From a virus, in IMG/VR virus record IMGVR_UViG_3300037423_002564: a stretch of 64,000 nt of DNA; one strand, written 5' to 3'. The number at the start of each line of letters is the position of its first letter. The first letter of the stretch is position 1. This document shows positions 1 through 64,000 of the stretch, in pieces. The position numbers and the translations under genes were made by a program. The notes under the pieces are model-generated. The model did no database searches. It saw nothing but the letters and a program-made list of their open reading frames with translations, and had not been told where the DNA came from.

Positions 1-255
1 CGCGCCGTTGCAATCGGGGTCTTCCAGCGCATGCTGGATCTCCTGCACGCCCTGGCGGATGCCGTGGTCCGTGTCGCTCTCGATCACGAGCAGCATCCGT
101 TTCTTCCACGCCTTGACCCGCTTGGGGTAGCCCGGCGCGAAGCACGGCGACAGCACCTGGATGAGGCCGTTCAGCTCCTCGTGGCGGACCTCCTTGACCC
201 CATGCTTGGCGAGCACCGCGGCCAGGTCCGCGAGCACGTTGACCGGCAGGCCCAT
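1..255 (-). CDS. Hypothetical phage protein, partial (runs off window start)
   Basis: ATG at 255-253 overlaps the stop of the upstream minus gene; open GC3-rich frame MGLPVNVLADLAAVLAKHG... to position 1. Confidence 0.6.
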   Translation of the reverse strand, partial: MGLPVNVLADLAAVLAKHGVKEVRHEELNGLIQVLSPCFAPGYPKRVKAWKKRMLLVIESDTDHGIRQGVQEIQHALEDPDCNGA

Positions 256-629
256 CAGGCGCGCCCCGTGACGCCGTCCAGCTCGAACACGGCCTGGTCG
301 AACTTGCGCAACCCGCGGAACCCCTGCATCGGGATGGGCTCGATGCGGCGGAAGCGCCCGGTGCGCTGGAGGTAAATGCCCGGCGGCCACTCCGTCCCCG
401 TGGTCTCGCACACGAAGCCGTTGGGCCAGTTCTTGATGGCGAGCAACGGGTGGAAGCCGCGCACCATCCCGTCGTGGACGATGTAGACGCGGTCCTCCAG
501 CGTGATGTCCTTGGGCATGTACCGCACGCGGTAGTTGAGCACGAGGCCCTCGTCCTCGACGGCCTTCAGCTCCTTCTCGTAGTCCTCCCACTTGGTGGAC
601 TTGGGGATGGTGACGATCCAGCTATTCAA
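255..629 (-). CDS. Possible ASCH/PUA-like domain protein
   Basis: TTG start at 629 behind GAGGAGG RBS, inside track ORF 255..719; RVYIVHDGMVRGF and C-terminal PIPMQGFRGLRKF resemble ASCH/EVE-type motifs. Confidence 0.5.
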   Translation of the reverse strand: MNSWIVTIPKSTKWEDYEKELKAVEDEGLVLNYRVRYMPKDITLEDRVYIVHDGMVRGFHPLLAIKNWPNGFVCETTGTEWPPGIYLQRTGRFRRIEPIPMQGFRGLRKFDQAVFELDGVTGRA

Positions 630-846
630 CGGGGGCCTCCTCGGACGCGATGAGGATGCCGCGGTCGTGGGCGAAGGTTTCGAGGCGGGCGGTGACGGCC
701 GCCGGCGCCTCGTGAACATGGGGCGGGGCCACCGGCACTTCGTGACGGCGATCGTCGGTGGCCTGGTATCCGCCCAGGTCGGCCAGGGCCTTGGTGGCCT
801 TGGCCTCGACCACCTTGCCCAGCTTCCGCAGCCCCCAGCTAAGCAT
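622..846 (-). CDS. Hypothetical protein
   Basis: 74 aa ORF with short overlaps to both neighbours, phage-like codon bias. Confidence 0.6.
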   Translation of the reverse strand: MLSWGLRKLGKVVEAKATKALADLGGYQATDDRRHEVPVAPPHVHEAPAAVTARLETFAHDRGILIASEEAPVE

Positions 847-1672
847 GGATGCCGTTACCCGCCAGCACGAGTTGCTCCACGGTCTTGAGCTGCTCGACGC
901 CCAGCAAGGAGAAGTCCACCTGGCGCAGGGCCACCACCAGGGCGCTGCGCTCGGACGCCGTGGCGGCGATGATCTGGCGCAGGATGTCGAGGTCGTAGCG
1001 GCCCCAGTTGTGGTCCTTGAACATCGCCAAGACGTTGGCGCGCCATTGCGCGGTCTCCATCTCGTCCGTCCACGGCGCGATGCGGATGTCCTTGTGGTGC
1101 TCGGGCAGCATCACGTCTTCGCCCGGGCGCGCCGCCACGCCCTTCATCGTGAAGGGCAACCCGCCCTCGACGATCACGAAGGGGCCGGCCTGCTTGTTGT
1201 ACTCGTGCGTGTGGATCTTCACCACGCGCGTGCGGCGCGGCACCAGGTGCCCCTTGATCAGCACGGCGATGATGTCGTCCTCCTTGAGGGAGCGGCACCA
1301 CTTCTCGGTCTCGTCCTGCTCGGGCTCGACCTCCGCCGGGCGCTGGAAGAGCGTGACCTTGCCGCCCACCTCGGGCGTGGAGAAGCTCATGCCCTTGTCG
1401 GCGCCGGGCATCACCTCGGTGGGGTCGCTCGTGAGCACCAGGTTGCCGCCCAGGGAGTTGGTGAGGGGCTTGTCCAGCTCCGGGCCGTAGTCGCGCAGCT
1501 CGTAGCCCTCGCCCGCGTTGAGCTTGTCGGCCACGCTCTGCGCCTGGGCGGCGTCCGACCAGAAGTTCTCGCCGCCCACCACGTCCGCCTGGTCGTAGTA
1601 GGGGAAGACGGTCGTGATGCCGTTCACGGTCTGGAGGCCGTAGCCAATCGCCATCTTGATGGTGTCCGTCAT
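839..1672 (-). CDS. Hypothetical protein
   Basis: 277 aa ORF, normal composition, packed directly downstream of trxB. Confidence 0.7.
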   Translation of the reverse strand: MTDTIKMAIGYGLQTVNGITTVFPYYDQADVVGGENFWSDAAQAQSVADKLNAGEGYELRDYGPELDKPLTNSLGGNLVLTSDPTEVMPGADKGMSFSTPEVGGKVTLFQRPAEVEPEQDETEKWCRSLKEDDIIAVLIKGHLVPRRTRVVKIHTHEYNKQAGPFVIVEGGLPFTMKGVAARPGEDVMLPEHHKDIRIAPWTDEMETAQWRANVLAMFKDHNWGRYDLDILRQIIAATASERSALVVALRQVDFSLLGVEQLKTVEQLVLAGNGIHA

Positions 1673-1676
1673 GGGC

Positions 1677-2666
1677 TTACTCCTGCGTGCGGAGCCAGCG
1701 CTCCGCTTGAATGGCGGCCTGGCAGCCCATCCCGGCTGCGGTCACGGCCTGGCGGTACTTGTCGTCGACGCAGTCGCCCGCGGCGAATAGCCCGGGGATG
1801 ATCTCGTCGCGCTCCGTGGTCAGGCTCACGCGCCGGCGGACCTCCGTCGACCCGGGCAACGTGTCGATGTAGCCGGGGTACGGGACACCCAGGGCCACGT
1901 CCGTGTCTTCGAGGAAGCGCGTGGCCGGCGCGTGGCCGATGGCGACGAAGGCCGCGCCCACCTCCAGCCGGCTCTTGGGCTTACCGGCATGCTGAAGCTC
2001 CAGCTCGATGCCGCCCAGCTTCTCGCCGTCGCCCACGAACTCCAACGGCTTCGCCATCAGGACGTGCTCGATCTTGCGGTTCGCGGCGCAGCGGCCCTGC
2101 ATGATGCTGCTCGCGCGCAGCTCCAGCCGGCGGTGGACCAGGTAGACCTTGTCGAAGAGCCCGGTGAGGTAGAGCGCCTCCTCGCAGGCCGTGTCCCCGC
2201 CGCCGATGACGGCGACCGGCGTGCTGCGGCCCAGGAAGCGCGAGAGCAAGGGGCCGTCGCAGGTGGCGCAGGCCGTGATGCCCTTGTGCATGTAGGTGTC
2301 CTCGCCCGGGATGCCCAGCCACTTGGCGCTGGCGCCGGTCGCGATGATGAGGGACTTGGCCTGGGCCAGCTCGCCCCGCTCGTTGGTGACGATGTGCCAG
2401 TCGTGGGTGCGGCGGTAGCCCGTGACGGTCTCGACCTCGATGGTCGCGCCCGAGGCGATCGCCTGCGCCCGCATCTCGTCCATCAGGGCCGGGCCCTCGA
2501 TGCCCTTGCTGAAGCCGGGGTAGTTCTCCACGGTCGTGGTGATGGTGAGCTGACCGCCCGGACGCGGGCCCTCCAGCAGCAGGGGCTTCAGGCCGGCGCG
2601 CCCGGCGTAGATGGCAGCGGTGTAGCCCGCGGGGCCGCCGCCCACAATGATCACGTTGTTCGACAT
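1677..2666 (-). CDS. trxB: Thioredoxin-disulfide reductase
   Basis: FAD motif IIVGGGPAGYTAAIY, GGQLTITTTVENYPGF, redox CATC (ACATCDG), NADPH motif VIGGGDTACEEA, C-terminal GLFAAGDCVDDKYRQAVTAAGMGCQAA. Confidence 0.95.
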   Translation of the reverse strand: MSNNVIIVGGGPAGYTAAIYAGRAGLKPLLLEGPRPGGQLTITTTVENYPGFSKGIEGPALMDEMRAQAIASGATIEVETVTGYRRTHDWHIVTNERGELAQAKSLIIATGASAKWLGIPGEDTYMHKGITACATCDGPLLSRFLGRSTPVAVIGGGDTACEEALYLTGLFDKVYLVHRRLELRASSIMQGRCAANRKIEHVLMAKPLEFVGDGEKLGGIELELQHAGKPKSRLEVGAAFVAIGHAPATRFLEDTDVALGVPYPGYIDTLPGSTEVRRRVSLTTERDEIIPGLFAAGDCVDDKYRQAVTAAGMGCQAAIQAERWLRTQE

Positions 2667-2692
2667 CAGGCGCGCACCTGGGCCTGGACTTG

Positions 2693-2698
2693 ATTATA
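2693..2698 (-). promoter_or_regulatory. TATAAT -10 element upstream of trxB
   Basis: Minus-strand GCCCTATAATCAAG about 27 nt before the trxB ATG; no -35 match at 17 bp. Confidence 0.6.
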
Positions 2699-2752
2699 GG
2701 GCACGAACTTCTCCTTGTTGGCGAGTTACATAATACGGTAGCGAGACCAGTT

Positions 2753-2769
2753 GGTCAATCGGTCAGACC
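2753..2769 (-). promoter_or_regulatory. GGTNNNACC operator-like site with 8-bp extension
   Basis: Minus strand reads GGTCTGACC GATTGACC in the gmk-trxB intergenic gap. Confidence 0.6.
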
Positions 2770-2777
2770 AATAGAAC

Positions 2778-3353
2778 TTAAGATGCGACCCTGGACAACT
2801 TGTCCTTATAGGCCAGGATGGCGCACTGGAGCTGGCCCAGCATGTGCTCCTCGGTGTCGGGGTGGATGCGGCCCTCGCAGCGGTCGGCGTACTTGACCTC
2901 CTCGTCCACCAGGGCCAGGCGCTGGGTGATCTCCTCGGGCGAGTTGCCCCGGGCCTCCATGCGCATCGCGAGCACCGTCTTGATGGGCGGCAGCACGAAG
3001 AGCTTGAGCACGCGGTTGGGGTAGGCCCGCTCGAACTGCTCCGCGCCGTCTCGGCACGTCACCACCACGGTGTCGCCCTTCGCGAGCGCGGCCTCCATCA
3101 CGCGGCGATCGTAGCCGTACTTCTCGCCGGCGTACTCGACCACCTCGACGAAGTCGCCGTGGCGCTGCTTGTTGTCGAACCACTCCGGCGTGATGAAGTG
3201 GTAGGGCTGCCCCTCGCTCTCGCCCGGGCGCATCATGCGCGTGGCGTGGCTGATGGGCTCGCTCATCCCCTTGATGTGCTTGGCCGCCGCACGGGCCAGG
3301 CTGGTCTTGCCCGCGGCCGACGGCCCGACCAGCACCACCACGAGCCCCGCCAT
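2778..3353 (-). CDS. gmk: Guanylate kinase
   Basis: P-loop GPSAAGKT, SHATRMMRPGESEGQPYHF, GDFVEVVEYAGEKYGY. Confidence 0.9.
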   Translation of the reverse strand: MAGLVVVLVGPSAAGKTSLARAAAKHIKGMSEPISHATRMMRPGESEGQPYHFITPEWFDNKQRHGDFVEVVEYAGEKYGYDRRVMEAALAKGDTVVVTCRDGAEQFERAYPNRVLKLFVLPPIKTVLAMRMEARGNSPEEITQRLALVDEEVKYADRCEGRIHPDTEEHMLGQLQCAILAYKDKLSRVAS

Positions 3354-3970
3354 TAGGCCAGGGTCTCCGACATCAGCACCTCGGCCTCCAGCTCGACCGG
3401 CGCGGCCGTGAGCTGCCCGGGGATGTAGCCCTTGAGCAACTCGCGGTCGGCCTTCGTCGGCAGGCTCACCTGCACCTCGGGCACCACGGCCATCACGTCC
3501 TCCAGATGGGGGAACGTCTCGATGGCGGTCTTCTTCTCCAACATCTCCAAGTCGTAGGCTTCCTGCTCCTTGATGAAGGGCGCGGACAGCTCCTCGTTCT
3601 CCTTGGCGATGATGGCGTTGCGGCGCTTGGCCTCGACGTGGACCACGTTGGCGTAGTCGGAGTGGGCATCGTACTTCAGGTGGAACGCGCCGGTGTTGCT
3701 CACGTTGATGCTGGCGAAGGCACCCTCCACCCCGTTGCCGTACTTCTGGGCCAGCGCCTTGCCCAACTGCGCGACGGCATCGAGGGCGACGGCCAGCTCG
3801 GGCATCCCCTGGATGGCCTGGACCATCTCGTTGCAGACCGTGCTCGTGGCGACGGGCGACTGCAACGCCACGCCGGGGCGGGCCCGCTTCTTCGTGTTGA
3901 AGAGCTTCATCAGGCTCTCGCGCTGGCTCTTGGTCAACTTGCTCTTGGTGACGACGGTGGTGACGGACAT
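3353..3970 (-). CDS. Hypothetical protein
   Basis: 205 aa ORF, 1-nt overlap with gmk start. Confidence 0.65.
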   Translation of the reverse strand: MSVTTVVTKSKLTKSQRESLMKLFNTKKRARPGVALQSPVATSTVCNEMVQAIQGMPELAVALDAVAQLGKALAQKYGNGVEGAFASINVSNTGAFHLKYDAHSDYANVVHVEAKRRNAIIAKENEELSAPFIKEQEAYDLEMLEKKTAIETFPHLEDVMAVVPEVQVSLPTKADRELLKGYIPGQLTAAPVELEAEVLMSETLA

Positions 3971-3998
3971 GACAAGAGTCTCCTCTATCGGGTGGGGG

Positions 3999-4301
3999 TT
4001 AACCGGGGCAGTCGTTGGTGATGTCCAGGTAGCGGGCGTGGGCCTCGGGGTCGGTGTAGCGGAACCTCTCGGGGAGAAGCTCGGGAACGCCCGCCGCTCG
4101 GAAGGCCCAGCGGATCATGCGCTCGCGGCTCTGGCGCTGGTCCGCGGCTCGGCTCCGCTCGCGTATCCGCTCGTCCAGCTTGTTGTAGTCCTTGCCTTGG
4201 AAGGTAAGGTGCAGGCCCACGTTGAACTCGAACATGTCGATGTGGCACTTCCCGCAGCGGGGGCACCAACCTGTTGGAGGCGGCGTGGCTTGCCCCATCA
4301 T
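3999..4301 (-). CDS. Small CxxC protein
   Basis: WCPRCGKCH motif; 4-nt overlap with upstream gene. Confidence 0.6.
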   Translation of the reverse strand: MMGQATPPPTGWCPRCGKCHIDMFEFNVGLHLTFQGKDYNKLDERIRERSRAADQRQSRERMIRWAFRAAGVPELLPERFRYTDPEAHARYLDITNDCPG

Positions 4302-4486
4302 CCGGCCTGCTTCAGCTTCTCCAGCTCGTGGCGCAGGCGGATGTTCTCCTTCTGCTCGTCCAGAAGCTGGTTGCGCGTGATGCGCAGGTGGATGTTGGCC
4401 TCGTCCCGCTGGCTCGCCACGGTGACGAAGCCCCAGGTGATGGCGAGCATGTAGATGCCGAAGAAGGCGTAAGGCAGGAACCCCAT
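4298..4486 (-). CDS. Small membrane protein
   Basis: N-terminal hydrophobic helix FLPYAFFGIYMLAITWGFVTV followed by a charged coil. Confidence 0.6.
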   Translation of the reverse strand: MGFLPYAFFGIYMLAITWGFVTVASQRDEANIHLRITRNQLLDEQKENIRLRHELEKLKQAG

Positions 4487-4669
4487 CTACTTCACCTTGA
4501 TGTGCGGACGGATGCCGTCACACGCCTTGCAGATGGGGGTGGGCTCGTCGTCCTTGGCCCGGCGGTTCATGCCCTCGGCCCGGCACAGGCTCTGGCCCGG
4601 GTACAGCACCGGGTGCGAGAGCGTCACCTTGGTGACGAGGTGGAAGACCTGGCCCGTGGGCAAGGCCAT
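4487..4669 (-). CDS. Small putative Zn-finger protein
   Basis: MALPTGQVFH...SLC...ICKAC; start re-chosen inside track ORF 4487..4798. Confidence 0.5.
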   Translation of the reverse strand: MALPTGQVFHLVTKVTLSHPVLYPGQSLCRAEGMNRRAKDDEPTPICKACDGIRPHIKVK

Positions 4670-4686
4670 GGGAACGAGGACGTCGG

Positions 4687-4890
4687 TCAAAGCAGGCCCG
4701 CTTTCTTCAGATTCTTCTCGCAGCGCGCGCAGATGTCGCCCTCCACCTGGTCCTCGACCTTGATGGTGGGGGTGCGCATCGCATACGCCTTGGTGCATGC
4801 CAGGTCGCCCTTCTGCCGGTCGATGGAAGGCTGCTCGCTCCCCAGCTCCACATGACGCGTGGACTGCGGGATGGGGTAGAGCTTGTCCAT
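4687..4890 (-). CDS. Small putative Zn-finger protein
   Basis: MDKLYP...RH...LAC...ICARC; same H/C/CxxC layout as neighbour 4487..4669. Confidence 0.5.
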   Translation of the reverse strand: MDKLYPIPQSTRHVELGSEQPSIDRQKGDLACTKAYAMRTPTIKVEDQVEGDICARCEKNLKKAGLL

Positions 4891-4946
4891 CTGGTTGCGG
4901 CGGGCCGGGGCCACATAGTGCCCGGGGAAGGTCAGGGTCGGCAGGC

Positions 4947-5435
4947 TCAAGACTTGCCGCCCTTCTTCTTCTCCTCCTTGAGGTCCTCCAAGTCCGGTAC
5001 GCCCTTGACCTTCATGGCCTCGCCGATGCGGGCGAGCTGCTTGAGCAAGGCGTCCGTGATGAGCGTCTGGCGCTCGATCTCCGCGGCCTTGGAGCCGGCC
5101 AGGGGGTTGGTGAGGCGGTGGCCCTTGTCGTGGGCGAGCACGTACATCAGGTGCTTCACCTCGTCCGCGTCCAAGGTGAGCGTACCCAACGGATCGTCTG
5201 ACGGACCTTCGGTCAGACCATTGGCGTCCCGCTCGATGGCCCACAGCGTCCCCTTGGGCAGGCAGACGGTCACGCCCTTGCCCTCGACCAGATGCGCACC
5301 TTCGGCGAGCTGCTTGGTCTTGATGGCCTTGGTGTCGCTGTCCATGGGGAGCGCGATGACGCGGGGGCTGGCGTCTAGTGGCATCGTGGTGGGCGAGGCA
5401 TCCAGGCCCGGGTAGATGGTGAGTTTACAAGGCAT
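4947..5435 (-). CDS. Hypothetical protein, first gene of the leftward operon
   Basis: 162 aa ORF directly downstream of a sigma70-like promoter. Confidence 0.65.
   Translation of the reverse strand: MPCKLTIYPGLDASPTTMPLDASPRVIALPMDSDTKAIKTKQLAEGAHLVEGKGVTVCLPKGTLWAIERDANGLTEGPSDDPLGTLTLDADEVKHLMYVLAHDKGHRLTNPLAGSKAAEIERQTLITDALLKQLARIGEAMKVKGVPDLEDLKEEKKKGGKS
5195..5219 (-). promoter_or_regulatory. Operator-like site embedded in CDS
   Basis: Minus strand GGTCTGACC GAAGGTCC GTCAGACG; local codons (ggt, gaa, tca) depart from the usual GC3 bias. Confidence 0.45.
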
Positions 5436-5487
5436 TACAAGCGCCTACCCTCTCTGCGAAGCTATGGTCTACCGAGGCGGTGGCGCC

Positions 5488-5516
5488 ATTATATTGGGTC
5501 GGTCGTCTGCATGCAA
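5488..5516 (-). promoter_or_regulatory. sigma70-type promoter TTGCAT-N17-TATAAT (leftward)
   Basis: Plus-strand ATTATA 5488-5493 and ATGCAA 5511-5516, 17-bp spacer, 53 nt above the ATG at 5435. Confidence 0.7.
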
Positions 5517-5599
5517 GCACCCCGAGGGTTTCTTTACAAACCCCTGGAAGTCCGTCACTGTCTAGGTATAGCGCCCAAGCGTGATGGAGACATATAGAT

Positions 5600-6898
5600 A
5601 TGGATGCAAATAGAGATGTGGACTTTTCGATAATCACGGCAGGCTTCGGCACGGCCGACGAACGAGACCATCTCTCGATCGTGGGCGGCCTCTTCCTGGT
5701 CCGCGGCGTCCAGCCCGGGGACACCCTGTTCTTCGAGGACGGCGCCGGAAACCAGCACTACGCCGCCGTCTTGCAGGTCAACAGCGACGACGTACTGGTC
5801 TACCAACCTTTGGTCCGGCCCCCCGACCCGCCGCGGCCGGTTGGTCCGACCGACCTACCGAACGTCCCGGGCGCTGCGGGCCCGACCGAGCTTCCGCCCG
5901 CGAGTCCGATCGACATTCCGCCGGGCGAGTACATGGTGCGGGTGGCGCGCTACATCGTGCAGCCGTGCCCCATCTGCCAGAAGAACGAGCTGGCCCGCGA
6001 GATCGACCACATGCACTGCAACTGGTGCCTGACGGAGATCCCGCTCGACCACGCGACCGTCAACTGCCCGGCCTGCATCCAGGCCATGCGCCAGCGCCTG
6101 GTCAAGGAGCGCTCCATCCAGCAGAAGATGACGATGTTCGGCGGCCGTCGCCAGATCACCGTCCACGCGCTGACCGTCTTCGAGGGCGACCAGGCGCAGG
6201 AGCTGCAAGAGGCGTTCGTGATCGGGGCGCCCGGCGTGCCGCGTCCCAGCCAGGGCTTCGTCTTCGACGAGGTGAAGAAGGCGCAACTCGCCTTGGGTCT
6301 CGACGACGACGGCCTGGGCCAGAAGCCGGCGGGCCTCGTGCAGGGCGGCGTCATCAGCAACCTCAACGAGCTGCGTGTGGCGATGAAGTTCTTCAAGTCG
6401 ATGACGCAGGCGCAGTACCGCGGCATCCACACCTGCATGGCGGCGCTCGAAGCGCTGGTGCAAGAGGCGTGCCGGTACAAGATCGACGACACGCTCGGCG
6501 AGGAGGAGTTGCTCGGCCTGGCCGACGACCTGGCGCACGCCACGGGCCCGGTCTACGGGACGGTCGCGCTCTTCGACGGCATCGAGCATCTGACCTTCTG
6601 CGATCCGCTGGAGGAGCTGATCGAGGAGGCCGACAACTGGACCGAGAACTTCCGCACGTTGAACCAGAACAACCTCCTGGAGGGGCGCTACAACTTCTTC
6701 AAGTCGATGAGCCGCGTGGCCGCCGTGTTCCGGCGCGACGGCAAGGTGGCCTTCACCGAAGAATCTACCCACCAGGAGCGTCTGGCCTACCTGTCGAGCT
6801 TGCCCACGCCGTACTACTACCTGTACCTGGCGGCCAGCAACGTGTTCGCGCGCCAGGTGGCGCAGGCCAACCGGGTTGAAGTCCTGGGAAACTCCTAA
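5600..6898 (+). CDS. Zn-ribbon-containing protein, first gene of the rightward arm
   Basis: GGAGA RBS; CPIC...CNWC...CPAC cluster; 432 aa. Confidence 0.7.
   Translation: MDANRDVDFSIITAGFGTADERDHLSIVGGLFLVRGVQPGDTLFFEDGAGNQHYAAVLQVNSDDVLVYQPLVRPPDPPRPVGPTDLPNVPGAAGPTELPPASPIDIPPGEYMVRVARYIVQPCPICQKNELAREIDHMHCNWCLTEIPLDHATVNCPACIQAMRQRLVKERSIQQKMTMFGGRRQITVHALTVFEGDQAQELQEAFVIGAPGVPRPSQGFVFDEVKKAQLALGLDDDGLGQKPAGLVQGGVISNLNELRVAMKFFKSMTQAQYRGIHTCMAALEALVQEACRYKIDDTLGEEELLGLADDLAHATGPVYGTVALFDGIEHLTFCDPLEELIEEADNWTENFRTLNQNNLLEGRYNFFKSMSRVAAVFRRDGKVAFTEESTHQERLAYLSSLPTPYYYLYLAASNVFARQVAQANRVEVLGNS
5843..5867 (+). promoter_or_regulatory. Operator-like site embedded in CDS
   Basis: GGTCCGACC GACCTACC GAACGTCC. 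Confidence 0.45.
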
Positions 6899-6948
6899 AG
6901 ACCCCGTGGGGCTACCTCCGCGCCCAGGCGCGCCTGCGGGGTCTGTCG

Positions 6949-7329
6949 GTGCCGAAGCGAGGATCGGCGGCGGACAAGCTGCTCCAGCTCTCGATGGACC
7001 AGGTGCTGGAGCGCGAGTTCGTCGCGGCCAGCCTGCCGGTCTACGCGACCTGGGCCACCTTCGGCGGCGACGCCACCAAGACCTTCGGCGAGCAGACCTC
7101 CAAGAACATGGAGCGGCTGTTCAAGCTCTCGTTCCCCTACACGGAGATCCAAGACTCCGCGCAGCGCCAGGCGCAGGAGAGGGCGATGGTGGACCGGGTC
7201 TTCGAGGCCATGGGCTACACCAAGGACGGCGGGCCGGTCACGCCCCCGCCGCCACCGCCACCCACGCCCAAGCGGCCGGGCATCTGGGACCGCATGAAGA
7301 ACTCGTTCAAGCGAGGAGAACCGACATGA
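6949..7329 (+). CDS. Hypothetical protein
   Basis: 126 aa, Pro-rich tail, ATGA overlap with next gene; start uncertain. Confidence 0.6.
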   Translation: MPKRGSAADKLLQLSMDQVLEREFVAASLPVYATWATFGGDATKTFGEQTSKNMERLFKLSFPYTEIQDSAQRQAQERAMVDRVFEAMGYTKDGGPVTPPPPPPPTPKRPGIWDRMKNSFKRGEPT

Positions 7330-7598
7330 CGAAGGATCAGCAGGCGTTGCTCGTCCAGGAGCTGAACATCACGGCCGAGGCGCTCAAGCTCGCCACGGCG
7401 GTGATCGCCGCGAACGAGACGATCAACAAGCAGTTTCAAACCGCCGGCCAGATCGAGGCCGACCTCTTGCGCAAGGCCAAGCGCCGCGTGGAGGAGCCCA
7501 GGGCGGCCCCGCCCCCGCCACCGGATCCGCCGCCGGCGCCGGCGCTGCCGCAGTACAAGGGCCCCGCGAACGGATGGGGCGGGCAGGTGACGGGATGA
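7326..7598 (+). CDS. Hypothetical helical protein
   Basis: ATG 7326 behind GAGGAG, MTKDQQALLVQEL...; ATGA overlaps at both ends. Confidence 0.65.
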   Translation: MTKDQQALLVQELNITAEALKLATAVIAANETINKQFQTAGQIEADLLRKAKRRVEEPRAAPPPPPDPPPAPALPQYKGPANGWGGQVTG

Positions 7599-7870
7599 AG
7601 GAGAAGGAGAGGATCGAGGGCTGGGGCGTCTGGATCGCGGCCACGCACCGCGCCGACATCATGGAAGGCCCGTGGACCCAGTACTGCGGCGATCAGTTCA
7701 CCAACCCCAAGGGCAAGCTCGTGGCCCGGCGCGACATCCACGCCTCGAAGGCCGTGGCGCTGGAGCGGGTGGAGGAGCACCTGGTTACAACCGAAGCATT
7801 TCTTCACACAGCGCTGAAGGACGTCCGCGAGCAGCTTGCAAGCATTCGTGCATTAAAGGCCGACTGCTAG
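7595..7870 (+). CDS. Hypothetical protein
   Basis: ATG 7595 (ATGA overlap), MKEKERIEGWGVW... Confidence 0.6.
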   Translation: MKEKERIEGWGVWIAATHRADIMEGPWTQYCGDQFTNPKGKLVARRDIHASKAVALERVEEHLVTTEAFLHTALKDVREQLASIRALKADC

Positions 7871-7896
7871 TACTTCCCCAAGTCGGGAGCCTCGTG

Positions 7897-7927
7897 TATG
7901 CTGGTCTGACCAACGTACCGAACTACC
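7897..7927 (+). promoter_or_regulatory. -10-like TATGCT followed by operator array
   Basis: TATGCT 7897-7902, then GGTCTGACC AACGTACC GAACTACC, then GGAGG RBS of the 7941 gene. Confidence 0.6.
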
Positions 7928-7940
7928 ATAGGAGGACACC

Positions 7941-8525
7941 TTGGAACTCGCCAATATCCCCATTCCCGCCATCGATCCCCGCCCTTGGCTGAAGGCGTTC
8001 GCCGGCAACATGGAAGCCCAGCTCCAGGCCAAGGACAGCCAGTACGGCGTCGACGCGTTCCTGACGTCGAGCTACATCTCGCTGGCGGCCGAGGCCGGCA
8101 AGCACCTGGCGATCGCCACCGGCGACGCGCTGCTGCTCAAGGACTACGAGGGCGTGCGCAAGCACTGCGCCCACGCGGCGAACTTCCTGGGCTTCATCGC
8201 CACGAAGGCCCTGATCGACGCCGCCAACGCGGAGGACGAGGTGCTGGCGAACTTGCAGGGCGAGTCCGTGCCCGAGCCGCCGGCCGATGTCGTGGCGGCC
8301 TCGAAGGATGCCCTGGCGGCGGCGGAAGCGGAGGCTCCCGCGGCGGCCGTGGACCCTACGACCACCTCTACTCCCTCGACGGATACGGCCGCGTCGTCCA
8401 TGACCGAGGCTGCCCCTGCGGCCACGGACGCGGCGAAGCCGTCTGACGACCAGGGCAGCTTCTCCAGCACGCCCCCCGCGGCGGCCCCCGACGAGACCAC
8501 CCAGGGCCCCGGCGGTTCGCTCTAG
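7941..8525 (+). CDS. Hypothetical protein with acidic Ala/Pro/Thr-rich tail
   Basis: TTG start with GGAGG RBS; helical N-terminus, low-complexity C-terminus. Confidence 0.7.
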   Translation: MELANIPIPAIDPRPWLKAFAGNMEAQLQAKDSQYGVDAFLTSSYISLAAEAGKHLAIATGDALLLKDYEGVRKHCAHAANFLGFIATKALIDAANAEDEVLANLQGESVPEPPADVVAASKDALAAAEAEAPAAAVDPTTTSTPSTDTAASSMTEAAPAATDAAKPSDDQGSFSSTPPAAAPDETTQGPGGSL

Positions 8526-8535
8526 TCGTCCGTAG

Positions 8536-8637
8536 GTCATAACCGGCCAAGCGCGAGAGCCCGGCCGGAGAATGACATAACCGGGTGCGGTGTTTCCCCG
8601 GGGAAGTATCGCACCCGACCCGTCACCCTCATGTCAT
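8536..8637 (+). ncRNA. Candidate structured cis-regulatory RNA (5' leader)
   Basis: Hairpin 8543-8568 with GAGA tetraloop; about 16-bp G-U-rich hairpin 8582-8617; competing pairings GTCAT/ATGAC versus ATGACAT/ATGTCAT; no known family recognised. Confidence 0.45.
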
Positions 8638-8650
8638 ATTTCGAGGCCCC

Positions 8651-9016
8651 ATGATCCGCGAGTTCGTCTCCGCCCCCGCGATGGTCCGCAAGCTCAACGA
8701 GCTGGCAACCCTCGACCCCCACGCGATGTACGCGCTGGTGGAGCACCGCGTGCCCATGAACGAGGACCTCGCCAACCACCCCACCATGCAGGTGTCCATC
8801 GTGCCGGCGTCCACGGTGCCGGTGGGCGCGAGCGAGGCGGAGCGCCCCCGCTATATCGCGGGGATGCTGGGCGTCCTCAACGCCGTCTACGGCCTGCATT
8901 CCAGCGGTCCCTACGCGGGCTCCGGGGCCATCGTGGCCCACGTCGACGACGAGGCGAAGACCGTCAGCTTCAGCTTCCGCGACTACGACGACGCCCTGCC
9001 CAGCATCGAGGAGTAG
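8651..9016 (+). CDS. Conserved phage hypothetical protein
   Basis: LNELATLDP..ALVEHRVPMNEDLANHPTMQV..GMLGVLNAVYG pattern recalled from other phage hypotheticals. Confidence 0.65.
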   Translation: MIREFVSAPAMVRKLNELATLDPHAMYALVEHRVPMNEDLANHPTMQVSIVPASTVPVGASEAERPRYIAGMLGVLNAVYGLHSSGPYAGSGAIVAHVDDEAKTVSFSFRDYDDALPSIEE

Positions 9017-9020
9017 TTCC

Positions 9021-9512
9021 ATGTCGAAGAACCAGGCCGTGCCCTTGGAGAGCTGCCAGGAGACGCACCAGATGGGCATGATGTCCAACGGCGTCGAGGC
9101 GCTGGTGATGTTCCGGCACAACGAGACCAAGGCCATCAGCGTGTACCGCAGCGTCTCGTGCGAGGAGGCCCACACCTGGCCGCAGCCGCTGGAGCTGACC
9201 GGCGAGGCGGAGGAGAAGCGCCGCCTGATGCCCTTGGAGCGCGGCACCGTCATGCTGCCCGAGGGCCACATGCACATCGTGCTCCTCGACGACGAGCAGC
9301 TCTACGACGAGATCGTGGACGTCATCGTCAACGAGAAGGCGATCATCATCGGCGGCGAAGAGACGGTGGACGCCATCGTCGAGAACCCGGAGGCCGGCAC
9401 CGACGTGGTGGGCCAAGAGGCCGTCGACCTGGTGGCGCGCGTGGCCGATACGCCGCACGGCCTGCTGCCGGAGTCGGTGGAGAAGATCAAGCAGGCGTCG
9501 GGGCTCGCCTAG
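9021..9512 (+). CDS. Hypothetical protein
   Basis: 163 aa ORF with GAGGAG RBS. Confidence 0.65.
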   Translation: MSKNQAVPLESCQETHQMGMMSNGVEALVMFRHNETKAISVYRSVSCEEAHTWPQPLELTGEAEEKRRLMPLERGTVMLPEGHMHIVLLDDEQLYDEIVDVIVNEKAIIIGGEETVDAIVENPEAGTDVVGQEAVDLVARVADTPHGLLPESVEKIKQASGLA

Positions 9513-9529
9513 TGCGTCCGCGCAGCAGC

Positions 9530-9715
9530 ATGGCGCTCGCCATGGCCGTGTGCCTGGCCGGCGTGGGCATCGACCCTTACGAGCACCCGAAGCACGCCCG
9601 CGACCGGGCGGCCAAGAAGAACGGCGTGGGGGCCTTCGCCAAGACGAAGGGCCAGGCCCAGCGCCGCGCCAAGGGCAAGGCCGCGGGCAAGAGCCGCGCG
9701 AGGAACCGCAAGTGA
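9530..9715 (+). CDS. Small basic protein
   Basis: Lys/Arg-rich C-terminus QRRAKGKAAGKSRARNRK; GTG at 9512 is an alternative start. Confidence 0.5.
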   Translation: MALAMAVCLAGVGIDPYEHPKHARDRAAKKNGVGAFAKTKGQAQRRAKGKAAGKSRARNRK

Positions 9716-10266
9716 GCTTCCGTAAGCTCGTGCGTGCCTGCCGCGAGGACACGGCCGTGAAGCAGGGCTACGACGGCCAGGCGGGTTTCGACTTCCTGGC
9801 CTTCATCGACGTCAAGCTGGCGGAGCGGGCGGCCAAGAACGACGGCTGCTACTACATGGCCTTCTGGCACCCGCTCCACGACCCGCTCAAGCTCGCCACC
9901 CTGGCGGACGAGGGGCGTGCTGGCGTGCAGAAGCTGATCCAGCGCCACGACGTGTTCGACCTGGCCGAAGCCCTGCGTGCGCGCACCGCCGGCCACAACC
10001 ATCTTATCGACATCGAGGACCTGGAGCGGGTCGAGATGCCGGAAGGCGTGCGCACGCAGGTCTACCTGGTGCGCCGCGGGGTGGCCCACGCCTGCTGGCG
10101 CTTCCTGGAACTGATGTGCGTGCCCGGGACCTGCTTCCGCATCCGCTATTGGGGCATGCACCACGGCAAGCGCGTCGAGGCCCGCCTCGTGACCCTGCGC
10201 CCGGGTTGCGAGAACGTCGGCGACATCCAGCCCGCGGACCGGCCGCGCGCGCGGAGGGCGCGATGA
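9712..10266 (+). CDS. Hypothetical protein
   Basis: GTGA overlap start; MSFRKLVRAC... Confidence 0.6.
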   Translation: MSFRKLVRACREDTAVKQGYDGQAGFDFLAFIDVKLAERAAKNDGCYYMAFWHPLHDPLKLATLADEGRAGVQKLIQRHDVFDLAEALRARTAGHNHLIDIEDLERVEMPEGVRTQVYLVRRGVAHACWRFLELMCVPGTCFRIRYWGMHHGKRVEARLVTLRPGCENVGDIQPADRPRARRAR

Positions 10267-10610
10267 TCACGAAGACCGGCGAGACCGCCATCTACAAGGC
10301 CGTCGACAGCGGACGGCTCGTGGTCATCGGCCACATCGACTTCAACGGCGTGGTCTTCCGCGAGGCGGAGAAGTCCGCGGGCCTCTTGGACCACGACGAG
10401 CACCTCCAGCAGAAGTATGACCTCTCGTGGTCGGGCGAGCTGACCTTCTACTCCCAGGGCTCCTGCCTCACGGCCGCGCTGGAGGGCCTGCCCTTCCGAC
10501 CCGCGCCCGAGGCGCCGCAGCCTCCTCCCATCGGCCGCGGCAAGCGCCAGGCCAACCGCAAGAAGAACAAGGCCGCCGACGCGAGCCGCAAGAAGAACAG
10601 GAGACGCTAA
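10263..10610 (+). CDS. Hypothetical protein with basic C-terminal tail
   Basis: ATGA overlap; ends RGKRQANRKKNKAADASRKKNRRR. Confidence 0.65.
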   Translation: MITKTGETAIYKAVDSGRLVVIGHIDFNGVVFREAEKSAGLLDHDEHLQQKYDLSWSGELTFYSQGSCLTAALEGLPFRPAPEAPQPPPIGRGKRQANRKKNKAADASRKKNRRR

Positions 10611-10849
10611 TGGCAGGCACCAAGCCCGGTCCCGACAAGGGCGATCCGCGGGCGAGCATCAACGGCAAGAAGGGCGCCGCCGCGGCGCGCGCGGAGCACG
10701 GCGTCGAGCTGTACACCCGCGCGGGCAAGCTGGGCGGCCAGGCCACCAAGGAGAAGCACGGCGAGGAGCACTACCGCGCCATCGGCCAGAAGGGCGCGGC
10801 GTCGCGCAAGGCCAAGAAGGAAGCCGCGCGGGCGCGCGGGGAAGGGTAG
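10610..10849 (+). CDS. KGG-repeat general stress protein-like
   Basis: Repeats NGKKGAAA / AGKLGGQAT / HYRAIGQKGAAS resemble the KGG (YciG/GsiB-like) motif. Confidence 0.7.
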   Translation: MAGTKPGPDKGDPRASINGKKGAAAARAEHGVELYTRAGKLGGQATKEKHGEEHYRAIGQKGAASRKAKKEAARARGEG

Positions 10850-10853
10850 CCCC

Positions 10854-11741
10854 ATGGCGAACAACTACAACACCGTCATCTTGCAAGGCAAGGTCGCGTC
10901 GGAGCCCGCGAAGTGCGTGTACCGGCCGAACCCCGCCAAGAAGGGCGATCGCACGATCCCGCTGCCGCAGGAGAACGCCGTGCGCTTCTACCTGAACGTG
11001 CCGCGCTGGCGCAAGGACGACAGCCTGCCCGAAGGCGGCGTGTGGATCCCCAACCACATCATGGTGTACCTGTTCGGGCCCGCCATGGAGCGCGCGCTCG
11101 ACCCGGTGAAGGGCATCAAGAAGGACGCCCGCGTCCTCATCGACGCCGGCAACCTCGACAAGATCCAGTGGAAGGAGGCCGGCCCCGACGGCGGCGAGGT
11201 CAACCGCTCGCTCGCCATCGTGCGCACGTTCGGCTTCAAGCCCGGCGGCGCGGAGAACATCAACAAGGTCATCATCATGGGGCGCCTGCACAAGGACCCC
11301 GAGGTCAAGTTCTTCGACGGCGGCGGCTGCAACGTCAGCATGACCATCTCCACCGATCGTCCCGTCAAGGTGAACGACCAGTGGGTCAGCGCCCGCACCT
11401 GGAGCGACATCAAGCTGGTGGGCAAGCGCGCGGAGACCGCGGGCGAGTACCTGCGCGCCGGCCGCGATGCGCTGGTCGAGGGCTGGCTGGAGGTCGAGAC
11501 CTGGACGCCCAAGGGCACGGACAAGAAGGCGTCCAAGACCATCATCAAGGGCTTCGACTTCGTGTTCGCCGGCGGCTCCGGCGGTGGCAGCGCGCCCGCC
11601 TCGGGCGACATGCCCCCGATGCCCGCGGACGACCCGTGGGGCGACAGCAGCTACGGCCCGCCGGACGACTACTACGGCGAGGGCGCCGGCGGCGGTGGCG
11701 ATCGCCGCGCGCCCGACCTCGACGACGAGATCCCGTTCTAG
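10854..11741 (+). CDS. ssb: Single-stranded DNA-binding protein with two OB folds
   Basis: NTVILQGKVASEP (OB1), NKVIIMGRLHKDPEV...VEGWLEVETW (OB2), Gly-rich linker, C-terminal DDEIPF. Confidence 0.9.
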   Translation: MANNYNTVILQGKVASEPAKCVYRPNPAKKGDRTIPLPQENAVRFYLNVPRWRKDDSLPEGGVWIPNHIMVYLFGPAMERALDPVKGIKKDARVLIDAGNLDKIQWKEAGPDGGEVNRSLAIVRTFGFKPGGAENINKVIIMGRLHKDPEVKFFDGGGCNVSMTISTDRPVKVNDQWVSARTWSDIKLVGKRAETAGEYLRAGRDALVEGWLEVETWTPKGTDKKASKTIIKGFDFVFAGGSGGGSAPASGDMPPMPADDPWGDSSYGPPDDYYGEGAGGGGDRRAPDLDDEIPF

Positions 11742-12115
11742 TGCCGCGCGACGAGGTGGGCCCGGACCATCGCCTGCACGAGGATGGCCCGTGGAGCTTC
11801 GAGTGGTCCAACGACTACGGCGATGCGGGCGTGGTGCGCGTGTTCCACCGGGGCGAGCCCCGGCTGGAGCTGACGCTCGCGCCCACCCACCCCGGCTGCA
11901 TGCGCCGGGGCGGCCCGGTGCCGGGCACCTTCGACGAGCTGCGTGGCGAGTTCTGGGGCGCCACGGGCCCCCACCGCACCAACGAGCGAGACCTGAAGCT
12001 CGCGCTCTATCGCAACCCCGACGACATCCAGCTCGTGGCGGGCACCGTGCGGCTCCAGCTTCCGCGCCCCTTTGGCGATCGCCTCTACGACTTCATGGAG
12101 ACCTTCTGCGAATGA
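11741..12115 (+). CDS. Hypothetical protein
   Basis: GTG start overlapping the ssb stop. Confidence 0.55.
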   Translation: MPRDEVGPDHRLHEDGPWSFEWSNDYGDAGVVRVFHRGEPRLELTLAPTHPGCMRRGGPVPGTFDELRGEFWGATGPHRTNERDLKLALYRNPDDIQLVAGTVRLQLPRPFGDRLYDFMETFCE

Positions 12116-12309
12116 TCTGGTTCAACCTGCCCGCCATCACGCTCGACAGCCCCTGGCTGGACCTGCCGTGCATGCGCCTCCGCCTGGAGGTGGAGCCGCG
12201 GGACGCGTGGGTGGGTGCTTACATCGACCAGCGCCGCGAGGGGCTGCATCTGTTCTTGTGCGGCGTGCCGTTCGTGCCGCTGCATGTCATCGTGAGGAAC
12301 CGCGCATGA
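12112..12309 (+). CDS. Small hypothetical protein
   Basis: ATGA overlaps; EPRDAWVGAY motif. Confidence 0.6.
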   Translation: MIWFNLPAITLDSPWLDLPCMRLRLEVEPRDAWVGAYIDQRREGLHLFLCGVPFVPLHVIVRNRA

Positions 12310-12665
12310 ACTTCGACCCGGCCAAGGGCCGCCAGCTCAACCTCTCCGACGGCCGCCCGGCCGTGCTGCTCGACCGCTTCGAGATCGACGGCAAGGACTA
12401 CGGCCTGCTCTGCATGAGCATCCTGCCCAGCCTGGGCGGCGACAAGATGCTGGTCAACCGCATCGTGCGCGTCGAGCCGGGCAGCAGCAGCGAGATGCTC
12501 CGCCTGGTCGGCGTGGAGTCCGGCAGCGAAGAGGGCCAGCTCTGCCAGCGTCGTGTAATGGCGGAGTTGCAGCTCGTGATGAGCGCCCACGGCCTGACGG
12601 AAGGCCAGGACTACCGCGCCGACCTCGTCGACAACCCCAACCACCTCGACACGGAGGGCGCATGA
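12306..12665 (+). CDS. Hypothetical protein
   Basis: ATGA overlaps; MNFDPAKGRQL... Confidence 0.6.
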   Translation: MNFDPAKGRQLNLSDGRPAVLLDRFEIDGKDYGLLCMSILPSLGGDKMLVNRIVRVEPGSSSEMLRLVGVESGSEEGQLCQRRVMAELQLVMSAHGLTEGQDYRADLVDNPNHLDTEGA

Positions 12666-12892
12666 CCCCGCACCTGCTCACGCCTGCCCAGCAGGCCGTC
12701 CTCGACGCACCGCTCGTCGTCCCGCCGGCGCTGACCTACACCTGGTGGATGTGGTTGCCCGCGCTGCTGGAGCTGCTGGCCTACGCCTTCATCCTGGCGA
12801 TCGCCCTGCCCTGGCTCCTGGGCGCGCTGGTCATGAGCGTCAAGCTCGTGCGCCGCGTCGACTGGCGCCTGTTCGGGGGCGTCAAGCCGTGA
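12662..12892 (+). CDS. Small membrane protein
   Basis: Long hydrophobic stretch WWMWLPALLELLAYAFILAIALPWLLGALVM. Confidence 0.6.
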   Translation: MTPHLLTPAQQAVLDAPLVVPPALTYTWWMWLPALLELLAYAFILAIALPWLLGALVMSVKLVRRVDWRLFGGVKP

Positions 12893-13155
12893 TGGGCCCG
12901 CGCAAGCTCTGGGCCCGCCTGGTCGCCTGGAACGAGGGGCTCAAGGAGCGGATGATGCGGCGCACGATGGCGCGCGTGCAGGCGAGCCTGCGCCGCCTCG
13001 ACCCGCACGCCCAGGTGCTGACCATGCGGGAGGGGCCGCTGATGTGCATCCGCATCAAGGTGGACCCGCTGCTCTTGCAGGGCGACACCCCCACCCACGC
13101 GTCGGTGCGCAAGCTGCTGGAGTCCCTGGAACGCCTGGGCATCACGAGGGCCTGA
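12892..13155 (+). CDS. Hypothetical protein
   Basis: TGATG overlap; MGPRKLWARL... Confidence 0.55.
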   Translation: MGPRKLWARLVAWNEGLKERMMRRTMARVQASLRRLDPHAQVLTMREGPLMCIRIKVDPLLLQGDTPTHASVRKLLESLERLGITRA

Positions 13156-13157
13156 AG

Positions 13158-14102
13158 ATGGACGAGCACGAAGACACCCGCTTCGACAACGGCGAAGACC
13201 CCGACGACCACGACCACGACGCCGAAGGCGTGATCGAGGAGGAGGTCATCTTCCTCAAGAACATCGAGACCGATCTGGAGGAGACGTTCGTCATCACGCA
13301 CCACGTGGAGCTGGACGGCCAGCGCTACGTCGCCTTGGAGTACGCGGAGCAGGACGAGAGCGTCGACCACGACGCCGTGTTCATCCACCGCGTCGAGGAC
13401 GTTGACGGCGTGGCGCACTACTACCCGGTGGAGGACGAGCTGGAGTTCCTGCGCGTCATCCGCAACATCGAAGAGCAGGAGGGCCTGGCGCCCGGCACGC
13501 TGGTGATCGCCAGCGCAGAAGAGGAAGAAGCCTTGAAGGACAGCGAGTTCCAGCGCGCCATCGGCGCCAAGTACGAAGCGGAGGCGGGCCCCGGCCCGGC
13601 CGACGACCCCTGGGCCAAGCCCGTGGACGTGCGCATGACGCTCGCGCAGTTGAGCGCGGCCACCCTGGGCCTGCGCTTCCTCGACGCGAAGCACCACGGC
13701 GCGATCGCCGCCGGCATGATCCCGGGCAACGCGGCCACCATCGAGCGGCTGCAAGAGGTGCTGACCACCCACGGCATGGCGACCGTCAGCGGCGAGCCGG
13801 TTACGGTCTTCGAGGTCGGCTCCTACGTACCCAGCGTGCTCGCGGCCACCGACCTCACGGACGAGCACCGCACGCAGCTCCTGAACCACAACCGCCTCAA
13901 CCCGCCCTGCGTGACCGCGCCGCGGCTGGGCGAGCTGGTGGACCTCGACATCCTGATCGACCGGCTCAAGCAGGGGCTGGTGAGCGCGTACATGGAGAAG
14001 CTGGGCATCCCCGTGCTGGAGAGCCCGGAGGACGTGCCCTCGGACGCGCTGCGCCACCTCATCACCGACATCATGGACTTCGAGCCGCGGGGCGTGGTGT
14101 AG
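13158..14102 (+). CDS. DUF1292-like domain protein
   Basis: Acidic N-terminus, then FVITHHVELDGQRYVALE...VFIHRVED..GVAHYYPVEDELEFLRV. Confidence 0.6.
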   Translation: MDEHEDTRFDNGEDPDDHDHDAEGVIEEEVIFLKNIETDLEETFVITHHVELDGQRYVALEYAEQDESVDHDAVFIHRVEDVDGVAHYYPVEDELEFLRVIRNIEEQEGLAPGTLVIASAEEEEALKDSEFQRAIGAKYEAEAGPGPADDPWAKPVDVRMTLAQLSAATLGLRFLDAKHHGAIAAGMIPGNAATIERLQEVLTTHGMATVSGEPVTVFEVGSYVPSVLAATDLTDEHRTQLLNHNRLNPPCVTAPRLGELVDLDILIDRLKQGLVSAYMEKLGIPVLESPEDVPSDALRHLITDIMDFEPRGVV

Positions 14103-14543
14103 ATGCCGAACCATCCCAGCACCCCGTACACCGTCCAGATCACGCGGCACTGGCACGGCGAGTTCACCCGCCAGGCCAGCCGCTCGCGCCAGGACGAGGC
14201 GCTGGGAGTCTTCGAGCGCAAGATGGGCGCCGACGCCGCGGAGGGGATGGCCGAGGATCTGCTCACGCAACTCCAGTGCGCCCGTGCCGTGTTCGGCCAG
14301 GGCCACGCGATGTTCGTGGACGAGACCGTCTGCCCCGTCAAGGACTGCGGCCAGCACCACGCGGCCGTGCCGGGCGAGGAGACGCCGGCGCCCGACACGT
14401 TGGACTCCGCCATCACGCTCTACAACAACGCCAAGGAACAAGCCCCGGAGCACCGCGAGGGCGCGCTGATGATCGCGCGCCAGGCCGTGCTGCGGGCCGC
14501 CGAGTTCGAGCTGAAACGCTCCAGGCTCGGCACCACCCCGTAA
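14103..14543 (+). CDS. Hypothetical protein (CPVKDC motif)
   Basis: 146 aa ORF abutting the upstream stop. Confidence 0.6.
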   Translation: MPNHPSTPYTVQITRHWHGEFTRQASRSRQDEALGVFERKMGADAAEGMAEDLLTQLQCARAVFGQGHAMFVDETVCPVKDCGQHHAAVPGEETPAPDTLDSAITLYNNAKEQAPEHREGALMIARQAVLRAAEFELKRSRLGTTP

Positions 14544-14571
14544 CCCCCACCCACTACAGAGGAGGCCCCCG

Positions 14572-14817
14572 ATGGGCGACTTCATCAAGACCAGCACCTA
14601 CGACGCCACCCAGAACGAGGACGGCTCCTGGACCGTCAAGTCCGACAAGACCGGCAAGGAAGCCACCATCCCGCACGAGCAGTTCATGCAGGAGTACAAG
14701 CTGACGCCGGCCAAGAAGGGCACGCCCTACTCCGAAGGCAAGGCCGCCTACGTGCGCGCCAAGAAGGGCCAGGCCAAGCCGGCCGCCAAGGCCGCCAAGG
14801 AGAAGAAGGCCAAGTAG
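14572..14817 (+). CDS. Small protein with Lys/Ala-rich tail; reduced 'YRKKP..GDW..F...YE'-type domain
   Basis: GAGGAGG RBS; GSWTVK..IPHEQFMQEYK; tail KPAAKAAKEKKAK. Confidence 0.6.
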   Translation: MGDFIKTSTYDATQNEDGSWTVKSDKTGKEATIPHEQFMQEYKLTPAKKGTPYSEGKAAYVRAKKGQAKPAAKAAKEKKAK

Positions 14818-14828
14818 CCGTTCCCGCC

Positions 14829-14855
14829 GGGGAGGGCCCGCGGGCCTTCCCCTTT
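14829..14855 (+). terminator. Probable intrinsic terminator
   Basis: GGGGAGGGCC-CGCG-GGCCTTCCCC stem followed by TTT. Confidence 0.55.
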
Positions 14856-14873
14856 CCGCCCCAGGAGGGCCAC

Positions 14874-15116
14874 ATGAGCACGTTCGACCGCATCCAGACC
14901 ATCGTCAGCGACCGCCTTGGGGTGGAGCGCCGCCTGGTGGCCGAGCAGACCAACCTCGAAGGCGAGCTGGGCATGGACTCGCTCGACCGCGTGGAGCTGG
15001 TGATGGCCTTCGAGGAGGAGTTCAACATCGAGATCCCCGACGAGGACATGGCGGCGATCGCCACCGTCGAGGACGCCGTGAAGCTCGCCGACCGCCTGGT
15101 GGCCGCGAATGGCTAA
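14874..15116 (+). CDS. acpP: Acyl carrier protein
   Basis: 80 aa acidic protein; LGMDSLDRVELVMAFEEEFNIEIPDED with the phosphopantetheine Ser (DSL). Confidence 0.93.
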   Translation: MSTFDRIQTIVSDRLGVERRLVAEQTNLEGELGMDSLDRVELVMAFEEEFNIEIPDEDMAAIATVEDAVKLADRLVAANG

Positions 15117-15531
15117 CTTCCGCAACGCGCCCGTCTACGTCCAGGCGCTCCAGCTCACGAAGTCCATCTGGATCGACGACTGGCGGGACGAGGTGGCGCG
15201 CGCCGCGGCGCAGGACGGCCAGTGCCAGAAGTGCCTCGACCGCATCGAGGGCAAGAAGGGCGACTGGCTCGTGACCTTCCCCGACGGCCACATGGAGATC
15301 ATCAAGGACAAGGACTTCCGCAAGGCGTTCGTGCCCTCCGACTTCATCGAGGACCACGCCAAGAGCCTGCGCGAGAGCTTGGAGCGCTTCAAGCGCGACC
15401 CCATCAAGCCGATGCCGCCCCCGCAGCCCCTCTACCCGTACCAGCCCCAGCAGCCCTACTTCCCCATGGGCCCCACCTGCGCGGTGGGCGGCGCCTTCCC
15501 CGACGCCATGAGCTGGCACGTCCCAGGGTAG
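15109..15531 (+). CDS. Phage 'YRKKP..GDW..F...YE' domain protein
   Basis: FRNAPVYVQALQL...GKKGDWLVTFPDGHMEIIKDKDFRKAF. Confidence 0.6.
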   Translation: MANFRNAPVYVQALQLTKSIWIDDWRDEVARAAAQDGQCQKCLDRIEGKKGDWLVTFPDGHMEIIKDKDFRKAFVPSDFIEDHAKSLRESLERFKRDPIKPMPPPQPLYPYQPQQPYFPMGPTCAVGGAFPDAMSWHVPG

Positions 15532-15560
15532 GACCAAGCGACCAATCGACCAGGAGGACC
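15527..15560 (+). promoter_or_regulatory. Operator array overlapping the RBS of the winged-helix gene
   Basis: GGTAGGACC AAGCGACC AATCGACC AGGAGGACC, then ATG at 15563. Confidence 0.6.
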
Positions 15561-15562
15561 CC

Positions 15563-16003
15563 ATGGCCCGACGCACCAGCGCGGTCGCGTACCGCCAGAT
15601 CATGAACAGCGGCCTGTTGAGCCGCCGGCGCTCCGAGGTGTACGCCACCTTGTACGAGCACGGCCCGCTCACGGTGATGGAGACCTGCCACAAGCTGGGC
15701 ATGCCCGACGCGCAGACCACTATCTCGCCGCGCATGGCGGAGCTGAAGCGGCTGGGCGTCGTCTGCGAGGACGGCACCAAGATCTGCTCCATCACCGGCA
15801 AGCGCGCCATCCAGTGGGACGTCACGGAGGCCCTGCCGGCCAAGCCCGCCAAGACGGAGACCACCAAGCAGCGCTTGGAGCGCCTGGAGGCGGAGCGCAA
15901 GCTCTTGGTCGAGGTGGTCAAGCAGGCCCGGCCGGTCGCTGACGGCAACGCGGACCTGCGCCTTGCGATCGCGGCCGTCGACCAGTTGTGGGTGCAAGGC
16001 TGA
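15563..16003 (+). CDS. Winged-helix DNA-binding protein with C-terminal coiled coil
   Basis: EVYATLYEHGPLTVMETCHKLG...TISPRMAELKRLGVV...wing ITGKRAIQW. Confidence 0.7.
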   Translation: MARRTSAVAYRQIMNSGLLSRRRSEVYATLYEHGPLTVMETCHKLGMPDAQTTISPRMAELKRLGVVCEDGTKICSITGKRAIQWDVTEALPAKPAKTETTKQRLERLEAERKLLVEVVKQARPVADGNADLRLAIAAVDQLWVQG

Positions 16004-16260
16004 TGGGCGTGGGCGACGACTGGCACCCCTGCCTGGAGAAGAAGCTGCACCCGGGCGACGAGCAGGATCCGCGCATCCAGCGGGCCCGGGAGATCGTTCA
16101 GCTTGGCGACAAGATCACGATCGCCAAGGGCATCCTGCGCGACAAGACCGAGCAGCGGCTGAAGCTGGAGGCGGAGTACGCCCAGGCTGAAGCCGCGGAG
16201 GAGAGGGCTCGCAGGGAGCTGGCGGAGTACGAACGGCTCTTCGACGAGCGTGTGAAGTAA
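16003..16260 (+). CDS. Coiled-coil protein
   Basis: TGATG overlap; heptad-like charged sequence. Confidence 0.6.
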   Translation: MGVGDDWHPCLEKKLHPGDEQDPRIQRAREIVQLGDKITIAKGILRDKTEQRLKLEAEYAQAEAAEERARRELAEYERLFDERVK

Positions 16261-16271
16261 GGAGCGACCCC

Positions 16272-16925
16272 TTGGAGATGAAGACCTACCGCCGCAAGCC
16301 CGAGCCCGTGCGCGCGTTCCAGTGGAACGTGACGCTAGGCGAGGTCGAGGGCGTGATCCGCTGCCCCAACCGCAACTGCCAGGCGGAGGGCGTGCCCGAC
16401 CACTTCGCCCTCCAGACCCCCAGCGGCCTGGACTCCATCAGCTCGACCGACTGGGTGCTGGTCCACGAGGACGGCACGCGCACGCGCCTCACGGACGCCC
16501 GCTTCCGCGCCGAATACGAGCCACAGCTCTCCGTCGCCGACTTCCTGCGCCCCATCGACGTTCCCGGCCCGATGGCCGACCTGGAGCGGATGCTGGACTA
16601 CGCCGGCAGCCAGCCGCCGGACTTCGTGGAGCGCGTGGTGCAGTTCGACGACACCATCGACGAGCGGATCGACACGCCCGAGATCAACGCGGCGGTGGAG
16701 CGCAACATCGCGGAGCTGCAAGACGGCGTGCGCATCATCACCGACGGCTGCTCCAAGTTCACCTGGGTCATCGGCAAGAGCGGGCGGGCGTTGGGCCTGA
16801 TCACCCGCCTGGCGATCGCCATCGCGGTCGACCCCGAACACTACGAGGCGGTCATCACCTTCGTGAATGGCAAGACCATCACCGTGTTTAACCCGCGTCC
16901 CTATTACGTCGCGCCCGCGACCTAA
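16272..16925 (+). CDS. Phage 'YRKKP..GDW..F...YE' domain protein
   Basis: TYRRKPEPVRAFQW...STDWVLVHEDG..LTDARFRAEYEP. Confidence 0.65.
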   Translation: MEMKTYRRKPEPVRAFQWNVTLGEVEGVIRCPNRNCQAEGVPDHFALQTPSGLDSISSTDWVLVHEDGTRTRLTDARFRAEYEPQLSVADFLRPIDVPGPMADLERMLDYAGSQPPDFVERVVQFDDTIDERIDTPEINAAVERNIAELQDGVRIITDGCSKFTWVIGKSGRALGLITRLAIAIAVDPEHYEAVITFVNGKTITVFNPRPYYVAPAT

Positions 16926-16945
16926 CACAGAAAGGTATCTACATT

Positions 16946-17860
16946 ATGAGTTCGACCGCCCTGTTCTGCGGCAATCTGGAGCCCCAAGAGGTGATGCCCG
17001 GACCCGCGTTCGGCGTGGGCACCGTCGTCGCCGTCCGTGGTTCGTGCGCGGCCACCGCGATGCTCGTCTTCAAAGTGGAACTGCCGCGCGTGGACCCGGA
17101 GGTGCCCAACGAGAAGATCATCAGCACCCAATCGCTCACCAGCGCGACGGACGAGCTGCTGGACGTCGAGGTGCCCGCCGGCGCCTTGGGGATGCGCGTC
17201 AGCATCGAGAACACCTCGGGCACCAAGATCACGTTCGACGTGGAGTTCACCGTCTACGCCGCCGCGGAGGTGCAGGCGCGCAAGGCCGTTAGCGAGCCGC
17301 GCACGCTGAACGCCAGCAGCCCGGAGACCGCCAAGGCCGCCATCAGCGACCTGGAGGTGTGGGGCGACCCCGACATGGTCAAGCTGCTCGCCAAGGCCAG
17401 CAGCCGCCAGCAGGGCTTCATGAAGACGATGAAGGCCGTGGATCTGGGTGGCGGCGTGATCGTCCAGTTCGAGACCCAGCAGCGCTGCGGCGACACCGCC
17501 CTCGGCGAGATGCACGTCGCGCTGGAGGCCAATGCCCCCGCGCTCACCTTGGTCGAGGCCAGGGCGAAGTACCCGGAGCTGATCGTGGTGGAGGTCGAGG
17601 AGCGGACCATCGCCGGCCTGCGCCATACCGTGCTGCACTACAAGTACCCCGGCAGCGAGTGGGCGCTCTCGCAGAGCGCCGTGTACGTGCCCGGCGCCCG
17701 CATCGAGGAAGCCGCCCAGGCGGAGAAGGGCGTGACGTCGCGCAAACTCGTGGTTCCCACGGCGGCGGAGGCGGTCGAGAAGATCTCCGCCTCGCTCACC
17801 GCCATGGGCGAGCAGGTGGGCGCGGCCTTCGGCCAGGCGATGCAGAAGGAGCTGACCTAG
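16946..17860 (+). CDS. Conserved phage hypothetical protein
   Basis: KLLAKASSRQQGFMKTMKA..GVIVQFETQQ..ALSQSAVYVPG pattern recalled from phage hypotheticals. Confidence 0.65.
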   Translation: MSSTALFCGNLEPQEVMPGPAFGVGTVVAVRGSCAATAMLVFKVELPRVDPEVPNEKIISTQSLTSATDELLDVEVPAGALGMRVSIENTSGTKITFDVEFTVYAAAEVQARKAVSEPRTLNASSPETAKAAISDLEVWGDPDMVKLLAKASSRQQGFMKTMKAVDLGGGVIVQFETQQRCGDTALGEMHVALEANAPALTLVEARAKYPELIVVEVEERTIAGLRHTVLHYKYPGSEWALSQSAVYVPGARIEEAAQAEKGVTSRKLVVPTAAEAVEKISASLTAMGEQVGAAFGQAMQKELT

Positions 17861-17863
17861 TCG

Positions 17864-18124
17864 ATGTTCGGCGACGGCCAGATGTCGCTCTTCGTGGATC
17901 CCCCGGGGCACACCCGGGGGTTCCTCACCTGCCCGTGCGGCACGAAGAGCCCCATCATCCTGATCCCCACCGGTCGGCTGCCGGAGGACCAGTGGACCAC
18001 GTGGGCCCGCGGCTACCTGAAGTGGCGCGTGGACTGCCCGGCCTGCGATCCGCCCGACCAGCCCCTCTCGCCGGAGCGCGCGGCGCGCGCCATCCCGCCG
18101 GTTCTGCGGGTCGAAGAGTACTAG
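17864..18124 (+). CDS. Small Cys-rich protein
   Basis: TCPCG...DCPAC. Confidence 0.6.
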   Translation: MFGDGQMSLFVDPPGHTRGFLTCPCGTKSPIILIPTGRLPEDQWTTWARGYLKWRVDCPACDPPDQPLSPERAARAIPPVLRVEEY

Positions 18125-18132
18125 GGGCCGCG

Positions 18133-18145
18133 TCCATATAATACC
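18133..18145 (+). promoter_or_regulatory. -10-only promoter TCCATATAATACC
   Basis: Identical 13-mer at 29425-29437; 40 nt above the ATG at 18182. Confidence 0.7.
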
Positions 18146-18181
18146 GGTGCATATGCTTTACCAAGACGAAGGAGATACCCG

Positions 18182-18469
18182 ATGAGCGCGATCCTGCCCC
18201 TGCTGGCGTTCAAGCAGAACGGCGGCACCAAGGTGGTCGGTGCCATGCTGATGGACCGTCCCCGCTCCCTGCACCTGTTCGACAGCCCCATCCAGCACCC
18301 CAAGAAGGGCGACCTGCTGGTGGTCGAGCAGACCGGCGAGATCTACATCATGACGAACGACGCGATGCTCGCGAACTTCCACCAGTCGGTGGCGGACCAG
18401 GCGACCATCGACGCCGCGCAGGTGTCGGGCTTGCCCATCCGCGACTACCTCAAGAAGCACCTGGTCTAG
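18182..18469 (+). CDS. 'GDW..F' family-like small protein
   Basis: GGAG RBS; PKKGDLLVVEQTGEIYIMTNDAMLANF. Confidence 0.6.
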   Translation: MSAILPLLAFKQNGGTKVVGAMLMDRPRSLHLFDSPIQHPKKGDLLVVEQTGEIYIMTNDAMLANFHQSVADQATIDAAQVSGLPIRDYLKKHLV

Positions 18470-18482
18470 GGGACCACCCGTT

Positions 18483-18505
18483 GGGGGCCGCGAGGCCCCC
18501 TTCGT
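18483..18505 (+). terminator. Hairpin terminator
   Basis: GGGGGCC-GCGA-GGCCCCC followed by TTCGT. Confidence 0.55.
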
Positions 18506-18512
18506 CGTCTGT

Positions 18513-18875
18513 ATGATCACCCTCGATCACCACATCGGCCTGCGCGTCAACGAGCTGCGCCAGGCGCTCGACCTCACCCTCCACGCCGCGGCCCTCAAGG
18601 CCAACCTGAAGGTGGGCGAGCTGGCGCGCATCGAGCAGGGCATCGGCGAGCTGCCGGATGCGAAGCTGATCCGCCTCGCGCGATCGCTGGGCGTGAGCCC
18701 CGGCTACCTGCTGGGCACCGAGGAACATGACGAGCTGGAGGCGGACCCGCTCTACAGGCTATTCAAGAGCCATCTGGCGGCCTGCAAACCGGACCTGCGC
18801 CGCAGCATCTTGGTGATGTTAATTCAGGGCGTCGCGAAGGCCAAAAAACAAGGTCTACCAGGCAATCAAACTTAG
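18513..18875 (+). CDS. XRE/Cro-C1 family HTH regulator
   Basis: IGLRVNELRQALDLT..ALKANLKVGELARIEQG..PDAKLIRLARSLGVSPGYLLG. Confidence 0.8.
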   Translation: MITLDHHIGLRVNELRQALDLTLHAAALKANLKVGELARIEQGIGELPDAKLIRLARSLGVSPGYLLGTEEHDELEADPLYRLFKSHLAACKPDLRRSILVMLIQGVAKAKKQGLPGNQT

Positions 18876-18876
18876 C

Positions 18877-18935
18877 TTGACTGGTACTACTTGCTGAAGT
18901 ACGATGTTGGTCCGACCAGTAGGTCGGTCAGACCA
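18877..18935 (+). promoter_or_regulatory. sigma70 promoter TTGACT-N17-TACGAT with tandem operators over the start site
   Basis: -35 at 18877-18882, -10 at 18900-18905, TTGGTCCGACCA 18907-18918 and GGTCAGACCA 18926-18935. Confidence 0.8.
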
Positions 18936-18957
18936 CCCGTTCGAGCAAGGAGCCGCC

Positions 18958-19311
18958 ATGTCCGTCGAGACCTACGCCCCGTCCCCGTTGGCCCAGACCA
19001 GCGGCCCCCCGAAGCCGCTCTCCGAGATGAGCGTGGCGGACGCCTCCCGCGTCTTGAGCAGCGAGCTGTCGTTCCTGAACGAGAAGCTGGACCGGCTCCT
19101 GACGCACGCGGCCGGTGATCAGCCGAACGTGAGCGCGGAGAAGATGCCGCCCACGGCGATGGGCGTCAAGGGCGAGTTCCAGACCACCGTGTCGATGCTG
19201 CAATACGCGCATACCCTGGTCGATCGCCTTGGCAAGGAATACGGCGTGATGCTGCCGGCGCAGTCCCAGCACGCGCTGAAGGCCGTCCACGTCGGCAACA
19301 GCCTCTCGTAA
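18958..19311 (+). CDS. Hypothetical protein
   Basis: AAGGAG RBS, ATG at 18958. Confidence 0.65.
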   Translation: MSVETYAPSPLAQTSGPPKPLSEMSVADASRVLSSELSFLNEKLDRLLTHAAGDQPNVSAEKMPPTAMGVKGEFQTTVSMLQYAHTLVDRLGKEYGVMLPAQSQHALKAVHVGNSLS

Positions 19312-19970
19312 TGCCGGTCTACGCGCTCACCGCCCAGACCGGGGAGCATGACTACGAGGTCCTGCTCCACCACGAGACGACCTTCACGGAGGCGGAGTTC
19401 TTCAAGAAGGTCTTCGACTTGGCGCCCGAGGCGACGATGGGCGCGCAGAAGGACAACCGGGCCGTCGGCTTCCAGGACGTGATCCACCCGCTCGCGCGGC
19501 TCTTGTGCGAGCGCTATGGCTTCACGCTGGTGGACCCCATCGTGGAGTTCGCGGTGGACTTCCGCCGCATGAGCTTCTTGGGTGCCGACGGCTTCACCTC
19601 GCTGGAGCACCAGCGGCGGGCCGTGCGCCAGGCCGTGGATCTGAAGGACTGGCTGCGCGCGCACGATCTGCGCAGCGTCACCGCGGAGCAGAACCCCAAG
19701 CTCTACCGCGACGAGATGGACACCATCACGGAGGGCGAGAAGGCCATGCGGCTCTACCTCGTTGCCGGCGAGGAGCACGTCGTCCTGGAGCCCGTCGACG
19801 TGGTGCCCACGCCCAAGCAGCGCATCCAGATTGAAGCCTGGTGGCCCTTCTGGAAGCCGCGCGGCGAGGCGGAGCCCCAGTGGCCCAGTGCGGCGGACGC
19901 CTGCCTCATCTGCAAGGCCGACCCCTATGCCTGCCCGTTCCACGCGGCCCCGATCACCCCGGAGGGCTGA
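19311..19970 (+). CDS. Hypothetical protein, paralog of next gene
   Basis: N-terminal domain with FTEAEF and ARLLCERYGF. Confidence 0.7.
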   Translation: MPVYALTAQTGEHDYEVLLHHETTFTEAEFFKKVFDLAPEATMGAQKDNRAVGFQDVIHPLARLLCERYGFTLVDPIVEFAVDFRRMSFLGADGFTSLEHQRRAVRQAVDLKDWLRAHDLRSVTAEQNPKLYRDEMDTITEGEKAMRLYLVAGEEHVVLEPVDVVPTPKQRIQIEAWWPFWKPRGEAEPQWPSAADACLICKADPYACPFHAAPITPEG

Positions 19971-20689
19971 TGTACTACTACGAGCTGAAGGAGCGGCTGG
20001 ACCCGGGCCGCGAAGACCAGGTCATCACCCTCGCCCACCGCGCGGCCTTCACCGACGACGAGTTCACCACGTTGGTCTGCAACGTGCTGCCGTTGTGCGC
20101 GCCCGCCGACAAGACGAAGCTACGTTTCAATATTATGCGCCACGGCGTCGCGCGCTTGCTGTGCGAGCGCTACGGCTTCGAGCTGGTGGAGGCGTGGGTG
20201 GACTTCGTGGTGCCCGACCGCGACCTGGGCCGCGACCCGGCGACCTACCTCGACGAGACCAGCCGACGTCTGGCCCAGAAGCTCAAGGACGCGGGCATCA
20301 GCACGCCGGCCGTGGCGAGCCTGTCCATGCATTGGAGCGCGGACACCCGGTTGAGCGCGTTCGGCAACTACCTCTCGGACTTCGTGGGTAAGCCCACGGG
20401 CAAGGCCACGTTCCAGGCCATCAAGGCGCGTTCGCTTGACCACATCGCCGGCTACCATGCGGAGACGATCGTCATGGACGAGATGGCCTACCACGAGCTG
20501 ACCCGCGCCGTGGATGCGCCGCCCCCGCCGGCCTACCCCTTGGCGCCTTCCAGCTTGACCGGCGGTGAGACGCTGAAGGCCCGCGTGCTGGACGACGCCG
20601 TGCGCGCGCTGGCGAGCGCGACGCACAAGCCGCTTCAGGTCTCGATGCAGGCCCACTTCGTCACCCAGAACAAGCGGAGGAAGCGCTGA
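19970..20689 (+). CDS. Hypothetical protein, paralog of previous gene
   Basis: TGATG start; FTDDEF and ARLLCERYGF. Confidence 0.7.
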   Translation: MYYYELKERLDPGREDQVITLAHRAAFTDDEFTTLVCNVLPLCAPADKTKLRFNIMRHGVARLLCERYGFELVEAWVDFVVPDRDLGRDPATYLDETSRRLAQKLKDAGISTPAVASLSMHWSADTRLSAFGNYLSDFVGKPTGKATFQAIKARSLDHIAGYHAETIVMDEMAYHELTRAVDAPPPPAYPLAPSSLTGGETLKARVLDDAVRALASATHKPLQVSMQAHFVTQNKRRKR

Positions 20690-21363
20690 TGGACCAACAG
20701 GATCCGCTCTTGGACTTCGAGGCGCTCAACACGCCGCCGTCGAGCCGCTACATGAGCGTGTACGGCACGATCCCCGAGGGCTACAAGATCGGGGGCACCG
20801 GCCACCGGCCCGATCGCCACCTCGACGTCTACCGGCTGGCCGCCGCCAAGCCCGCGATGCAGGTCATCAAGACCAAGCTGATGGAGATGGCGACGCCCGT
20901 CTTGGACGCCGACAGCTCCCAGCGTATCATCGTCATGAGCGGGATGGGCCCGGGCTTCGACCAGTGGCTCGCCGCGGCGACGCTGTGGCTGAAGAAGGAG
21001 GGCTATCCCTTCGAGCTGTGGATGATCATCCCGTGGAAGGGCTTCGAGTGGCCCCGCTACTGGGCGGAGAACCGCCGCTGGATCGCCGACATGATGGAGA
21101 AGGCGCTGAAGGTCAGCCACCTCACGGACGTCGAGATCCGCAGCACCGACCACGCGGCCCAGACCGTGATGTGCCACGACCGCAACGAGGAGGTGGCGCG
21201 GCTCTCGCAGAAGGCGCTGTCGAGCTGGAGCGGCGCGGAGGCCGGCGGGACGTGGGACACCATCAAGCGGATGCGTTCCTACGGCATCGAGCCGGAGAAC
21301 ATCTACAAGGACGTCTGCGACGCGCTTTTCGGCGCCAAGGCCCCGGCCACGCCGGCAACCTAA
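20689..21363 (+). CDS. YspA/DUF1273-like SLOG-family protein
   Basis: IGGTGHRP, VMSGMGPGFDQWLA, IIPWKGF, DRNEEV, GGTWDTI. Confidence 0.8.
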   Translation: MDQQDPLLDFEALNTPPSSRYMSVYGTIPEGYKIGGTGHRPDRHLDVYRLAAAKPAMQVIKTKLMEMATPVLDADSSQRIIVMSGMGPGFDQWLAAATLWLKKEGYPFELWMIIPWKGFEWPRYWAENRRWIADMMEKALKVSHLTDVEIRSTDHAAQTVMCHDRNEEVARLSQKALSSWSGAEAGGTWDTIKRMRSYGIEPENIYKDVCDALFGAKAPATPAT

Positions 21364-21387
21364 TAATCAGGGCAGGAGGGACCTGCC
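21361..21387 (+). promoter_or_regulatory. -10-like TAATAAT plus RBS-sequestering hairpin
   Basis: GGCAGG-AGGGA-CCTGCC (21371-21387) contains the GGAGG RBS directly before ATG 21388. Confidence 0.45.
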
Positions 21388-21828
21388 ATGTCCGAACACA
21401 CCTGTCGTATCTTCACCAAGCTCTTCGAGCGCGACGAGGCCCACCATGACCTCTTCCAGAACCGCGAGACCGGCGACGTGCTGCGCTACTGCGATCTTCC
21501 CCCCGGTGCCCTGTACGAGGATCGCTACCCCGACCACCCCACCTACGTCCCGAATCCCCATCGCCCGGACGACAAGACCTGGACCGTCAAGCTGCCCTGC
21601 GGCACCCCCTGGATGATGGACTGCCGGGCGAGCAGCGGCGGCTACTGGACCCGCACCGGCGAGGCGCCCAACCTCTCGATGTCGCCCAGCATCCACATCA
21701 CCACGACCCGCTACGTCTACGACGATCCCACCGACGAGAACAAGCCCACCGGCCAGTCCACCGTGACCGTGTACCACGGCTACCTGACCAACGGAAAGCT
21801 CACCAGCACCCCCGACAGCCCCTGCTAG
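21388..21828 (+). CDS. DUF6527-like protein
   Basis: KLPCG..WTRTGEAPNLSMSPSIHI..YHGYLTNGKL. Confidence 0.5.
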   Translation: MSEHTCRIFTKLFERDEAHHDLFQNRETGDVLRYCDLPPGALYEDRYPDHPTYVPNPHRPDDKTWTVKLPCGTPWMMDCRASSGGYWTRTGEAPNLSMSPSIHITTTRYVYDDPTDENKPTGQSTVTVYHGYLTNGKLTSTPDSPC

Positions 21829-21841
21829 GAACCCCGCAACG

Positions 21842-22063
21842 TTGCTACGTTTCAACATCAACATCGTCGACTTCGTCATGCTCTGCGCGCTGGCCTTCCT
21901 GGCCTGGCGCGTGGCGGTGGCGGAGGGCGACTGGGCCTGCACCCTGTTCGTCGGCTCGCAGCTCGTCGTCTTCGGCGTGCTGCGGGGCGGCTGGCGGCTG
22001 GTGCAGAACGTGCAGGCGCTGCGCCAGGCGGCCAAGGACGAGCCCCAGGACGGCCAGCCGTGA
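21842..22063 (+). CDS. Small two-TM membrane protein
   Basis: Two hydrophobic segments. Confidence 0.6.
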   Translation: MLRFNINIVDFVMLCALAFLAWRVAVAEGDWACTLFVGSQLVVFGVLRGGWRLVQNVQALRQAAKDEPQDGQP

Positions 22064-22380
22064 CGGAAGCGCCCCAGCACACCCACGTCGTCCTGGAGGT
22101 CGCCGCGCGCCACTGGTGGCAGCACTTCAAGGGCGGCACCTACATGGTGCAGCGCGTCTCCATCCACCACGGCCCGGAGGCCCAGGCCCACCCGCCGGAG
22201 CTGCGCTTCAACGTCCACTACCGGCTGTGGGGCCGCAACGAGGTCCACGAGCGCCCCCTGTGGGAGTGGCTCGACTGGGTGGCGCGCGACGCCTACACCG
22301 GCTGGCGCTTCTGGCCGCATGCGGAGTGGGAGCAGCCGTTCCCCGACGAGCTGCGCCCGCCCAAGGCGCCTACCGTATGA
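22060..22380 (+). CDS. DUF1653-like protein
   Basis: WQHFKGGTYMV..VHYRLW..HERPLWEW. Confidence 0.7.
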   Translation: MTEAPQHTHVVLEVAARHWWQHFKGGTYMVQRVSIHHGPEAQAHPPELRFNVHYRLWGRNEVHERPLWEWLDWVARDAYTGWRFWPHAEWEQPFPDELRPPKAPTV

Positions 22381-22718
22381 GCGGCTACGCCATGAACCTC
22401 GGCACCTGGCGCAAGTGCGCGGGGTGCCGCGGCAAGTACTACCCGGCGGGCTACGTCATGGCGATCGCCGACAGCGGCCGATCCCTCAAGGAGCGGCTGT
22501 GCGTCGAGGGCACCTCCTACACGATGCCGCCCCTGTTCTCGCGCGTGCTGCTGCTCGTACAGAAGAAAGGCAAGGACATCGGCGGGTTCCGGCGTGCGTT
22601 CATCTTTCTGGTCGAGCAGGGCCTCTGGACCACGGTGCTCGTCAACAACCCGCACTACTGCAACGACGCCTGCTCCATCGAGCACGTCATGCGGATGATC
22701 CGCCCGGAGGATCAATGA
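22377..22718 (+). CDS. DSGR-array gene 1 (CxxC..DSGR..CxxxC)
   Basis: CAGC..ADSGR..YCNDAC; ATGA overlaps. Confidence 0.75.
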   Translation: MSGYAMNLGTWRKCAGCRGKYYPAGYVMAIADSGRSLKERLCVEGTSYTMPPLFSRVLLLVQKKGKDIGGFRRAFIFLVEQGLWTTVLVNNPHYCNDACSIEHVMRMIRPEDQ

Positions 22719-23044
22719 CCAAGATCTTCGCGGAGCCGGTGCCCGTGACGCCGGAGCACATGTTCTACGCCACGGACGTCTGCGACGCCTGCCGCAAGAA
22801 GTTCATCCCCAGCGTGACGATCGCCCTGCTCGGCGACAGCGGCCGGGCCCTGGCCGTGTGGGAGAACAAGCCCCTGCTGCACTTCCCGCTCTGGCTCGTG
22901 AAGGCCCATCCCAGCTTCGCCAAGGCGTGCGTGCTGAACTATGCCACGCGCCCGGTGGTCTTCCCCTTCTGGATGGTGCTCGCGGACTACCATCTGGGCT
23001 TCTGCTCCTGGGGGTGCCAGGAGAAGGCGGGGCAGCGCCGATGA
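22715..23044 (+). CDS. DSGR-array gene 2
   Basis: CDAC..GDSGR..FCSWGC. Confidence 0.75.
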   Translation: MTKIFAEPVPVTPEHMFYATDVCDACRKKFIPSVTIALLGDSGRALAVWENKPLLHFPLWLVKAHPSFAKACVLNYATRPVVFPFWMVLADYHLGFCSWGCQEKAGQRR

Positions 23045-23451
23045 GCCAGCTCGCCGTGATGCCCGACCCCTTCTACCGTGACTGCAAGCACTGCAAGCGC
23101 ACCTACCAGCCGATGGTCGAGGTGCAGCTCGTGCGCGACAGCGGCCGGGTGGGCCAGACCTTCTGGGTTGCCGCCAAGTACATGCCGCTGGTCTTCGCGG
23201 AGTACCACCGCCACATCGGGCCGGTCAAGTTCCCCGGGCACTACTACTGGGTGGGCTTCGCGTGGGCCAACCTGGCCGTGCTGCACAAGGGCGCGTGCTC
23301 GGAGGACTGCCAGACGGCGTTCCTGAAGGCCCACTCCGACGCGGCCGACATGCTGGAGATGTTCGAGATGCTGGGCGAGAGCCGCTTCACGCCCCAGAGC
23401 CCGAACATCTACGACGACATCCCGGCCATCCGGCAGAGGATGGGGCGATGA
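23041..23451 (+). CDS. DSGR-array gene 3
   Basis: CKHC..RDSGR..ACSEDC. Confidence 0.75.
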   Translation: MSQLAVMPDPFYRDCKHCKRTYQPMVEVQLVRDSGRVGQTFWVAAKYMPLVFAEYHRHIGPVKFPGHYYWVGFAWANLAVLHKGACSEDCQTAFLKAHSDAADMLEMFEMLGESRFTPQSPNIYDDIPAIRQRMGR

Positions 23452-23690
23452 AGAGCGAGTGGATGACGGAGGCCATGGCGATGGGCAACGGCTTCGCCCA
23501 GCCCAAGGACGTGGTGCGCGTGGTGTGGTTCTGCACCTACTACGGCGTGGCCTACATGAACGAGCCCGGGATGGCGGGGCGCCGATACTTCGCCGACAGC
23601 GGGCGCGGCTTCACACCGAACCTGCCCGGGGCGGTCGACCGCACGGCCCTCTGGGAGCGCGAGAAGGCGCAGATCCGATGGAGGAGATGA
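23448..23690 (+). CDS. DSGR-array gene 4 (no CxxC)
   Basis: RRYFADSGR. Confidence 0.7.
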   Translation: MKSEWMTEAMAMGNGFAQPKDVVRVVWFCTYYGVAYMNEPGMAGRRYFADSGRGFTPNLPGAVDRTALWEREKAQIRWRR

Positions 23691-23890
23691 ACATCGACGT
23701 CGGCGGCCCCGACTTCACGGTCATCAGCCAGTTCTACCAGGTGCCGGAGGGCCATGCGGTGAACTTCGTCCGGGCCACCATCACCATTGAGGGCGAGCCG
23801 GCGCTGGACCCGCTGACGGGTACGCTCTACCATACGGTCAAGCCGGGCGATCGCCGATACCAGCGTGACTCGGGGAGGAAGTTCCGATGA
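23687..23890 (+). CDS. DSGR-array gene 5 (no Cys)
   Basis: RRYQRDSGRKFR at the C-terminus. Confidence 0.7.
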   Translation: MNIDVGGPDFTVISQFYQVPEGHAVNFVRATITIEGEPALDPLTGTLYHTVKPGDRRYQRDSGRKFR

Positions 23891-24144
23891 GCCTCCGTCA
23901 GGTCGGCAGCAGCATCAACCACGAGGTCATCCTCGACGTGCTGCGCGCGGACGCGATGAATCGCCGGCTCCAGCCCTTCCGGCCCGTCGCGCCCGACTTC
24001 CTCTGCGCCGGGTGCGGGCGCCTGGTGGCGTGCGTGGTCAACGAGCACCAGGAGCCCCGCCGGCGCTACTTCACCGACGCCGGCCGCGTCGTCGGCACCT
24101 ACAGCCCGGTCAACGTCTGGCACCACGCCTGCGAGGCCCCCTGA
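23887..24144 (+). CDS. DSGR-array gene 6 (DAGR)
   Basis: CAGC..RRYFTDAGR..HAC. Confidence 0.72.
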   Translation: MSLRQVGSSINHEVILDVLRADAMNRRLQPFRPVAPDFLCAGCGRLVACVVNEHQEPRRRYFTDAGRVVGTYSPVNVWHHACEAP

Positions 24145-24392
24145 TGTCGCGAATTGTAGGCCATTTCAAGTCGGAGCCCGGGCAGGACCTGGTAAACGTC
24201 ATCATGCCGCCCTTGGATGTCACGCAGTTCTGCCCGCAATGCGGGCTCGTGAGCTACCCCTTGAGTGGTTGCCTCGCCACCCGCTTCTTCGTGGACAGCG
24301 GGCGCTGGATGGGCGACCTCTGGTACGGCGGCGAGGGCGCCGACGAGACCTGGTGGAAGCGCGAGCCCCACGTCTGCTGGAGCAACGTCTGA
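24144..24392 (+). CDS. DSGR-array gene 7
   Basis: CPQC..FVDSGR..HVC. Confidence 0.72.
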   Translation: MSRIVGHFKSEPGQDLVNVIMPPLDVTQFCPQCGLVSYPLSGCLATRFFVDSGRWMGDLWYGGEGADETWWKREPHVCWSNV

Positions 24393-24583
24393 TGCCCGGC
24401 TACGTGCTCAAGGACCGGTGGTGGGAGCGCGCTGCCGCGCGCATCGGCAAGTTGACGGTCGTGGAGCTGTGCCCGGCCTGCGGCGCGCTGCACCTCTTCG
24501 ACAGCACCCGCAACAACCTCTGGTCCATCTTCGACAGCGGGCGCGTGGGCGGGCAGGTGCGCTGCCACGAGGTGCCGGCATGA
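24392..24583 (+). CDS. DSGR-array gene 8
   Basis: CPAC..IFDSGR..RCH. Confidence 0.72.
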   Translation: MPGYVLKDRWWERAAARIGKLTVVELCPACGALHLFDSTRNNLWSIFDSGRVGGQVRCHEVPA

Positions 24584-24804
24584 CCGTCGCGCAGTGGCCC
24601 ATCTTCCTCCAGCTCTGCCCCGACTGCGGGGCCATGCACCTATACGCCGAGACGGACGACGAGGCGTTCCAGCTCCACGACTCCGGGCGTGTGGCGAGGC
24701 CGACGCGCTGCGCCCCGTTCTTGGAGCGCTCGCGGGCGGCTTTCGCCTTGTCCCCCACGCCGGCGGAGCGTGCCCGCTGGACGAACCTCTGGAGGACGCC
24801 ATGA
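24580..24804 (+). CDS. DSGR-array gene 9
   Basis: CPDC..LHDSGR..RC. Confidence 0.72.
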   Translation: MTVAQWPIFLQLCPDCGAMHLYAETDDEAFQLHDSGRVARPTRCAPFLERSRAAFALSPTPAERARWTNLWRTP

Positions 24805-25172
24805 GCGCGTTGCCGCCCATCTGCGTGACCCAGACGCATGTCGTCGAGACCGTCACCCAGCGGAACGACCTGCAAGGCGTGCAGGGAGGGGACATCTGCG
24901 TGGTGATGTCCACGGGCCGTAGCTACATTTACGCATCACGGCCGACGACAAGGTGGATCGAGATGGCGAACTTCGAGCCCGAGCCCTTCTACTGCGGCGA
25001 GTGTGGCGGGCTGTATCGCTACCGCACGGGCGACCACGCGCCGGGGCCCAACGACGGCCAGCAGGTCGTGACCGATGGCGATCGCCGCTTGGACCGCGAC
25101 CACGGCTGCCGCTCCGCGCACCCGGACGTCAAGCACGCGCAGCTCACGGAGTTCCTGGGGAGGACCGCATGA
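24801..25172 (+). CDS. DSGR-array gene 10 (degenerate DGDR)
   Basis: CGEC..VTDGDRR..HGC. Confidence 0.68.
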   Translation: MSALPPICVTQTHVVETVTQRNDLQGVQGGDICVVMSTGRSYIYASRPTTRWIEMANFEPEPFYCGECGGLYRYRTGDHAPGPNDGQQVVTDGDRRLDRDHGCRSAHPDVKHAQLTEFLGRTA

Positions 25173-25486
25173 AGCAGAACCACCGCTGGGGCCGCGCCAA
25201 GGGCGTGATCGGCGTCAGCTTCGGCCAGGACTGGATGAAGGACGTCTACATCAACCCACCCTACTCCGCGGACGTGCCAACGGGCACCTTCGAGGCGCAA
25301 CTCTGCCCGGAGTGCGGCATGTGCTGGGAGATAGCGAATATCGGCTCCGTGGAGAGCCCGCAGGTGCGGCTCACGGACGCCGGCCGCCGGCTACCCAGCC
25401 AGCACGGCTGCATCGCCACCCACCCGCTGCGCGAGGCCACGGAGAAGTACGGCGTCTACGTCGACATGTACCGGAGGGGCCTATGA
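25169..25486 (+). CDS. DSGR-array gene 11 (DAGR)
   Basis: CPEC..LTDAGRR..HGC. Confidence 0.72.
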   Translation: MKQNHRWGRAKGVIGVSFGQDWMKDVYINPPYSADVPTGTFEAQLCPECGMCWEIANIGSVESPQVRLTDAGRRLPSQHGCIATHPLREATEKYGVYVDMYRRGL

Positions 25487-25680
25487 GCCTGGCCGTCAAC
25501 CTCGCCCAAGAGGAGGCGCGCCTGACCGGCAGCCGCCGCCCTTACGACCGGATGTGCGTCTGCGGCATCGCCTACCGCCTCTTCCCCGCCCCCCTGTCCG
25601 CCCCGCAGCCGCAGAGCGCGTTCGACTCCGGCCGGCCCGTGCCCATCTGCTGCGACGTCCTGTACCCCATCCTGTTGTGA
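25483..25680 (+). CDS. DSGR-array gene 12
   Basis: CVC..AFDSGR..ICC. Confidence 0.7.
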   Translation: MSLAVNLAQEEARLTGSRRPYDRMCVCGIAYRLFPAPLSAPQPQSAFDSGRPVPICCDVLYPILL

Positions 25681-25686
25681 GGCCCC

Positions 25687-26058
25687 ATGCAGATCCTGAC
25701 CCACAAGAAGCGCTGCGAGCACTGCCGGCGGTTGTACATGCCGATGGTGGAGTACACGCCCCTGGCCGACAGCGGACGGCACATGTACACCAGCAAGGGC
25801 GAGCTGATCGCCGCGCCCGACTTCATCCGGCCGATGTACGGGTACTTCCGCGACCGCACGGAGAACCCGTCCTACGTCTGGGCTGGCGGTCGGTTCATCC
25901 TGGGCGTGGCGCCCAGCAAGGGCTACTGCGGCCTCCTCTGCAAGCGCAACGCCAAGCAGGACCGCGAGCGCAGCCCCTTCGAGGCGGCGATGATGTCGGA
26001 GATGCTGCCCGGGATGGTGAACAACCGGGCCAACCGGCGGGGCGCGGGCTTGTGTTGA
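25687..26058 (+). CDS. DSGR-array gene 13
   Basis: CEHC..LADSGR..YCGLLC. Confidence 0.75.
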   Translation: MQILTHKKRCEHCRRLYMPMVEYTPLADSGRHMYTSKGELIAAPDFIRPMYGYFRDRTENPSYVWAGGRFILGVAPSKGYCGLLCKRNAKQDRERSPFEAAMMSEMLPGMVNNRANRRGAGLC

Positions 26059-26414
26059 GCACGTACCTCAACGATACCGGCAAGTTCGGCACCGAGAAGG
26101 ACCGGGCGCGCTGTGACGGCTGCGGGGACAGCTACCTGCGGGACGGCGGGACCTGGACGATGCTCGACTCCGGCCGGACGGTGCCGCCGCGCTGGCGCCC
26201 GATGGACGAGGTTCTATCCGAAGTGATGTTCTGGGCCATCATCTGGGCGAAGAAGCCGCTCTTCGGCACGCCGTTCCGTGTCAAGGGCATCCCGCTGCCC
26301 TTCGTGAACGTGGAGTTCCATGCGGGCTACTGCTCTGACGCCTGCGAGGACACAGCCCGCCGCGCCGCGGCCTTCCGTCTGGCCGTCATCAACGCTCCTG
26401 GGAGGCAGGCATGA
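26055..26414 (+). CDS. DSGR-array gene 14
   Basis: TTG start (TTGA overlap); CDGC..MLDSGR..KPLFGTPF..YCSDAC. Confidence 0.72.
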   Translation: MSTYLNDTGKFGTEKDRARCDGCGDSYLRDGGTWTMLDSGRTVPPRWRPMDEVLSEVMFWAIIWAKKPLFGTPFRVKGIPLPFVNVEFHAGYCSDACEDTARRAAAFRLAVINAPGRQA

Positions 26415-26719
26415 GCGACTCGATCCTCGCGCACCAGTGCCAACGCTGCGGCAAGGTCTACGACCGGGCGGGCGAGCTTGTGACCGTGACCGACTCCGGC
26501 CGCCCCGTCGTGCGCACGGCGCCCTGGTGCTCCACCATCTGGGCCACCCATGAGGAGAAGAAGAACGCGATGCTGCGCGAGGTCATCGCCACGGGGAAGC
26601 CCATCTTCGGCACGCCCTTCTGGCCCCATGGCCTGGCGCTCGCGCTCGCCGACATCGAGCAGCACCCGGGCTTCTGCTCCGACGCGTGCAGCGCGGCTGC
26701 ACGGAAAGGAACCGCATGA
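26411..26719 (+). CDS. DSGR-array gene 15
   Basis: CQRC..VTDSGR..KPIFGTPF..FCSDAC. Confidence 0.75.
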   Translation: MSDSILAHQCQRCGKVYDRAGELVTVTDSGRPVVRTAPWCSTIWATHEEKKNAMLREVIATGKPIFGTPFWPHGLALALADIEQHPGFCSDACSAAARKGTA

Positions 26720-27171
26720 ACGACATCCCCCGCCTCGACAAGCCGCCGACCCAGATGGTCTGCCGCGAGTGCCAGCAGCCCTTCCGGCGCCAGGTCTCGA
26801 TCGTCTGCCTGTCCGACACGTTCCGGGAGCTGAAGCACACGGAGCGCCTGCTCTACGTGGACACCATGAAGCGCGCGGAGCAGGCGTTCGTGCAAGAGGT
26901 GGCCCGCTCGGCCGAGGGCTTCAAGCTCGGGCCCTACATGTTCGGCATCTGCCTGTACACCCACTGGCGCATCCCCTACCACGGCACCTGCGGCCCCGAC
27001 TGCGAGGCCGCCGTGCTGATGCGCAACCTGCGCCAGACCTCGGGCGCGGACGGCCTGATGAAGCAGCGCGAGGCGCTCTGGTTCCACTGGGACGAGGGCG
27101 CCTACGGCTCCCGGCCCGTGCGATCGCAGAACAGCGCGCCCGCCCTCGTCGACCTGGAGAAGCTGGTATGA
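26716..27171 (+). CDS. DSGR-array gene 16 (degenerate DTFR)
   Basis: CREC..LSDTFR..HGTCGPDC. Confidence 0.68.
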   Translation: MNDIPRLDKPPTQMVCRECQQPFRRQVSIVCLSDTFRELKHTERLLYVDTMKRAEQAFVQEVARSAEGFKLGPYMFGICLYTHWRIPYHGTCGPDCEAAVLMRNLRQTSGADGLMKQREALWFHWDEGAYGSRPVRSQNSAPALVDLEKLV

Positions 27172-27998
27172 CAACCCCCTGCACCAACGAATGCACGATC
27201 ATGACCAGCCGCCAGAAGGAGCTGCGCACGAGCGCCGGCGCCTACCGCGAGATGCTGGTCGAGGCGGTCAAGAAGCTGACGGAGCACGGCATCGACCCGG
27301 GCATCTTCACCATGTTCCTCAACAGCCGCCACGACATCGGCGCGGCCCAGGCCCGCCAGATGATGCTCGACCGCGAGGCGGCGGAGGCCGGGCGCTCGGC
27401 CATCTGGTACTTGGAGCACTACGTCGTCCAGATGCGCAAGGAGCTGGCGCGAAAGGGGCTCTTGGACCCCGCGGACCGCGACGAATACGACGAGCTGGGC
27501 AGCGCCCACCTCGAAGCGATGGAGAAGGTCGCGAAGTACCGGGCGCTCGACGAGACCAAGGGCTTGAGCCACCACCGCGGGGACTTCAGCACGGAGCCGC
27601 TCGCCGGCGCCGACCCGCGGGCCCACGGCCACGCCCAGAAGGTGGCCGCCGCGGCGCGCGCGCTCTTGGCGATGGACGCCTACATCCACCGGTTGCGCCA
27701 GGCGTACTACAGCAACGACCCGGAGGTCCGCTCCAACGCGGACAAGCTGCTCAACCATGTGGGCAGCGAGGCGCTCCAGGACGCGTGGACCGCCTACGCC
27801 CTGTTGGGGATGAACGGCGAGTGGTGCGGCAGCGCCGACCGCCGGCCGACCATCGCCGTGGGTAAGACGCTGATGGAGCGCTGCAAGACCCTGGAAGAGG
27901 CAAACGACCGTCTGGCCGTGGACAACGACGACCTCAAGGCGGAAAACGAGAAGCTGCGGGCAGAGCTGGAGAAGCTGCGGGCGAAGGAGGCGCGATGA
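27168..27998 (+). CDS. Helical protein with C-terminal coiled coil (no DSGR)
   Basis: ATGA overlap; EKLRAELEKLRAKE tail. Confidence 0.65.
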   Translation: MTTPCTNECTIMTSRQKELRTSAGAYREMLVEAVKKLTEHGIDPGIFTMFLNSRHDIGAAQARQMMLDREAAEAGRSAIWYLEHYVVQMRKELARKGLLDPADRDEYDELGSAHLEAMEKVAKYRALDETKGLSHHRGDFSTEPLAGADPRAHGHAQKVAAAARALLAMDAYIHRLRQAYYSNDPEVRSNADKLLNHVGSEALQDAWTAYALLGMNGEWCGSADRRPTIAVGKTLMERCKTLEEANDRLAVDNDDLKAENEKLRAELEKLRAKEAR

Positions 27999-28768
27999 TC
28001 GCGTTCGGCATCGACGTCTCGGGGGCGGCCGGCACCTTGGCCGGGCTGGCCCTCGCGCGCTGGGTCCACGTGGCCTTCATGGCGTGGATGGACCGCAAGC
28101 GCACCCCGGCGCCGGCGATCGCCGAGGAGGGCGCCTTGCCCGAGGAGGAGCAGGAGCGCCTCTTGGTGGCGATGGGCTTCGACCCGGCGCGGGCCCACCA
28201 CATCGTCGAGCTGGCGACGCCCGAGGCGATCGCGGCCATCAAGGCGGAGACGGCGGCCAAGCTCGCGGCCATCGAGCAGGAGACCCAGGCCAAGCTCGCG
28301 GCGATCGAGGAGGAGAAGCAGGCACGGTTCGCGGCGCTCCAAGGAGAGGCGGCGCAGCGCAGCATGGAGCGCTCGCGCAACCTGGACAAGCTGCTGACCA
28401 ACCTCGGCCGCGAGAAGCTGGGGATGGACGCCGAAGGCGGCCAGAGCGCCCAGGCCCTGCACGCCATGATGTCGGAGGCCCGCCACATGCTCGACGAGCA
28501 GACGCAGCGGCACGAGCTGGTGATGGGTCCCTGGCCGGAGGAGGATCGCGGCACGCAGATGTTCTACGGCTTGATGAGCCAGGCGGAGCGGGAGATCATG
28601 GAGGCCATGCGGGTGCCGGACGAGCTGATGAAGACCGCCCGGGTCCAGACGGAGCGTGGCATCCAGCGGACCGCACACGCGCGTGCCATCGAGATCCTGT
28701 GCGAGAACTTCGGCATGCTGCCGACCTCGCCGGAGGAGAAGCTGAAGAAGAGGGGCCCATGGCGCTGA
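27995..28768 (+). CDS. N-terminally membrane-anchored coiled-coil protein (no DSGR)
   Basis: Hydrophobic N-terminus; repeated AKLAAIE. Confidence 0.65.
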   Translation: MIAFGIDVSGAAGTLAGLALARWVHVAFMAWMDRKRTPAPAIAEEGALPEEEQERLLVAMGFDPARAHHIVELATPEAIAAIKAETAAKLAAIEQETQAKLAAIEEEKQARFAALQGEAAQRSMERSRNLDKLLTNLGREKLGMDAEGGQSAQALHAMMSEARHMLDEQTQRHELVMGPWPEEDRGTQMFYGLMSQAEREIMEAMRVPDELMKTARVQTERGIQRTAHARAIEILCENFGMLPTSPEEKLKKRGPWR

Positions 28769-29004
28769 TCACCGACGCGTTCCCGTTCTACGTCTGCTGC
28801 GGCCATCCCTGCGGCAACGTGCTGCCGGACAGCGGGCGCATGGGCACCATGTGTCGGGACTGCCGGCCCCACTTCTACACCGGCAAGACGGAGCGCGGCA
28901 TGGAGTTGCGCGAGACCCGCCAGCACGAGGTCGTCGTCATGGAGTACCTGCCGCGCCGCAAGAAGCCGATCGTCACCCGCGTGCCCCAGGGCCGGTTCGT
29001 GTGA
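28759..29004 (+). CDS. DSGR-array gene 17
   Basis: CCGHPC..LPDSGR..MCRDC. Confidence 0.7.
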   Translation: MALITDAFPFYVCCGHPCGNVLPDSGRMGTMCRDCRPHFYTGKTERGMELRETRQHEVVVMEYLPRRKKPIVTRVPQGRFV

Positions 29005-29348
29005 GCTACGACATGCCGCCGGAGGGGTGGGAGCCGCCGTGCTGCCCGACCTGCGGCGACGAGGTGGAAGAAGACGGCAGCGACACCACGAGCTGGGGCA
29101 TCTGCTTCGCCTGCGAGCGCGAGGGGATGCTACCCACCCAGCTCCCGCCCGACCTCTGCTCGGGCTGCGCGCGTCCGCTGGCGGACTCCGGCCGCGAGCT
29201 GTACCTCTGCCGGCGCTGCATCGACCGCAGCAAGAAACTGCGCATGGGCCCGGAGGGCAAGGCGGTCGTGGAGTACGAGATCCTCTGGGCGCCGGGCCGC
29301 GAGAGCCGGCTGCTCATGCTGGGGATCGCCGGCCGCCCCCGCGTATAG
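29001..29348 (+). CDS. DSGR-array gene 18
   Basis: GTGA overlap; CPTC..CFAC..CSGC..LADSGR..LCRRC. Confidence 0.72.
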   Translation: MSYDMPPEGWEPPCCPTCGDEVEEDGSDTTSWGICFACEREGMLPTQLPPDLCSGCARPLADSGRELYLCRRCIDRSKKLRMGPEGKAVVEYEILWAPGRESRLLMLGIAGRPRV

Positions 29349-29360
29349 ACGCAGCTTCGC

Positions 29361-29386
29361 CCGGGGTCGCCTGTGGGTGGCCCCGG
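29361..29386 (+). terminator. Hairpin closing the small-gene operon
   Basis: CCGGGGTCGCC-TGTG-GGTGGCCCCGG; weak U-tract. Confidence 0.45.
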
Positions 29387-29407
29387 ACTTCGTGATGTAA
29401 CGGCCCG

Positions 29408-29437
29408 TTGGTCGGACCGTCCTATCCATATAATACC
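29408..29437 (+). promoter_or_regulatory. Operator plus -10 promoter for the tail region
   Basis: TTGGTCGGACC 29408-29418 and TCCATATAATACC 29425-29437. Confidence 0.7.
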
Positions 29438-29465
29438 ACTGTCCAAGGGACTTGTGGAGGGTGGG

Positions 29466-29768
29466 ATGAGCGCCAACAAGTTGACCGTAGCGCAGCTCGC
29501 TACCATCGGGGTTGCCGTGAACGGCGGTCCCGTCAACGCCGGCGTCCAGTTCCAGGTGCCCGAGTCCCAGCAAGAGGTCATCGAGGTCAACCGCTACGGC
29601 ATCGTGACCGCCAAGGGCCCCGGCGCGGCCGTGGTCCTGGCGCACGACCCGCAGGCGATCCTCGTGGATGCGCCCATCTTCGTGGTGCGCAAGACCGCCC
29701 AGGCCCAATACGAGGAAGACGTCCGCAACGGGCTGGTGAAGCCCCGCACCGTCTTCTCGCCGCTGTAG
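29466..29768 (+). CDS. Small Ig-like (Big_2-type) structural protein
   Basis: VIEVNRYGIVTAKGPGAAVVLA. Confidence 0.55.
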   Translation: MSANKLTVAQLATIGVAVNGGPVNAGVQFQVPESQQEVIEVNRYGIVTAKGPGAAVVLAHDPQAILVDAPIFVVRKTAQAQYEEDVRNGLVKPRTVFSPL

Positions 29769-29777
29769 GAGGGCTGC

Positions 29778-31421
29778 ATGGGGTTCGAGCTGCGTCTCTC
29801 CAACCAGGCGGACTTCGCCACCACCGTCGACGGCGATGCCTCGGGCATCGTCTACGTCGCGGCGGCCGGCGACGGCACCGTGGCGACCGTGGACCCGCAG
29901 ACGGGCCACCTCGTCGCGCTGGCCCCCGGCCTCGCGCAGGTGCAAGCCTGGAAGAACAACATCGTCGTGGACGAGCACGCCGTGCTGGTCAAGAGCGACG
30001 CCCAGTTCGCCTTCGACCAGGCCAAGCGCGCCAAGACCGTGCGCGTCGCGACCTCCGTGGGTCTGCTCTCGGGCGACCAGACGCCGCCCGTGGTGGCCCC
30101 GCCCCTGCTCGCCACCCAGGGCCAGACGCTCACCATCGACTGGCCGAACGTGCTGGAGGGCGAGAGCGCGATCACGGAGCTGACGCTCGACATCCGCTCG
30201 CTCGACGGCACCGTGACGATCGCCCTGGGGCAGACCGTCTTCGAGGGCGCCCGCCCCTACCAGATCACGCTGCCCGACGCGCGCCCCTACCGCGTCACGC
30301 TCTACGCCCGCAACACGAACAACCTGATCGCCTCGACGTCCGCCGACGTGACGCCGGGCGTCAACCCGCTCGCGGTCACGGACTTCGACGCGTCGGACGC
30401 CGCGAACGCCGTCGTGAGCTGGACGAGCGCACAGGCGGGCCTCATCACCTACACCGTGACGATCCTCGACCAGTTCGGCAACCCGGTGGCGAGCTACCCC
30501 GTCACCCAGGGCGGCACCAGCCACACGACCACTTTGGACCTGTCCGGCCTGCCGATGGGCAGCTACACGGCCGTGGTCTCGGACACCGGCAACGCCAGCA
30601 GCAGCCCGGCCTCGCCCTTGGAGCCGCTGAACGGCGCGAACACGCTCTACGGCGCCGATGGTGGCGACAACGGCGACGGCACCGTGACCTTGACCTGGTC
30701 CAACACGGCCGCGGACCCGAACCGCTCCTACACCATCACCATCAAGGACGCCAGCGGCACCGTCGTCGCCACCGTGCCCTACACGGGCTCCGGCACCCAG
30801 CAGGCGGCCACCGTGGACCTCGAAGCGCTGGGCCTGCCCGCGGGCGGCTATAGCTTCGTGGTGACGGACGACGTCACCAACGACACCGTCGCGGGCGCCA
30901 CCTTCATCTTCGGCGGCACCACCGCCGGCGGCGAGCCCGGCACCCTCTCGCCCGACGCGGCCACCCCCGCGGGCGCCTTCGCCAGCGCGAGCACGCCCGG
31001 CGCCACGCCCGCCAAGGCGTTTGATGGCAGCGAGGCCACCTACTGGGAGACGAGCCAGACGGGCGCGGCGATCGCCGGCACCTACCTGGGCCAGCACCTG
31101 GCGCCCAGCGCCGAGGTGGGCCGCCTGGTCTTCATCCAGGACTACACCAACGGTTACTACGCCGCGGCCGGCAAGGTCCAGTACAGCGCCGATGGCGTGG
31201 GCTGGGTCGACGCCACCGCGGAGACGGCCTTCACCACGAACGTCGTGGAGTTCGCGGAGATCCTGCCCGTGGGCGTGCAGCCCTACTGGCGGGTGCTCTT
31301 CACCCAGGGGAACCCGGACGGGAAGCCCCTGCGCGTGTCCGAGCTGAACATGTACCCCTATGCCGTACCCAGCGAGGGTTTCGGCCAGACCCCCTACGGC
31401 ACCGGCCCTTACGGATACTAG
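29778..31421 (+). CDS. Virion protein with Ig/FN3-like repeats and a C-terminal F5/8 type C (discoidin)-like domain
   Basis: Repeated VSW/LTW..YTITIKD..GTVVATVP strands; AFDGSEATYW..VQYSADGVGW..YWRV..VSEL; ends GFGQTPYGTGPYGY. Confidence 0.7.
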   Translation: MGFELRLSNQADFATTVDGDASGIVYVAAAGDGTVATVDPQTGHLVALAPGLAQVQAWKNNIVVDEHAVLVKSDAQFAFDQAKRAKTVRVATSVGLLSGDQTPPVVAPPLLATQGQTLTIDWPNVLEGESAITELTLDIRSLDGTVTIALGQTVFEGARPYQITLPDARPYRVTLYARNTNNLIASTSADVTPGVNPLAVTDFDASDAANAVVSWTSAQAGLITYTVTILDQFGNPVASYPVTQGGTSHTTTLDLSGLPMGSYTAVVSDTGNASSSPASPLEPLNGANTLYGADGGDNGDGTVTLTWSNTAADPNRSYTITIKDASGTVVATVPYTGSGTQQAATVDLEALGLPAGGYSFVVTDDVTNDTVAGATFIFGGTTAGGEPGTLSPDAATPAGAFASASTPGATPAKAFDGSEATYWETSQTGAAIAGTYLGQHLAPSAEVGRLVFIQDYTNGYYAAAGKVQYSADGVGWVDATAETAFTTNVVEFAEILPVGVQPYWRVLFTQGNPDGKPLRVSELNMYPYAVPSEGFGQTPYGTGPYGY

Positions 31422-31436
31422 CAGGAGGAACCTTCC

Positions 31437-33995
31437 ATGCCGCCTATCGGAACCACCGCCACGCTCAACCTCGCGAAGTTCGCCCCGAACGCGCGCGGCT
31501 GGGACGCGGACGTCAACGCCAACTGGGACACCATCGACGCGACCTTCGTGTCCTCGAAGGCGGCCGGCTGGATCACCTCCGGCGTGTTCGCCGCCGCCCG
31601 CATCCCCCTCGCGACCGCGCTGGTCGCCGGCGCCGTGTTCGCGGGCGCGGGCTCGAACCTCACGCTGAACGCCGGCACCGGCGAGCTGTCGCTGACCCAG
31701 CAGAACGTCTGGGACGCCCTGGGGTACATCCCCAAGGATGCCGCCGACGCGGGCCAGCCCAACGGCTTCGCGCCCCTCGACGCCAACGCCCTCATCCCCA
31801 GCGTCCACATCCCGCCGATCGCCTTGACGCGCATCACGGTGGTGGCGGACGACACCGCGCGCTTCGCCCTGGATCCGGCCGACGTGCAGGTCGGCGACGT
31901 GGTCAAGGTCACGGGCACGGGCAAGACCTACGTGGTCTCCGCGGCCGACTTGACCCAGGCGGGTAGCTACGTCGAGATCACGGATGGCGTCGGCATCACC
32001 ACCGTCAACGGCAAGAGCGGCGGCACCGTGCTGCTCACCACCGACGACGTGGGCGAGGGCTCGACCAACCTGTACTTCACCACGGCGCGCGCGCAGGCCG
32101 CCGTCACGAAGGCCGTGGTCGAGGGCGTGCTGACGGGCACCATCACCAGCCACAACCACGACACCCAGTACCTGGGCCTGGGCGGCGGCACCCTGACGGG
32201 CGCGCTGACCCTGTCCGGCGCGCCCACCCTGGCCTTGCACGCGGCGACCAAGGGCTACGTCGACACCGGCCTGGGCAACAAGCTCGACCTGGGCGGCGGC
32301 ACCCTCACGGGCTACCTGACCCTGGTCGGCGACCCCACCACCAACCTGCACGCGGCCACCAAGGGCTACGTGGACACGGCCGACGCCACCAAGCTGGACC
32401 TGGCCGGCGGCACGCTCACCGGCGCCCTGACGCTGGCCGGCGCGCCCACCGCGAACCTGCACGCCGCCACCAAGAAGTACGTTGACGACGGCCTGGCCCT
32501 CAAGCTGGCGCTCGCCGGCGGCACGCTGACCGGCGCCCTGATCCTGGCCGGCGACCCCACCACGGGCCTGCAAGCCGCGACCAAGAACTACGTCGACACC
32601 ACCATCGCGGGCTTCGACTTCCTCCAGAAGGCCGGCGGCACGATGACCGGCAACATCGTGCTGGTGGGCGACCCCACCGCCGCGCTGCACCCCGCCACCA
32701 AGCAGTACACCGACACGGGCCTGAACGCCAAGCTGAACCTGGCGGGCGGCACCATGACCGGTGCCCTGACGCTGTCGGGCGCCCCCACCCTGGCGCTGCA
32801 CGCGGCCACCAAGGCTTACGTCGACGCGCAGATCGGCGCCAACGCCGGCGTGACCAGCTTCAACGGCCGCAACGGCGTCGTGACGCTGTCCAGCCAGGAC
32901 GTCACCGACGCCCTGACCTTCACCCCGGAGAACATCGCGAACCGCGGCGCCGCCAACGGCTACGCGCCCCTGGGTGCGGACTCCAAGATCGACAGCGTCT
33001 ACCTGCCGCCGATCGCCCTCACCAGCGGCCAGGTGGTCGCCGACCAGGCCGCGCGCCTGGCGCTCACCGCGGGCGACGTCCAGCCCGGCGACTTCGTCAA
33101 GGAAGCCGACACCGGCAAGGTCTACCTGCTGGCCGCGGCCGACCCCTCGGTGAACGCCAACTGGATCGAGGTGGCCGACACCAACGCCGTGATCTCGGTC
33201 AACGGCAAGACCGGCACCACCCTGACCCTGACCACCGACGACGTGGCGGAGGGCGCCACCAACCAGTACTTCACGGCCGCCCGCGTCCAGACCGTGGGCG
33301 ACGCCCGCTACCTGAAGCTGGCCGGCGGCACGCTGACGGGCGCCCTGACGCTCTCCGGCGCGCCCACCCTGGACCTGCACGCGAGCACCAAGAAGTACGT
33401 CGACGACGCCGTGGCCGCCGTGGCCGCGACCGCCGGCGTGACCAGCTTCAACAGCCGCACCGGCGCCATCACCCTCACGGGCTTGGACGTCAACACGGCC
33501 CTGGGCTACACCGCGGCCGACGCGGCGGCCCTCAACGCCAGCGCGCTGACCAGCGGCACGGTGCCCGATGCCCGCATCGCGGCGAACGTCACCCGCCGCC
33601 AGCAGAAGGCCGCGCTCTCGCTGATGGCGCAGGGCCCGCTCTCGGGCTTCACGGGCGTGGCCGTGGCGGACTACGACATCAACCTGGGCGGTGCCAAGAC
33701 CTGGGGCAAGCTGATCATCAGCTCCGCCAGCCTGGGCAACGGCGACTCCTTCACCATCGACCTGCTGAAGGTCACGGCGAACGGTGGCGCCGGCACCAGC
33801 ATCTTCCAGGTCGCGGCCAAGCCGGTCCTGAACGGCACCGGCACCGCCGGCGACGGCCACCTGGACTGGGCGGTGGTGCTGCCCGGCGCGATGGACTCCG
33901 CCGCCCTGGGCGATGGCGAGGGCTACATCCTCAAGATCACCAGCGTCACCGGCAACCCGGAGGACGTGCGCGTCGCCTTCTACGAGGCCCCGTAG
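31437..33995 (+). CDS. Tail fibre protein
   Basis: Seven approximately 37-aa GGTLTGALTL..PT..LHAATK.YVD repeats; VTSFNGRNG-type fibre motifs. Confidence 0.85.
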   Translation: MPPIGTTATLNLAKFAPNARGWDADVNANWDTIDATFVSSKAAGWITSGVFAAARIPLATALVAGAVFAGAGSNLTLNAGTGELSLTQQNVWDALGYIPKDAADAGQPNGFAPLDANALIPSVHIPPIALTRITVVADDTARFALDPADVQVGDVVKVTGTGKTYVVSAADLTQAGSYVEITDGVGITTVNGKSGGTVLLTTDDVGEGSTNLYFTTARAQAAVTKAVVEGVLTGTITSHNHDTQYLGLGGGTLTGALTLSGAPTLALHAATKGYVDTGLGNKLDLGGGTLTGYLTLVGDPTTNLHAATKGYVDTADATKLDLAGGTLTGALTLAGAPTANLHAATKKYVDDGLALKLALAGGTLTGALILAGDPTTGLQAATKNYVDTTIAGFDFLQKAGGTMTGNIVLVGDPTAALHPATKQYTDTGLNAKLNLAGGTMTGALTLSGAPTLALHAATKAYVDAQIGANAGVTSFNGRNGVVTLSSQDVTDALTFTPENIANRGAANGYAPLGADSKIDSVYLPPIALTSGQVVADQAARLALTAGDVQPGDFVKEADTGKVYLLAAADPSVNANWIEVADTNAVISVNGKTGTTLTLTTDDVAEGATNQYFTAARVQTVGDARYLKLAGGTLTGALTLSGAPTLDLHASTKKYVDDAVAAVAATAGVTSFNSRTGAITLTGLDVNTALGYTAADAAALNASALTSGTVPDARIAANVTRRQQKAALSLMAQGPLSGFTGVAVADYDINLGGAKTWGKLIISSASLGNGDSFTIDLLKVTANGGAGTSIFQVAAKPVLNGTGTAGDGHLDWAVVLPGAMDSAALGDGEGYILKITSVTGNPEDVRVAFYEAP
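32167..33408 (+). repeat. Coding tandem repeats of the tail fibre (6 adjacent plus 1 distal)
   Basis: Approximately 111-nt units encoding [KY]LxLAGGT[LM]TGxLxLxGxPTxxLHAATKxYVD; boundaries approximate. Confidence 0.85.
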
Positions 33996-34057
33996 TCGCA
34001 ACCGGATTCCAGAGGGGCGGCTCCGGCCGCCCCATCCCACGATAAGGAGCCTTCGCG

Positions 34058-35170
34058 ATGACCGCGCGTCTTTCTATCACCAGCACCCTCATCGTCAACA
34101 AGCTGGGCTACACGCCGCTCAACCCCACGAGCGCGTCGAGCCTGGTGCTCTCCGGCGCGCTGGCGACCACGGCGATCTACTCGGCGAAGGTCACGGGCGA
34201 CGCCCAGAACCGCTTCACCGTCGGCGCCGACGGCAAGACGTCCTGGGGGCCGGGCAACGCAGGCCAGGACACCAACCTCTACCGCAGCGCCACCGGCACG
34301 CTCAAGACCGACAGCGTACTCGTGGTCGGCGGCACGCTGACCCTGGGCTCGGGCGCCGTGACGGTCTCCAACGCCAACGGCAACCTCCTGCCCGCGGCCT
34401 TCGGCTCCCAGACCGCCAAGTTCTTCATGGCCGCGCCCAACGGCGCCAACGGCAACCCGACCTTCCGCGCCATCGTGCAGAGCGACCTGCCGTCCAACAT
34501 CGCCGTCACCAACGCCAACAACGCCTTCACGTCCGTGCAGGGCATCAACCTCAATGCCAACAGCATCGCCCTGGTCTACAACCTGAACGGCGGCGAGGGC
34601 ATGATGCGTTGGCTGGACGGCCAGGCCACCTTGGGCTACAGCACCTGGACGCCCACCTTCGAGGTCGCCGTCAACACCGGCACCGGCGGCCACCTGCTGA
34701 ACATCAACTTCGGCGTGGACAACGCCGGCAACGCCCCGGCCTACACCATCAACGCGCTGCGAACCGGCGGGACGGCGCTCGTCAACCGCAAGCTGCTCTC
34801 GCTCCAGAACAACGCGGTGGAGAAGGCGTATGTCACCAACGGCGGCAACATCGTCACGGTGGGCACGCTGACCCTGGGCTCGGGCGCCACGGTGGTATCC
34901 AACGCCGCCGGCAACCTCTTGGCCTCCGCGCTGACGGGCGCGCTGCCGGCCATCAGCGGCGCGAGCCTGACCGGCCTGACCTTCTCCCAGTTGGGTGGCG
35001 CCATCACGGCCGCCCAGCAGAACATCGCGACCACGCTCGCCCTGGGCGCGGTGAAGCCCGACGGCTCGACCATCCTGGTCGATGCCAACGGCGTGATCAG
35101 CGCGGCGAGCGGGGGCGGTGGCTCCAGCTCCAGCAGCATCGACGGCATGACCCTGATGGGCGGCATCTAG
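34058..35170 (+). CDS. Second tail fibre/spike-like protein
   Basis: Gly/Ala/Thr/Asn-rich; internal duplication GTLTLGSGA..VSNA.GNLL. Confidence 0.7.
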   Translation: MTARLSITSTLIVNKLGYTPLNPTSASSLVLSGALATTAIYSAKVTGDAQNRFTVGADGKTSWGPGNAGQDTNLYRSATGTLKTDSVLVVGGTLTLGSGAVTVSNANGNLLPAAFGSQTAKFFMAAPNGANGNPTFRAIVQSDLPSNIAVTNANNAFTSVQGINLNANSIALVYNLNGGEGMMRWLDGQATLGYSTWTPTFEVAVNTGTGGHLLNINFGVDNAGNAPAYTINALRTGGTALVNRKLLSLQNNAVEKAYVTNGGNIVTVGTLTLGSGATVVSNAAGNLLASALTGALPAISGASLTGLTFSQLGGAITAAQQNIATTLALGAVKPDGSTILVDANGVISAASGGGGSSSSSIDGMTLMGGI

Positions 35171-35198
35171 CCCCCGCACCCGATAAGGAGACCTCCCC

Positions 35199-35570
35199 AT
35201 GGCTTACGGCAACGCCACCCCCAAGCGCCTCGGCGCCATCGGCACGCTGCCCGCGAACAACGGCCAGTCGGCCACGCTCTATACCGTGCCCAACGCCAAG
35301 GGCGCGGTGCTGAAGCGCATCCACCTCCAGAACGGCAATTTCACGCCGTTCTCCTCGACGACGCAGTACTCCGGCTGGGTGAACATCGTGGTGAACGGCA
35401 CCTACGTCCGCCAGATTTACACCAGCAAGCCCGCGGGTAGCAACGTGTGGGTCCTCGACGATGTCGACCTCAACCTGCCGCTCGTGGCGGGCGACACGGT
35501 GGCGTTGCAGTCGCCGACGAACAACGGCTCGTATTCGGCGTACCTTGCGGGCGTCGAGTTCGACGTCTAA
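35199..35570 (+). CDS. Small beta-rich tail-associated protein
   Basis: TLYTVP..AVLKRIHLQN..LVAGDTVALQS..SAYLAGVEF pattern typical of fibre-adjacent small proteins. Confidence 0.6.
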   Translation: MAYGNATPKRLGAIGTLPANNGQSATLYTVPNAKGAVLKRIHLQNGNFTPFSSTTQYSGWVNIVVNGTYVRQIYTSKPAGSNVWVLDDVDLNLPLVAGDTVALQSPTNNGSYSAYLAGVEFDV

Positions 35571-35579
35571 GGAGGGGCC

Positions 35580-36383
35580 ATGCTGACCCGCTGCAACCTG
35601 CTCGCCTACCAGGCGCCCCTGCCCACCCTGGGCGACCTCCCCGATACCACGAGCGTGCTCGCGGTGCTGGACAAGGTCGACTTCCTCGTCGTCGAGAAGC
35701 AGACCGGGCCGGCGAACGCCACCCTGGTCGAGCTGCTCAACGCGCTCAAGACCATGAACCCCACCTGCAAGGTCTTCGGCCGCGTGCTGGTGGGCTCGGC
35801 CGCCGATCTCACGGCCGCGCAGGCCGCGATGGACCTCTGGACCACCGACGTGCCGGCGGAGCTGCTCGCGGGCTTCTGCCTGTCGGAGGTGGACTTCGGC
35901 GGCACGGCGACGCGGGCCAACCTCAACGCGTTGGTGGACAAGGCCCACCTCGCGTCGAAGGGCGTGCTGATGGACGCCACCAACGTCTTCAACGTCTTCG
36001 AGCCCTACCCGGGCGAGGCGGCGCCGAAGTTCGGCCGCGACCCGGAGAACCGGGACTACCTCATGCTCCACGACTTCTACCTGGCGAACCAGGGCCCGGG
36101 CCAGCCGGCCCTCGCGGAGTCGGTGGAGCACCGCGCGGGTCGCGCGGACTACCTGGCCGGCGCGCGCGTCGACCGCCTCACGGGCATCGGGCCGCTCAAT
36201 GTGGGCTACCTGGCGCTCGTCGGGGCGGGCAACGCCGCCTTCTTGAGCGAGGACACCTTCAAGAAGGCGCTCAAGGCCGCCAACGAGCTGGCCTTCGAGG
36301 GCATCGGCATCGAGCCGGACGACGCCGGCGCCACCAGCCACCGCTTCTTCTTGAGCCAGGTGGGCAACCAGACCTTGGCGTAA
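35580..36383 (+). CDS. Tail-associated protein, possible spherulin-4/GH114-like TIM barrel
   Basis: NPTCKVFGRV..MDLW..AGFCLSEVDFG..TRANLNALVDKAH..DYLMLHDF; tentative. Confidence 0.4.
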   Translation: MLTRCNLLAYQAPLPTLGDLPDTTSVLAVLDKVDFLVVEKQTGPANATLVELLNALKTMNPTCKVFGRVLVGSAADLTAAQAAMDLWTTDVPAELLAGFCLSEVDFGGTATRANLNALVDKAHLASKGVLMDATNVFNVFEPYPGEAAPKFGRDPENRDYLMLHDFYLANQGPGQPALAESVEHRAGRADYLAGARVDRLTGIGPLNVGYLALVGAGNAAFLSEDTFKKALKAANELAFEGIGIEPDDAGATSHRFFLSQVGNQTLA

Positions 36384-36400
36384 CGCACCGGGGGGTACGA

Positions 36401-36439
36401 GAGGAGAGGGGGCCGTTGCGAGCGGCCCCCTCTTCTTTT
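36401..36439 (+). terminator. Intrinsic terminator
   Basis: AGAGGGGGCCG-TTGCGAG-CGGCCCCCTCT followed by TCTTTT. Confidence 0.8.
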
Positions 36440-36440
36440 G

Positions 36441-36469
36441 CCATACAATAGGGGTAGGACCGAACGTCG
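36441..36469 (+). promoter_or_regulatory. -10 TACAAT plus operator upstream of the tape-measure-like gene
   Basis: CCATACAATAGGG, then GGTAGGACC GAACGTCG. Confidence 0.6.
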
Positions 36470-36480
36470 GAGGGGCCACT

Positions 36481-39400
36481 TTGCTTGGCGAGAACTTCAA
36501 CCAGCCCGACCCGACCCAGCGCATCACCTGGGACGTGACCTTGCGCGCGGACCAGGCCAACCAGGAGCTGGACAGCCTCAACGCCAAGGCCATGCGCGTG
36601 GCGGACTCGCTCTCCGCGCTGTCGAGCGGCTACCTCAACAACCTGGCCGCCACCCAGGCCGCGGCCACGGCCGCCCCGCAGGTGGGCGTCAACCCGCTGG
36701 CGGGCGGCATGTTCACGGCCGGCATGATCCCGCAGACCGCGATGGCCATGCAGAACGCGGTCGCGATGGGCGGCGCCTTCAGCCCGCAGGCCATCATGGC
36801 CCGCGACGCCACGATGATGCAGCTCGCCGCGATGGGGCCGGCCACCGGCATGGGCCCCAGCCTGACCACGCCCTGGGGCGACCCCACGGTGAACTTCACG
36901 CGCGGCAACGGCGCGAGCCCCTTCCGCATGAACCTGGGCTACCTGCCCTTCCAGGGGCCGCCGGGCGCGCCGGGCGACCCCCGCCGCGGCGACTTCTTCT
37001 TCTCCGACCGCTCGGGCTCGATGCTCGACACCGCCGGCATGCTCTTCGGGCGCATGACGGGCTACGGCATCGCCAACGACAACCTCGAAGACCGCATGAT
37101 CCGCAACATCGAGCGGCGCATGAGCCACTTCGGCGAGAACGTGAGCGGCCTCGCGCGCTTCGGGGTCTTCGACATGGGCGGCAGCCTGGCGGGCTCGGCC
37201 GTGGGCTCCTTGCTGATGCCCGGCGTGGGCACCGTGGCGGGCGGCCTGGTGGGCGGTCTGGCCGGCGGCATCGCCAACCAGACCTTCGGCCGCATCAGCC
37301 AGCCCTTCGTCGACATGGGCAAGGACTTCAAGCAGTACACCGCCCCCTACATCCGCGGCAACCGCTTGGGCGGCGGCATCGACGAAAAGGAGCGCTTCGA
37401 CGTCCAGGAGGCGATGGCGCGCAAGGTGGCGGAGGACAAGTGGTTCACCAGCCGCGAGTACCAGGATCTGGTCTCGATGGCGGGCGAGACCGGCCTCTTC
37501 CAGTACACCGGCAACAAGGAGCAGGCCCTGCGCGCGGTGGATAAGCTGGGCGAGAGCGTCAAGGCGCTCTACGCGCTGGGCGTGAAGAGCCGCGAGATGC
37601 TGGGCGAGATCGACAAGATGGCCGGCACCTTCGGCATGAACCCGGGCAAGGACCCGGCCCAGATCGCGAACTTCTACGCCACCATGGCCGTGAGCGCCCA
37701 GTCGGCGGGCATGAGCACGGCCCAGATGACCACGGCCGTGGCGCCAGCGGCCCAGATGTTCGCCAACCAGGGGCTGGGCTTCGCCACCGGCGCGCGCATC
37801 GCCGCCATGAACCTGGGCGCCGCCGGCGACATGTTCCGCAGCGGCCGGCTGGGGGCCTTCGAGAACACCTACTACGGCGGCAAGGAGGGCTTCGCCAACG
37901 CCCTGACCCAGGCCCAGGCCGCGAGCTTCCGCACGCCCATCGGCGAGACCTACCTCATGAGCCTGTTCGGCGACAACATGCGCAACCTGAACAAGATGAT
38001 GAACGGCGAGACGCTCTCCATCAACGACATGATGCGCGGCGCCGGCAAGCTCGCGAGCCAGAACCCCGGCGAGTTCATGGGCATCCGCGCGCGCATGCCC
38101 TGGCTGATGCAGGAGATCCCCGGCGAGCGCCTGGCCCTGGGCGACCTCCAGAACATCATCGGGGAGTACCGCACGCTCTTCGGCAAGAAGAAGGGCCCCG
38201 TGAACAGCCTGGAGCTGCTCAACTACATGATCACGAGCCGGCAGATGGACCCCACGGCCGCCAACGCCCTCTTGGACTTCGGCCTGGGCGCGGAGGACGC
38301 CGCGGAGGGCAAGCGCCGATCCGCGGGCGACCAGATGGAGATCCAGCGCATCGAGGCCATGCGCGCGCCCGGCCTGACGCGCAAGATCGAGAACGCCTAC
38401 GAGCGCATCATCGCGGCGCCCTTCACCACCTTCAAGACCGGGCTCGACCGCGCCGGCGCGAGCGTGGGCAAGGACATCACGGAGATGCTGACGGGCGTCC
38501 ATGTCTACAACACCGGCGCCGACGGCATGAACGTCTACAAGCCCTTCGAGGCCGAGCTGGCGGTCAGCCGCGCGGAGGACCGCGTGCGCAACATCGGCCT
38601 CACGCCCATCCAGAGCCTCGTCGACCAGCACCCGGCCGTCACCCTGGCCCAGAGCACGGAGGAGGCGGCCCGCGGCCTGTTCGGCGGCAAGGACGTCACC
38701 GCGCGCACGAACTTCGACAAGGCGCTCTCCGCCAACGGCGTGAGCCCCGAGGAGGCCGCGCTCTTCCGCAAGATCGTGACGGAGGGCAAGGCCGAGATGC
38801 GCCTGGCCGGCCCGGAGCGCGCGGCGCTCGACCGGGCGGCGATGGAGACCACCGGCGCCTCCAGCGCCGCCGCCGCCCAGGCCCAGATCCTGCAAGACGC
38901 CCAGGCCCGGGAGCGCTTCGCCGCGCGGGCCCGCCGGGACGGCTTCAACCAGACCTTCGCCGACGCCTACCTGGATGACCGCCCGGTGGTGGTGAGCCGC
39001 CAGGACCTCCCCACGGCCGTCGGCGATCGCCTCACCCAGGCCCTGGCCGCGAGCAGCGGGCGCAAGGCCACCGCGGGGCTCTTGGATCCCGCCAACCAGG
39101 AGATCGTCAACCGGCTGGCCGACCACGACCAGGCCGGCGCCGCCGCGGCCGAGGCGGAGCTGCGCCGGCTGGGCTATACGCAGGAGGAGATCGACACCTT
39201 CCGCCAGGTCACGTACCAGGACAAGCTGGATCACGGCATGGACGCTTTCGGGCTGCCCAAGGCGCGCGGCATGGACGATCGCCGCACCGCGCTCTTGGCG
39301 GAGGGCTCCGCGCGCACGTTCCGCCGGCGCAACCTCTCGCCCGAGCGCTTCCAGCAGATGCTCGACATCTACGACCGCGAGACGCGCCAGAAGCAGGAGA

Positions 39401-41085
39401 CCTTCCGGGTCAACAACCTCGACTTCGTGAAGGGCATCCAGGCCAGCCAGGACGGCTCCGACGGCCTGCTGTCGTCCATGAGCGCGGACGTGGTGCGGCA
39501 GCTCCAGGAGCGCGGGGACATGGGCGCCATCGAGAAGGCCATCACGGGCGATCGCGAGACGACGCTCGACAACCTGGCGCCCCTGATCTTCCAGCACAAG
39601 CGCTCCGAGCTGTCCAACCAGCAGCTCTACCAGTTGGGCGGCGTGGTCGACCAGCTCCGCAAGCAGGGCCTCGGCCGTGACAAGCGGGGGATGCTCGACG
39701 ACCTGGCCGAAGGCGCGCTCAAGGACCCCGGCGACCCCCGCATGATCGCGGGCGAGAAGCTGGAGGACGAAATTCGCAAGCGCAGCCGCGAGCTGGGCAC
39801 CGTCGGCCAGCGCCTCTTGGGGTCCAGCGCCAAGGCGGAGGACGCCGTGGAAGCCGGCAACATCTACCTGCGCAAGGCCGTGGCCGATGTCATCCGCCGC
39901 AGCAGCGGCTACGCCGACGCGCGCGAGAAGCTCGCGAGCCTGGGCGTGACCGAGGACCAGTACGCGCAGTACGGCATCGACGCCGACCGCTTCCGCGACA
40001 CCGGCAACCGCTACGCCCTGGAGTATCAGCAGAACGTCGTCAACCAGGCCCTGGGCAAGCTCGGGAAGGAGCGCCAGAAGGACTTCATCGGGATGGACGA
40101 CGACTTCAACACGATGTTCCCCGATCCGATGGGCGGCTTCAAGGCCATCAAGGGCCTGGTGCAGCTCCAGAGCCGCAAGGCGGAGCTGGCGCCCGTGGCC
40201 TTGAGCAGCCAGGACATCCAGGACCTCTCCTTGCGCTTCGGCACCGACCGCCTGGGCGGCGTGAGCCTCGCGGGCTACGGCATGGGCGGCACGACCTGGC
40301 AGCAGGTGGCCGACAAGCTGAAGAGCGGCAACATCGGCGACACGCGCGCCGTGATCCAGGCGCTCATGTCCGACGAGAAGGTCAAGAGCAAGCTGGACCC
40401 GGGCGGCATGGAGGCCATCATCGCGGCCAGCGGCAAGCTCGCGGAGGGCAAGGCGCTCTCGGACGACGAGATGTTGGGCATCTTCAAGCAGATCAACCCC
40501 AAGACCACGCTCAAGGACGTGCAGCTCCTGCGCGAGAGCAAGAAGGCCCAGGACGACGCGCTGCCCGCCGGCGAGCGCCGCGGCGAGGTCGGCATTGACA
40601 CCGACGTGCTGAACTCGGCCCTCTCGCACGCCCTCAAGGGCGGCATGATGCCCCACACCACCGTGGGCGACAAGCTGGGCAGCAACCTCGACCCGGAGGT
40701 GCGCGCGGCCATGATCAAGGCGTTCGACCAGCAGATGGCGCTGGCCCAGCAGATGGAGCAAATTGGCAAGGCGATCGACCCCACCCGCCAGAACGAGCTG
40801 ATGGCCGCGGTCAAGCAGCTCGTCAGCGCCGACGGCAAGGGCGGCATCGGCGAGGCGCTCAAGGCGTACTCGAAGGACGGTAAGGCCCTCGACGTTAACA
40901 TCGTCGGCGGCATGCCGGAGCCCGTCCACACCGTGGTCAACGCCGGGAGCCCCAACGAGGTCTCCCACAACCAGGCGGCGCCCCAGGCCGCCCCGCTGAA
41001 GAACGGCGGCGTCGCGCCCAAGGGGCCGGTCGCGCCGAAGCCCAGCACCGCCCGTCCCACCCCGACCAAGCCGAAGGGCAAGTAA
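36481..41085 (+). CDS. Tape-measure-like protein
   Basis: 1534 aa, helical Ala/Gly/Met-rich, glycine-zipper GSAVGSLLMPGVGTVAGGLVGG, positioned upstream of baseplate genes. Confidence 0.7.
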   Translation: MLGENFNQPDPTQRITWDVTLRADQANQELDSLNAKAMRVADSLSALSSGYLNNLAATQAAATAAPQVGVNPLAGGMFTAGMIPQTAMAMQNAVAMGGAFSPQAIMARDATMMQLAAMGPATGMGPSLTTPWGDPTVNFTRGNGASPFRMNLGYLPFQGPPGAPGDPRRGDFFFSDRSGSMLDTAGMLFGRMTGYGIANDNLEDRMIRNIERRMSHFGENVSGLARFGVFDMGGSLAGSAVGSLLMPGVGTVAGGLVGGLAGGIANQTFGRISQPFVDMGKDFKQYTAPYIRGNRLGGGIDEKERFDVQEAMARKVAEDKWFTSREYQDLVSMAGETGLFQYTGNKEQALRAVDKLGESVKALYALGVKSREMLGEIDKMAGTFGMNPGKDPAQIANFYATMAVSAQSAGMSTAQMTTAVAPAAQMFANQGLGFATGARIAAMNLGAAGDMFRSGRLGAFENTYYGGKEGFANALTQAQAASFRTPIGETYLMSLFGDNMRNLNKMMNGETLSINDMMRGAGKLASQNPGEFMGIRARMPWLMQEIPGERLALGDLQNIIGEYRTLFGKKKGPVNSLELLNYMITSRQMDPTAANALLDFGLGAEDAAEGKRRSAGDQMEIQRIEAMRAPGLTRKIENAYERIIAAPFTTFKTGLDRAGASVGKDITEMLTGVHVYNTGADGMNVYKPFEAELAVSRAEDRVRNIGLTPIQSLVDQHPAVTLAQSTEEAARGLFGGKDVTARTNFDKALSANGVSPEEAALFRKIVTEGKAEMRLAGPERAALDRAAMETTGASSAAAAQAQILQDAQARERFAARARRDGFNQTFADAYLDDRPVVVSRQDLPTAVGDRLTQALAASSGRKATAGLLDPANQEIVNRLADHDQAGAAAAEAELRRLGYTQEEIDTFRQVTYQDKLDHGMDAFGLPKARGMDDRRTALLAEGSARTFRRRNLSPERFQQMLDIYDRETRQKQETFRVNNLDFVKGIQASQDGSDGLLSSMSADVVRQLQERGDMGAIEKAITGDRETTLDNLAPLIFQHKRSELSNQQLYQLGGVVDQLRKQGLGRDKRGMLDDLAEGALKDPGDPRMIAGEKLEDEIRKRSRELGTVGQRLLGSSAKAEDAVEAGNIYLRKAVADVIRRSSGYADAREKLASLGVTEDQYAQYGIDADRFRDTGNRYALEYQQNVVNQALGKLGKERQKDFIGMDDDFNTMFPDPMGGFKAIKGLVQLQSRKAELAPVALSSQDIQDLSLRFGTDRLGGVSLAGYGMGGTTWQQVADKLKSGNIGDTRAVIQALMSDEKVKSKLDPGGMEAIIAASGKLAEGKALSDDEMLGIFKQINPKTTLKDVQLLRESKKAQDDALPAGERRGEVGIDTDVLNSALSHALKGGMMPHTTVGDKLGSNLDPEVRAAMIKAFDQQMALAQQMEQIGKAIDPTRQNELMAAVKQLVSADGKGGIGEALKAYSKDGKALDVNIVGGMPEPVHTVVNAGSPNEVSHNQAAPQAAPLKNGGVAPKGPVAPKPSTARPTPTKPKGK

Positions 41086-41088
41086 CAC

Positions 41089-41445
41089 ATGAGGATTGCC
41101 GTGGAACAGCATTACGACCGCGTCTTGGCGGAGATTGGCCGGTACAACCCGCGCTGGTACGACGCCATGCACGTCGTGGACCTGGCGACCTGGCTGCGCA
41201 ACTGGAACGAGTCGGTGCTGCTGCGGCTGTACGCCGAGGCGCTCGCGGCCAAGAAGGCGGCGGCCAGCGCCTGGGAGCTGGCCCACGCGGCCAAGATCGC
41301 CCAGGCCGCCTACGTGGCGATGGACCCCGAGGACGTGCGCAAGGCGCTGACCGACCCGGTGATCCAGGCGCTCGTGGAGTCCTTGAGCGCGGATCGGCGG
41401 GCCGGCCTCCCTCCCTATAATACGGATGGAGGCCAGCCCGCGTGA
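41089..41445 (+). CDS. Small protein, possibly tail-assembly associated
   Basis: 118 aa between tape measure and large structural gene. Confidence 0.55.
   Translation: MRIAVEQHYDRVLAEIGRYNPRWYDAMHVVDLATWLRNWNESVLLRLYAEALAAKKAAASAWELAHAAKIAQAAYVAMDPEDVRKALTDPVIQALVESLSADRRAGLPPYNTDGGQPA
41416..41421 (+). promoter_or_regulatory. TATAAT -10 element
   Basis: CCCTATAATACGG, 21 nt above GTG 41442 with GGAGG RBS. Confidence 0.65.
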
Positions 41446-44400
41446 CCATCATCCCCGGTTCCGACCTCGCCAACCAGCTCGATGCCGAGCACGCCTCCGA
41501 CCGCACCCGGTCGGAGGCGCGTTACGTGCTGCTCAAGCTGCGCCTGGCCTACGCGAAGAACCGGACGCTCGCCATCCCGCCCACCACGGGCGGCACCCTG
41601 ACCGCGCTCAAGGAGATCACGCACACCGGCGACGGCGGCGGCGTGTTCTCGGCGGTGGTCAAGGAGGACACCGTGATCCCCGGCGGCACGGCCGCGGAGC
41701 TGCGCTTCATGGCGGCCGTGGGCCTGCCGGTGGCCGACGGCACCGACGCCAAGCTGGTGGTGCCGCCGAGCGGCCCCGTGCTGCTCAACGCCAGCCAGCT
41801 CCCCGACGCGCCCGACGACCAGGTGGACGCCGGCCACGTCTGGGTGCGCCTCAAGCAGCGCGTGGGCGGCTCCGATCCCAGCACGGGCGTGCAGATCGTC
41901 ACCAAGACCGGCCAGGGCGCCGACGCCCACCTGGAGGCCAAGGTCAACGAGCTGACGGTGCAGGCCGTCACCGCCGGCGGCCAGATCGGCTATCAGCCGG
42001 CCGTCGAGTGGCCGGTCATGAGCAGCCTGAACGCCACGGCCCAGATTGCCAACGTCGGGCTCCAGCGCGCCCACACGCTGGTGGACCCCGTCCGCACCTT
42101 CACCGGCCTGGTGACGGTGGGCGACTTCGTGCAGCTCGTGGCGAACGGCAACACCACGGACCCCAGCGTCGCCGGCAAGTTCTTTCGGGTCGAGGCCGTG
42201 GGCACGGGCACGCTCCAGCTCTCCTTGGCGCCCTACACCCGCATGCCGGACGGCACCTACGCCGCCCAGGCACTGGAGGCCGCCAACTACAGCAGCCCCT
42301 ACGACTTCAAGGTGGTGCGCGTCCAGACGGAGGCCGTGTTCCTGCGCCACGCCAGCCAGACCTTCGCGGGCATCAAGGCCGGCGACTACCTGCACGCACG
42401 CTGGACCGACACGCTGACGGCCCAGACCTTCGACAAGGTCTTCGTGGTGTCGGCCGTGCCGGCGCCGGGCCTCTTGCTCCTGGACGTGGTGGTCTACGCC
42501 GCCGGCAAGGCGCCCTACGGCGGGGCCATGACGGTCACGCCGGGCGACTACTTCTTGGAGAGCGCGGTGTACAGCCTGACGCGCGCGCCGGGCAACTTGA
42601 GCTACTTCCGCCTCACCAGCGTGGGGGCGCTCTTCACCCAGCGCGTGAAGGTCGGCGACTACGTGCGCTTCATCGCCCGCACGGGCATCCTCGACGCCAC
42701 GGCGGGCCCCGGCCCCATCGTGGGCAGCCCCAGCTACTACCGCGTGGCGACGGTGGCCTCGGACGACGTCGTGACCTTCGCGCCCACCAAGTACAAACAG
42801 GTCCTGCGCGACCCCGCCGACCCCGCCAGCGGCGAGTTCCAGCCGGAGGGCGCGAGCTTCTACCAGGACGTGGACACCTTCGTGGACTTCGAGGTCTACG
42901 CGGTGGCCGCGAGCTACCCGCACGCCACGGTCTGGAAGGTCACGGGCATCGCCCGCCAGGCCGGCACGGTGACGAGCTACGCGCTCGCCCGCGCCTTATA
43001 CGACGGCTACGGCGGCATCAACGGCGCGTTCACCGTGCATGCGGGCGTGGTGCCCGTGATCACGGACCACTACGACGTCGAGCTGATCCAGACCTTCCCC
43101 GACCAGCTCGTGCTGTACCACCCGACGGGCGACCTCTCGCGCCTGCACGCCTTCACGAGCACCCAGGCCGACTATATCAAGACCACGGCGCGCACCAGCG
43201 CTCCCGTCACGCAGGCCCCCGCGACCACCGTGGGCATCTACGCCGTGGCGGCCGTGCCGCGCAAGGACGTGGCCTTCCTGACGCCCGTGCGCCTGGCCGG
43301 CAGCAAGCCGAAGTACCAGGTCGACGCGCCCTTCCCGGCTACGCCCTTCGCCGACGCCTGCGACTACACGGCCGTGCGCGTGAGCGGCGAGTACCGCGCC
43401 GTGAGCTTCACCCTGACGAGCGGCACGGCGGAGGTCGGCGACTTCATGAAGCTCGACCAGGGCCCGCCGGAGGCGCGCGGCTACTGGAAGGTCACGGCCG
43501 TGGCCGGTCAAACCCTGACGCTCGACCCCAAGAACCGCTACGACCGCCTGGTGACGGAGGTCTTCGAGGCCGTGCCCCTCGACGCCCAGGACGTCACCAC
43601 GCTCGACCTCCAGGCGGCCGTGGGCTTCTACCGCAAGAGCGACCGCACCAGCACCCTGACCCTGGAGCGCGCGGGCACCAGCTTCAACGGCCTGCCCACC
43701 CTGCTTGACGTGCCCGGCCCCAACAGCGTGATCGACCACGGCGCGGTCGTCACGGTCTATACCGGCCCCGCGAACGCGCGCGTGACCCAGCACTTCCTCG
43801 TGACCATCGCCACCGCCACCAAGCTCTTCTTGTCGCCCGTGCCCCTGACGGTGGACGCCAACGGCACCTACAAGATGGGCTCGGCCGCGCTGTCGGTGGC
43901 GCAGGTGCTGCCGGCGGACTTCGTCGTGTACCAGGCCACGAGCCTCTTCACGGACGCCAGCGACAAGCTAACGTACCTACGCGACCACGTCATCGGCACC
44001 GCGCGCCTGGCGAGCCTGGACGCGACCTTCGGCCTGCTGACCCAGAGCAAGGACCCCGCCGACATGCAGGCGGTGGCCGACGCGGCCGTGCGCCAGGCGG
44101 CCAAGCTCGTGGCGGGCAACTACCAGTTCCCGGTGCCGGCGGAGCCGCCCATCAACGCGGTCACGCTGACGCCCGACGCGATCGCGAGCGGGCTCAACGA
44201 CGCGTCCTTCACCCAGGCCCGCGATGCCGGCTACGACGTGCTGGTGAGCTACCCGAACTACCAGATTGCCGTGGCCTTCGCCACCGCCGTGGACTTCCAG
44301 GGCTACTTCGACACGAAGACGCTCTCCGAGATGAAGGACGCCTTCGTCGAGGCGGAGCTGCTCTCGCGCGGCTACGCGGACTGGCTGGCCTTCATCGGGG

Positions 44401-46076
44401 CGGGCGCGGGCGTGGGGGTCGCCGCCCGATCGCAGCTCCGCCAGCGCGCCGTCGCCGGCCAGGCCATCGCGCGCAAGTACGTGGACGGCGTGGCCGCCGC
44501 GATGGGCGCGCGCGACCGCGCCGCTATCGAAACGTCGATTCGTTCCCAGCTCGACAACCTCGTAAACCTCGTCAAGACGCAGGTCCTGCCGGACGGCTAC
44601 GCGAACCCGTACCGCTTCTTCGTGCAGCCGGGGACGGTGCAGCTCAAGGCCGACTTCGTGGCCCAGCTCCTGGCCCTGCCCTTCGTGCCGGGCTTCACCT
44701 TGGGCCAGCTCCGCCAGGCGGAGACCGACCCGGAGCCCAAGGTGCGGCGCGACGCGCTCAAGGGCATGGTGGGCGTGCCGGCGGACCGCTCCTTGCGGGC
44801 CAAGCGCCGCTCGTTCGCGCTCTCGCGCAACCGCCAGAACTACCTGACGCGCATGGGGGAAGACCTCCAGCGCCACATTGACACGGCCACCCAGCCCGAC
44901 GTGAAGGCCCGGATGATGGACTTCATGGGCGAACTGAACGGCTGGGTGGACCAGGCCAAGACCACGGCCGAGGAGACCGTCGCGGACGTGGCCGACGACT
45001 TGCAGACGACCTTCACGGAGCTGGAAAATGCGGTCGACCCCAACGACGGCCAGACCGTCGCCGAGCAGGCGGAGGCGCTGGAGACCTTCGAGAGCGAGGG
45101 CCTCTTGCCGCTGACCGAGGTGGCGCCGTCGGAGGCCGCGGCCGTGACGGCCAAGGTGACGACGTTGTCCACCGCCAACGCCACGCCGGCGCGCCCGGCC
45201 GCGGCGGAGCGGCTGGTGATCACGAACCTGTTCACCAACGACTTCAACGACTTCCGCAAGACGGGCATCGCGGTAGGCTTGGATGTCTTCGACGCGGACG
45301 TCACGGACCCCAGCAACCGCTCGCGTCTGGCCTCCTTGTACCTCACGGACCTGGAGGACAACATCGTCTTGGGGCTCAACCTCAAGGGCTCGAAGGCCGG
45401 CACGTTCAGCGGAGAGCGCTACAACCAGTTCATCCTGACGACCGTGCAGGAGAGCTACGCCGACAAGTTCCAGGTCCAGGACACGCTGGGCGAGGGCTGG
45501 CTGGCGAGCGCCTTCGGCGAGCGGCCGGAGATCTGGAGCTTCTCGGGCGTGCTGATCAACGACGCCTACAGCGATCAGGTCTCCAAGTTCCGCGAGCTGT
45601 GGACCAACTTCATCCGCATCACCAAGCTCGCCAAGGGCAAGCGCAAGATGGCGATGGACGTGCCGGCGGCCGGCGTCCTGGTGGTGGGCTTCCCCATCAA
45701 CCTGACCTTGACCACCGACGCCAACCAGAACGAGAAGGTGGTGCCCTTCAGCATGCAGGTGCTGGTGAGCCGGGTGTACCGCAAGCCGCTGATCAACCTG
45801 GTCGACGTGGCGGAGCAGGCCATCCCGGCGGCCATCAGCAACATCCCGGCGGGCGGCAACCTCCAGCGGGCCACGGAGAGCGGCCAGGCGGACAAGGACC
45901 TGGCGGCCACCAAGCTCCAGCAGGAGTCGTTGGTCCACAAGCTCCAGATGGACGCCAAGAACGCGGTCGCCCCCGCGGCCAAGGCCGCCGCCGCCGCGCG
46001 CCTGGCCGACCCGACCGAGGCGCTGCGGCGCACCACCCAGACCATCCTGCAACGCAAGCTGCCGTTCCCGCTCTAA
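41442..46076 (+). CDS. Large tail/baseplate structural protein
   Basis: 1544 aa; beta-rich repeats; C-terminal FILTTVQES..FGERPEIWSFSGVL..VPFSMQVLV resembles tube/baseplate-initiator-type folds (tentative). Confidence 0.6.
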   Translation: MTIIPGSDLANQLDAEHASDRTRSEARYVLLKLRLAYAKNRTLAIPPTTGGTLTALKEITHTGDGGGVFSAVVKEDTVIPGGTAAELRFMAAVGLPVADGTDAKLVVPPSGPVLLNASQLPDAPDDQVDAGHVWVRLKQRVGGSDPSTGVQIVTKTGQGADAHLEAKVNELTVQAVTAGGQIGYQPAVEWPVMSSLNATAQIANVGLQRAHTLVDPVRTFTGLVTVGDFVQLVANGNTTDPSVAGKFFRVEAVGTGTLQLSLAPYTRMPDGTYAAQALEAANYSSPYDFKVVRVQTEAVFLRHASQTFAGIKAGDYLHARWTDTLTAQTFDKVFVVSAVPAPGLLLLDVVVYAAGKAPYGGAMTVTPGDYFLESAVYSLTRAPGNLSYFRLTSVGALFTQRVKVGDYVRFIARTGILDATAGPGPIVGSPSYYRVATVASDDVVTFAPTKYKQVLRDPADPASGEFQPEGASFYQDVDTFVDFEVYAVAASYPHATVWKVTGIARQAGTVTSYALARALYDGYGGINGAFTVHAGVVPVITDHYDVELIQTFPDQLVLYHPTGDLSRLHAFTSTQADYIKTTARTSAPVTQAPATTVGIYAVAAVPRKDVAFLTPVRLAGSKPKYQVDAPFPATPFADACDYTAVRVSGEYRAVSFTLTSGTAEVGDFMKLDQGPPEARGYWKVTAVAGQTLTLDPKNRYDRLVTEVFEAVPLDAQDVTTLDLQAAVGFYRKSDRTSTLTLERAGTSFNGLPTLLDVPGPNSVIDHGAVVTVYTGPANARVTQHFLVTIATATKLFLSPVPLTVDANGTYKMGSAALSVAQVLPADFVVYQATSLFTDASDKLTYLRDHVIGTARLASLDATFGLLTQSKDPADMQAVADAAVRQAAKLVAGNYQFPVPAEPPINAVTLTPDAIASGLNDASFTQARDAGYDVLVSYPNYQIAVAFATAVDFQGYFDTKTLSEMKDAFVEAELLSRGYADWLAFIGAGAGVGVAARSQLRQRAVAGQAIARKYVDGVAAAMGARDRAAIETSIRSQLDNLVNLVKTQVLPDGYANPYRFFVQPGTVQLKADFVAQLLALPFVPGFTLGQLRQAETDPEPKVRRDALKGMVGVPADRSLRAKRRSFALSRNRQNYLTRMGEDLQRHIDTATQPDVKARMMDFMGELNGWVDQAKTTAEETVADVADDLQTTFTELENAVDPNDGQTVAEQAEALETFESEGLLPLTEVAPSEAAAVTAKVTTLSTANATPARPAAAERLVITNLFTNDFNDFRKTGIAVGLDVFDADVTDPSNRSRLASLYLTDLEDNIVLGLNLKGSKAGTFSGERYNQFILTTVQESYADKFQVQDTLGEGWLASAFGERPEIWSFSGVLINDAYSDQVSKFRELWTNFIRITKLAKGKRKMAMDVPAAGVLVVGFPINLTLTTDANQNEKVVPFSMQVLVSRVYRKPLINLVDVAEQAIPAAISNIPAGGNLQRATESGQADKDLAATKLQQESLVHKLQMDAKNAVAPAAKAAAAARLADPTEALRRTTQTILQRKLPFPL

Positions 46077-46085
46077 GGAGACCCC

Positions 46086-47543
46086 ATGGCACTCACCATC
46101 CAGTTCGGTTCGTGGACCAGCAGCCCGACCCAGGCCAGCGTGAGCTGGCAGGTGCAGGACCTCCAGGCGGACGGCATCGCCCAGGTCGAGGTGGCGATCG
46201 CCAAGGAGGGCGACCCCTTCGTGTACACCGTGGCGCCCGGCGCCAACGGCACGCTGACGCTGCCCACGGACCAGTACCAGGGCGACGTCATCGCGAGCGT
46301 GCGCGCCACCGACTTCTCGGCCCAGACCGTGACGGGCGAGAGCAGCGTGACGGTCGACAACTTCGTCGCCCCGCTGCCGGCGACCTGGCTGCGCTACGAG
46401 AACCCGCAGCCCTTCAGCCTGCGCTTCGAGTGGGACGCCCTGGCGCTCTCGCCGGCCAACGCGGCCTGGCGCATCGTCAACCTCAAGCGCGACAACACGG
46501 AGGTGGTGCTGGCGGAGGTGCCGGTGGCCGACCGCACGGCGCTCGTGGCGACGCCCCTGGTGGACCTGTACCAGGTGCGCATCTACGGCGTCGACGCCTA
46601 CGGCAACCTGTCGGCGCCGAGCCCCACCTTGCACTTCGCCCTGGGCGGCGACGGCCCGGGCATCACGCTCCAGCCCTGGGTGATCAGCTCCAACGCGGCG
46701 CTCATCCGCTGGGTGGCGCGCTCCGACCAGTTCATCACGGCCGTCAACTGGCGCTTGGAGGACGATCGCGGCATGGTGCTGACCGGCACGGGCCTGCCCA
46801 TCGGCGAGGCCAGCATCCCGGTGGACGGCTACCAGGGCACGGTGCGCTTCTACCTCACGGTCTCGGACGCGCTGGACCGCAGCTCGACCGCGAGCAGCCA
46901 GGCGGGCGTCTACAACGTGGCCCCGCCGGCGCCCCTCGTCATCATCGAGGAGGTGGGCATCCACTTCGTGCGCGTGCGCGTGCTGCCGGCGGAGCCCGGG
47001 CCCGTCGAGGTGCCCGTGACGCTCGCGAACATCTTCGGGCCGGGCGGCGAGGTCTTCGAGCCGCTGCCCTTCGTCCACACCTTCAGCGGCCTGACGCAGG
47101 CCACCAGCTACGCCTTCGCCGCCCGCCTGATGACGCCCTCGGGCTTCAAGGGCGCGCAGAGCGAGACGGTGACGGCGAGCACCCTGGTCGACCCCAACTA
47201 CGTGCCGCCGGAGCTGCCCGGCTACACCGGCGGGCCGTTCCTGCCGCGCATCCAGGCGCTGTTGACCGAGCCCGTGCGCCACTTCGTGCTCCAGATGTTC
47301 GTCGACACGCGCCTGCGCGCGCCCACCGCCGCGCAGCTCGTGAGCGCGCCGCCGGGCTTCGACGCCGTGCTAGAATTGTTCACCGCCGTGGGCCCCTTCC
47401 TGGGGGACATCCTGCGCCGCGAGACCGCGGACGAGGAGACCCACCAGGCCGCCCTGCTGATCGACGCGCTCGCGGATCCGCTCGCCAAGTGCGCCGTGCT
47501 GTGCGAGCGGGTGGAGTTCGGCTTCATCTTTAACCAAGGGTAG
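46086..47543 (+). CDS. FN3-repeat structural protein
   Basis: Repeated beta-sandwich motifs, e.g. FSGLTQATSYAFAARL..SETVTAST. Confidence 0.65.
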   Translation: MALTIQFGSWTSSPTQASVSWQVQDLQADGIAQVEVAIAKEGDPFVYTVAPGANGTLTLPTDQYQGDVIASVRATDFSAQTVTGESSVTVDNFVAPLPATWLRYENPQPFSLRFEWDALALSPANAAWRIVNLKRDNTEVVLAEVPVADRTALVATPLVDLYQVRIYGVDAYGNLSAPSPTLHFALGGDGPGITLQPWVISSNAALIRWVARSDQFITAVNWRLEDDRGMVLTGTGLPIGEASIPVDGYQGTVRFYLTVSDALDRSSTASSQAGVYNVAPPAPLVIIEEVGIHFVRVRVLPAEPGPVEVPVTLANIFGPGGEVFEPLPFVHTFSGLTQATSYAFAARLMTPSGFKGAQSETVTASTLVDPNYVPPELPGYTGGPFLPRIQALLTEPVRHFVLQMFVDTRLRAPTAAQLVSAPPGFDAVLELFTAVGPFLGDILRRETADEETHQAALLIDALADPLAKCAVLCERVEFGFIFNQG

Positions 47544-47563
47544 TACCGACCGACCGAAGGGCC
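47539..47563 (+). promoter_or_regulatory. Operator array
   Basis: GGTAGTACC GACCGACC GAAGGGCC filling the gap between two CDS. Confidence 0.6.
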
Positions 47564-47567
47564 CTCC

Positions 47568-50500
47568 GTGAGCAGCGCACAACCCAACAACGTCGCCATC
47601 AACCTCGAAGGCCGCATGGCCCTGTACGTGGAGGGCGTGCGCTGCCCCTTCACGGAGGTGCAGCTCGTCACCGAAGACGGCATGATCCCGCGCATCGTCT
47701 TCACCATCCCGCCCAGCCCGACGATGCGGGATCTGCCGCGGCGCGCGCGCCTGCACTTCATCGTGCGCGAGCTGGTGAAAGACGAGTGGATCGTGATGTT
47801 CGAGGGCGAGGTGATGAGCCGCGGCTTCCGCAAGACGCCGCAGAGCCGCGACCTGACCTTCATGGGCTACCACGTGGCCGGCCACCTCGACCAGTACGCC
47901 ATCAGCGCGCTCGATCCCACCGCCAAGACCCAGGCCACGATGCAGGCGGCCCCGGAGTTCCGCACCGCGAGCCTGGCGTCGGTCAACGGCACGATGCTCG
48001 CGCTGTTCAACCCCACCGTGATCGCGGCCCTCGTGGGCACCGACCCGGACAAGCTCACCTACCCCGACTTCATCCAGGGCGCGCGCCAGCGTTACGAGCA
48101 GGTCGTGGAGAAGAGCCGCATCGCGGAAGCCTACCCGCACGAGGCCGTGAAGTTCCACCGCATCTTCGACCGCATGAAGGGCGCGCTGCCCGACAAGGAC
48201 CTGTTCGACTGGGACGAGTTCTACTCCAAGCTCATGATCCAGGTCTTCAACTTCGGCACCCAGACGGTGGGCGGGCGCGTGACCTTCTTCGAGTTCCTGC
48301 GCCATATGAGCCAGTTCTTCCTGCACCAGGTCAGCGTGCTGCCAAACGCGGAGCACTGGACCAAGCAGATCCAGGTCCGCCCCAACACGTTCTTCCACCC
48401 CATCCCGCGCTGCAACATCATCTACAGCTCGCTCTCGGAGGAGTACGCCTACGAGGAGAACTACGAGACCAAGCCCACGCGCCTGGAGGCCCACTTCCTG
48501 CCCCTGGGCACGGCGCCGGGCCAGAACATGAGCGCGGTGGCGCGCTTCACCACGGTCTACGCGCCCAACGAGCTGCAAGAGAGCTGGAAGCGCATCACCG
48601 ACGCCCTCGACGAGGGCGGCACCACCGTGGACGCCACGATGGACGAGGACAAGGACGGCAAGCCCATCGTCAACGCGCCCAAGGACGGCATCAAGTTCCT
48701 GACGCGCGAGGAGGAGCAGCGCGGCATCATCGGCGCGTACTACGACATCCCGCAGACGCTCCAGCACGCCATCATGAGCCTGGTCGAGCACCCGGCGGGC
48801 GCCCAGGAGTCGAGCCCCATGCGCCAGGTCGACCCGGCCAAGGCGTCGGAGCACGGCCAGAAGGTGCTCAAGGGCACCGCGGAGGTCGACCGCATCGAGA
48901 AGTACCGCGCCTTCTTGTGCATGGCCCTGGGCGACGGTGGCGGCATCAAGCCGGGGCGCTTCGGCGCCAAGCAGCCCTTCGAGGACTACCGCCGGCCGGG
49001 CCAGTTGCTGCACATCCTGACGGGCTCCAACGACAGCCGCTTCGGCAAGGTGCCCAAGATCGTGCCGCGCCGCCTCACGGTGGTGCCCCTGAACCTCACG
49101 CCGCACTACGTCGAGAACACGCAGAAGGCGGGCTTCAAGCACCCCGACAACAAGAGCCCCTTCATCGGCTCGGGGGTGAACTACTTCGTGGACGCCAACG
49201 GCAACCTGCTCCAGGTGCTGCCCCGGCGGGCGCACCTGTTCACCCAGCCGTCCGCCGTGCCCTTCGGCATGGTGGTCTCGGGCGTGGCGGAGGACGAGCT
49301 GGCGGAGATCAACACGGGCATGTTGTCGCTCAACCAGAAGCGCACGGAGGCCACCGACACGCCCTTCTTCGTGGGCACCGTGACGCGCACGCCGTTCACG
49401 GAGAACGACCTGGGCAACAAGGTCCAGTACTGGCCGCCGGAGCTGACGGCCGCGGGCATCCCCAACCCGGACGCCGGCTTCGGCCAGCCGCTGGGCGAGT
49501 TCTACTTCGACGAGCGCGTGGGCGTCGGCGACCCCACGCTCAAGGGCACGGCCGTGTTCGGCGCGGCCGACTTCGCCAAGATCGAGAAGAACCGCAGCGA
49601 GTTCACCATCAGCAGCTACACCGGCGCCTTCAACTACATCGGGCAGCGCGACCAGAAGGCCACCATCGTCGACGCCCGCGCGATCGCGGTCGCCGGCAAC
49701 AAGGCGGTCTACTGGATCAAGCTCAACCGCGCGATCGTGGCGCCGCTCGCCAAGCACCGCGTGCTGATCCAGAACAAGAGCCACGAGGGCAAGCAGGTCG
49801 CCCCCAACAAGCCCTGGGTGCTCATCCCGCCCTCGAAGCGCGGCGAGGCCAAGGCCGGGCCCAAGGTGCCGGTCAGCGTGACCTCGCTCAAGTCCATCAC
49901 GGCCAAGTCCAGCATCAGCAACCCCGACCAGACGTCGGGCGGCAACCACTTCAACTTCGCGGTGGGCGTGGAGACGCGCGACGGCCGCATCACGCCCAAG
50001 GCGGAGGCCACGCTCGCCTGGCTCTCGGCGGTGGTGATGGAGCTGACGGCGGAGCACGTCGGCACGCTCAAGGCGCCCGTGCCCAACCAGGCCCAGCGCC
50101 AGCCCAAGCTGGGGGCCGGCGCGCTCTTCGAGATCGCCGACTACTACCATGCCGCGAGCGGCTACCGGCGCCTGGCCGCGGGCACCATGGACCGCGTCAG
50201 GGCCAAGGCCCAGCAGCTCGCGAGCCAGCTCTACAAGGACTTCAACGTCTTCGACAAGGAGCTGACGGACGGCCAGCTCCAGAGCCTGACCGACATCACC
50301 TTGACGGAGAACACCGGGCCGGGCACCTTCACCCAGATCCCCGGCGACATCAGCAACCAGACCGACACGGGCGCGGGCGCGGACGCCGCGGCCAGCTCCG
50401 CCGCCGGCGCCAGCAGCGCCTTCACGGAGGGCGTGCAGGTGACGCTCGACAAGAAGATGCTCGACAACTTCGTCGACCACTACATCGCGGCCATCGTGAA

Positions 50501-51443
50501 CTACGAGTACTACAACCTGCGCTACGCCGCCCAGGGCTTCTCCGCCCAGACGGTCTTCAACCCCTACGCGGTGGTGGGCTACCCGTGCCTGCTCCTGGAC
50601 AACTCCGACGCCAAGTACCACCTGGTGGGCTTCCTGCACTCGACCGCCCACATCTTCCACGGCGACGGCCAGGCGTACACCAGCATGACCTACAGCCATG
50701 TGCGCAACGCGCGCTGGGAGAAGCTGCTGCCCTACTCCAAGGGGGTGGACCAGTACTTCCTCTTCCGCGACGTCAAGCCCTGGCGTGACGGCGAGGCGTA
50801 CCGCAACGAGTACCACGCCCGCCTCAAGGCGCTCAACCCGCCGGCCTTCATCGGTGCCGACGATCCGCGCAGCTTCATCCCCTGGGAGCTGATGGACTAC
50901 CGCTCGAAAGCCACCCCGCCCTTCATGTACTCGGGCGGCTTCGGCTTCGACAAGGACATGAAGCGCGACTTCAAGGCCCTCGCGGCCTACGTGGGCTACG
51001 TGGACGGCGCGAGCGTGGCGACCGACCTCGAAGCCGCCAACCAGTTCGTGTACGCCGACGACCCCTTGGTCAACTTCGCGGACGACGCCGCCGGCGAGGG
51101 CGAAGGGTTGTCCGGCACGGCCGCGACCAACGAGGACATCGACGCGCGCCGCGCCTTGGAGCTGATCTACCGCAAGGTGCAGAAGATCGACCAGCTCGAC
51201 CCGGAGAAGAGCCAGGCGTCCCTGGTGGCCTTCGTGCATGGCGAGACCCGCCACTACGACGATCCGCCCATCAACATCGACGTCTACCAGGCCACCCCGG
51301 AGATCGGCAAGGACGGCTTCCCCGTGCGCAAGATCAAGGACGACGGCACGGTGGACGGGGCGATCGCCTGGCAGACGGACATCCAGAACCGCGTGTACGC
51401 CCATCTGGATCTGGTCCGCCAGCGCACCGCCATCCGCGGATAG
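47568..51443 (+). CDS. Baseplate hub-like protein with internal amidase/PGRP-like segment
   Basis: N-terminal LYVEGVRCPFTEVQL..FTIPP..VMFEGEV hub-like strands; internal GVNYFVDANGNLLQVLP..FAVGVET. Confidence 0.6.
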   Translation: MSSAQPNNVAINLEGRMALYVEGVRCPFTEVQLVTEDGMIPRIVFTIPPSPTMRDLPRRARLHFIVRELVKDEWIVMFEGEVMSRGFRKTPQSRDLTFMGYHVAGHLDQYAISALDPTAKTQATMQAAPEFRTASLASVNGTMLALFNPTVIAALVGTDPDKLTYPDFIQGARQRYEQVVEKSRIAEAYPHEAVKFHRIFDRMKGALPDKDLFDWDEFYSKLMIQVFNFGTQTVGGRVTFFEFLRHMSQFFLHQVSVLPNAEHWTKQIQVRPNTFFHPIPRCNIIYSSLSEEYAYEENYETKPTRLEAHFLPLGTAPGQNMSAVARFTTVYAPNELQESWKRITDALDEGGTTVDATMDEDKDGKPIVNAPKDGIKFLTREEEQRGIIGAYYDIPQTLQHAIMSLVEHPAGAQESSPMRQVDPAKASEHGQKVLKGTAEVDRIEKYRAFLCMALGDGGGIKPGRFGAKQPFEDYRRPGQLLHILTGSNDSRFGKVPKIVPRRLTVVPLNLTPHYVENTQKAGFKHPDNKSPFIGSGVNYFVDANGNLLQVLPRRAHLFTQPSAVPFGMVVSGVAEDELAEINTGMLSLNQKRTEATDTPFFVGTVTRTPFTENDLGNKVQYWPPELTAAGIPNPDAGFGQPLGEFYFDERVGVGDPTLKGTAVFGAADFAKIEKNRSEFTISSYTGAFNYIGQRDQKATIVDARAIAVAGNKAVYWIKLNRAIVAPLAKHRVLIQNKSHEGKQVAPNKPWVLIPPSKRGEAKAGPKVPVSVTSLKSITAKSSISNPDQTSGGNHFNFAVGVETRDGRITPKAEATLAWLSAVVMELTAEHVGTLKAPVPNQAQRQPKLGAGALFEIADYYHAASGYRRLAAGTMDRVRAKAQQLASQLYKDFNVFDKELTDGQLQSLTDITLTENTGPGTFTQIPGDISNQTDTGAGADAAASSAAGASSAFTEGVQVTLDKKMLDNFVDHYIAAIVNYEYYNLRYAAQGFSAQTVFNPYAVVGYPCLLLDNSDAKYHLVGFLHSTAHIFHGDGQAYTSMTYSHVRNARWEKLLPYSKGVDQYFLFRDVKPWRDGEAYRNEYHARLKALNPPAFIGADDPRSFIPWELMDYRSKATPPFMYSGGFGFDKDMKRDFKALAAYVGYVDGASVATDLEAANQFVYADDPLVNFADDAAGEGEGLSGTAATNEDIDARRALELIYRKVQKIDQLDPEKSQASLVAFVHGETRHYDDPPINIDVYQATPEIGKDGFPVRKIKDDGTVDGAIAWQTDIQNRVYAHLDLVRQRTAIRG

Positions 51444-51445
51444 GC

Positions 51446-51482
51446 CGAGGCCCCGGACGCATGGTCCGGGGCCTCGATCTTT
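51446..51482 (+). terminator. Intrinsic terminator ending the tail operon
   Basis: 13-bp stem CGAGGCCCCGGAC-GCATG-GTCCGGGGCCTCG followed by ATCTTT. Confidence 0.75.
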
Positions 51483-51564
51483 GCGCGCCCGTGCCAGATG
51501 GTTCACACGCTTCGCAGACCGCTTGCGCAGTCGATACCCCAGGTTAACATGCCGCGGGCCCTGC

Positions 51565-51621
51565 TGGCAAGCCCCCGCCCGGCGGCTTATAATGGGGATA
51601 GATTGGTAGTACCGAACGACC
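51565..51621 (+). promoter_or_regulatory. Promoter (TGGCAA-N17-TATAAT) plus operator
   Basis: TATAAT 51588-51593; GGTAGTACC GAACGACC 51605-51621; GGAGG RBS before ATG 51634. Confidence 0.7.
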
Positions 51622-51633
51622 ATTGGAGGCCGC

Positions 51634-52569
51634 ATGCACGACCCGTATTCCGCGTACCTCGCCAGCAAGCAGGCCGACGACAACGGCTTCGGGACCGCCC
51701 TGATGGCGGGCGGCGCGGGGGCGGCGGCGGGCTACGCCGCGAGCAAGATGGCGCCCCCGGCGGCGGCTGCCGCGCCCGCGGCCGAGGCGGCCGGCAGCCG
51801 GGCGGGCAACATCGTGAAGGCGGTGGCCCGCCAGGCCGTGCCGGTGGCGGTGAGCCTGCTGGCCCGCCGCATGGCGAAGGCTCCCAGCCTGGGGGCGACC
51901 GCGCCGAAGGGCGTGGTGCAGACCGGCGCGGCGCCGGCGATGCACGCGGGCCAGGTGCAGATGCACGGCGCCCCCCAGCCCATCGGCCCGCTCAAGATGG
52001 CGGCGCAGCTCGTGCATGACGCCATCGTCGAGGCGCTCGCCAAGGAGGCCGGCCAGCTCGATGCCGACCACCCCGACGTGGGCGCGTTCCTCGCGGCGAT
52101 CGTCGGCGAGATGAAGGTGGCCGCCACGGAGCTGGTGGTGGAGGCCCCGCTCTGGGAGAAGGCCGCGTCGGTGGACGGCGTGAGCGTGCTGATGGACGCT
52201 TGCGACTTCCTGGAGATCGCCTATGCCGGCCTGGGCAAGAGCGCGAGCCGTGCGCTCGCCACCAGCCAGATGGCGGGCAACGTCGGCCAGGCCGCGATGC
52301 AGAACTGGGGCAACATCGAGAGTATGAACCTGCCGGAGGGCCAGGAGGACGCGGCCGAGCGCCAGCACCTCGTGACCGGCGAGGACCCCGATCGCGGCCA
52401 GCGCTACAACCAGACGCGGGCCACCGTCGGGGCGGCCGTGGGCGCGACGGCGGGTTACGGCCTGGGTGTGGCCGCGGAGCGGGCGCTGGGGGCGGCGGCG
52501 CCGAAGGGCGTGCTGCCGGCCATGGGCGTGCTCGCTGGCGGCTACATGGGGCACGAGACCGGGCGCTAG
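51634..52569 (+). CDS. Putative internal virion protein (leader motif, glycine zippers)
   Basis: MHDPYSAYLASKQA; Gly/Ala hydrophobic segments; internal KEA, KAA, KSA. Confidence 0.6.
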   Translation: MHDPYSAYLASKQADDNGFGTALMAGGAGAAAGYAASKMAPPAAAAAPAAEAAGSRAGNIVKAVARQAVPVAVSLLARRMAKAPSLGATAPKGVVQTGAAPAMHAGQVQMHGAPQPIGPLKMAAQLVHDAIVEALAKEAGQLDADHPDVGAFLAAIVGEMKVAATELVVEAPLWEKAASVDGVSVLMDACDFLEIAYAGLGKSASRALATSQMAGNVGQAAMQNWGNIESMNLPEGQEDAAERQHLVTGEDPDRGQRYNQTRATVGAAVGATAGYGLGVAAERALGAAAPKGVLPAMGVLAGGYMGHETGR

Positions 52570-53277
52570 ATGGCGATCGAGCAGTGGCATGCGTGGAACT
52601 CCAACGGGCGGCGTCCAGATGATCTGGCGCCGCTCATGACCGCGTTCAAGCCCCTGATCGACCACGAGGTCCACCGCTGGAGCGCCAGCGGCCTGCCGAA
52701 GCTGGTGCTGGAGGCCGAAGCCAAGCGCCACGCCCTGGGGGCCTTCCAGACCTACAACCCGGAGCGGGGCTCCTTGCAGACCCACCTCATGAACCGGCTC
52801 AAGGGCATGAACACCTTCGTCAACACCTACCGCGCCGACGTGCGCATGTCCAACGAGCGCACGCTTCTGGCCGACAAGCTGACCCGCGCGCGCGAGGAGC
52901 TGAAGCTCGCCCTGGGCCGGGATGCCACCGACCCTGAGCTGGCCCGCCACATCGGCGTGGGGCAGACCACCATCGGCAAGCTGCACCGCTACCAGACGGC
53001 GCTCTACAGCCGCGCGGAGGAGGCGGGCTTCAACCAGCCGGCGCGCGAGGACCTGACGCACAGCCAGATCGTGGCCGACTTCCTGGTGCATGACCTGTCG
53101 GGGCCGCACCGGCTGGTCTTCGAGCACACCACCGGCTACGGCGGCAAGCCCATCCTGACCCCGGGCGAGCTGGCGAAGAAGCTGGGCGTGAGCCCCGGGC
53201 GCATCTCGCAGCTCAAGACCGACATCGCGGAGAAGGCGCGCGGCTACAACCGCGCCGTCGACTCCTTGCTGAACTAG
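52570..53277 (+). CDS. sigma70-family RNA polymerase sigma factor
   Basis: Region 2 (AFKPLIDHEV..AFQTYNPERGSLQTHL), region 3 (LGRDATDPELARHIG), region 4 HTH (TPGELAKKLGVSPGRISQL). Confidence 0.88.
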   Translation: MAIEQWHAWNSNGRRPDDLAPLMTAFKPLIDHEVHRWSASGLPKLVLEAEAKRHALGAFQTYNPERGSLQTHLMNRLKGMNTFVNTYRADVRMSNERTLLADKLTRAREELKLALGRDATDPELARHIGVGQTTIGKLHRYQTALYSRAEEAGFNQPAREDLTHSQIVADFLVHDLSGPHRLVFEHTTGYGGKPILTPGELAKKLGVSPGRISQLKTDIAEKARGYNRAVDSLLN

Positions 53278-53286
53278 GAGGATCCC

Positions 53287-53988
53287 ATGCCCGCGTTCCT
53301 GAAGACGCCCGAGGACGAACACCTGTGGAGCAAGGCCAAGGCCGTGGCCGCCCAAGAGGGGCACCACGAGGATTGGCCCTACGTCACGGGCATCTTCAAG
53401 AAGATGAAGGGCGGCGCGGTCTCGAAACGCGCCGCGGCCGACCCCCACGCCGCCTACATGGACAAGGTGGCCTCCGAGGCCGCGCTCGTCGGCGCGGGCC
53501 TCGGCGCCGCGGCGGGCTACGCCAACGCCAGCGCCCTGGGCGTGGAGTTCAAGCTCGCGCCGCGATCGCGGGACGAGGCGAAGCGCGACCAGGTGATCGA
53601 AGCCGCCGCCGGCCTGGGCCTGGGCGGCGCGGCCGGCCACGCCATGAGCCACCCGGGCTTCGAGGCCGCCTACCAGGGCGAGAACGCCGGCCGGCGCGCC
53701 GGGGCCGTGATGGAGCGGCTGGGGCGCGCGCTGCCCGACGTGCTGCGCCGCAAGGTGGCCGCGGGCCCCGCCTTCAACCTCTTCGGCAGCCCCGAGCAGG
53801 TCTACGACCGCGACACCCACGTCAAGCTGCTGCGCGCCAAGGCCGACCTCTCGCGCGCCAAGCTGGTCAACAGCCCCGGCTTCCAGAAGCTGGGCCCCAA
53901 GGGGCAGAAGCAGATCCTGGCCGCCCATGACAACGTCCACCAGACGATCGAGGAGGCCGTGATGGCCGGGAAGTACGGAGGCATCTAG
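53287..53988 (+). CDS. Putative internal virion protein
   Basis: LWSKAKAVA..WPYVTGIFKKM N-terminus; internal DPHAAYMDKVAS; glycine zippers. Confidence 0.6.
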   Translation: MPAFLKTPEDEHLWSKAKAVAAQEGHHEDWPYVTGIFKKMKGGAVSKRAAADPHAAYMDKVASEAALVGAGLGAAAGYANASALGVEFKLAPRSRDEAKRDQVIEAAAGLGLGGAAGHAMSHPGFEAAYQGENAGRRAGAVMERLGRALPDVLRRKVAAGPAFNLFGSPEQVYDRDTHVKLLRAKADLSRAKLVNSPGFQKLGPKGQKQILAAHDNVHQTIEEAVMAGKYGGI

Positions 53989-56369
53989 TGACGACCCCCT
54001 ACGAAGCGTTCCAGGCCGAGCGTCTGGAGAAGGCCGCGCTCGACCCGTTGAGCGTGGCGGCCACCATGGGCCTGGGCCACGTCGCCACGAACGCCGTGAT
54101 CAAGGCGCGCAACGCCGTGGGCGACTCCATCAGCCTGGGCGGGCGCAGCTTCGGGCCGCAGCAGGTGGTCCACGACGCCATCCACGATGCCCTTGAAGGC
54201 CGCATCGCGCACCCGGCGAAGCGCGAGCTGCACAAGCTGACCCTGGGCCCCGAGGTCCAAGGCCAGGAGTACGCGCTGCCGCACGCGCTCACCACGGAGT
54301 ACCTGCGCCGGGCGGGCGGCGACAAACTCAAGGCGCTCCAGATGATGAAGTCCACCGTCGGCACGCCGGAGTTCGGCAAGGGCGTGCAGGGCTACGCGCC
54401 CTCGGAGCACCTCAACGCGGCCGTCGCGGCGATGGACCCGGCCAAGCTGGGGCCCGCGCGCGGTGGCACGATCGCCTACCAGCCGGGCACCGCGGGCTAC
54501 GCCGCCAAGGAGACGGCCGGCAAGACGCTGGCGCGCGTGGGCGCCGCGGCGACGGGCGCCATCGACCCGCACCTGCCCATCATGGCGGGCCTGAACTTCG
54601 TCAAGGACATCGCCAACCGCCGCACGCCCATCGGCGCGGCGATCGCCAGCCGCCAGGTCGCGAAGGGCATGACCCAGGGGCCCAGCACCGGCGTGGCCCG
54701 CCAGCTCACCGACCTCATCGCGAGCCCGGGCGTCACGCAGATGCGCGACGCCGGCGCGGTGCTGGGCCGTGGCATCGACGCGGCGGCGCCGGCCTCGGTG
54801 GCCGCGGACATCAAGACGCGCGCCGCCCAGACGCTCCAGAGCCCCCAGAAGCTGGTGCAGGTGGCGGATGCCGTCCACCGCACCCAGCAGCAGGTGTCCC
54901 AGGCCGCGGCCAACGGCGGCGGGGCCCCGGTGGTGGCGAACGCCAAGGACTTCTTCCAGCACCTCGCGCCCGCGAGCCAGGGGGTGGTCACGGCCGCGGG
55001 CAAACAGGTGGCGCAGCAGGTCGGCAAGGCCGGCATCAAGGCCATCCAGACGCCCGGCGCCCAGAAGAACATCGAGACGGCCTACCACGCCACGGTGAAG
55101 GGCTACGATGCGGGCCGCGCGGCGGGCGCGACCGGCCGCGAACTGGGCCGCCACGTCGGCAACGAGCTGCTCGACGCCACCGTCAACAGCAAGCTGCCGG
55201 CGGGCGTCAAGGTGCGCATCCCCTCGGCCGACGAGGTGGCGGCGGGGGCGGCGGCGCCCAACCCGCAGGCCCAGTCCGCGGCGCAGCAGCCCGGCGCGTT
55301 CCACTCCCTGCTGCCGGTGGCCGGCGGCGCGGCGGCGGTGGGCGCGGGCATGGCGCTGGGCGGGGGCGGCAGCCGCTTCCAGGAGCACTACCAGGACGAC
55401 CCCTACGGCCAGAAGTACGCCGCGGCGATGGACGAGGAGCTGGACGTCCACCCGGAGCACCCCACCCAGATGGACATCCTCCAGGACGCCTTCATGTCGG
55501 TGATGGAGAACCCCCGGGGCACGGGCATCAGCCTGGGGCGCTTCGACCAGGTGCCGCAACCCCTGCGCATCCGCGCCAAGCAGGTCAACATCGCCAAGAG
55601 CATCAGCGCGGACGAGGCCCTGCACCGCGTGATCATGAGCAAGAACCACCAGCACCACCTGGCGCGCAAGGGCGGCCCGGCGGAGCGCGAAGCCTGGATC
55701 CAGGCGTTCAAGGACCGCTGGGTGGGCTCGGGCGGCTACCGCCTGGTGGACATGGACCTGGCCGACCTCAAGCACCGCCGCTTCAGCGTCGACGAGCGCA
55801 AGGTGGGCGAGCTGATGCTCAACCCGCCCAAGGACGACGGCAACTACCCCATCATCGGGCGCTGGCGCGGCAACGGCAACCACGCCCACGTGGTGCTGGA
55901 CGGCAACCACCGGGTCGAGGCGCTCCTGCGCACCGGCGAGAAGCGCATGAAGGCGTATGTTCAAGAGGATCTGGCCCACGAGTTGGACCGCAAGCGGCTG
56001 GGCGAGGCGGAGACCGTGGTCGCGGGCACCGGCCAGAAGGTGGCGGGCAGCACGCTGCACGACATCTTCGAGAGCTTCAGCGCCCCGATCGTCGCCATCC
56101 TGCGCAACGCCCAGGAGGACGAGCGCGCCGAGAAGCGCGCCTTCAACGTGACGGTGCCCGTGGATCTCCAGGACCACGCCACGCCCAGCGCCTTCCCCGA
56201 AGACACGAAGGGCCACATCCTGACCAGCCTGCGGGCCAACGCCCAAGGGCAAGCGGACCTCGCCATGATCCTCGCGTCGCTACGCGGGCAGGAGGGCACG
56301 CCGCACGCCAACGCCGCCATCACCCACTACATCGCCGGCCCCCATCTGGTGGGCCTCTTGAGGAGGTAG
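53988..56369 (+). CDS. Putative internal virion polyprotein with ParB/Srx-like domain
   Basis: MTTPYEAFQAERLEKAA leader; YPII..VVLDGNHRVEAL..GEKRMKAYV at about 55735-55965. Confidence 0.65.
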   Translation: MTTPYEAFQAERLEKAALDPLSVAATMGLGHVATNAVIKARNAVGDSISLGGRSFGPQQVVHDAIHDALEGRIAHPAKRELHKLTLGPEVQGQEYALPHALTTEYLRRAGGDKLKALQMMKSTVGTPEFGKGVQGYAPSEHLNAAVAAMDPAKLGPARGGTIAYQPGTAGYAAKETAGKTLARVGAAATGAIDPHLPIMAGLNFVKDIANRRTPIGAAIASRQVAKGMTQGPSTGVARQLTDLIASPGVTQMRDAGAVLGRGIDAAAPASVAADIKTRAAQTLQSPQKLVQVADAVHRTQQQVSQAAANGGGAPVVANAKDFFQHLAPASQGVVTAAGKQVAQQVGKAGIKAIQTPGAQKNIETAYHATVKGYDAGRAAGATGRELGRHVGNELLDATVNSKLPAGVKVRIPSADEVAAGAAAPNPQAQSAAQQPGAFHSLLPVAGGAAAVGAGMALGGGGSRFQEHYQDDPYGQKYAAAMDEELDVHPEHPTQMDILQDAFMSVMENPRGTGISLGRFDQVPQPLRIRAKQVNIAKSISADEALHRVIMSKNHQHHLARKGGPAEREAWIQAFKDRWVGSGGYRLVDMDLADLKHRRFSVDERKVGELMLNPPKDDGNYPIIGRWRGNGNHAHVVLDGNHRVEALLRTGEKRMKAYVQEDLAHELDRKRLGEAETVVAGTGQKVAGSTLHDIFESFSAPIVAILRNAQEDERAEKRAFNVTVPVDLQDHATPSAFPEDTKGHILTSLRANAQGQADLAMILASLRGQEGTPHANAAITHYIAGPHLVGLLRR

Positions 56370-56372
56370 CCC

Positions 56373-56792
56373 ATGCTCACGCCCTACGACGCCTACATGG
56401 ACCAGGTCAAGTCCGCCGCCCTGCCGGGATTCCTCGGCACGGCCGCCGGCGCCGTGCGCACCGGCGCCACCCAGGCCGCCGGCGCCATCAAGAGCACCGT
56501 CGCCACCCACGCGCCGACGCTCAAGACCATGGCCGGCCAGGCGCTGCCGCAGCTCGACCAGGCCACCAACGTCTACATGAAGGGCCGGGTCATCGCGGGC
56601 GACATCGCCCACAACGCCCCGCGCCTGCTGGGCAAGGAGCCCAAGGTGCCGGCGACCGCGAGCCCCACCAGCGCGATGCTGGGCCACATGGCGCTCGGCG
56701 CCGGCGGCATGTACATCGGCAACGAGCTGGTGCGTGACAAGGAAGCGCGCCTGGCCGAGGCCCTCGACCGCTTCATGCAGGCGCGGGGGTAG
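56373..56792 (+). CDS. Putative internal virion protein
   Basis: MLTPYDAYMDQVKSAA leader; C-terminal hydrophobic Gly segment. Confidence 0.6.
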   Translation: MLTPYDAYMDQVKSAALPGFLGTAAGAVRTGATQAAGAIKSTVATHAPTLKTMAGQALPQLDQATNVYMKGRVIAGDIAHNAPRLLGKEPKVPATASPTSAMLGHMALGAGGMYIGNELVRDKEARLAEALDRFMQARG

Positions 56793-56800
56793 GAGCTGGC

Positions 56801-59800
56801 ATGCGCACCCCCCAGGAAACCTTCGAGGCGATGAAGCAGGAGATCGCGGCCGGGCTGACGGCCGCGTTCCCCGTCACCAGCGGCAAGCGCACGCTGGAGC
56901 TTCACGACGTCCAGTTCGACCCGATGCCCGGTCATGACGACTGGAACGGGCAGAAGGAGGCGTCGCTCACCAACAAGACCTGGGGCGCGCCGGTGCGCGG
57001 CACCTTCAGCCTGAAGGACGAGCACGGCAAGACCATCGAGAAGAAGAGCGTGCGGTTGGGGCTCCTGCCCACGCCCACCAACCGCCACACCTTCATCGTG
57101 GACGGCCGCGAGTACCAGGTCAGCAACCAGCGCCGGCTGGGCCCGGGCCTGTACACCAAGGTCAACCGGCTGGGTCAGGCGCTGGCCGACTTCCAGGTCA
57201 AGCACGGCCGCAACTTCAGCGTGGGCCTCGACCCCGCGAGCAACCAGTTCTACATGAAGTACGCCAACACCCACATCCCGCTCACGGCCGTGATGCAGGG
57301 CCTGTGGCACGACGGCCCCGCGGTGGGCAAGGCGTTCGAGCACGAGCACACGCCGCAGGAGGTGGACGACGCGCTGCACACGCTGTGGGCCGAAACCCAG
57401 CGGGAGCCCGCGCCGACGAAGCCCGATGAACTCAAAATGAAGCTACGCGACTACTTCAATAAGACCACCATGGACCCCGCGGTGAACCAGATGACGGTCG
57501 GCCACGGCCACCCCACGGTGAACGTGCAGGCGCTCCAGGACGCCGCGAAGCACGTCTTGGAGATCCACCGCGGCGAGCGCATGCCCAGCGGTCGCGACGA
57601 CCTGGGCTTCGCCGACATCCACGGCGTCGAGGACTTCCTGCGCGAGCGGCTGGAGGGCGGCAAGGGGCTCATCGCGGCGAAGCTCCGCCAGAAGCTCGAC
57701 CGGGCGGATGGCCTGGGCGGCCTGAACCTGCAAGGGGCGATCGCCCCGCAGTTACATAACTTCTTCACCACCAGCGAGATGTCGAACAACCCCATCCAGG
57801 TCAACCCGCTGGAGATGAAGGAGAACGCCTTCAAGCTGACCTCGATGGGCAAGGGCGGCATCGGCGACTCCAACGCCATCCCGGCGGAGGTACGCGCGAT
57901 CCACCCCAGCCAGAGCGGCTTCATCGACCCCGTGCGCACGCCGGACAACGCCAAGGCCGGCGTGGACGTGCGCGCGACCTTGGGCGCGAAGAAGGTGGGC
58001 AAGCGCATGCAGGCGCCGATGGTGAACGTCAAGACCGGCAAGACGGAGATGCTCACGCCCCAGCAGCTCTACGACAAGTTCGTGGCCCACGACAAGGAGA
58101 CGCCCATCAACGGCTTCGTGCGCGCCATCCACCGCGGCCAGATCGTGGACGTCGACCCCAAGCAGGTGGACTACCACATCCCGACCGAGCAGGCATGGAC
58201 GGTCTCGACGGCCCTGGTGCCGTTCCTACCCAACAGCCACGCCCACCGCGCGGCGATGGGGGCGAAGATGCTGGGCCAGGCGCTGTCGCTCGCGGAGCGC
58301 GAGCGCCCGATCGTCGACACCCTGCACTCCGACGAGGCCATCCAGGGCCTCTTGCCCGTGGCGCCGGTGGCGGGCACGGTGCATCGCATCACGCCCGGCG
58401 TGGTCACGATCAAGGACGCCCAGGGCGGCCTGCACCCGGTCCACTACGCCCACGAGTTCCCGCTCAACGGCGGCAGCTATCTGGATACGAAGCTTCATTT
58501 CCAGGTGGGCGACACGGTCAAGAAGGGCACGGTGCTGGGCGACAACAACTTCACGCAGGCCGGCTCGCTGGCTCTCGGGAAGAACCTGCACGTCGCCATG
58601 CTGCCGCTCGAAGGCCACAACTACGAGGACGGCATCGCGGTCACGGAGACCGGCGCGAAGAAGCTCACGAGCCTGCACCTGCACACCGAGGAGGTCGAGG
58701 CCGACGAGCGCACGGTCAACGACCTGACGCGCTTCCGCGCGCACTTCCCGGGCAAGTTCGAGGTCTCGCACCTCGCCAAGCTCGACGACAAGGGCGTGGT
58801 CAAGGTGGGGCAGACCCTCAAGGAGGGCGACCCCATCTTCGCGATGCTGCGCAAGCGCGTGACCAACCCGGAGAGCCTGATCCTGGGCAAGGCCCACAAG
58901 AGCCTGATGGAGCCCTACCGCGACGCGAGCGTGGTCTGGGAGAAGCCCTACGAGGGCAAGGTCACGGCCGTCGCCAAGACGCCCAAGGGCTTCAAGGTGA
59001 CGATCGCCGCGGCGGCGCCCGCACAAATTGGCGACAAGCTGGCCGGGCGCTTCGGTAACAAGGGCGTCATCACGACCATCATCCCCGACCACGAGGCGCC
59101 GCGCACCGTCGACGGCAAGATCCCCGACGTGTTCCTCAACACGGCCGGTCTGCCCAGCCGCATGAACCCGGCCCAGATCTACGAGATGGCCGCCGGCAAG
59201 GCGCTCCAGGCCATGGGCAAGGCCACGGAGAAGTTCCCCCAGTTCTTGGGGGTCAACAGCCACACCTTCGTGAAGAAGCTCGTCGCCAAGGCGGGCGTGA
59301 CGGAGCGCGACACCTTCATCGACCCCAAGACCGGCCTGAAGCTGCACGACCCCGTGCTGAACGGCCCGATGTACATGCTCAAGCTGTTCAAGCAGGCGGA
59401 CACGGGCTACAGCGCGCGCTCCGGCGGCGCCTACGACATCGACCTGCGCCCGGCCAAGGGCGGCGAGGAGGGGGCGAAGTCCGTGGGCACGCTCGACCTG
59501 GCCGGGCTCCTGGCCCACGGCGCGACCAGCTTCCTGCGCGAGGCCGCGACCTACAAGGCGGAGTATAACCCGGAGGTCTTCGCGCACATGTGGCGCGGGC
59601 TGCCGCTGCCGCCGCCCAAGCCGACCTTCGCCTACAACAAGTTCCTCACGATGGTGCAGGGCATGGGGCTCAACGTCAAGAAGGACGGCTCCAAGCTGAT
59701 GCTGCTGCCGATGCGCGACGCCGACACGCTCGCCATCAGCAGCGGGCCCGTCACCAAGCCGCTCACGGTGATGGACAAGGAGGATCCGCACACCAACCTG

Positions 59801-61096
59801 CCCTTCCGGCCGGAGGAGGGCGGCCTGTTCGACCCCACCACCACCGGCGGCCTGGTGGGCAACCGCTGGAGCCACATCACGCTGGCCGAGCCCGTCGTCA
59901 ACCCGCTCTTCCACCACCCCGTGCGCACGATCCTGGGGATGAGCAAGCAGGAGTTCAAGGACACGCTGGCCGCGGAGGGCGGCGCCAGCATCGCCAAGCG
60001 GTTGGGCACCGTCAACCCGGGCGCTCGCATCGAGGCCCTCAAGAAGGAGCTGAAGACCACCAACGCCACGGCGCGGCGGGACGACATCTACAAGCAGCTC
60101 CGCTACCTCACGGCCCTGGACAAGAACGGCCTGCGGCCGGACGACGCCTACGTGATGAAGCACGTCCCGGTGGTGCCGCCCACGATCCGCCCGATCTACC
60201 CGGACGCCGACACCGGCCAGGTCACGGTCTCCGACGCCAACCGGCTGTACCAGAACCTGATGCTCGTCTCCGACCAGCTCGCCGCCCATGCCAAGGACGG
60301 CGACCCGGAGACGGTCAAGGCGCTGCGGGTCGGCCTGCATGACGCGGTTGCCAAGGTGCAGGGCCTCGACGGCAACGCGGAGGCCATCGTCAAGGCCGGC
60401 GAGCGCGAGCCCAAGGGCTTCCTCCAGATCATCACGGGCGGCCGGGCCAAGGAGGGCTTCTTCCAGTCCAAGCTGATGACCCGCCGCCAGGACGTGGCCG
60501 GCCGCGGCGTGGTGGTGCCCGACCCCAGCCTGGGCATCGACGACATCGGCATCCCCGAGGCCCAGGCGTGGAAGCTCTACCGCAACCACGCGGTGGGCGA
60601 GCTGGTGAAGAGCGGCATGCCGCTGACGGCCGCGGCGGAGGCGGTGGAGTCCCGCAACGCGACCGCGCGCACGGCGCTCGACCTCGCGATGAAGAACGCG
60701 CCCCTGATCCTCTCGCGCGCGCCCAGCCTGCACAAGTTCAACTTGCAGGCGTTCAAACCGCAGGTGGTGGGCGGCAAGAGCATCCGCGTGAACAACCTGA
60801 TCCACAAGGGCTTCAACATGGACCACGACGGGGACGCCTGCAACCTGCACGTCCCCCTGGGCCCGGAGGCGATCGCCGACGCCTTCCGTATGATGCCCTC
60901 CAACAACCTCTACAACCCGCTGAACCGCAACCCGGTCCACCAGCCGACCAACGAGACCACGATGGGGCTCTGGAAGGTCACGAACGTGGGCGAGAGCAAG
61001 CCCACGCGCCACTTCGCGAGCCAGGCGGAGGCGGTGGCCGCCTTCAAGCGCGGCGACATCCGTATCGACGAGCCCATCGAGATCACGGGCCTATAA
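56801..61096 (+). CDS. Phage multisubunit-type RNA polymerase: beta fused to the N-terminal part of beta'
   Basis: beta motifs GGIG..RAIHPSQSGFIDPVRTPD, PFL..RAAMGAKM, GHNYEDG, GDKLAGRFGNKG, PSRMN, MYMLKL..AR..G.Y; beta' motifs GGLFD, HITLAEPV, PVVPPTIRP, SRAPSLH, catalytic NMDHDGD (60815-60835). Confidence 0.95.
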   Translation: MRTPQETFEAMKQEIAAGLTAAFPVTSGKRTLELHDVQFDPMPGHDDWNGQKEASLTNKTWGAPVRGTFSLKDEHGKTIEKKSVRLGLLPTPTNRHTFIVDGREYQVSNQRRLGPGLYTKVNRLGQALADFQVKHGRNFSVGLDPASNQFYMKYANTHIPLTAVMQGLWHDGPAVGKAFEHEHTPQEVDDALHTLWAETQREPAPTKPDELKMKLRDYFNKTTMDPAVNQMTVGHGHPTVNVQALQDAAKHVLEIHRGERMPSGRDDLGFADIHGVEDFLRERLEGGKGLIAAKLRQKLDRADGLGGLNLQGAIAPQLHNFFTTSEMSNNPIQVNPLEMKENAFKLTSMGKGGIGDSNAIPAEVRAIHPSQSGFIDPVRTPDNAKAGVDVRATLGAKKVGKRMQAPMVNVKTGKTEMLTPQQLYDKFVAHDKETPINGFVRAIHRGQIVDVDPKQVDYHIPTEQAWTVSTALVPFLPNSHAHRAAMGAKMLGQALSLAERERPIVDTLHSDEAIQGLLPVAPVAGTVHRITPGVVTIKDAQGGLHPVHYAHEFPLNGGSYLDTKLHFQVGDTVKKGTVLGDNNFTQAGSLALGKNLHVAMLPLEGHNYEDGIAVTETGAKKLTSLHLHTEEVEADERTVNDLTRFRAHFPGKFEVSHLAKLDDKGVVKVGQTLKEGDPIFAMLRKRVTNPESLILGKAHKSLMEPYRDASVVWEKPYEGKVTAVAKTPKGFKVTIAAAAPAQIGDKLAGRFGNKGVITTIIPDHEAPRTVDGKIPDVFLNTAGLPSRMNPAQIYEMAAGKALQAMGKATEKFPQFLGVNSHTFVKKLVAKAGVTERDTFIDPKTGLKLHDPVLNGPMYMLKLFKQADTGYSARSGGAYDIDLRPAKGGEEGAKSVGTLDLAGLLAHGATSFLREAATYKAEYNPEVFAHMWRGLPLPPPKPTFAYNKFLTMVQGMGLNVKKDGSKLMLLPMRDADTLAISSGPVTKPLTVMDKEDPHTNLPFRPEEGGLFDPTTTGGLVGNRWSHITLAEPVVNPLFHHPVRTILGMSKQEFKDTLAAEGGASIAKRLGTVNPGARIEALKKELKTTNATARRDDIYKQLRYLTALDKNGLRPDDAYVMKHVPVVPPTIRPIYPDADTGQVTVSDANRLYQNLMLVSDQLAAHAKDGDPETVKALRVGLHDAVAKVQGLDGNAEAIVKAGEREPKGFLQIITGGRAKEGFFQSKLMTRRQDVAGRGVVVPDPSLGIDDIGIPEAQAWKLYRNHAVGELVKSGMPLTAAAEAVESRNATARTALDLAMKNAPLILSRAPSLHKFNLQAFKPQVVGGKSIRVNNLIHKGFNMDHDGDACNLHVPLGPEAIADAFRMMPSNNLYNPLNRNPVHQPTNETTMGLWKVTNVGESKPTRHFASQAEAVAAFKRGDIRIDEPIEITGL

Positions 61097-61097
61097 T
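61092..61097 (+). promoter_or_regulatory. TATAAT -10 element overlapping the RNAP stop codon
   Basis: GCCTATAATAGGG, 20 nt above ATG 61117. Confidence 0.6.
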
Positions 61098-61116
61098 AGG
61101 GCCAGGAGGCAAGCCT

Positions 61117-61485
61117 ATGTTCGACGCGCACACCGCCTACATGGCCCGGGTCAAGGTCGCCCTCGACACCGACAGCCGCGACCCGATCAACCAGGTCTCC
61201 GCCGCCGGCGCGGGCCTCGGTGCGGCCACCGGCGCCGCCCTCGTCCACAAGGCCGTGGCCCCGCACGTCGCGATGGCGAAGGACGAGGCCAACTACCTGA
61301 AGACCTTCCACGCCGGCAAGCCCGTCCCCCTGATGGACAGCCTGCGCATCAACCGCGGCACCGGCTTCGCCGGCAAGGTGCATGGCGGTGCGATGCTCGC
61401 GGGCGCCGCCGCCGGTGCGATCCTGGGCGCCGCGCCCGGCGTCGTGATGGCGCTGGGCAACAAGTTCGGGGAGCCCGAGCATTGA
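61117..61485 (+). CDS. Putative internal virion protein (two glycine zippers)
   Basis: GGAGG RBS; MFDAHTAYMARVKVA leader; AAGAGLGAATGAA and GAAAGAILGAAPG. Confidence 0.65.
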   Translation: MFDAHTAYMARVKVALDTDSRDPINQVSAAGAGLGAATGAALVHKAVAPHVAMAKDEANYLKTFHAGKPVPLMDSLRINRGTGFAGKVHGGAMLAGAAAGAILGAAPGVVMALGNKFGEPEH

Positions 61486-64000
61486 CGACGCCCTGGGACG
61501 CCTACCAGGCCCAGAAGCAAGCCGCTCCTACCCCCGAGGCCCTGCGCCACCTGCGCCGGCTGGAGGGGTCCGTCGGCGGCACGAAGGCCGACTTCGTCTT
61601 CGAGCTGGCGAAGCAGAACGACCCCGACTTCACACTGGCGGACGTCAAGGATGCCGAGCGCGAGGCCAACCAGCGCTGCATGCGCTGCGAATGCGACCTG
61701 TCCGACTGCGAGTGCCCGGGCGGCCCCGAGCACTTCAAGCGCGCATCGATCATGGACGGCATGCAGTGGGATCCCGACCACCTGGCCGCCTTCATCGAGG
61801 CCGGCCGGAACAACTGGAAGGCGCTCTTCGGCGACAAGACTGAGGCCGACCTCAAGGCGGAGTACCGCGAGCGGCTGCTGCGGGACGGCAGCTCGTGGCC
61901 GGAAGGGTCGCGGGGCTACCAGATGGACCTCGACGACCTGGCGGCCAACCCGCCCGTGCCCGGCGAGCCCGGCTACGCGCCCTGGTTCGCGCGCACGATG
62001 AAGCACCGGCTGGGACAGGGGGGCTCGCGGCCGGGGCGGGACTACGACAACCTCCTGGCGCGTGTGCATGCCCGCCGGAACGGCCTGCCGGAGCCGGAGC
62101 TGACCAAGGCCGCGGCCGTGGACTGGAAGAACCGCCCGGGCGTGCGCGCCGTCGTCACCGACGAGCGCGATCGCGTGCTGCTGCTCAAGCGGCCCGCCAA
62201 GGAGGAGTTCCACCCCAACACCTGGAACCTGCCCGGCGGCGCCAAGGAGCCCGACGAGGGATTCCGCACGGGCGCCCTGCGCGAGCTGAAGGAGGAGACC
62301 GGCCTCACCGCGACCCCCACCGGCCAGCGCCACGTCTTCACGTGGCCGGGCGGCCGGGGCGAGGCGTTCGCGATGGAGGAGCCCCGGGGCACGCTGAAGC
62401 TCCAGGCCAAGGAGGTGGCGGAGGCGCGCTGGTTCGACCCGGCCAAGCTGCCCAAGAAGCTCTTCCCGCAGACCGCGGCCATCGTGCAGGCGCTGGTGGC
62501 GAAGCGCGCGGCCTTGAAGAAGGACGTCGAGCTGATGCCGCACCAGCAGGCCGCGGTGAGCAAGGTGCTCGCCAACGACGGCTCCTTGCTGGTGGCCCAC
62601 GGTACGGGCACCGGCAAGACGCCGACCTCCGCCGCGGCCGTCGAGGCCCTGCGCGCGAAGGGCAAGGCCCACATCACGCTGGCCGTCACGCCGGCCGCGC
62701 TGCGCGAGAACATGATCGAGGGCGGCGTCCATAAGTTCACCGACCAGAAGGGCGTGATCCTGGGCGCCAAGGGCGAGCCGGGCACCACCCACATCGACCA
62801 CCCCAGCCTGCCGGAGGCCAGCTACTACGCGGTCTCCAACGAGATGTTCCGCAAGGACCCGCACAAGTACATCGACAAGACCCACGCCGACACCATCGTC
62901 TGGGACGAGATCCACAAGGGCCGCGACGACGAGACCGCGAACTACGCGGCGATGATGGCGGTCCGCCCCAAGGTGCGCAACTTCATCGGGCTGACCGGCA
63001 CCCCCGTGAACAACCATCCGCGCGACATCGTGCCCGTGCTCGACATCGTAACGAACAAACGTCACGGGTTGGGGGCGGCCAAGGGCAAGGGGCCGAACAC
63101 CTTCGAGAACCGCTTCATGGAGACCGTGGAGAAGCACCACGGCCCCCTGGGCTTCCTGGGCATCGGCCCCAAGAGCACGGAGACCCGCCTCAAGCACACG
63201 GACTACCTCCAGCACGAGTTGAGCAAGCACGTCCACTACGTGCCGACCGAGGACGTGGCGAAGGACATGCCGGCCAAGGAGGTCCACGACGTCGAGGTGC
63301 CCATGAGCGGCCACCAGCAGAACCTGTACCACTTCGCGATGAACAAGATCGACCCGATGACGCGCTGGAAGATCCGCATGAACCTGCCCGTGGGCCAGGG
63401 CGAGGCCCAGCACATCTTCGCGCGCATCACCAAGGCCCGCCAGGTCTCCAACGCCGTCCACACGCTGGACGGCAAGCACGATCCGCGCTCCAGCGCCGAG
63501 GCCACCCCCAAGATCCACCGCCTGGTCGAGGACGTGGACCGGGAGATGAAGGCCCACCCGAACAACAAGGCCATCGTCTACACCAACTTCGTCCATGGCG
63601 GCGTCGACGCGGTGGCGGAGGGCCTGCGCGCGCGCGGCCACGACCCCGGCTTCTTCCTGGGCTCGACCCACCAGACCCGCAAGGACCGCGCGCAGCATGT
63701 CCAGGACTACTTGAGCGGCAAGCGGCGCATCATGATCATCAACAGCGCCGGCACCGAGGGCCTCAACCTGCCCGGCACCACCAGCCACCACACGCTCGAC
63801 CCGCATTTCAACCCGGCCGTAACCGAGCAGCAGGAGGCCCGCGGCATCCGCGCCGGATCGCCGGTCAAGAGCGTGCGGGTCTACCGCTACCGCTCCACCC
63901 TGCCGCGCGGGATGGGCGGCTTCCTGCCGGCCGAGACCAGCGCCGACCAGTGGGTGCAGAACACGGCCGACCGCAAGGAGAAGCTGAACCACCAGTTCTT
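61482..64000 (+). CDS. Nudix hydrolase - SNF2/Swi2 helicase fusion, partial (absent from the ORF track because it has no stop in the window)
   Basis: TTG start (TTGA overlap); Nudix box GAKEPDEGFRTGALRELKEETGL (62238-62306); Q-motif LMPHQ, Walker A GTGTGKT, DEIH, LTGTP, helicase-C AGTEGLNL and QQEARGIR. Confidence 0.9.
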   Translation, partial: MTTPWDAYQAQKQAAPTPEALRHLRRLEGSVGGTKADFVFELAKQNDPDFTLADVKDAEREANQRCMRCECDLSDCECPGGPEHFKRASIMDGMQWDPDHLAAFIEAGRNNWKALFGDKTEADLKAEYRERLLRDGSSWPEGSRGYQMDLDDLAANPPVPGEPGYAPWFARTMKHRLGQGGSRPGRDYDNLLARVHARRNGLPEPELTKAAAVDWKNRPGVRAVVTDERDRVLLLKRPAKEEFHPNTWNLPGGAKEPDEGFRTGALRELKEETGLTATPTGQRHVFTWPGGRGEAFAMEEPRGTLKLQAKEVAEARWFDPAKLPKKLFPQTAAIVQALVAKRAALKKDVELMPHQQAAVSKVLANDGSLLVAHGTGTGKTPTSAAAVEALRAKGKAHITLAVTPAALRENMIEGGVHKFTDQKGVILGAKGEPGTTHIDHPSLPEASYYAVSNEMFRKDPHKYIDKTHADTIVWDEIHKGRDDETANYAAMMAVRPKVRNFIGLTGTPVNNHPRDIVPVLDIVTNKRHGLGAAKGKGPNTFENRFMETVEKHHGPLGFLGIGPKSTETRLKHTDYLQHELSKHVHYVPTEDVAKDMPAKEVHDVEVPMSGHQQNLYHFAMNKIDPMTRWKIRMNLPVGQGEAQHIFARITKARQVSNAVHTLDGKHDPRSSAEATPKIHRLVEDVDREMKAHPNNKAIVYTNFVHGGVDAVAEGLRARGHDPGFFLGSTHQTRKDRAQHVQDYLSGKRRIMIINSAGTEGLNLPGTTSHHTLDPHFNPAVTEQQEARGIRAGSPVKSVRVYRYRSTLPRGMGGFLPAETSADQWVQNTADRKEKLNHQF

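What the first reader, a model, noticed from the sequence alone, without database searches (positions are those of the whole stretch)
2753..51621. Genome-wide operator family: palindrome GGT[AC]N[GT]ACC plus directional 8-bp extensions
Seen at 2761, 5211, 5843, 7903, 15527, 18909, 18926, 29410, 36453, 47539 and 51605. Nine lie in the short intergenic gaps or on stop codons, several just downstream of a -10 box (7903, 18909, 36453, 51605). Most are followed by one or two 8-bp units resembling GAACGACC, usually co-oriented with transcription. A rough estimate gives about 5 chance cores in 64 kb at this GC, so the evidence is the intergenic enrichment and the extensions; coding regions were not scanned exhaustively. 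Established: TGGT-N3-ACCA is the GntR/FadR-subfamily operator pattern (E. coli FadR TGGTCCGACCA). Inference: one regulator (host GntR-like or phage-encoded) binds cooperatively and gates both small-gene and structural operons. This could couple phage development to host metabolic state.
Basis: partly seen in the sequence, partly recalled or inferred. Interest (0 to 1): 0.75.

Follow-up and report, generated by a model that had tools for sequence, protein, structure and literature searches.

The report
Genome-wide oriented operator arrays, jumbo phage
A 204-kb soil jumbo phage that carries its own RNA polymerase has about 33 copies of a short DNA signal next to its promoters and between its genes, a palindrome followed by 8-bp repeats pointing along transcription; it is most likely a docking array for a repressor that controls many operons at once.

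Summary
All 11 cores are at the given coordinates (11 vs 3.3 expected). The window is part of a complete 203.7-kb virus genome with 38 cores; 30 lie in the 7.9% that is non-coding or on stop codons (about 1.2 expected, P=2e-26).

The element is TT-GGTMNKACC followed by 8-bp units (RAnCKACC) that run toward the downstream gene. The 8-bp phasing is specific, and the repeats are almost always anchored on the palindrome. Non-coding cores are enriched in three relatives and a fourth fragment has its only core at an orthologous site (59-68% GC); several positions are orthologous.

Cores overlap predicted start sites, or the -35/spacer region of TATAAT or canonical promoters. One lies inside the spacer of a leaderless HU-gene promoter and is conserved in two phages. 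Others sit between cistrons with no promoter nearby. I read this as a DNA-level operator and roadblock system, functionally closest to mycobacteriophage stoperators (confidence 0.52).

No GntR gene exists in any of the three phage genomes. Phage candidates are a MarR-like winged-helix protein (15563-16003), an AbrB-like protein and an XRE protein. The phage also encodes an RNAP and a sigma factor, so a phage-promoter reading remains a rival. Coupling to host metabolism is unsupported.

The parts
2737..2769 (-). Core GGTCTGACC (2761-2769, read on the minus strand) plus three 8-bp units running leftward. Unit 1 (GATTGACC) supplies the -35 of the canonical promoter 2758->2730 (TTGACC-17-TATTAT) that serves the thioredoxin-reductase-like gene 1677-2666.
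   Evidence: (PWM 18.3 bits)
5195..5219 (-). Core plus unit GAAGGTCC, co-oriented with gene 4947-5435 and lying inside its ORF. Probably a real intragenic site.
   Evidence: 18.6 bits
5841..5867 (+). TT plus core GGTCCGACC plus units GACCTACC and GAACGTCC, inside the non-conserved Pro-rich N-terminal part of ORF 5681-6898 and co-oriented with it.
   Evidence: 23.7 bits
7903..7927 (+). Core plus units AACGTACC and GAACTACC. It directly abuts the -10 box TATGCT (7897-7902) upstream and the SD of gene 7941-8525 downstream.
   Evidence: 21.2 bits
15527..15551 (+). Intercistronic site: core GGTAGGACC, whose TAG is the stop of 15109-15531, plus units AAGCGACC and AATCGACC, then the SD of the wHTH gene. 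No -10 box nearby.
   Evidence: 24.5 bits
18909..18934 (+). Double core (18909-18917 and 18926-18934) joined by one 8-mer, 3 nt downstream of the canonical promoter TTGACT-17-TACGAT (18877-18905). It covers the predicted start site of the operon beginning at 18958.
29410..29426 (+). Core GGTCGGACC 10 nt upstream of TATAAT (29429-29434), that is, over the -35/spacer position of the promoter of gene 29466-29768. Units are weak.
   Evidence: (13.2 bits)
36453..36469 (+). Core GGTAGGACC plus unit GAACGTCG, preceded by a terminator-like hairpin and the -10 box TACAAT (36444-36449), and followed by the SD of the 1534-aa gene 36481-41085.
   Evidence: 14.5 bits
47539..47563 (+). Intercistronic site: core GGTAGTACC, whose TAG is the stop of 46086-47543, plus units GACCGACC and GAAGGGCC, ahead of the 1291-aa gene 47568-51443. 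No -10 box.
   Evidence: 26.6 bits
51596..51621 (+). Reversed unit-like GGATAGATT, then core GGTAGTACC and unit GAACGACC, 11 nt downstream of TATAAT (51588-51593). It lies ahead of gene 51634, the first gene of the operon that holds the RNAP.
   Evidence: (29.4 bits)
15563..16003 (+). Candidate binder: winged-helix plus C-terminal helical-hairpin protein of 146 aa, from a large family (by the Atlas look-alike clusters mostly viral) and with an ortholog in relative G001.
   Evidence: pLDDT 93; MarR/TFE-like neighbours
18513..18875 (+). Candidate binder: XRE-type HTH protein of 120 aa, just upstream of the double-core promoter. No ortholog in G001.
56801..61096 (+). Context: fused beta / beta'(N) multisubunit-type RNA polymerase. 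This is why a phage-promoter reading must be considered.

Best explanation
The sites are DNA operators for one sequence-specific DNA-binding protein, most likely phage-encoded. A dimer would nucleate on the palindromic core (T)GGT-N3-ACC(A). Further subunits would then add head-to-tail along KACC half-sites phased every 8 bp, always in the direction of transcription. Where the array overlaps a promoter (start site, or -35/spacer) it would block initiation. Where it sits between cistrons or on stop codons it would act as an orientation-dependent roadblock to elongation, as Cluster A mycobacteriophage stoperators do. One factor would thereby hold about 33 loci, covering metabolic, regulatory and structural operons, under common control. 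Shown: the sites exist, are enriched, are oriented, are 8-bp phased, are anchored on a palindrome, are conserved in position, and overlap promoter elements. Inferred: that a protein binds them, that it represses, that it spreads, and which protein it is. Candidates are the wHTH protein 15563-16003, the AbrB-like protein at genome 191124-191549 and the XRE protein 18513-18875.
For: 1) Enrichment. 30 of 38 cores are non-coding or on stop codons against about 1.2 expected, while coding cores are at chance level. A PWM scan finds 43 strand-hits at about 33 loci against about 1 expected.
2) The palindrome is integral. 28 of 31 non-coding 8-bp-phased KACC pairs are anchored on a GGT...ACC core. GGT-N3-ACC is the part conserved across G000, G001, G002 and L028.
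3) DNA-level action. In both G000 and G001 the HU-family gene has the promoter TTGACC-17 bp-GATAAT followed by a leaderless ATG. The core sits inside the spacer while the rest of the spacer has diverged. At sites 0-3 nt after a -10 box, the predicted transcript would lack the left half of the core.
4) Repressor-like geometry. Cores lie at about -6..+20 or -38..-20 relative to -10 boxes. All four sigma70-type matches in the window abut cores. 31 of 57 non-coding -10-like boxes have a core within 45 nt.
5) Five divergent intergenic regions share a single core with units running both ways.
6) Intercistronic sites are conserved at orthologous positions, for example upstream of the orthologs of genome genes 79515 and 118539, and just after the major-head-protein stop codon in three genomes.
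7) Orientation follows transcription (13:0), as documented for stoperators (PMC9283540).
8) A tyrosine integrase is present, so silencing during lysogeny is conceivable.
9) DNA-binding candidates exist: a wHTH protein, an AbrB-like protein and an XRE protein.
Against: No binding or expression data exist; the phage is uncultured and no RNA run holds it. A symmetric dimer does not by itself explain why asymmetric cores (GGTAGGACC) and units are always co-oriented with transcription. An 8-bp repeat puts successive half-sites on different faces of the helix, which is unusual for cooperative HTH arrays. The phage has its own RNAP and sigma factor, so some or all sites could be promoter elements. 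No candidate protein is tied to the motif by anything beyond proximity. G002 lacks the units, so spreading is not universal. The lifestyle is unproven.
Confidence: 0.52

Rival explanations
1. The element is a phage-specific promoter or start-site element, read by the phage's own RNAP (fused beta/beta') with its sigma factor or another phage factor. The core marks the start region and the units are the initially transcribed leader.
For: The phage encodes an RNAP and a sigma70-family factor. In the related phage Arash these are virion proteins (PMC10585845). The motif is oriented with transcription, lies 11-70 nt upstream of start codons, occurs between cistrons without any -10 box, numbers about 33, is absent from one 45-kb gene block, and is conserved at orthologous positions. 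All of this is typical of a phage promoter class. In G002 it sits 0-6 nt after TATAAT, that is, at the start site.
Against: The geometry relative to -10 boxes is not fixed: 0-16 nt downstream, or 7-17 nt upstream. The core sits inside the spacer of a canonical promoter for a leaderless gene with no SD, so a start at the core would give an untranslatable leader. Divergent genes share one palindromic core. Three sites run straight into terminator-like hairpins. Some cores are only 11-20 nt from the start codon. Palindromy is atypical of promoters.
Confidence: 0.2
2. The binder is a host GntR/FadR-type regulator. The phage would then borrow a host metabolic sensor.
For: The core matches the FadR-type operator TGGT-N3-ACCA: the E. 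coli fadL site contains GGTCCGACC (PMC4259882). In G001, 10 of 18 non-coding cores carry both the T and A flanks. No phage GntR gene exists, so a GntR binder would have to come from the host. The phage carries an acyl carrier protein gene.
Against: The host is unknown, and no prophage relative was found in bacterial genomes. The motif drifts between phage lineages (GGTCSGACC in G001, GGTAGGACC in G002, units mainly in G000), which fits a co-evolving phage factor better. The directional 8-bp units are not a feature of FadR sites. The sequence resemblance covers only 9-11 bp.
Confidence: 0.12
3. The element acts in the mRNA, as a 5'-leader signal (translational operator or enhancer, or a processing site) recognised as tandem KACC repeats just upstream of the Shine-Dalgarno.
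For: About ten arrays end 0-3 nt before the SD. Orientation follows transcription. The leaders are unstructured and A/C-rich, with z-scores up to +1.6 against shuffles. This resembles the placement of Cluster K start-associated sequences (PMC3203893).
Against: Repeats almost never occur without the GGT left half-site. Cores in promoter spacers, or upstream of -10 boxes, would not be transcribed from the adjacent promoter. At sites 0-3 nt from a -10 box the RNA would lack half the core. No Rfam family matches and there is no stable fold. Distances to the start codon vary from 11 to more than 90 nt.
Confidence: 0.08

Closest known systems
Operators and stoperators of Cluster A mycobacteriophages (L5 gp71-type immunity repressor; PMC9283540)
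   Same: There are tens of copies of one short motif per genome. Sites occur both at promoters and in short intergenic gaps or on stop codons. Orientation is tightly correlated with the direction of transcription. The phage carries an integrase.
   Different: Stoperators are 13-bp asymmetric sites bound by a monomer with two DNA-binding domains. Here the site is a palindromic core plus 8-bp-phased direct half-sites. The phage is a 204-kb jumbo phage with its own RNAP and sigma factor. The binder, its repressing role and the lifestyle are all untested.
E. coli FadR (GntR family) operator, e.g. fadL site 1 AGCTGGTCCGACCTATA (PMC4259882)
   Same: The core is identical: TGGTC-N-GACC(A), a 9-11-bp palindrome of the TGGT-N3-ACCA type.
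   Different: No GntR gene is present in the phage or two relatives. FadR sites have no directional 8-bp extensions. The number and placement of sites differ. The host is unknown.
AbrB/Abh binding regions of Bacillus subtilis (bipartite TGGNA motifs; PMC3738160)
   Same: Arrays of GG-centred pentamers (TGGNA/TNCCA, compare TGGTA and TACCA) occur in direct and inverted arrangement and are covered by higher oligomers. The phage encodes an AbrB/SpoVT-domain protein that is conserved in G001.
   Different: AbrB spacers are 4-5 bp and AT-rich, giving a period of 9-10 bp. Here the inverted pair has a 1-bp spacer and the direct repeats have a 3-bp spacer, giving a period of 8 bp. Only some cores fit TGGNA.
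Start-associated sequences (SAS/ESAS) of Cluster K mycobacteriophages (PMC3203893)
   Same: A genome-wide, oriented repeat lies close to gene starts, sometimes overlaps the upstream stop codon, is restricted to part of the genome, and has unknown function.
   Different: The SAS contains the SD and lies 3-7 bp from the start codon. Here the element lies upstream of the SD at variable distance, overlaps promoter elements, and has a palindromic core.
MetJ metbox arrays and the lambda Xis filament (recalled from my own knowledge, not checked here)
   Same: Tandem sites of about 8 bp are bound cooperatively by successive protein units.
   Different: MetJ is a ribbon-helix-helix protein, and no RHH_1 match was found in the phage. 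The metbox is itself palindromic.

Membership tests
GntR/FadR-type operator-regulator system | Operator of the form TGGT-N3-ACCA (inverted GT...AC half-sites) | tested here: met
   The core GGTMNKACC fits. Both T and A flanks are present in 7 of 30 (G000), 10 of 18 (G001) and 5 of 11 (G002) non-coding cores. The fadL FadR site contains GGTCCGACC.
GntR/FadR-type operator-regulator system | A GntR-family (PF00392) regulator encoded by the element or its genome | tested here: not met
   Six-frame search with PF00392 at E<=1 gave no match in G000, G001 or G002. A host-encoded GntR cannot be tested because the host is unknown.
GntR/FadR-type operator-regulator system | Release of the regulator by a metabolite (acyl-CoA for FadR) | not testable with these tools
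   No protein has been identified and no assay is possible.
Stoperator-type genome-wide repressor sites (Cluster A mycobacteriophages) | Many copies of one motif at promoters and in short intergenic gaps or on stop codons | tested here: met
   About 33 loci; 30 of 38 exact cores are non-coding or on stop codons; sites occur at promoters and between cistrons.
Stoperator-type genome-wide repressor sites (Cluster A mycobacteriophages) | Asymmetric site whose orientation follows the direction of transcription | tested here: met
   Unit 1 lies downstream-only in 13 cases and upstream-only in 0 (P=1e-4). GGTAGGACC is co-oriented in 4 of 5 (G000) and 5 of 6 (G002) cases. The core itself is palindromic, unlike a stoperator.
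Stoperator-type genome-wide repressor sites (Cluster A mycobacteriophages) | Bound by the phage immunity repressor; blocks initiation and elongation | not testable with these tools
   No homolog search against L5 gp71-type repressors was run. Binding and repression need experiments.
Stoperator-type genome-wide repressor sites (Cluster A mycobacteriophages) | Temperate lifestyle | tested here: inconclusive
   A tyrosine recombinase (PF00589, E=8e-14) is present and conserved in G001. No prophage relative was found in bacterial genomes, and the genome has direct terminal repeats.
Phage-RNAP promoter class | Conserved, oriented motif upstream of genes in a phage that encodes its own RNAP | tested here: met
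Phage-RNAP promoter class | Fixed geometry relative to the transcription start and no dependence on other promoter elements | tested here: inconclusive
   No start-site data exist. The position relative to -10 boxes ranges from -38 to +36, and one conserved copy lies in the spacer of a canonical promoter. Both points argue against this reading without excluding it.
Structured cis-regulatory RNA (riboswitch or leader) | Match to a known RNA family, or a fold more stable than shuffled sequence | tested here: not met
   No Rfam match in the window. Eight leaders gave z-scores of -1.3 to +1.6.

The most novel reading that the evidence does not exclude
This would be a new way to make a symmetric operator directional. 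A dimer nucleates on a 9-bp palindrome and then polymerises one way along 8-bp-phased half-sites. The result is a polar nucleoprotein filament that gates both initiation and elongation across about 33 loci. It would operate in a possibly temperate 204-kb phage that also packages its own sigma-dependent RNAP, and could form the switch between host-RNAP and phage-RNAP programmes. A sub-variant is that the nucleating protein is a host FadR-like sensor, which would tie phage development to host lipid status.
Probability: 0.18. Interest if true: 0.78.

Novelty: new variant of a known kind. Interest (0 to 1): 0.55.

Why it matters
Genome-wide oriented regulatory sites are well studied only in Cluster A mycobacteriophages. 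This work defines a second, architecturally different system: a palindromic nucleation core with phased directional half-sites. It occurs in an uncultured soil lineage of jumbo phages that carry a fused beta/beta' RNAP, a sigma factor, an integrase and a tmRNA.

The element provides a ready map of transcription-unit boundaries for four related genomes. It also gives a short list of testable regulator candidates. The biochemical question is clear: how does a symmetric core act directionally? If the roadblock reading holds, orientation-dependent silencing of elongation would be a recurrent phage strategy rather than a mycobacteriophage peculiarity.

Tried and rejected
- Chance or composition: rejected.
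- Structured RNA or a known RNA family: rejected.
- Free-standing RNA repeat units: rejected, because the repeats are almost always anchored on the palindrome.
- Core acting as a -35 element: rejected, because implied spacers range from about 12 to 24 bp.
- Phage-encoded GntR: none found. RHH_1: none found.
- HU-family protein as the specific binder: unlikely. It is a generic HU, closest to Thermotoga HU, so more likely a regulated target.
- Expression data: no RNA run holds the phage. Laying metatranscriptome contigs from relatives gave only short fragments with no usable 5' ends. One contig reads through the major-head-protein stop, the core and unit 1 without any listed difference.
- Close DNA relatives among named phages: none.
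- Prophage relatives in bacterial genomes: none, so the host stays unknown.
- Word-index homolog search for the wHTH protein found only itself. The exhaustive search found a large family.
- Atlas look-alikes for the proteins at 18958-19311 and genome 135407-135733 were uninformative.
- A distinct shared motif in the core-free 138-183 kb block was sought and not found.
- Earlier scan notes on relatives: none.
- Not done: I did not run a homodimer prediction for the wHTH protein, and I did not search for L5 gp71-type repressors.


Full report
**1. What the window is**

The window is bases 15088-79087 of a complete 203,733-bp virus record with direct terminal repeats and 67.6% GC. I made a codon-usage and GC3 gene map with 284 genes and 92% coding density. 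The phage encodes a fused beta/beta'(N) multisubunit-type RNA polymerase at window 56801-61096 (Rpb2_6 E=4e-50, Rpb1_2 E=8e-22). It also encodes a sigma70-family factor (genome 116888-117871), a terminase, a major head protein and baseplate parts, and a tyrosine recombinase.

The nearest named relatives of the RNAP are Salmonella phage Arash and Vibrio phages D181, D148 and D69, at about 32% identity. In Arash the RNAP subunits and a sigma factor are virion proteins (PMC10585845). The DNA occurs in soil and rhizosphere metagenomes, and no RNA run holds it.

**2. The observation**

All 11 GGTMNKACC cores are at the stated places. The count is 11 against 3.3 +/- 1.5 expected, and none of 100 shuffles reached it. 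Nine are intergenic or on stop codons.

Genome-wide there are 38 cores. Thirty lie in the 7.9% of the genome that is non-coding or stop-overlapping, against 1.1-1.4 expected. The coding fraction holds 8 against 9.3 expected (binomial P=2e-26).

Aligned in the direction of the downstream gene, the element reads TT-GGTMNKACC-RAnCKACC, followed by a weaker third 8-mer. A PWM of these 19 bp finds 43 strand-hits at about 33 loci at 12 bits or more, against about 1 in Markov controls. Three of these loci have degenerate cores.

The 8-bp phasing is specific. KACC-N4-KACC occurs 31 times in non-coding DNA against 2-7 times for any other spacer from 1 to 8. Twenty-eight of those 31 pairs are anchored on a GGT...ACC core.

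Orientation follows transcription. Unit 1 lies only downstream in 13 unidirectional contexts and only upstream in none (P=1e-4). Five divergent intergenic regions have one shared core with units running both ways.

The two window sites inside ORFs (5211 and 5843) carry canonical units and flank the divergent promoter region, so they are probably real.

Sites are absent from one 45-kb block of small genes at 138-183 kb. There, 1 of 25 intergenic gaps holds a core, against 27 of 71 elsewhere (P=8e-4).

**3. Conservation**

Two distant relatives show the same non-coding enrichment, and a third, a short fragment, carries its single core at an orthologous site:
- G001 (208 kb, 64% GC; 100 reciprocal orthologs at 21-64% identity): 18 non-coding cores against 1.1 expected. 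Its consensus is TTGGTCSGACCAAY.
- G002 (80-kb fragment, 66% GC): 11 non-coding cores against 0.3 expected. Most are GGTAGGACC, co-oriented, 0-6 nt after TATAAT-like boxes, and without units.
- L028 (8.9-kb fragment, 59% GC): a single core with one unit.

Positions are orthologous in several cases:
- immediately after the major-head-protein stop codon, in three genomes;
- the divergent region next to terminase;
- the divergent region ahead of the sigma operon;
- upstream of the orthologs of genome genes 79515, 118539, 123371, 128922 and 135407;
- the divergent region orthologous to genome 97891.

The part conserved in all lineages is GGT-N3-ACC. The units are a lineage-specific elaboration, strongest in G000.

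**4. DNA or RNA**

Several facts place the function on DNA.
- The left half-site is integral to the arrays.
- In both G000 and G001 the HU-family gene (PF00216, E=4e-19) has the promoter TTGACC-17 bp-GATAAT followed six bases later by a leaderless ATG. The core is conserved inside the spacer while the other spacer bases differ.
- Where the core starts 0-3 nt after a -10 box, the predicted transcript would begin inside the core.
- Units also fill the stretch between a core and a downstream -10 box, for example at genome 130044 and 195204 and at window 2761.
- No Rfam family matches, and motif-bearing leaders fold no better than shuffled sequence.

**5. Relation to promoters**

Cores fall into two classes relative to -10 boxes, about -6..+20 and about -38..-20. 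Both classes lie inside an RNAP footprint. That fits a repressor rather than an activator.

All four sigma70-type matches that the consensus scan finds in the window abut cores. They are 2758->2730, 18877-18905, 29458->29430 and 51564-51593. Of 57 non-coding -10-like boxes, 31 have a core within 45 nt. The spacing is not fixed, so the core is not a -35 element.

At least seven sites have no -10 box at all. These are window 15527 and 47539 and genome 8590, 79485, 109045, 118498 and 185504. They sit between cistrons, often using the TAG of GGTAG as the upstream stop codon. Two of them are conserved in G001. These are the counterpart of stoperators, which are asymmetric repressor sites in short intergenic gaps whose orientation follows transcription and is needed for function (PMC9283540).

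**6. Who binds**

- GntR: no GntR-family gene in G000, G001 or G002. No RHH_1 match either.
- wHTH (window 15563-16003): it lies directly behind a site and has an ortholog in G001 at 34% identity. It belongs to a family with 2,168 cluster representatives. Members hit TrmB, ArsR, MarR and BlaI-type models. The model has pLDDT 93 and shows a winged helix plus a C-terminal helical hairpin, with MarR-family and TFE-alpha neighbours at borderline E-values (also 89).
- AbrB/SpoVT-domain protein (PF04014, E=1e-10; genome 191124/191244-191549): it is conserved in G001 and transcribed divergently from the HU gene. AbrB is documented to bind arrays of TGGNA/TNCCA pentamers in direct and inverted order as higher oligomers (PMC3738160). 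That resembles TGGTA...TACCA, although the spacing differs.
- XRE (window 18513-18875): it sits just before the double-core promoter but has no ortholog in G001. G001's only XRE gene is unrelated in sequence, though it is preceded by a degenerate core.
- HU: a generic HU, more likely a regulated target.
- Host FadR-like protein: it cannot be excluded, because the fadL FadR site contains an exact core (PMC4259882). The host is unknown, and lineage-specific drift of the motif favours a phage factor.

**7. Rivals**

A phage-promoter reading remains credible at about 0.2, because the phage has its own RNAP and sigma factor and the motif has the count, orientation and placement of a promoter class. 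Against it stand the palindrome, the variable geometry, the copy inside a promoter spacer, the cores shared by divergent genes, and three arrays that run straight into terminator-like hairpins. An RNA-leader function is unlikely, at about 0.08. The claim that the system couples development to host metabolism has no support.

**8. Verdict**

The element is a real, conserved, genome-wide family of oriented regulatory sites. It is most likely an operator and roadblock system. In function it is closest to stoperators, and in core sequence to FadR-type operators, but its architecture differs from both. I class it as a new variant of a known kind. The binder and its effect need experiments.

Noticed in passing
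L016:5857-6305 (+) = genome about 124944-125392, outside the window: A phage-encoded tmRNA (Rfam RF00023, 72 bits against a gathering score of 47, E=1e-27) lies in a 1.1-kb non-coding region. ARAGORN missed it. About 500 nt upstream is a canonical promoter, TTGACA-N18-TAGTAT, with a core inside its spacer.
   Followed up: partly
L015:17801-18784 (+) = genome 116888-117871: A sigma70-family factor (Sigma70_r2, E=2e-11) lies in an operon with a tail-fibre-like protein. The operon is flanked by motif sites and conserved in G001 and G002.
   Followed up: partly
L013:12780-13619 (-): A tyrosine recombinase/integrase (PF00589, E=8e-14) occurs in a 204-kb phage with terminal repeats and a virion-type RNAP, and is conserved in G001. 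The lifestyle (temperate, or plasmid prophage) is open.
   Followed up: no
L019:11521-11838 (-) and L019:12037-12462 (+): A divergent pair: an HU-family gene with a leaderless transcript from TTGACC-17-GATAAT, and an AbrB/SpoVT-domain gene behind its own canonical promoter. The pair is conserved in G001.
   Followed up: partly
many intergenic regions, e.g. window 18137-18142, 29429-29434, 51588-51593; genome 103761, 135741: There is a second repeated signal: near-palindromic CC(C)TATAATAGG(G) boxes with no -35 element. These are probably the main promoter class of the structural region. About half have a core within 45 nt.
   Followed up: partly
genome 138000-183000 (outside the window): A 45-kb block of small plus-strand genes with long gaps has almost no cores, few TATAAT boxes and no shared motif that I could find. 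Three tandem paralogous upstream regions share GGGTCCACCCGCGAGGAG next to the SD.
   Followed up: partly
window 14874-15116, 1677-2666; genome 185524-186117, 198190-198591, 201681-202406: Auxiliary genes: acyl carrier protein (PF00550, E=9e-15), thioredoxin-reductase-like flavoprotein (E=5e-40), thymidine kinase (E=8e-27), RusA resolvase and Dam methyltransferase.
   Followed up: no
genome 110727, 104622, 90324 (outside the window): Three arrays run directly into strong GC-rich hairpins, and the last unit forms the 5' arm at 110727, right after the major-head-protein stop. A core occupies the same position in G001 (also followed by a hairpin) and in G002 (there preceded by a TATAAT box).
   Followed up: partly
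window 29778-31421: A 547-aa protein with F5/8 type C (discoidin) and Ig-like domains, probably a carbohydrate-binding virion decoration or adhesin.
   Followed up: no
L015:10751-11657 (major head protein gene): Rhizosphere metatranscriptome contigs at 80-95% identity cover parts of the major-head-protein gene. Relatives of this phage therefore appear in RNA libraries of plant-root soils.
   Followed up: partly

Follow-up and report, generated by a model that had tools for sequence, protein, structure and literature searches.

A tandem array of small zinc-finger-like proteins sharing a DSGR turn in a soil phage

About one gene in ten of a 204-kb soil phage is devoted to a family of small zinc-finger-like proteins. 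A search of Pfam, PHROGs and NCBIfam returned no matching family, and the proteins thus count as undescribed in these three collections, as the sequence-only reading of this DNA had supposed. Eighteen members lie in one array at positions 22377–29348 of the window (i.e., the whole 64,000-nucleotide stretch analyzed), and these genes are diverged paralogs with a common zinc-knuckle module and three alternative C-terminal halves. The explanation we favor, with a probability of about 0.42, is that they form a fast-evolving set of binders in which the invariant hairpin serves as a shared contact. Tandem duplication has built up a lineage-specific multigene family that has the array as its main locus, and the small diversified binders encoded there would all be expressed from a single long operon. 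Through its invariant hairpin, each would touch the same class of ligand (a protein of the host or the phage, or nucleic acid), while the variable inserts and termini would give each member its specificity.

Layout and coding evidence

The phage genome, a complete virus record of 203,733 bp from soil, encodes its own RNA polymerase (fused beta-beta'). The 18 array genes, of 63–151 aa, were found at the places first claimed for them, all on the plus strand and mostly overlapping. Overlapping junctions had been described nearly throughout, and ATGA, TGATG, GTGA or TTGA overlaps were indeed observed, except for a 6-nt gap 5' of g13 and a 10-nt overlap 5' of g17. No promoter-like or terminator-like internal sites were detected from ~18.9 to 29.35 kb, and the array is probably read as one long operon. 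A search of RNA runs returned none containing this phage. Two genes inside the array fall outside the family. The first, mid1 (27168..27998, plus strand; 276 aa), has a C-terminal coiled coil and leucine-zipper-type Pfam matches under the cut-off; its synteny is conserved, with 59% identity to phage lineage L010 and 34% to L013. The second, mid2 (27995..28768, plus strand; 257 aa), starts with a hydrophobic N-terminus and continues with a long stretch rich in alanine and glutamate; its C-terminal third differs between strains.

High-GC DNA yields many long spurious open reading frames, and this was seen here too. The array could accordingly be an untranslated DNA- or RNA-level repeat, or an artefact of long frames in 68% GC DNA, but this explanation is effectively refuted. 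GC3 was frame-specific, reaching 0.87–0.97 in frame for the 18 array genes, compared with ~0.45–0.75 in other frames or 5' of the start. When compared with L004, a 93%-identical strain, the array genes gave dN/dS values of 0 to 0.61, well under 1, and g05 and g17 showed 0 non-synonymous differences against 6 and 5 synonymous ones, respectively. Moreover, both Ser codon families are used under the motif, and the protein motif is kept at 20–30% identity in other phages. Together, these results show that the array genes are protein-coding and under purifying selection.

A shared module completed in three ways

Exact DSGR is present in 14 of the 18 proteins, while g06 and g11 carry DAGR, g10 carries DGDR and g16 carries DTFR, in agreement with the original count. 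In 20,000 within-protein shuffles, DSGR never occurred in more than 2 of the 18 proteins, and the predicted proteome (61,257 residues) contains 21 copies where ~0.9 would be expected; a chance origin of the motif is therefore excluded. Counted in six frames, the 204-kb genome holds 27 copies, 14 of these inside the 7-kb array stretch. The codons under the motif vary synonymously (Ser: AGC eight times, TCC five times and TCG once; Gly: GGC, GGG or GGA; Arg: CGC, CGG, CGA, CGT or AGG), which, together with the low dN/dS, upholds the earlier view that the constraint acts on the protein and not on the DNA.

The module runs from a CxxC knuckle through one or two beta-strands to the D-[SA]-G-R turn and a return strand, and a CxxC-type knuckle lies upstream of the motif in all array genes except g04 and g05 (16/18). 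In class A, it is completed by an insert of ~50–60 aa followed by an [FY]CSxxC helix, a treble-clef pattern of the TRASH/eL24/YacG type; in class B, by a single Cys or His soon after the turn; and in class C, by a second CxxC, so that two Cys knuckles surround a short hairpin in what is, as a sequence pattern, a zinc ribbon. The proteins had been called largely unalignable; instead, pairwise BLAST, alignments A1–A5 and profile comparison revealed three related classes. Over the knuckle-to-DSGR segment, hhalign matched class A to class B (A3 vs A4) with 86% probability and an E value of 5e-6, whereas class C was tied only weakly to classes A and B (40% and 2% in the profile comparison).

Class A is found at both ends of the 16-gene run. 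Its first member, g01 (22377..22718; 113 aa; GC3 0.93), has the pattern CxxC-x14-DSGR-x59-CxxxC and differs from its counterpart in strain L004 by 31% at the amino acid level, with a raised dS (0.58). It is followed by g02 (22715..23044; 109 aa; GC3 0.95), which is included in alignments A1 and A3 and matches g03 (23041..23451; 136 aa; GC3 0.97) by BLAST at E 1e-5 across 89 aa; g03 also matches g13 (25687..26058; 123 aa; strain variant P0002) at E 1e-6. The neighbors g14 (26052..26414; 120 aa; start GTG at 26052 or TTG at 26055) and g15 (26411..26719; 102 aa) share 38% identity (E 1e-17), and g16 (26716..27171; 151 aa), despite its degenerate motif, retains D and R in alignments A1 and A3.

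Class B includes g06 (23887..24144; 85 aa), whose DAGR is DSGR in strain L004 and which has a relative at L010:898-1161 (37% identity, E 6e-15), and g07 (24144..24392; 82 aa), whose DSGR is DSDR in that strain. The short g08 (24392..24583; 63 aa) matches g09 (24580..24804; 74 aa) at E 1e-10, and g10 (24801..25172; 123 aa), in which the N-terminal half differs between strains, matches g11 (25169..25486; 105 aa) at E 9e-7, while g12 (25483..25680; 65 aa) is class B-like, with CxC ... DSGR ... CC. A class B relative without the zinc knuckle, g04 (23448..23690; 80 aa; GC3 0.94), is linked to g07 by BLAST (E 1.4e-4 across 65 aa). As had been claimed, the motif survives the loss of Cys ligands, since g04 has one Cys and g05 (23678..23890; 70 aa; GC3 0.87) has none, and in g05 it stands at the C-terminus (residues 64–67). 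The start of g05 is at 23678 or at 23687, the latter giving an ATGA overlap, and a relative is present at L010:26-238 (E 3e-4). Class C consists in the array of g17 (28759..29004; 81 aa; C-x3-C-x5-DSGR-x4-C-x2-C), with relatives in L013 and L010, and g18 (29001..29348; 115 aa; C-x2-C-x5-DSGR-x4-C-x2-C), which has an additional N-terminal CxxC-x16-CxxC ribbon, a relative at L013:16099-16434 (E 1e-10) and a match to Pfam DZR_2 under the cut-off (E 0.011). Such class C patterns also occur in five relatives.

We then considered where the motif sits in AlphaFold models of g15 (class A) and g08 (class B), both of moderate confidence (pLDDT 70 and 72, respectively) and built on shallow paralog alignments. 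In the g15 model, the knuckle (C10/C13) is followed by strands at 16–18 and 21–26, DSGR at 28–31, an insert of ~50 aa and a strand at 78–83, after which C89 and C93 lie just before and within the first turn of a helix at 91–101. In the g08 model, the knuckle (C27/C30) precedes strands at 33–37 and 42–46, DSGR at 48–51, a return strand at 52–55 and then C58/H59. DSGR thus forms a tight turn immediately after a beta-strand in both models, and a short linear docking motif in a disordered region, which we had considered as a candidate, was rejected on this basis. The proposal that DSGR acts as a docking peptide carried from one unrelated scaffold to another likewise did not hold, since the motif always follows a hydrophobic beta-strand and has a knuckle upstream in 16 of 18 cases; this context and the alignment of classes A and B point to one diverging zinc-finger module. 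The sequence-only reading had set its proposal against a buried beta-turn of one ordinary shared fold. A turn of a shared fold is nearly what we find, but we expect it to be exposed, because it lies at the hairpin tip in the class B model and, in the same arrangement, at the tip between the knuckles and far from the metal in the class C sequence pattern, or, in class A, at the turn where the insert departs.

Relatives, turnover and constraint on the turn

Using HMMs built from the window only, or matching patterns, we found one robust member outside the array in the same genome (E 3e-6) and four to five probable ones. Similar arrays had been suggested as worth seeking elsewhere, and syntenic ones are present in three more-distant metagenomic phage lineages (L013, L010 and L011), although the class B block is absent from L013. 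Distant homologs (P0010–P0016; 20–30% identity) retain DSGR or DSDR. Between phages, the flanking genes are 35–64% identical, while the DSGR genes are only 24–37% identical. Turnover of the DSGR family is therefore far more rapid than that of the genes around it, as would suit an accessory role in host interaction.

Across 47 members from four phage lineages, a set recognized in part through the motif itself, D and R are present in 47/47, G in 41/47 and S in 35/47. Of the D, S and R whose conservation in related phages the sequence-only reading had made a condition, the two outer residues are thus retained, while 12 of the 47 members have Ala, Gly, Thr or Asn in place of Ser. A hydrophobic residue (Leu, Val, Phe, Tyr or Ile) stands at -2 in 34/47 and a hydrophobic residue at +2 in 35/47, giving the context phi-x-D-S-G-R-x-phi. 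By contrast, g04, g05 and L010:26-238 have lost the zinc ligands, and the better preservation of D and R speaks for a stronger constraint on the tip than on the metal site of the fold.

The invariance of Arg and Asp would also suit a modification or processing site marking all members, through Arg ADP-ribosylation, Ser phosphorylation (Ser modification having been raised from the sequence) or a phage protease. We regard this as very improbable: the replacements at Ser mean that it cannot be an obligatory target, a tight, zinc-held beta-turn would make a poor protease substrate, and no modifying enzyme is encoded within or adjoining the array.

A somewhat less probable alternative is that DSGR is purely a structural turn nucleator inherited from an ancestral finger, the Asp capping the turn, the Gly being left-handed and the Arg pairing with the Asp, while the proteins have unrelated functions on other surfaces and no common partner. 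The D-x-G-[KR] turn is a common, self-stabilizing hairpin element, as in eL24 ('NDGR'), TRASH/YHS ('G-K') and the Asp-box ('D-x-G'), so the conservation of DSGR could be structural. Short proteins with few core residues rely strongly on turn stability, which counts for this explanation, as do the position of the motif in the two models (with the return strand in class B), the exchange of Gly in just 6/47 and the best PDB profile matches, which are non-significant and come from archaeal eL24, whose aligned hairpin turn is NDGR followed by FCSxKC. Conversely, the zinc ligands, although expected to matter more for stability, are less well kept than D and R, and Arg is more conserved than Gly, whose conformational role is the clearest. 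In structural turns, exchanges of D/N and R/K are usually tolerated, yet 0/47 members, in part recognized by their motif, show either.

Comparison with known systems

The nearest resemblance, weak but recurrent, is to treble-clef fingers of the TRASH/eL24/YacG type. A PDB profile search placed archaeal eL24 among its top matches (non-significant, E 0.12–0.19), AFDB gave TRASH and MYM rows at E about 1, and the Atlas gave an L24e/zf-FCS cluster with a TM of 0.45 by the hit. Structural resemblance to YacG was weak (Z 2.4, rmsd 2.4 Å across 37 residues, 27% identity), and Foldseek and VIA-align returned no significant structural match. With hmmscan, none of the 18 proteins matched TRASH/eL24-type families at E <= 1, and the whole phage genome contained no match to PF01246 (Ribosomal_L24e), PF04945 (YHS) or YacG PF03884 at E <= 10.

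With TRASH, eL24, MYM-FCS and YacG fingers, class A shares the sequence of a CxxC knuckle, a hairpin (ending here in D-S-G-R) and an [FY]-C-S-x-x-C helix start. Both halves of archaeal eL24 (C-x2-C ... V-R-N-D-G-R-V-L-F-F-C-S-R-K-C) can be aligned in the correct order with the profile of class A, and the g15 model, at a moderate pLDDT of 70, suggests the order of the TRASH/eL24 topology (knuckle, beta-hairpin, helix whose first turn supplies the last two ligands). However, the class A pairs lie 67–77 residues apart (C13 to C89 in g15) instead of following C-x2-C-x19-22-C-x3-C, and the spacing is ~75 and not 19–22 because the 50–60 aa insert separates the turn from the CSxxC helix. Classes B and C lack C-x3-C and use different ligand sets, and the C-x2-C-x15-C-x3-C finger of the gyrase inhibitor YacG was absent, as was an HMM match to it. 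Moreover, D and R are invariant in the DSGR family but not across TRASH-type fingers, and the family numbers about 24–30 paralogs within one phage.

The Asp-box (S-x-D-x-G-x-T-W) is said to have been described by Copley et al. in 2001 as a beta-hairpin of similar sequence across different folds. It too is a short hairpin, present in many copies, whose turn has an Asp with Gly two positions further on, often followed by Lys/Arg, but it differs in having Ser at -2, where the DSGR family is hydrophobic, in its Thr-Trp, and in its beta-propeller rather than zinc-finger context. A comparable logic is that of viral multigene families such as the poxvirus ankyrin/F-box-like proteins, in which an element for docking stays constant while the parts that bind targets vary. 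The array resembles these in logic only: its numerous, rapidly evolving paralogs keep a single short element unchanged while the rest varies, the model put forward by the sequence-only reading. DSGR, however, belongs to a folded core module and not to a separate domain.

A further explanation is that the proteins are sequence-specific nucleic-acid-binding factors serving the phage's own RNA polymerase programme, with an Asp-buttressed Arg contacting nucleic acid; it would cover transcription factors as well as structural DNA- or RNA-binding proteins. The fused beta-beta' polymerase speaks for it, as do the nearest resemblances, eL24 and FCS/MYM fingers being nucleic-acid binders, and the net positive charge of 11/18 members. 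We consider it unlikely. The net charges are small, g05, g07, g10 and g18 are acidic and g09 is neutral, and the mixed pI (4.8 to 9.6) speaks against proteins that all simply coat nucleic acid. An invariant Asp would be unusual at a tip contacting nucleic acid, the proteins have neither a helix-turn-helix nor any other signature of DNA binding, and g15, the one protein compared by tblastn with 50,697 annotated phage records, gave no match at E <= 1.

A precedent for such factors exists in Bacillus phage G, where a lineage-specific expansion of zinc ribbons to ~35 copies was described and suggested to represent specific transcription factors or DNA-binding proteins (Iyer, Anantharaman, Krishnan, Burroughs, Aravind 2021, PMC7824862). 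Phage G differs in host range and lineage from the phage studied here, which comes from soil, is rich in GC and encodes its own RNA polymerase. The tblastn search with g15 detected no sequence relation to phage G, and the DSGR turn that defines the present family has not been reported from it. Both are jumbo phages with dozens of small zinc-finger paralogs, and the phage G expansion is the closest precedent for the DSGR array.

Coding status and genomic setting of the DSGR array

The window corresponds to bases 15088–79087 of a single-contig virus record of 203,733 bp and 67.6% GC, which is classed as complete and has direct terminal repeats. The phage has its own RNA polymerase, a beta-beta' fusion; the closest annotated proteins, those of Salmonella phage Arash and Vibrio phages D181, D148 and D69, are only ~32% identical to it. 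No tRNA genes were found in the record. Phage DNA was present in soil and rhizosphere metagenomes, and the phage was absent from the RNA runs searched.

Since all six frames stay open for long distances in DNA of 68% GC, genes were called by third-position GC (GC3). In-frame GC3 was 0.87–0.97 in all 18 array genes (g01–g16 at 22377–27171 and g17–g18 at 28759–29348, plus strand) and fell upstream of each proposed start. The encoded proteins are 63–151 aa long, and the junctions between genes are ATGA, TGATG, GTGA or TTGA overlaps, with two exceptions, a gap of 6 nt and an overlap of 10 nt. DSGR occurs in 14 of the proteins, DAGR in two, and DGDR and DTFR in one each. Within-protein shuffling of residues (20,000 rounds) never gave more than 2 of 18 proteins with DSGR, and the motif was observed 21 times in the predicted proteome, against 0.9 expected. 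The 18-gene array proposed in the sequence-only reading was thus borne out, as was the synonymous variation of codons under the motif, at least for serine, where AGC, TCC and TCG represent both codon families. We also compared the array with a strain variant from a JGI metagenome (L004; 91–95% identity over the array, other contigs being 99–99.6% identical). Per-gene dN/dS ranged from 0 to 0.61, with non-synonymous/synonymous changes of 0/6 in g05 and 0/5 in g17. The array ORFs are genuine genes; that they are non-coding is unlikely.

The array lies in a long co-directional gene block, in which no promoter-like or terminator-like sites were found from ~18.9 kb to 29.35 kb. Upstream are SSB, DUF1292, YpsA-SLOG and DUF1653-like genes, and downstream are Ig/F5-F8-type and tail-fibre-like structural genes. 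The DUF1653-like gene immediately upstream (22060–22380, 106 aa, below the Pfam cut-off) and the YpsA/SLOG-family gene (20710–21363) are kept in the same order in L013, a contig of a more-distant phage. The sole sizeable intergenic gap after the array (29349–29516) probably separates the array operon from the structural genes. It contains a palindrome at 29410, seen in the sequence-only reading, and a minus-strand promoter-like match at 29458–29430.

Three protein classes and the predicted hairpin

All-against-all BLAST linked the array proteins to one another (g14–g15, E 1e-17; g08–g09, 1e-10; g10–g11, 9e-7; g03–g13, 1e-6; g02–g03, 1e-5; g04–g07, 1e-4), and the closest pairs were mostly adjacent genes, as tandem duplication predicts. 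Three classes could be distinguished. Class A (g01, g02, g03 and g13–g16) has a CxxC knuckle, 14 residues, DSGR, 49–59 residues and a terminal [FY]-C-S/G-x-x-C. Class B (g06–g12, with g04 and g05 as Cys-poor relatives) has CxxC, 15–24 residues and DSGR, followed within 4–26 residues (usually 6–9) by a Cys and often a His, while class C (g17 and g18) has C-x2-3-C, five residues (L-P), DSGR, four residues and CxxC. Profile–profile comparison linked A with B at 86% probability (E 5e-6) over the segment from knuckle to DSGR; the link between A and C was weaker (40%), and there was hardly any between B and C. The proteins thus have an N-terminal module in common, which is completed differently in each class. 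The proposal that DSGR is a docking peptide carried on different scaffolds therefore survives only in part, as the scaffolds share this module and are not unrelated.

We then modeled one member each of classes A and B using AlphaFold2. The model of g15 (25-sequence class A alignment; mean pLDDT 70, core blocks 82–92) begins with a strand, a knuckle at C10/C13, strands at 16–18 and 21–26 and DSGR at 28–31, continues with a poorly defined insert containing two helices and a strand at 78–83, and ends with a helix at 91–101, C89 immediately preceding it and C93 lying in its first turn. The model of g08 (16-sequence class B alignment; pLDDT 72) consists of a helix, a strand, a knuckle at C27/C30, strands at 33–37 and 42–46, DSGR at 48–51, a strand at 52–55 and C58/H59. 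DSGR forms a tight turn right after a beta-strand in both models, and the family-wide pattern phi-x-D-[SA]-G-R-x-phi is the signature of a two-strand hairpin. DSGR is predicted to be the tip of a hairpin whose base is clamped by the metal site, in class B from the model and in class C from the sequence pattern; its position in the models suggests that the turn is exposed. Fold searches with the two models gave no significant match, the class B model retrieving only generic beta-meanders and propeller blades (Z ≤ 4.2).

Family members elsewhere, turnover and possible allele exchange

HMMs built from the window alone detected one robust extra member in the same genome (genome 168914–169264, E 3e-6) and weaker ones at genome positions 155143, 167118 and 155501, and pattern inspection added 155737 and 168598, plus Cys-less candidates. 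They form a second, looser locus (L001:1144-2052, genome 155143–156051; L002:759-3264, genome 166759–169264), where the motif reads DGGR at 155143, DVGNR at 168598 and DSGR at 155501, 155737, 167118 and 168914, and where a protein without Cys at 166759 has DTGR. Compared with the main array, GC3 at this locus is lower; two genes apparently overlap by ~100 nt. The same hairpin motif also occurs inside a large protein of 676 aa (L003:648-2678, minus strand; genome 126147–128177), as an internal zinc-ribbon-like C-x4-C-x12-DSGR-x7-CxxC. A guess that this protein is a portal was dropped, as PHROGs and Pfam support no name.

For the array proteins, Pfam, PHROGs and NCBIfam gave nothing above threshold. 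Megablast and tblastn (query g15) found no relatives of the array in the phage collection, where g15 had no detectable relative, and alignment A6 had none in metagenome contigs. An exhaustive profile search over 1.84 billion representative proteins returned only 17 matches at E ≤ 0.001, seven of which were more-distant metagenomic proteins (20–30% identity), all retaining CxxC ... DSGR or DSDR ... CSxxC. Similar arrays, which the sequence-only reading had suggested seeking in metagenomes, were found on three contigs: L013 (40.8 kb, 67% GC; 11 members, syntenic from the SSB gene to a 547-aa structural gene), L010 (nine members) and L011 (four). Two repeat proteins, P0017 and P0018, were rejected as family members: their class A profile score was judged a chance motif match, they lack the knuckle-hairpin-CSxxC architecture, what they match in Pfam has nothing to do with zinc fingers, and the Cys pairs of P0017 are arranged otherwise. 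P0017 (776 aa, secreted, metagenomic and not of this phage) has about ten 60-aa repeats, each with 'GAADSGRTYxVAGGAPL', and scored through the motif alone; this hairpin sequence may have been adopted independently there, in a repeat of another kind that does not bind zinc.

Over 47 members, which were recognized in part by the motif itself, D and R were each conserved in 47, G in 41 and S in 35. The expectation that homologs would keep D, S and R thus held for D and R and only in part for S. It is unlikely that DSGR is a modification site. Between phages, identity was 35–64% for flanking genes and 24–37% for DSGR genes, for most of which there is no one-to-one counterpart; L013 lacks the class B block. 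Judged from these sequence comparisons, the family evolves by birth and death.

Among strains, g01, g06, g07 and g10 differ from L004 by 18–40% at the protein level, compared to 3–5% for their neighbors. In these four genes dS is also raised (0.2–0.64 vs 0.05–0.18), which suggests allelic replacement by recombination; the pattern looks like exchange with more distant alleles and not positive selection. Within g10 it is the N-terminal half that varies, and mid2 differs to the same extent (18–40%) in its C-terminal third; the variable segments lie at 22377–22718, 23887–24392, 24801–25000 and 28490–28720. In L004, the motif of g06 changes from DAGR to DSGR and that of g07 from DSGR to DSDR.

Two non-family genes, mid1 (27168–27998, 276 aa) and mid2 (27995–28768, 257 aa), separate g16 from g17. 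mid1 has a C-terminal leucine-zipper-like coiled coil and no relatives in viral contigs, whereas in mid2 a hydrophobic N-terminus precedes a long stretch rich in alanine and glutamate. L013 and L010 have both genes at the same position, which makes a joint function with the DSGR family possible. Complex prediction for g16 with mid1 (score 0.00, low-confidence folds) speaks neither for nor against a contact. A class A–mid1 fusion in L010 (L010:1957-3147, a 396-aa database call), first read as evidence of interaction, was ruled out by three-frame translation: GFCxxxC and the stop codon that end the class A protein are read in a different frame, and GC3 switches between frames. The call is due to a frameshift or assembly error, or to a pseudogene.

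Proposed roles of the hairpin and likeness to known finger families

Together, these results establish that the small zinc-finger-like proteins form one family, which evolves fast, is translationally coupled and has an invariant turn in its hairpin. This four-residue turn is the only invariant feature of the family and persists in members that have lost the zinc site. We favor, at a probability of roughly 40%, a reading in which the hairpin would be a shared contact surface and the variable parts would confer specificity, because D and R outlast the zinc ligands, because R is more conserved than Gly, the residue with special conformational properties, and because the turnover resembles that of host-interaction gene families. 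The main rival, that DSGR is a purely structural turn, is also a real if tentative possibility, given that such turns are self-stabilizing and occur in eL24 and TRASH fingers. As a special case, the proteins could be nucleic-acid-binding factors, which we consider improbable; the mixed charge of the members (pI 4.8–9.6) argues mildly against it.

A more specific form of the shared-contact reading, which is rather unlikely as it stands, is that all members would use the hairpin as a plug or docking tip for one and the same machine of host or phage, the ~24–30 paralogs acting as a modular toolkit that would bring different targets to this machine or tune it differently. The logic would resemble that of the acidic hairpin of TFIIS-type zinc ribbons, which enters RNA polymerase, or of the F-box of viral adaptor families; to our knowledge, no adaptor system of this kind has been described in phages. 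If the hairpin is a shared contact, the arrays would be a compact natural library of zinc-stabilized binders against one cellular machine and a tractable entry to host takeover by large soil phages. In either case, a single undescribed family with a searchable signature (CxxC - strand - D[SA]GR) accounts for ~8–10% of the genes in this complete 204-kb phage genome.

Among known folds, the class A pattern resembles TRASH/eL24/FCS fingers. Archaeal eL24 was among the top PDB matches of class A profiles A1 and A3, with both halves aligned in order but an E value of only 0.12–0.19; the aligned turn of eL24 is NDGR, with FCSRKC after it. Other leads agreed but were weak (YacG, Z 2.4; TRASH and MYM rows, E ~1; an Atlas cluster of L24e/zf-FCS type). 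The phage genome had no match to the L24e, YacG or YHS models of Pfam, so membership in these families is not demonstrated, and no relevant literature came to light on a 'DSGR motif' or on TRASH domains of phages. The likeness suggests that the D-x-G-[KR] turn is ancient in fingers of this type. The DSGR family is undescribed, and is best regarded as a case of lineage-specific expansion of zinc fingers in a jumbo phage; it does not represent a system of a categorically new sort. Its nearest precedent is the ~35-copy zinc-ribbon expansion of Bacillus phage G, whose products were proposed to be transcription factors or to bind DNA (PMC7824862). Should the turn prove purely structural, the DSGR family would still be, next to that of phage G, the second clear example of zinc fingers massively expanded in a jumbo phage.

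Follow-up and report, generated by a model that had tools for sequence, protein, structure and literature searches.

A high-GC phage genome of 203,733 bp encodes one short N-terminal peptide on about ten unrelated proteins, and on balance we favour the view that this peptide is a capsid-targeting leader, removed at a Lys-x-Ala (K-x-A) motif, that marks internal or ejected head proteins. The leader consists of two aromatic residues followed by K-x-A: its aromatic box reads [TDRS]-P-[YFHW]-[DEQ]-[ALV]-[YFW]-[LMQ]-[AD] and, where the box is present, K-x-A follows after 1-16 variable residues. The window referred to below is the 64,000-nucleotide stretch in which the leader was first noticed; positions beyond it are genome positions.

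The leader and the proteins that carry it

All seven peptide strings reported in a first-pass annotation were found where it had placed them. Six of these (A, C, D, F, G and that of the RNA polymerase, RNAP) begin at a start codon and have a GGAGG-like ribosome-binding site 5-9 nt upstream. A loose regular expression gave eight matches in the six frames of the complete genome, seven of which are the listed copies. The annotation had also proposed a genome-wide profile scan of N-termini; the profile built from the copies revealed three further N-terminal copies at low background, all beyond the window. The relevant features are as follows.

51634-51675, + strand: leader of protein A, MHDPYSAYLASKQA (leave-one-out 12.9 bits)
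51634-52569, + strand: protein A, 311 aa, Gly/Ala-rich, with glycine-zipper segments
52570-53277, + strand: sigma-factor-like gene without leader; weak Pfam matches to Sigma70 regions 3 and 4, phrog_351
53287-53988, + strand: protein B, 233 aa, with glycine-zipper segments after the leader copy
53440-53472, + strand: internal leader copy in protein B, DPHAAYMDKVA (leave-one-out 11.8 bits)
53988-54035, + strand: leader of protein C, MTTPYEAFQAERLEKA, GTG start (leave-one-out 16.7 bits)
53988-56369, + strand: protein C, 793 aa, weak ParB-like domain match
56373-56417, + strand: leader of protein D, MLTPYDAYMDQVKSA (leave-one-out 28.8 bits, the top copy)
56373-56792, + strand: protein D, 139 aa, directly upstream of the RNAP gene
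56801-61096, + strand: RNA polymerase, fusion of beta and N-terminal beta', 1431 aa; Pfam Rpb2_6 and Rpb1_2
61117-61161, + strand: leader of protein F, MFDAHTAYMARVKVA (leave-one-out 17.1 bits)
61117-61485, + strand: protein F, 122 aa, with glycine-zipper segments, directly downstream of the RNAP gene
61482-61523, + strand: leader of protein G, MTTPWDAYQAQKQA, TTG start (leave-one-out 20.9 bits)
61482-64019, + strand: protein G, 845 aa, ending 19 nt past the window; fusion of a Cys-rich segment, Nudix and SNF2 helicase
62481-62519, + strand: relic of an ancestral helicase leader inside G, AIVQALVAKRAAL, at the Nudix/SNF2 junction
Genome 96390, - strand: leader copy beyond the window, on a 194 aa protein (profile match)
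Genome 103809, + strand: leader copy beyond the window, on a 271 aa protein (profile match)
Genome 106707, + strand: leader copy beyond the window, on a 93 aa protein (profile match)

The ten copies scored 10.9-26.7 bits in the profile search; the next forward match, at 8.8 bits, lies in a non-coding frame, and the top score in a reversed-proteome control was 5.5. With leave-one-out profiles, nine copies scored 11.1-28.8 bits against a background of at most 6.4; among the seven strings of the first-pass annotation, six scored 11-29 bits, the RNAP string being the exception. The leader lies exactly at the start codon in nine of the ten copies when the RNAP is counted in, and at residue 1 in eight of the nine tagged proteins when it is left out. 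The copy in B is truly internal: it is preceded by 49 residues whose coding bias is normal (GC3 0.92) and which have an AGGAGG site of their own. The mature parts gave no cross-matches at E < 0.01 and are unrelated, as had been claimed, and the sigma factor indeed carries no leader; nor does the second RNAP subunit. The tail and baseplate proteins encoded directly upstream of the cluster also lack it. The shared leader is real. A helix is predicted for it, at low confidence. Many of the tagged proteins contain glycine-zipper segments that look membrane-like.

Orthologs in at least eight related metagenomic phages keep the leader. Relatives at 53-63% protein identity, with GC contents of 57-69%, retain it on their counterparts of H, I, J, A, C, D and the helicase. 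In the relative L030 the ortholog of A begins with MRPHDHFLRAKQAD and that of C with MTTPYEAYMADQMDKAA (MKTPYDLYLEQQQTEKEA in L025), and small leader-bearing genes are found just upstream of the RNAP gene (MFDPYKSYMARVKHA in L030, MTPYELYMARQKEAA in L026); the sigma-like gene, an ortholog of gp10 of Salmonella phage Arash, is likewise without leader in L030. In the orthologs from G2 and L027 the helicase itself bears the leader (MTPYQCYLAKMGA and MRPYELFLAKTA, respectively). The relic inside G, which we recognised in a by-eye comparison between the junction and the helicase N-termini of G2 and L027, has lost its aromatic residues and kept K-x-A.

Across 37 collected leaders, which were partly chosen for the pattern, [YFHW] at position i and [YFW] at i+3 are present in all 37. 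The 11 orthologs of I compared all have P4, K14 and A16, with a variable spacer of 0 to 8 residues. Where different proteins of one phage have identical leaders, these show three synonymous differences each, and the DNA upstream of the leader copies is not alike. By this pattern of conservation the leader acts as a peptide, with selection on the peptide. In Arash, which is only ~30% identical to this phage, the top leader-profile score was 3.0, that is, there is no such leader.

The N-terminus of the RNA polymerase

The first-pass annotation had read the RNAP N-terminus, MRTPQETFEAMKQE, as a variant of the leader, which it does no more than resemble. In the leave-one-out profile this N-terminus (MRTPQETFEAM) gave no match whatever, and the RNAP orthologs keep a different one, R-[TA]-P-x3-[FH]-x-[AD]-M or MREAGETFDAM, in which the first aromatic residue and K-x-A are both missing. 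The likeness, seen by eye, is unsupported in view of the missing profile match and the ortholog N-termini, and we do not count the RNAP as a member of the leader family. Since it has no statistically recognisable leader, the motif does not imply the cargo set with a virion RNAP that had been proposed.

A full-length comparison of the RNAP with Arash gp206, which tops the proteins detected in Arash particles (PMC10585845), gave 32.7% identity; the presence of the RNAP in the virion would be argued only from the proteomics of this 33%-identical homolog in a distant phage. The genome holds a single RNAP set. If the RNAP is packaged, another component probably carries it in; the virion RNAP of the phiKZ type is packaged unprocessed (PMC5694885).

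The head module, its protease and the K-x-A motif

The protease gene (genome 105292-106707) lies between I and H, two of the three leader-bearing genes beyond the window, within a conserved block that comprises TerL, I, the protease, H, the scaffold and the major capsid protein (MCP), and scaffold-like proteins carry related leaders. The protease is homologous to gp19 of Bacillus phage G (tblastn E 4e-10), annotated as a head maturation protease (PMC12484599), and 58 of 84 protease homologs match phrog_18299, "head maturation protease". The family, with ~2,400 representatives that include phage G gp19 and Arash gp222, has no Pfam entry and corresponds to phrog_18299/phrog_2774. The best PDB match of an AF2 model of the protease (pLDDT 83) was T4 gp21 (5jbl_A; Z 9.6, rmsd 3.2, 131 aligned residues), and herpesvirus proteases matched it with Z 7-8.9. 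A profile search of the protease against the PDB gave no match, and kinship with the herpesvirus proteases is undetectable by sequence. As modelled, the protease has the T4 gp21/herpesvirus assemblin fold; H139 and S193, invariant in the 84 homologs, are its putative catalytic residues. In the literature searched, we found neither a cleavage specificity nor a cargo leader for this gp19-type family.

Of 32 non-RNAP leaders, each collected as 18-28 residues, 29 contain K-x-A, against a background rate of 0.0055 per residue; a few orthologous leaders lack it, namely those of I in G1 (KQS) and of H and the helicase in G2 (K-x-G-A). Among the 84 protease homologs, K53 is present in 78 and A55 in 76, and K267 and A269 in 79 each. 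In the model these two sites bracket the folded catalytic domain and adjoin low-confidence linkers, the domain-end site reading K267-V-A269-S270. In addition, K-x-A-[ST] is conserved ~17-25 and ~50 residues from the protease C-terminus, and K-x-A-F-N-x-G 14-29 residues from that of the scaffold; the leaders of the scaffold and of S2 end in K-x-A, and the MCP has K-x-A at about residue 30 in all relatives. Head-core proteins show a 2-5 times over-representation of the motif (protease, 14 observed versus 2.7 expected; p254, 8 versus 2.0; scaffold, 8 versus 3.8; S2, 3 versus 0.7), the figures for the whole proteome being 303 versus 265. Most tagged proteins show no K-x-A enrichment; protein A has 7 versus 2.6 expected, and in G the motif occurs at positions 12, 56, 86, 209 and 341 and is absent from the 500-aa helicase part.

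The first-pass suggestion that K-x-A is a processing site thus gains ground, as far as conservation can tell, from its near-invariance at both borders of the catalytic domain, its placement near C-termini and its enrichment in head-core proteins, and the view that K-x-A behaves like the recognition site of the head-maturation protease is supported. At the end of the protease domain the motif lies in a confidently modelled strand, so a structural constraint is possible there, and K-x-A could be conserved for binding instead of cleavage.

Such binding is central to a different role, in which the entire leader, K-x-A included, would be a permanent docking peptide that remains attached to the mature protein and binds a component of the head or portal, or some other shared partner. 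The position of K-x-A inside the conserved leader, where it could be a binding residue pair, fits this role, as do the internal copy in B, the persistence of an old leader inside G and the unprocessed packaging of the phiKZ-type RNAP. However, a spacer of 1-16 residues between box and K-x-A is unusual for a single binding epitope, and K-x-A, which flanks the protease domain in the 84 homologs, is also over-represented in proteins of the scaffold type, which have to leave the head; we consider permanent docking unlikely.

A leader that serves only for processing or degradation, with the aromatic box as exosite, K-x-A as cut site and the mature parts deciding incorporation, appears to us less probable again. 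It can draw on everything that speaks for K-x-A as a protease motif, and mature I is strongly conserved just past the site (VDALVPGQVG). Yet the SNF2-Nudix, ParB-like and glycine-zipper proteins, which are unrelated, would have to reach the prohead by separate routes, and the equivalent aromatic positions in T4 are targeting determinants (PMC9026906).

The A-D genes are syntenic with Arash gp8-gp17, a block of particle-detected proteins, and Arash particle proteomics picked up the orthologs of the helicase, the sigma factor (gp10) and both RNAP subunits (PMC10585845). The number of "particle" proteins in Arash, 116, suggests carry-over. This synteny bears on whether the leader might address another place or partner (the membrane, a secretion or ejection chaperone, or the phage RNAP), in which case the tagged proteins would not be head proteins. 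The clustering of six copies around the RNAP and sigma genes would agree with such an address, and so would the membrane-like segments and the weakly predicted helix, but I and H flank the protease, related leaders occur on scaffold-like proteins, the upstream tail and baseplate proteins have no leader, and the link between K-x-A and the head protease would be a coincidence; we rate this reading lower still.

Finally, a nucleotide-level element (translation-initiation region, promoter or repeat), or chance similarity arising from Ala-rich high-GC composition, might seem to explain why the leader DNA also looks alike, but this likeness follows from the narrowed codon choice at high GC, and the idea is refuted for practical purposes by the unlike upstream DNA, the synonymous differences between identical peptides, the varying spacer, the retention of the leader at 57% GC, and the reversed-proteome and six-frame controls, which gave nothing comparable.

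We thus return to the capsid-targeting leader. The first-pass claim of such a leader is strengthened by its architecture, which resembles that of the T4 capsid-targeting sequence (CTS), by its conservation as a peptide across the clade and by the two copies that flank the protease gene; the RNAP drops out of the motif-defined set. We envisage an N-terminal address label in two parts, borne by proteins destined for the phage head. The aromatic box, probably the start of a short helix, would attach its protein to some component of the prohead core during assembly, and K-x-A would be cut after Ala by the phage's own head-maturation protease, which after assembly would remove the leader and also cut itself and the scaffold at K-x-A. 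Small glycine-zipper proteins, the ParB-like protein and the Nudix-SNF2 enzyme would thereby be freed inside the head, and would probably be ejected into the host with the DNA. This specific version, with the box as prohead-core address and a separable K-x-A read by a clade of gp21/assemblin-fold proteases that cuts after Ala, is put forward tentatively, with somewhat less assurance than the targeting role as such.

Relation to known systems

In T4, the CTS is found on IPI, IPII, IPIII and Alt and is removed by the prohead protease gp21. Its sequence is MKTYQEFIAE (PMC8442874), in which targeting depends on residues 4 and 7 (Tyr and Phe; i and i+3) and processing on residues 8 and 10 (PMC9026906). 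Both leaders are short, N-terminal and present on unrelated proteins, have aromatics three apart with Thr ahead, and end in a P3-x-P1 site; in both systems the protease has the gp21 fold, and the site also occurs in the protease itself and in core and scaffold proteins. In contrast, the cargo is not homologous, homology of the leaders is undetectable, and the leader described here has Pro before the first aromatic and a variable spacer. Its predicted site is K-x-A (P1 Ala) instead of [LI]-x-E (P1 Glu), Glu not being conserved, and its cargo includes large enzymes and glycine-zipper proteins, whereas that of T4 consists of small basic internal proteins. The lineage also differs from T4 in its high GC and multisubunit-type RNAP, and its leader is known from sequence alone.

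Herpesvirus assemblin, the pUL26-type protease-scaffold precursor, has release and maturation sites of the form [VLI]-x-A|S, with P1 Ala, the residue also predicted here. The protease described here shares with it an N-terminal catalytic domain, a linker and a helical C-terminal part, x-A-S at the end of the catalytic domain, and candidate sites ~25 residues from the protease and scaffold C-termini, in addition to the fold similarity given above; the predicted P3 is Lys here, whereas that of herpesviruses is hydrophobic, and the scaffold is a separate gene here. We know of no shared N-terminal cargo leader in herpesviruses.

In phiKZ and SPN3US, a three-residue motif marks where N-terminal propeptides are cut, the protease self-cleaves and some paralogs share identical N-termini (PMC5694885). 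These are likewise jumbo phages, with heads presumed to contain numerous ejected proteins along with an RNAP of the multisubunit type, but the motif of the phiKZ type is [SAG]-x-E, a Glu that is not conserved at the leader end here, its propeptides are mostly long with no common short leader, and it has two RNAP sets compared with one here. The protease described here belongs, as a sequence homolog, to the gp19-type family of Bacillus phage G, which shares the K-x-A sites flanking the catalytic domain. Encapsulin cargo-loading peptides, which bind the inner face of an HK97-fold shell, offer an analogy only: they are C-terminal (rarely N-terminal) and uncleaved, whereas the leader here is N-terminal and followed by a predicted protease site. 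To our knowledge, all studied phage relatives of the gp21/assemblin-fold protease cut after Glu, and the herpesvirus proteases after Ala.

By analogy, the leader most likely works like the T4 capsid-targeting tag, with a different predicted protease site. If the two-part reading holds, a large, uncharacterised protease clade would cut after Ala and not Glu, and the injected cargo of a whole group of uncultured large phages could be read directly from their genomes. The cargo of this phage would include the Nudix-SNF2 enzyme, possibly cut into separate parts, and the leader would provide an engineering handle for loading proteins into the capsids of such phages.

Leader copies and the proteins that carry them

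The window corresponds to bases 15088-79087 of one 203,733-bp contig (67.6% GC), which encodes terminase, portal, major capsid protein, tail genes and a sigma-like factor. The first-pass annotation had listed seven copies of a leader, a short peptide made of an aromatic box, a spacer and K-x-A, and all seven peptide strings were found in place. Six of them begin at a start codon (ATG, GTG or TTG) that lies 5-9 nt downstream of a GGAGG-like site. The copy in protein B is internal: the 49 residues ahead of it show normal coding bias and have a ribosome-binding site of their own. The L030 protein in the position of B carries no such segment and begins MNETKQAV.

Window 53287-53433: N-terminal segment of B, residues 1-49, MPAFLKTPEDEHLWSKAKAV..., ahead of the leader

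A leader profile was built from the copies and run against every open frame of the genome. Exactly ten places stood well over noise (10.9-26.7 bits), the next forward match reaching 8.8 bits and the maximum in a reversed-proteome control 5.5 bits. Three of the ten were new N-terminal copies beyond the window:

Genome 103809, + strand: protein I, 271 aa, N-terminal leader, profile match
Genome 106707, + strand: protein H, 93 aa, N-terminal leader, profile match
Genome 96390, - strand: protein J, 194 aa, N-terminal leader, profile match

Nine copies still reached 11-29 bits in a leave-one-out test, and the genome-wide search showed the copies to be real and more widely spread than first listed, with the exception of the RNA polymerase. 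As previously claimed, the sigma factor lacks the leader; nor was it found on the tail proteins just upstream of A-D, the first leader-bearing proteins of the window, or on the second polymerase subunit. Beyond the leader, the tagged proteins are mutually unrelated, again as annotated; paralogy of their mature parts was rejected. Chance similarity was rejected as well.

Related phages were found using the polymerase, protein I, protein C and the head protease as queries (53-63% identity in the query proteins; GC 57-69%); a metagenome scan with the RNA polymerase alignment gave only a single 5.5-kb relative, and a search for homologs of C one relative only. Among cultured phages, Salmonella phage Arash and three phages of Vibrio come closest, with approximately 30% protein identity. 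The large terminase carries inteins in two relatives (L022 5819-8158 and L024 5204-8101; Intein_splicing, with LAGLIDADG in one) and none in this genome (553 codons between stops) or in L023 (530 aa).

Orthologs of H, I, J, the helicase, A, C and D carry the leader in the relatives. Over 37 collected leaders the box consensus is [TDRS]-P-[YFHW]-[DEQ]-[ALV]-[YFW]-[LMQ]-[AD], with a spacer of 1-16 residues, and K-x-A is present in 29 of the 32 non-polymerase leaders (background 0.0055 per residue). The 11 orthologs of I that were compared all keep P4, K14 and A16, and their stretch from box to K-x-A spans 0-8 residues; the AF2 model of I is poor (mean pLDDT 54) and hints at a helix over residues 4-20. 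In one relative, MTPYELYMAR opens two different proteins and MDPYTAYQ two others, with three synonymous differences within each pair. A nucleotide-level repeat was rejected on these grounds, since matching leaders of different proteins that differ synonymously indicate selection on the peptide and not a copied DNA or RNA element. We are highly confident that the peptide is a functional shared leader.

The genome holds one set of multisubunit-type RNA polymerase:

Window 56801-61096, + strand: beta and N-terminal beta' fusion, 1431 aa, stopping shortly past the NMDHDGD loop
65338-67182 in window numbering, beyond the window end: separate C-terminal beta' protein

The gene of G, a Nudix-SNF2 protein, and two small genes lie between the two, and the sigma-like gene lies within the virion-protein block, as it does in Arash. 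The variant leader ascribed to the polymerase in the first-pass annotation was not borne out: its N-terminus obtained no score in the leave-one-out test, and orthologs in seven relatives keep an N-terminus of their own, R-[TA]-P-x3-[FH]-x-[AD]-M (MREAGETFDAM in L030), without the first aromatic residue and without K-x-A. The polymerase is therefore an unsupported member of the leader family and was rejected as such. SPN3US packages its virion polymerase as an assembled complex with no cleaved leader (PMC5694885), and there is therefore a precedent for a packaged polymerase that lacks one.

G itself carries what appears to be an old leader remnant, AIVQALVAKRAAL, at a junction (residues 334-346, window 62481-62519), which compares with TPYQCYLAKMGAL, the helicase N-terminus in relative G2. 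G gives the impression of an older helicase with a leader of its own that has since gained an N-terminal module, apparently consisting of a new leader, a Cys-rich segment, an unknown domain and Nudix. The five K-x-A sites of G are confined to residues 1-341 and absent from the helicase part, and a weak case can be made for G as a polyprotein cut at K-x-A.

Genomic placement of the tagged genes

The genes of I and H lie on either side of a gene for a 471-aa protein, within a head block whose gene order all relatives share. The block opens with the terminase and three small genes, followed by I, a glycine-zipper protein whose leader is degenerate, and the 471-aa protein. After it come H, an acidic protein resembling a scaffold, two or three small proteins and the major capsid protein. 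The scaffold and a small protein, S2, bear related leaders, of pattern [YF]-[IL]-acidic-x-[LV]-[IL] ... K-x-A in the scaffold; in three relatives the leader of S2 is complete. A-D come after the baseplate and tail block, in synteny with Arash gp8-gp17; almost every protein of that Arash block was detected in particles. The leader itself is absent from Arash, whose particle proteome probably includes carry-over, since it lists 116 proteins.

The head block also encodes a 254-aa protein (p254; genome 102368-103132, or 9368-10132 of L008, a stretch of this genome) whose N-terminus, N-I-K-P/Q-x-L-E-A-E-A, is kept in all relatives; it may be a core or scaffold protein degraded during maturation. 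A second common element, the Tyr-containing glycine zipper G-[AT]-x-A-G-Y-x-x-x, was observed in four small proteins that bear the leader or neighbour those that do, and by its sequence suggests membrane-inserting or oligomerising ejection proteins:

Window 51718-51744 and 52441-52467: Tyr glycine zipper in A
Window 53503-53529: Tyr glycine zipper in B
Genome 104508-104534: Tyr glycine zipper in I
Genome 104882-104908: Tyr glycine zipper in a 214-aa protein

The head protease and its candidate cut site

Genome 105292-106707 (L008 12292-13707): head protease, 471 aa

Homologs of the 471-aa protein include Arash gp222 and phage G gp19, the latter carrying the annotation head maturation protease (PMC12484599). 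The protein has about 2,400 relatives among cluster representatives, and 58 of 84 sampled ones match phrog_18299, 'head maturation protease'. Pfam gave no match for it or for the 84 homologs, and a sequence-profile search of the PDB gave no relative. Its AF2 model (pLDDT 83) comprises a folded domain (~56-270), which a disordered linker joins to a long helical C-terminal domain. The best structural match in the PDB is T4 gp21 (Z 9.6, rmsd 3.2 over 131 residues), followed by herpesvirus proteases (Z 7-8.9), and nearly all of the top 34 Foldseek matches are one or the other. H139 and S193 are invariant, as is a block S-M-G-C ... C-S-I-C-G-N ... Y-C-x-H inside the gp21/assemblin fold, which is possibly a metal site. 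A co-fold of the entire protease (84-row alignment) with residues 1-45 of I (11 rows) scored 0.08, the mark being 0.32, which speaks neither for nor against binding.

Across the 84 diverse homologs, retention is 78 for K53, 76 for A55, 79 each for K267 and A269, and 45 for S270. One site lies at either border of the catalytic domain, adjoining low-confidence segments of the model. In six close orthologs, the protease carries K-x-A-[ST] ~17-25 and ~50 residues from its C-terminus, and the scaffold K-x-A-F-N-x-G 14-29 residues before its own. K-x-A closes the leader in the scaffold, in S2 and in the tagged proteins. The capsid protein has K-x-A near residue 30 in every relative, which, at a chance probability of ~20% within 40 residues, is not significant alone. 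Arash gp222, gp223, gp220 and capsid protein have K-x-A at corresponding places. The tagged enzymes showed no enrichment in K-x-A; other counts are tabulated.

K-x-A counts, with expectations from composition-matched shuffles
Protein: observed; expected
Protease: 14; 2.7
p254 (neighbouring 254-aa protein): 8; 2.0
Scaffold: 8; 3.8
S2: 3; 0.7
A: 7; 2.6
Whole proteome: 303; 265

Together, five lines of sequence evidence favour K-x-A as the putative cut site of the head protease. One protease would cut itself, the scaffold and the leaders, all at K-x-A, and the pattern is as expected for this. The leader probably loads proteins into the head, and its removal at K-x-A is nearly as plausible. The complete proposal, in outline that of the first-pass annotation, of a capsid-targeting leader removed at K-x-A that marks internal or ejected head proteins, is slightly favoured on balance; it is the best available reading, although unproven and with the polymerase excluded from the tagged set.

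Comparison with known systems and significance

To our knowledge, capsid-targeting leaders are experimentally known only in T4 and, as long propeptides, in phiKZ-type phages, whose proteases all cut after Glu. T4 gp21 cuts itself, the scaffold and the leaders at [LI]-x-E. The T4 capsid targeting sequence is MKTYQEFIAE (PMC8442874), in which targeting depends on Tyr4 and Phe7 and processing on residues 8 and 10; altering position 10 blocks cutting but leaves packaging intact (PMC9026906). The leader described here resembles it in having Thr, two aromatics three apart and then a P3-x-P1 site, but differs in the site itself (K-x-A), which is joined through a variable spacer. The candidate site ending in Ala-Ser at the close of the protease domain, together with another ~25 residues from the C-terminus, is reminiscent of the release and maturation sites that assemblin has in herpesviruses, and the protease-scaffold layout parallels theirs.

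The general idea is already established, which limits the surprise. If true, the capsid-targeting principle would reach an unrelated lineage of large high-GC phages and also cover a widespread head-protease family that lacks a Pfam family, for which cutting after Ala at K-x-A is a concrete, testable prediction of specificity. The leader would also provide a rule for listing probable host-delivered proteins, among them the glycine-zipper proteins, the ParB-like protein and the Nudix-SNF2 enzyme, and would set the RNA polymerase, which must use another route, apart from the tagged cargo.
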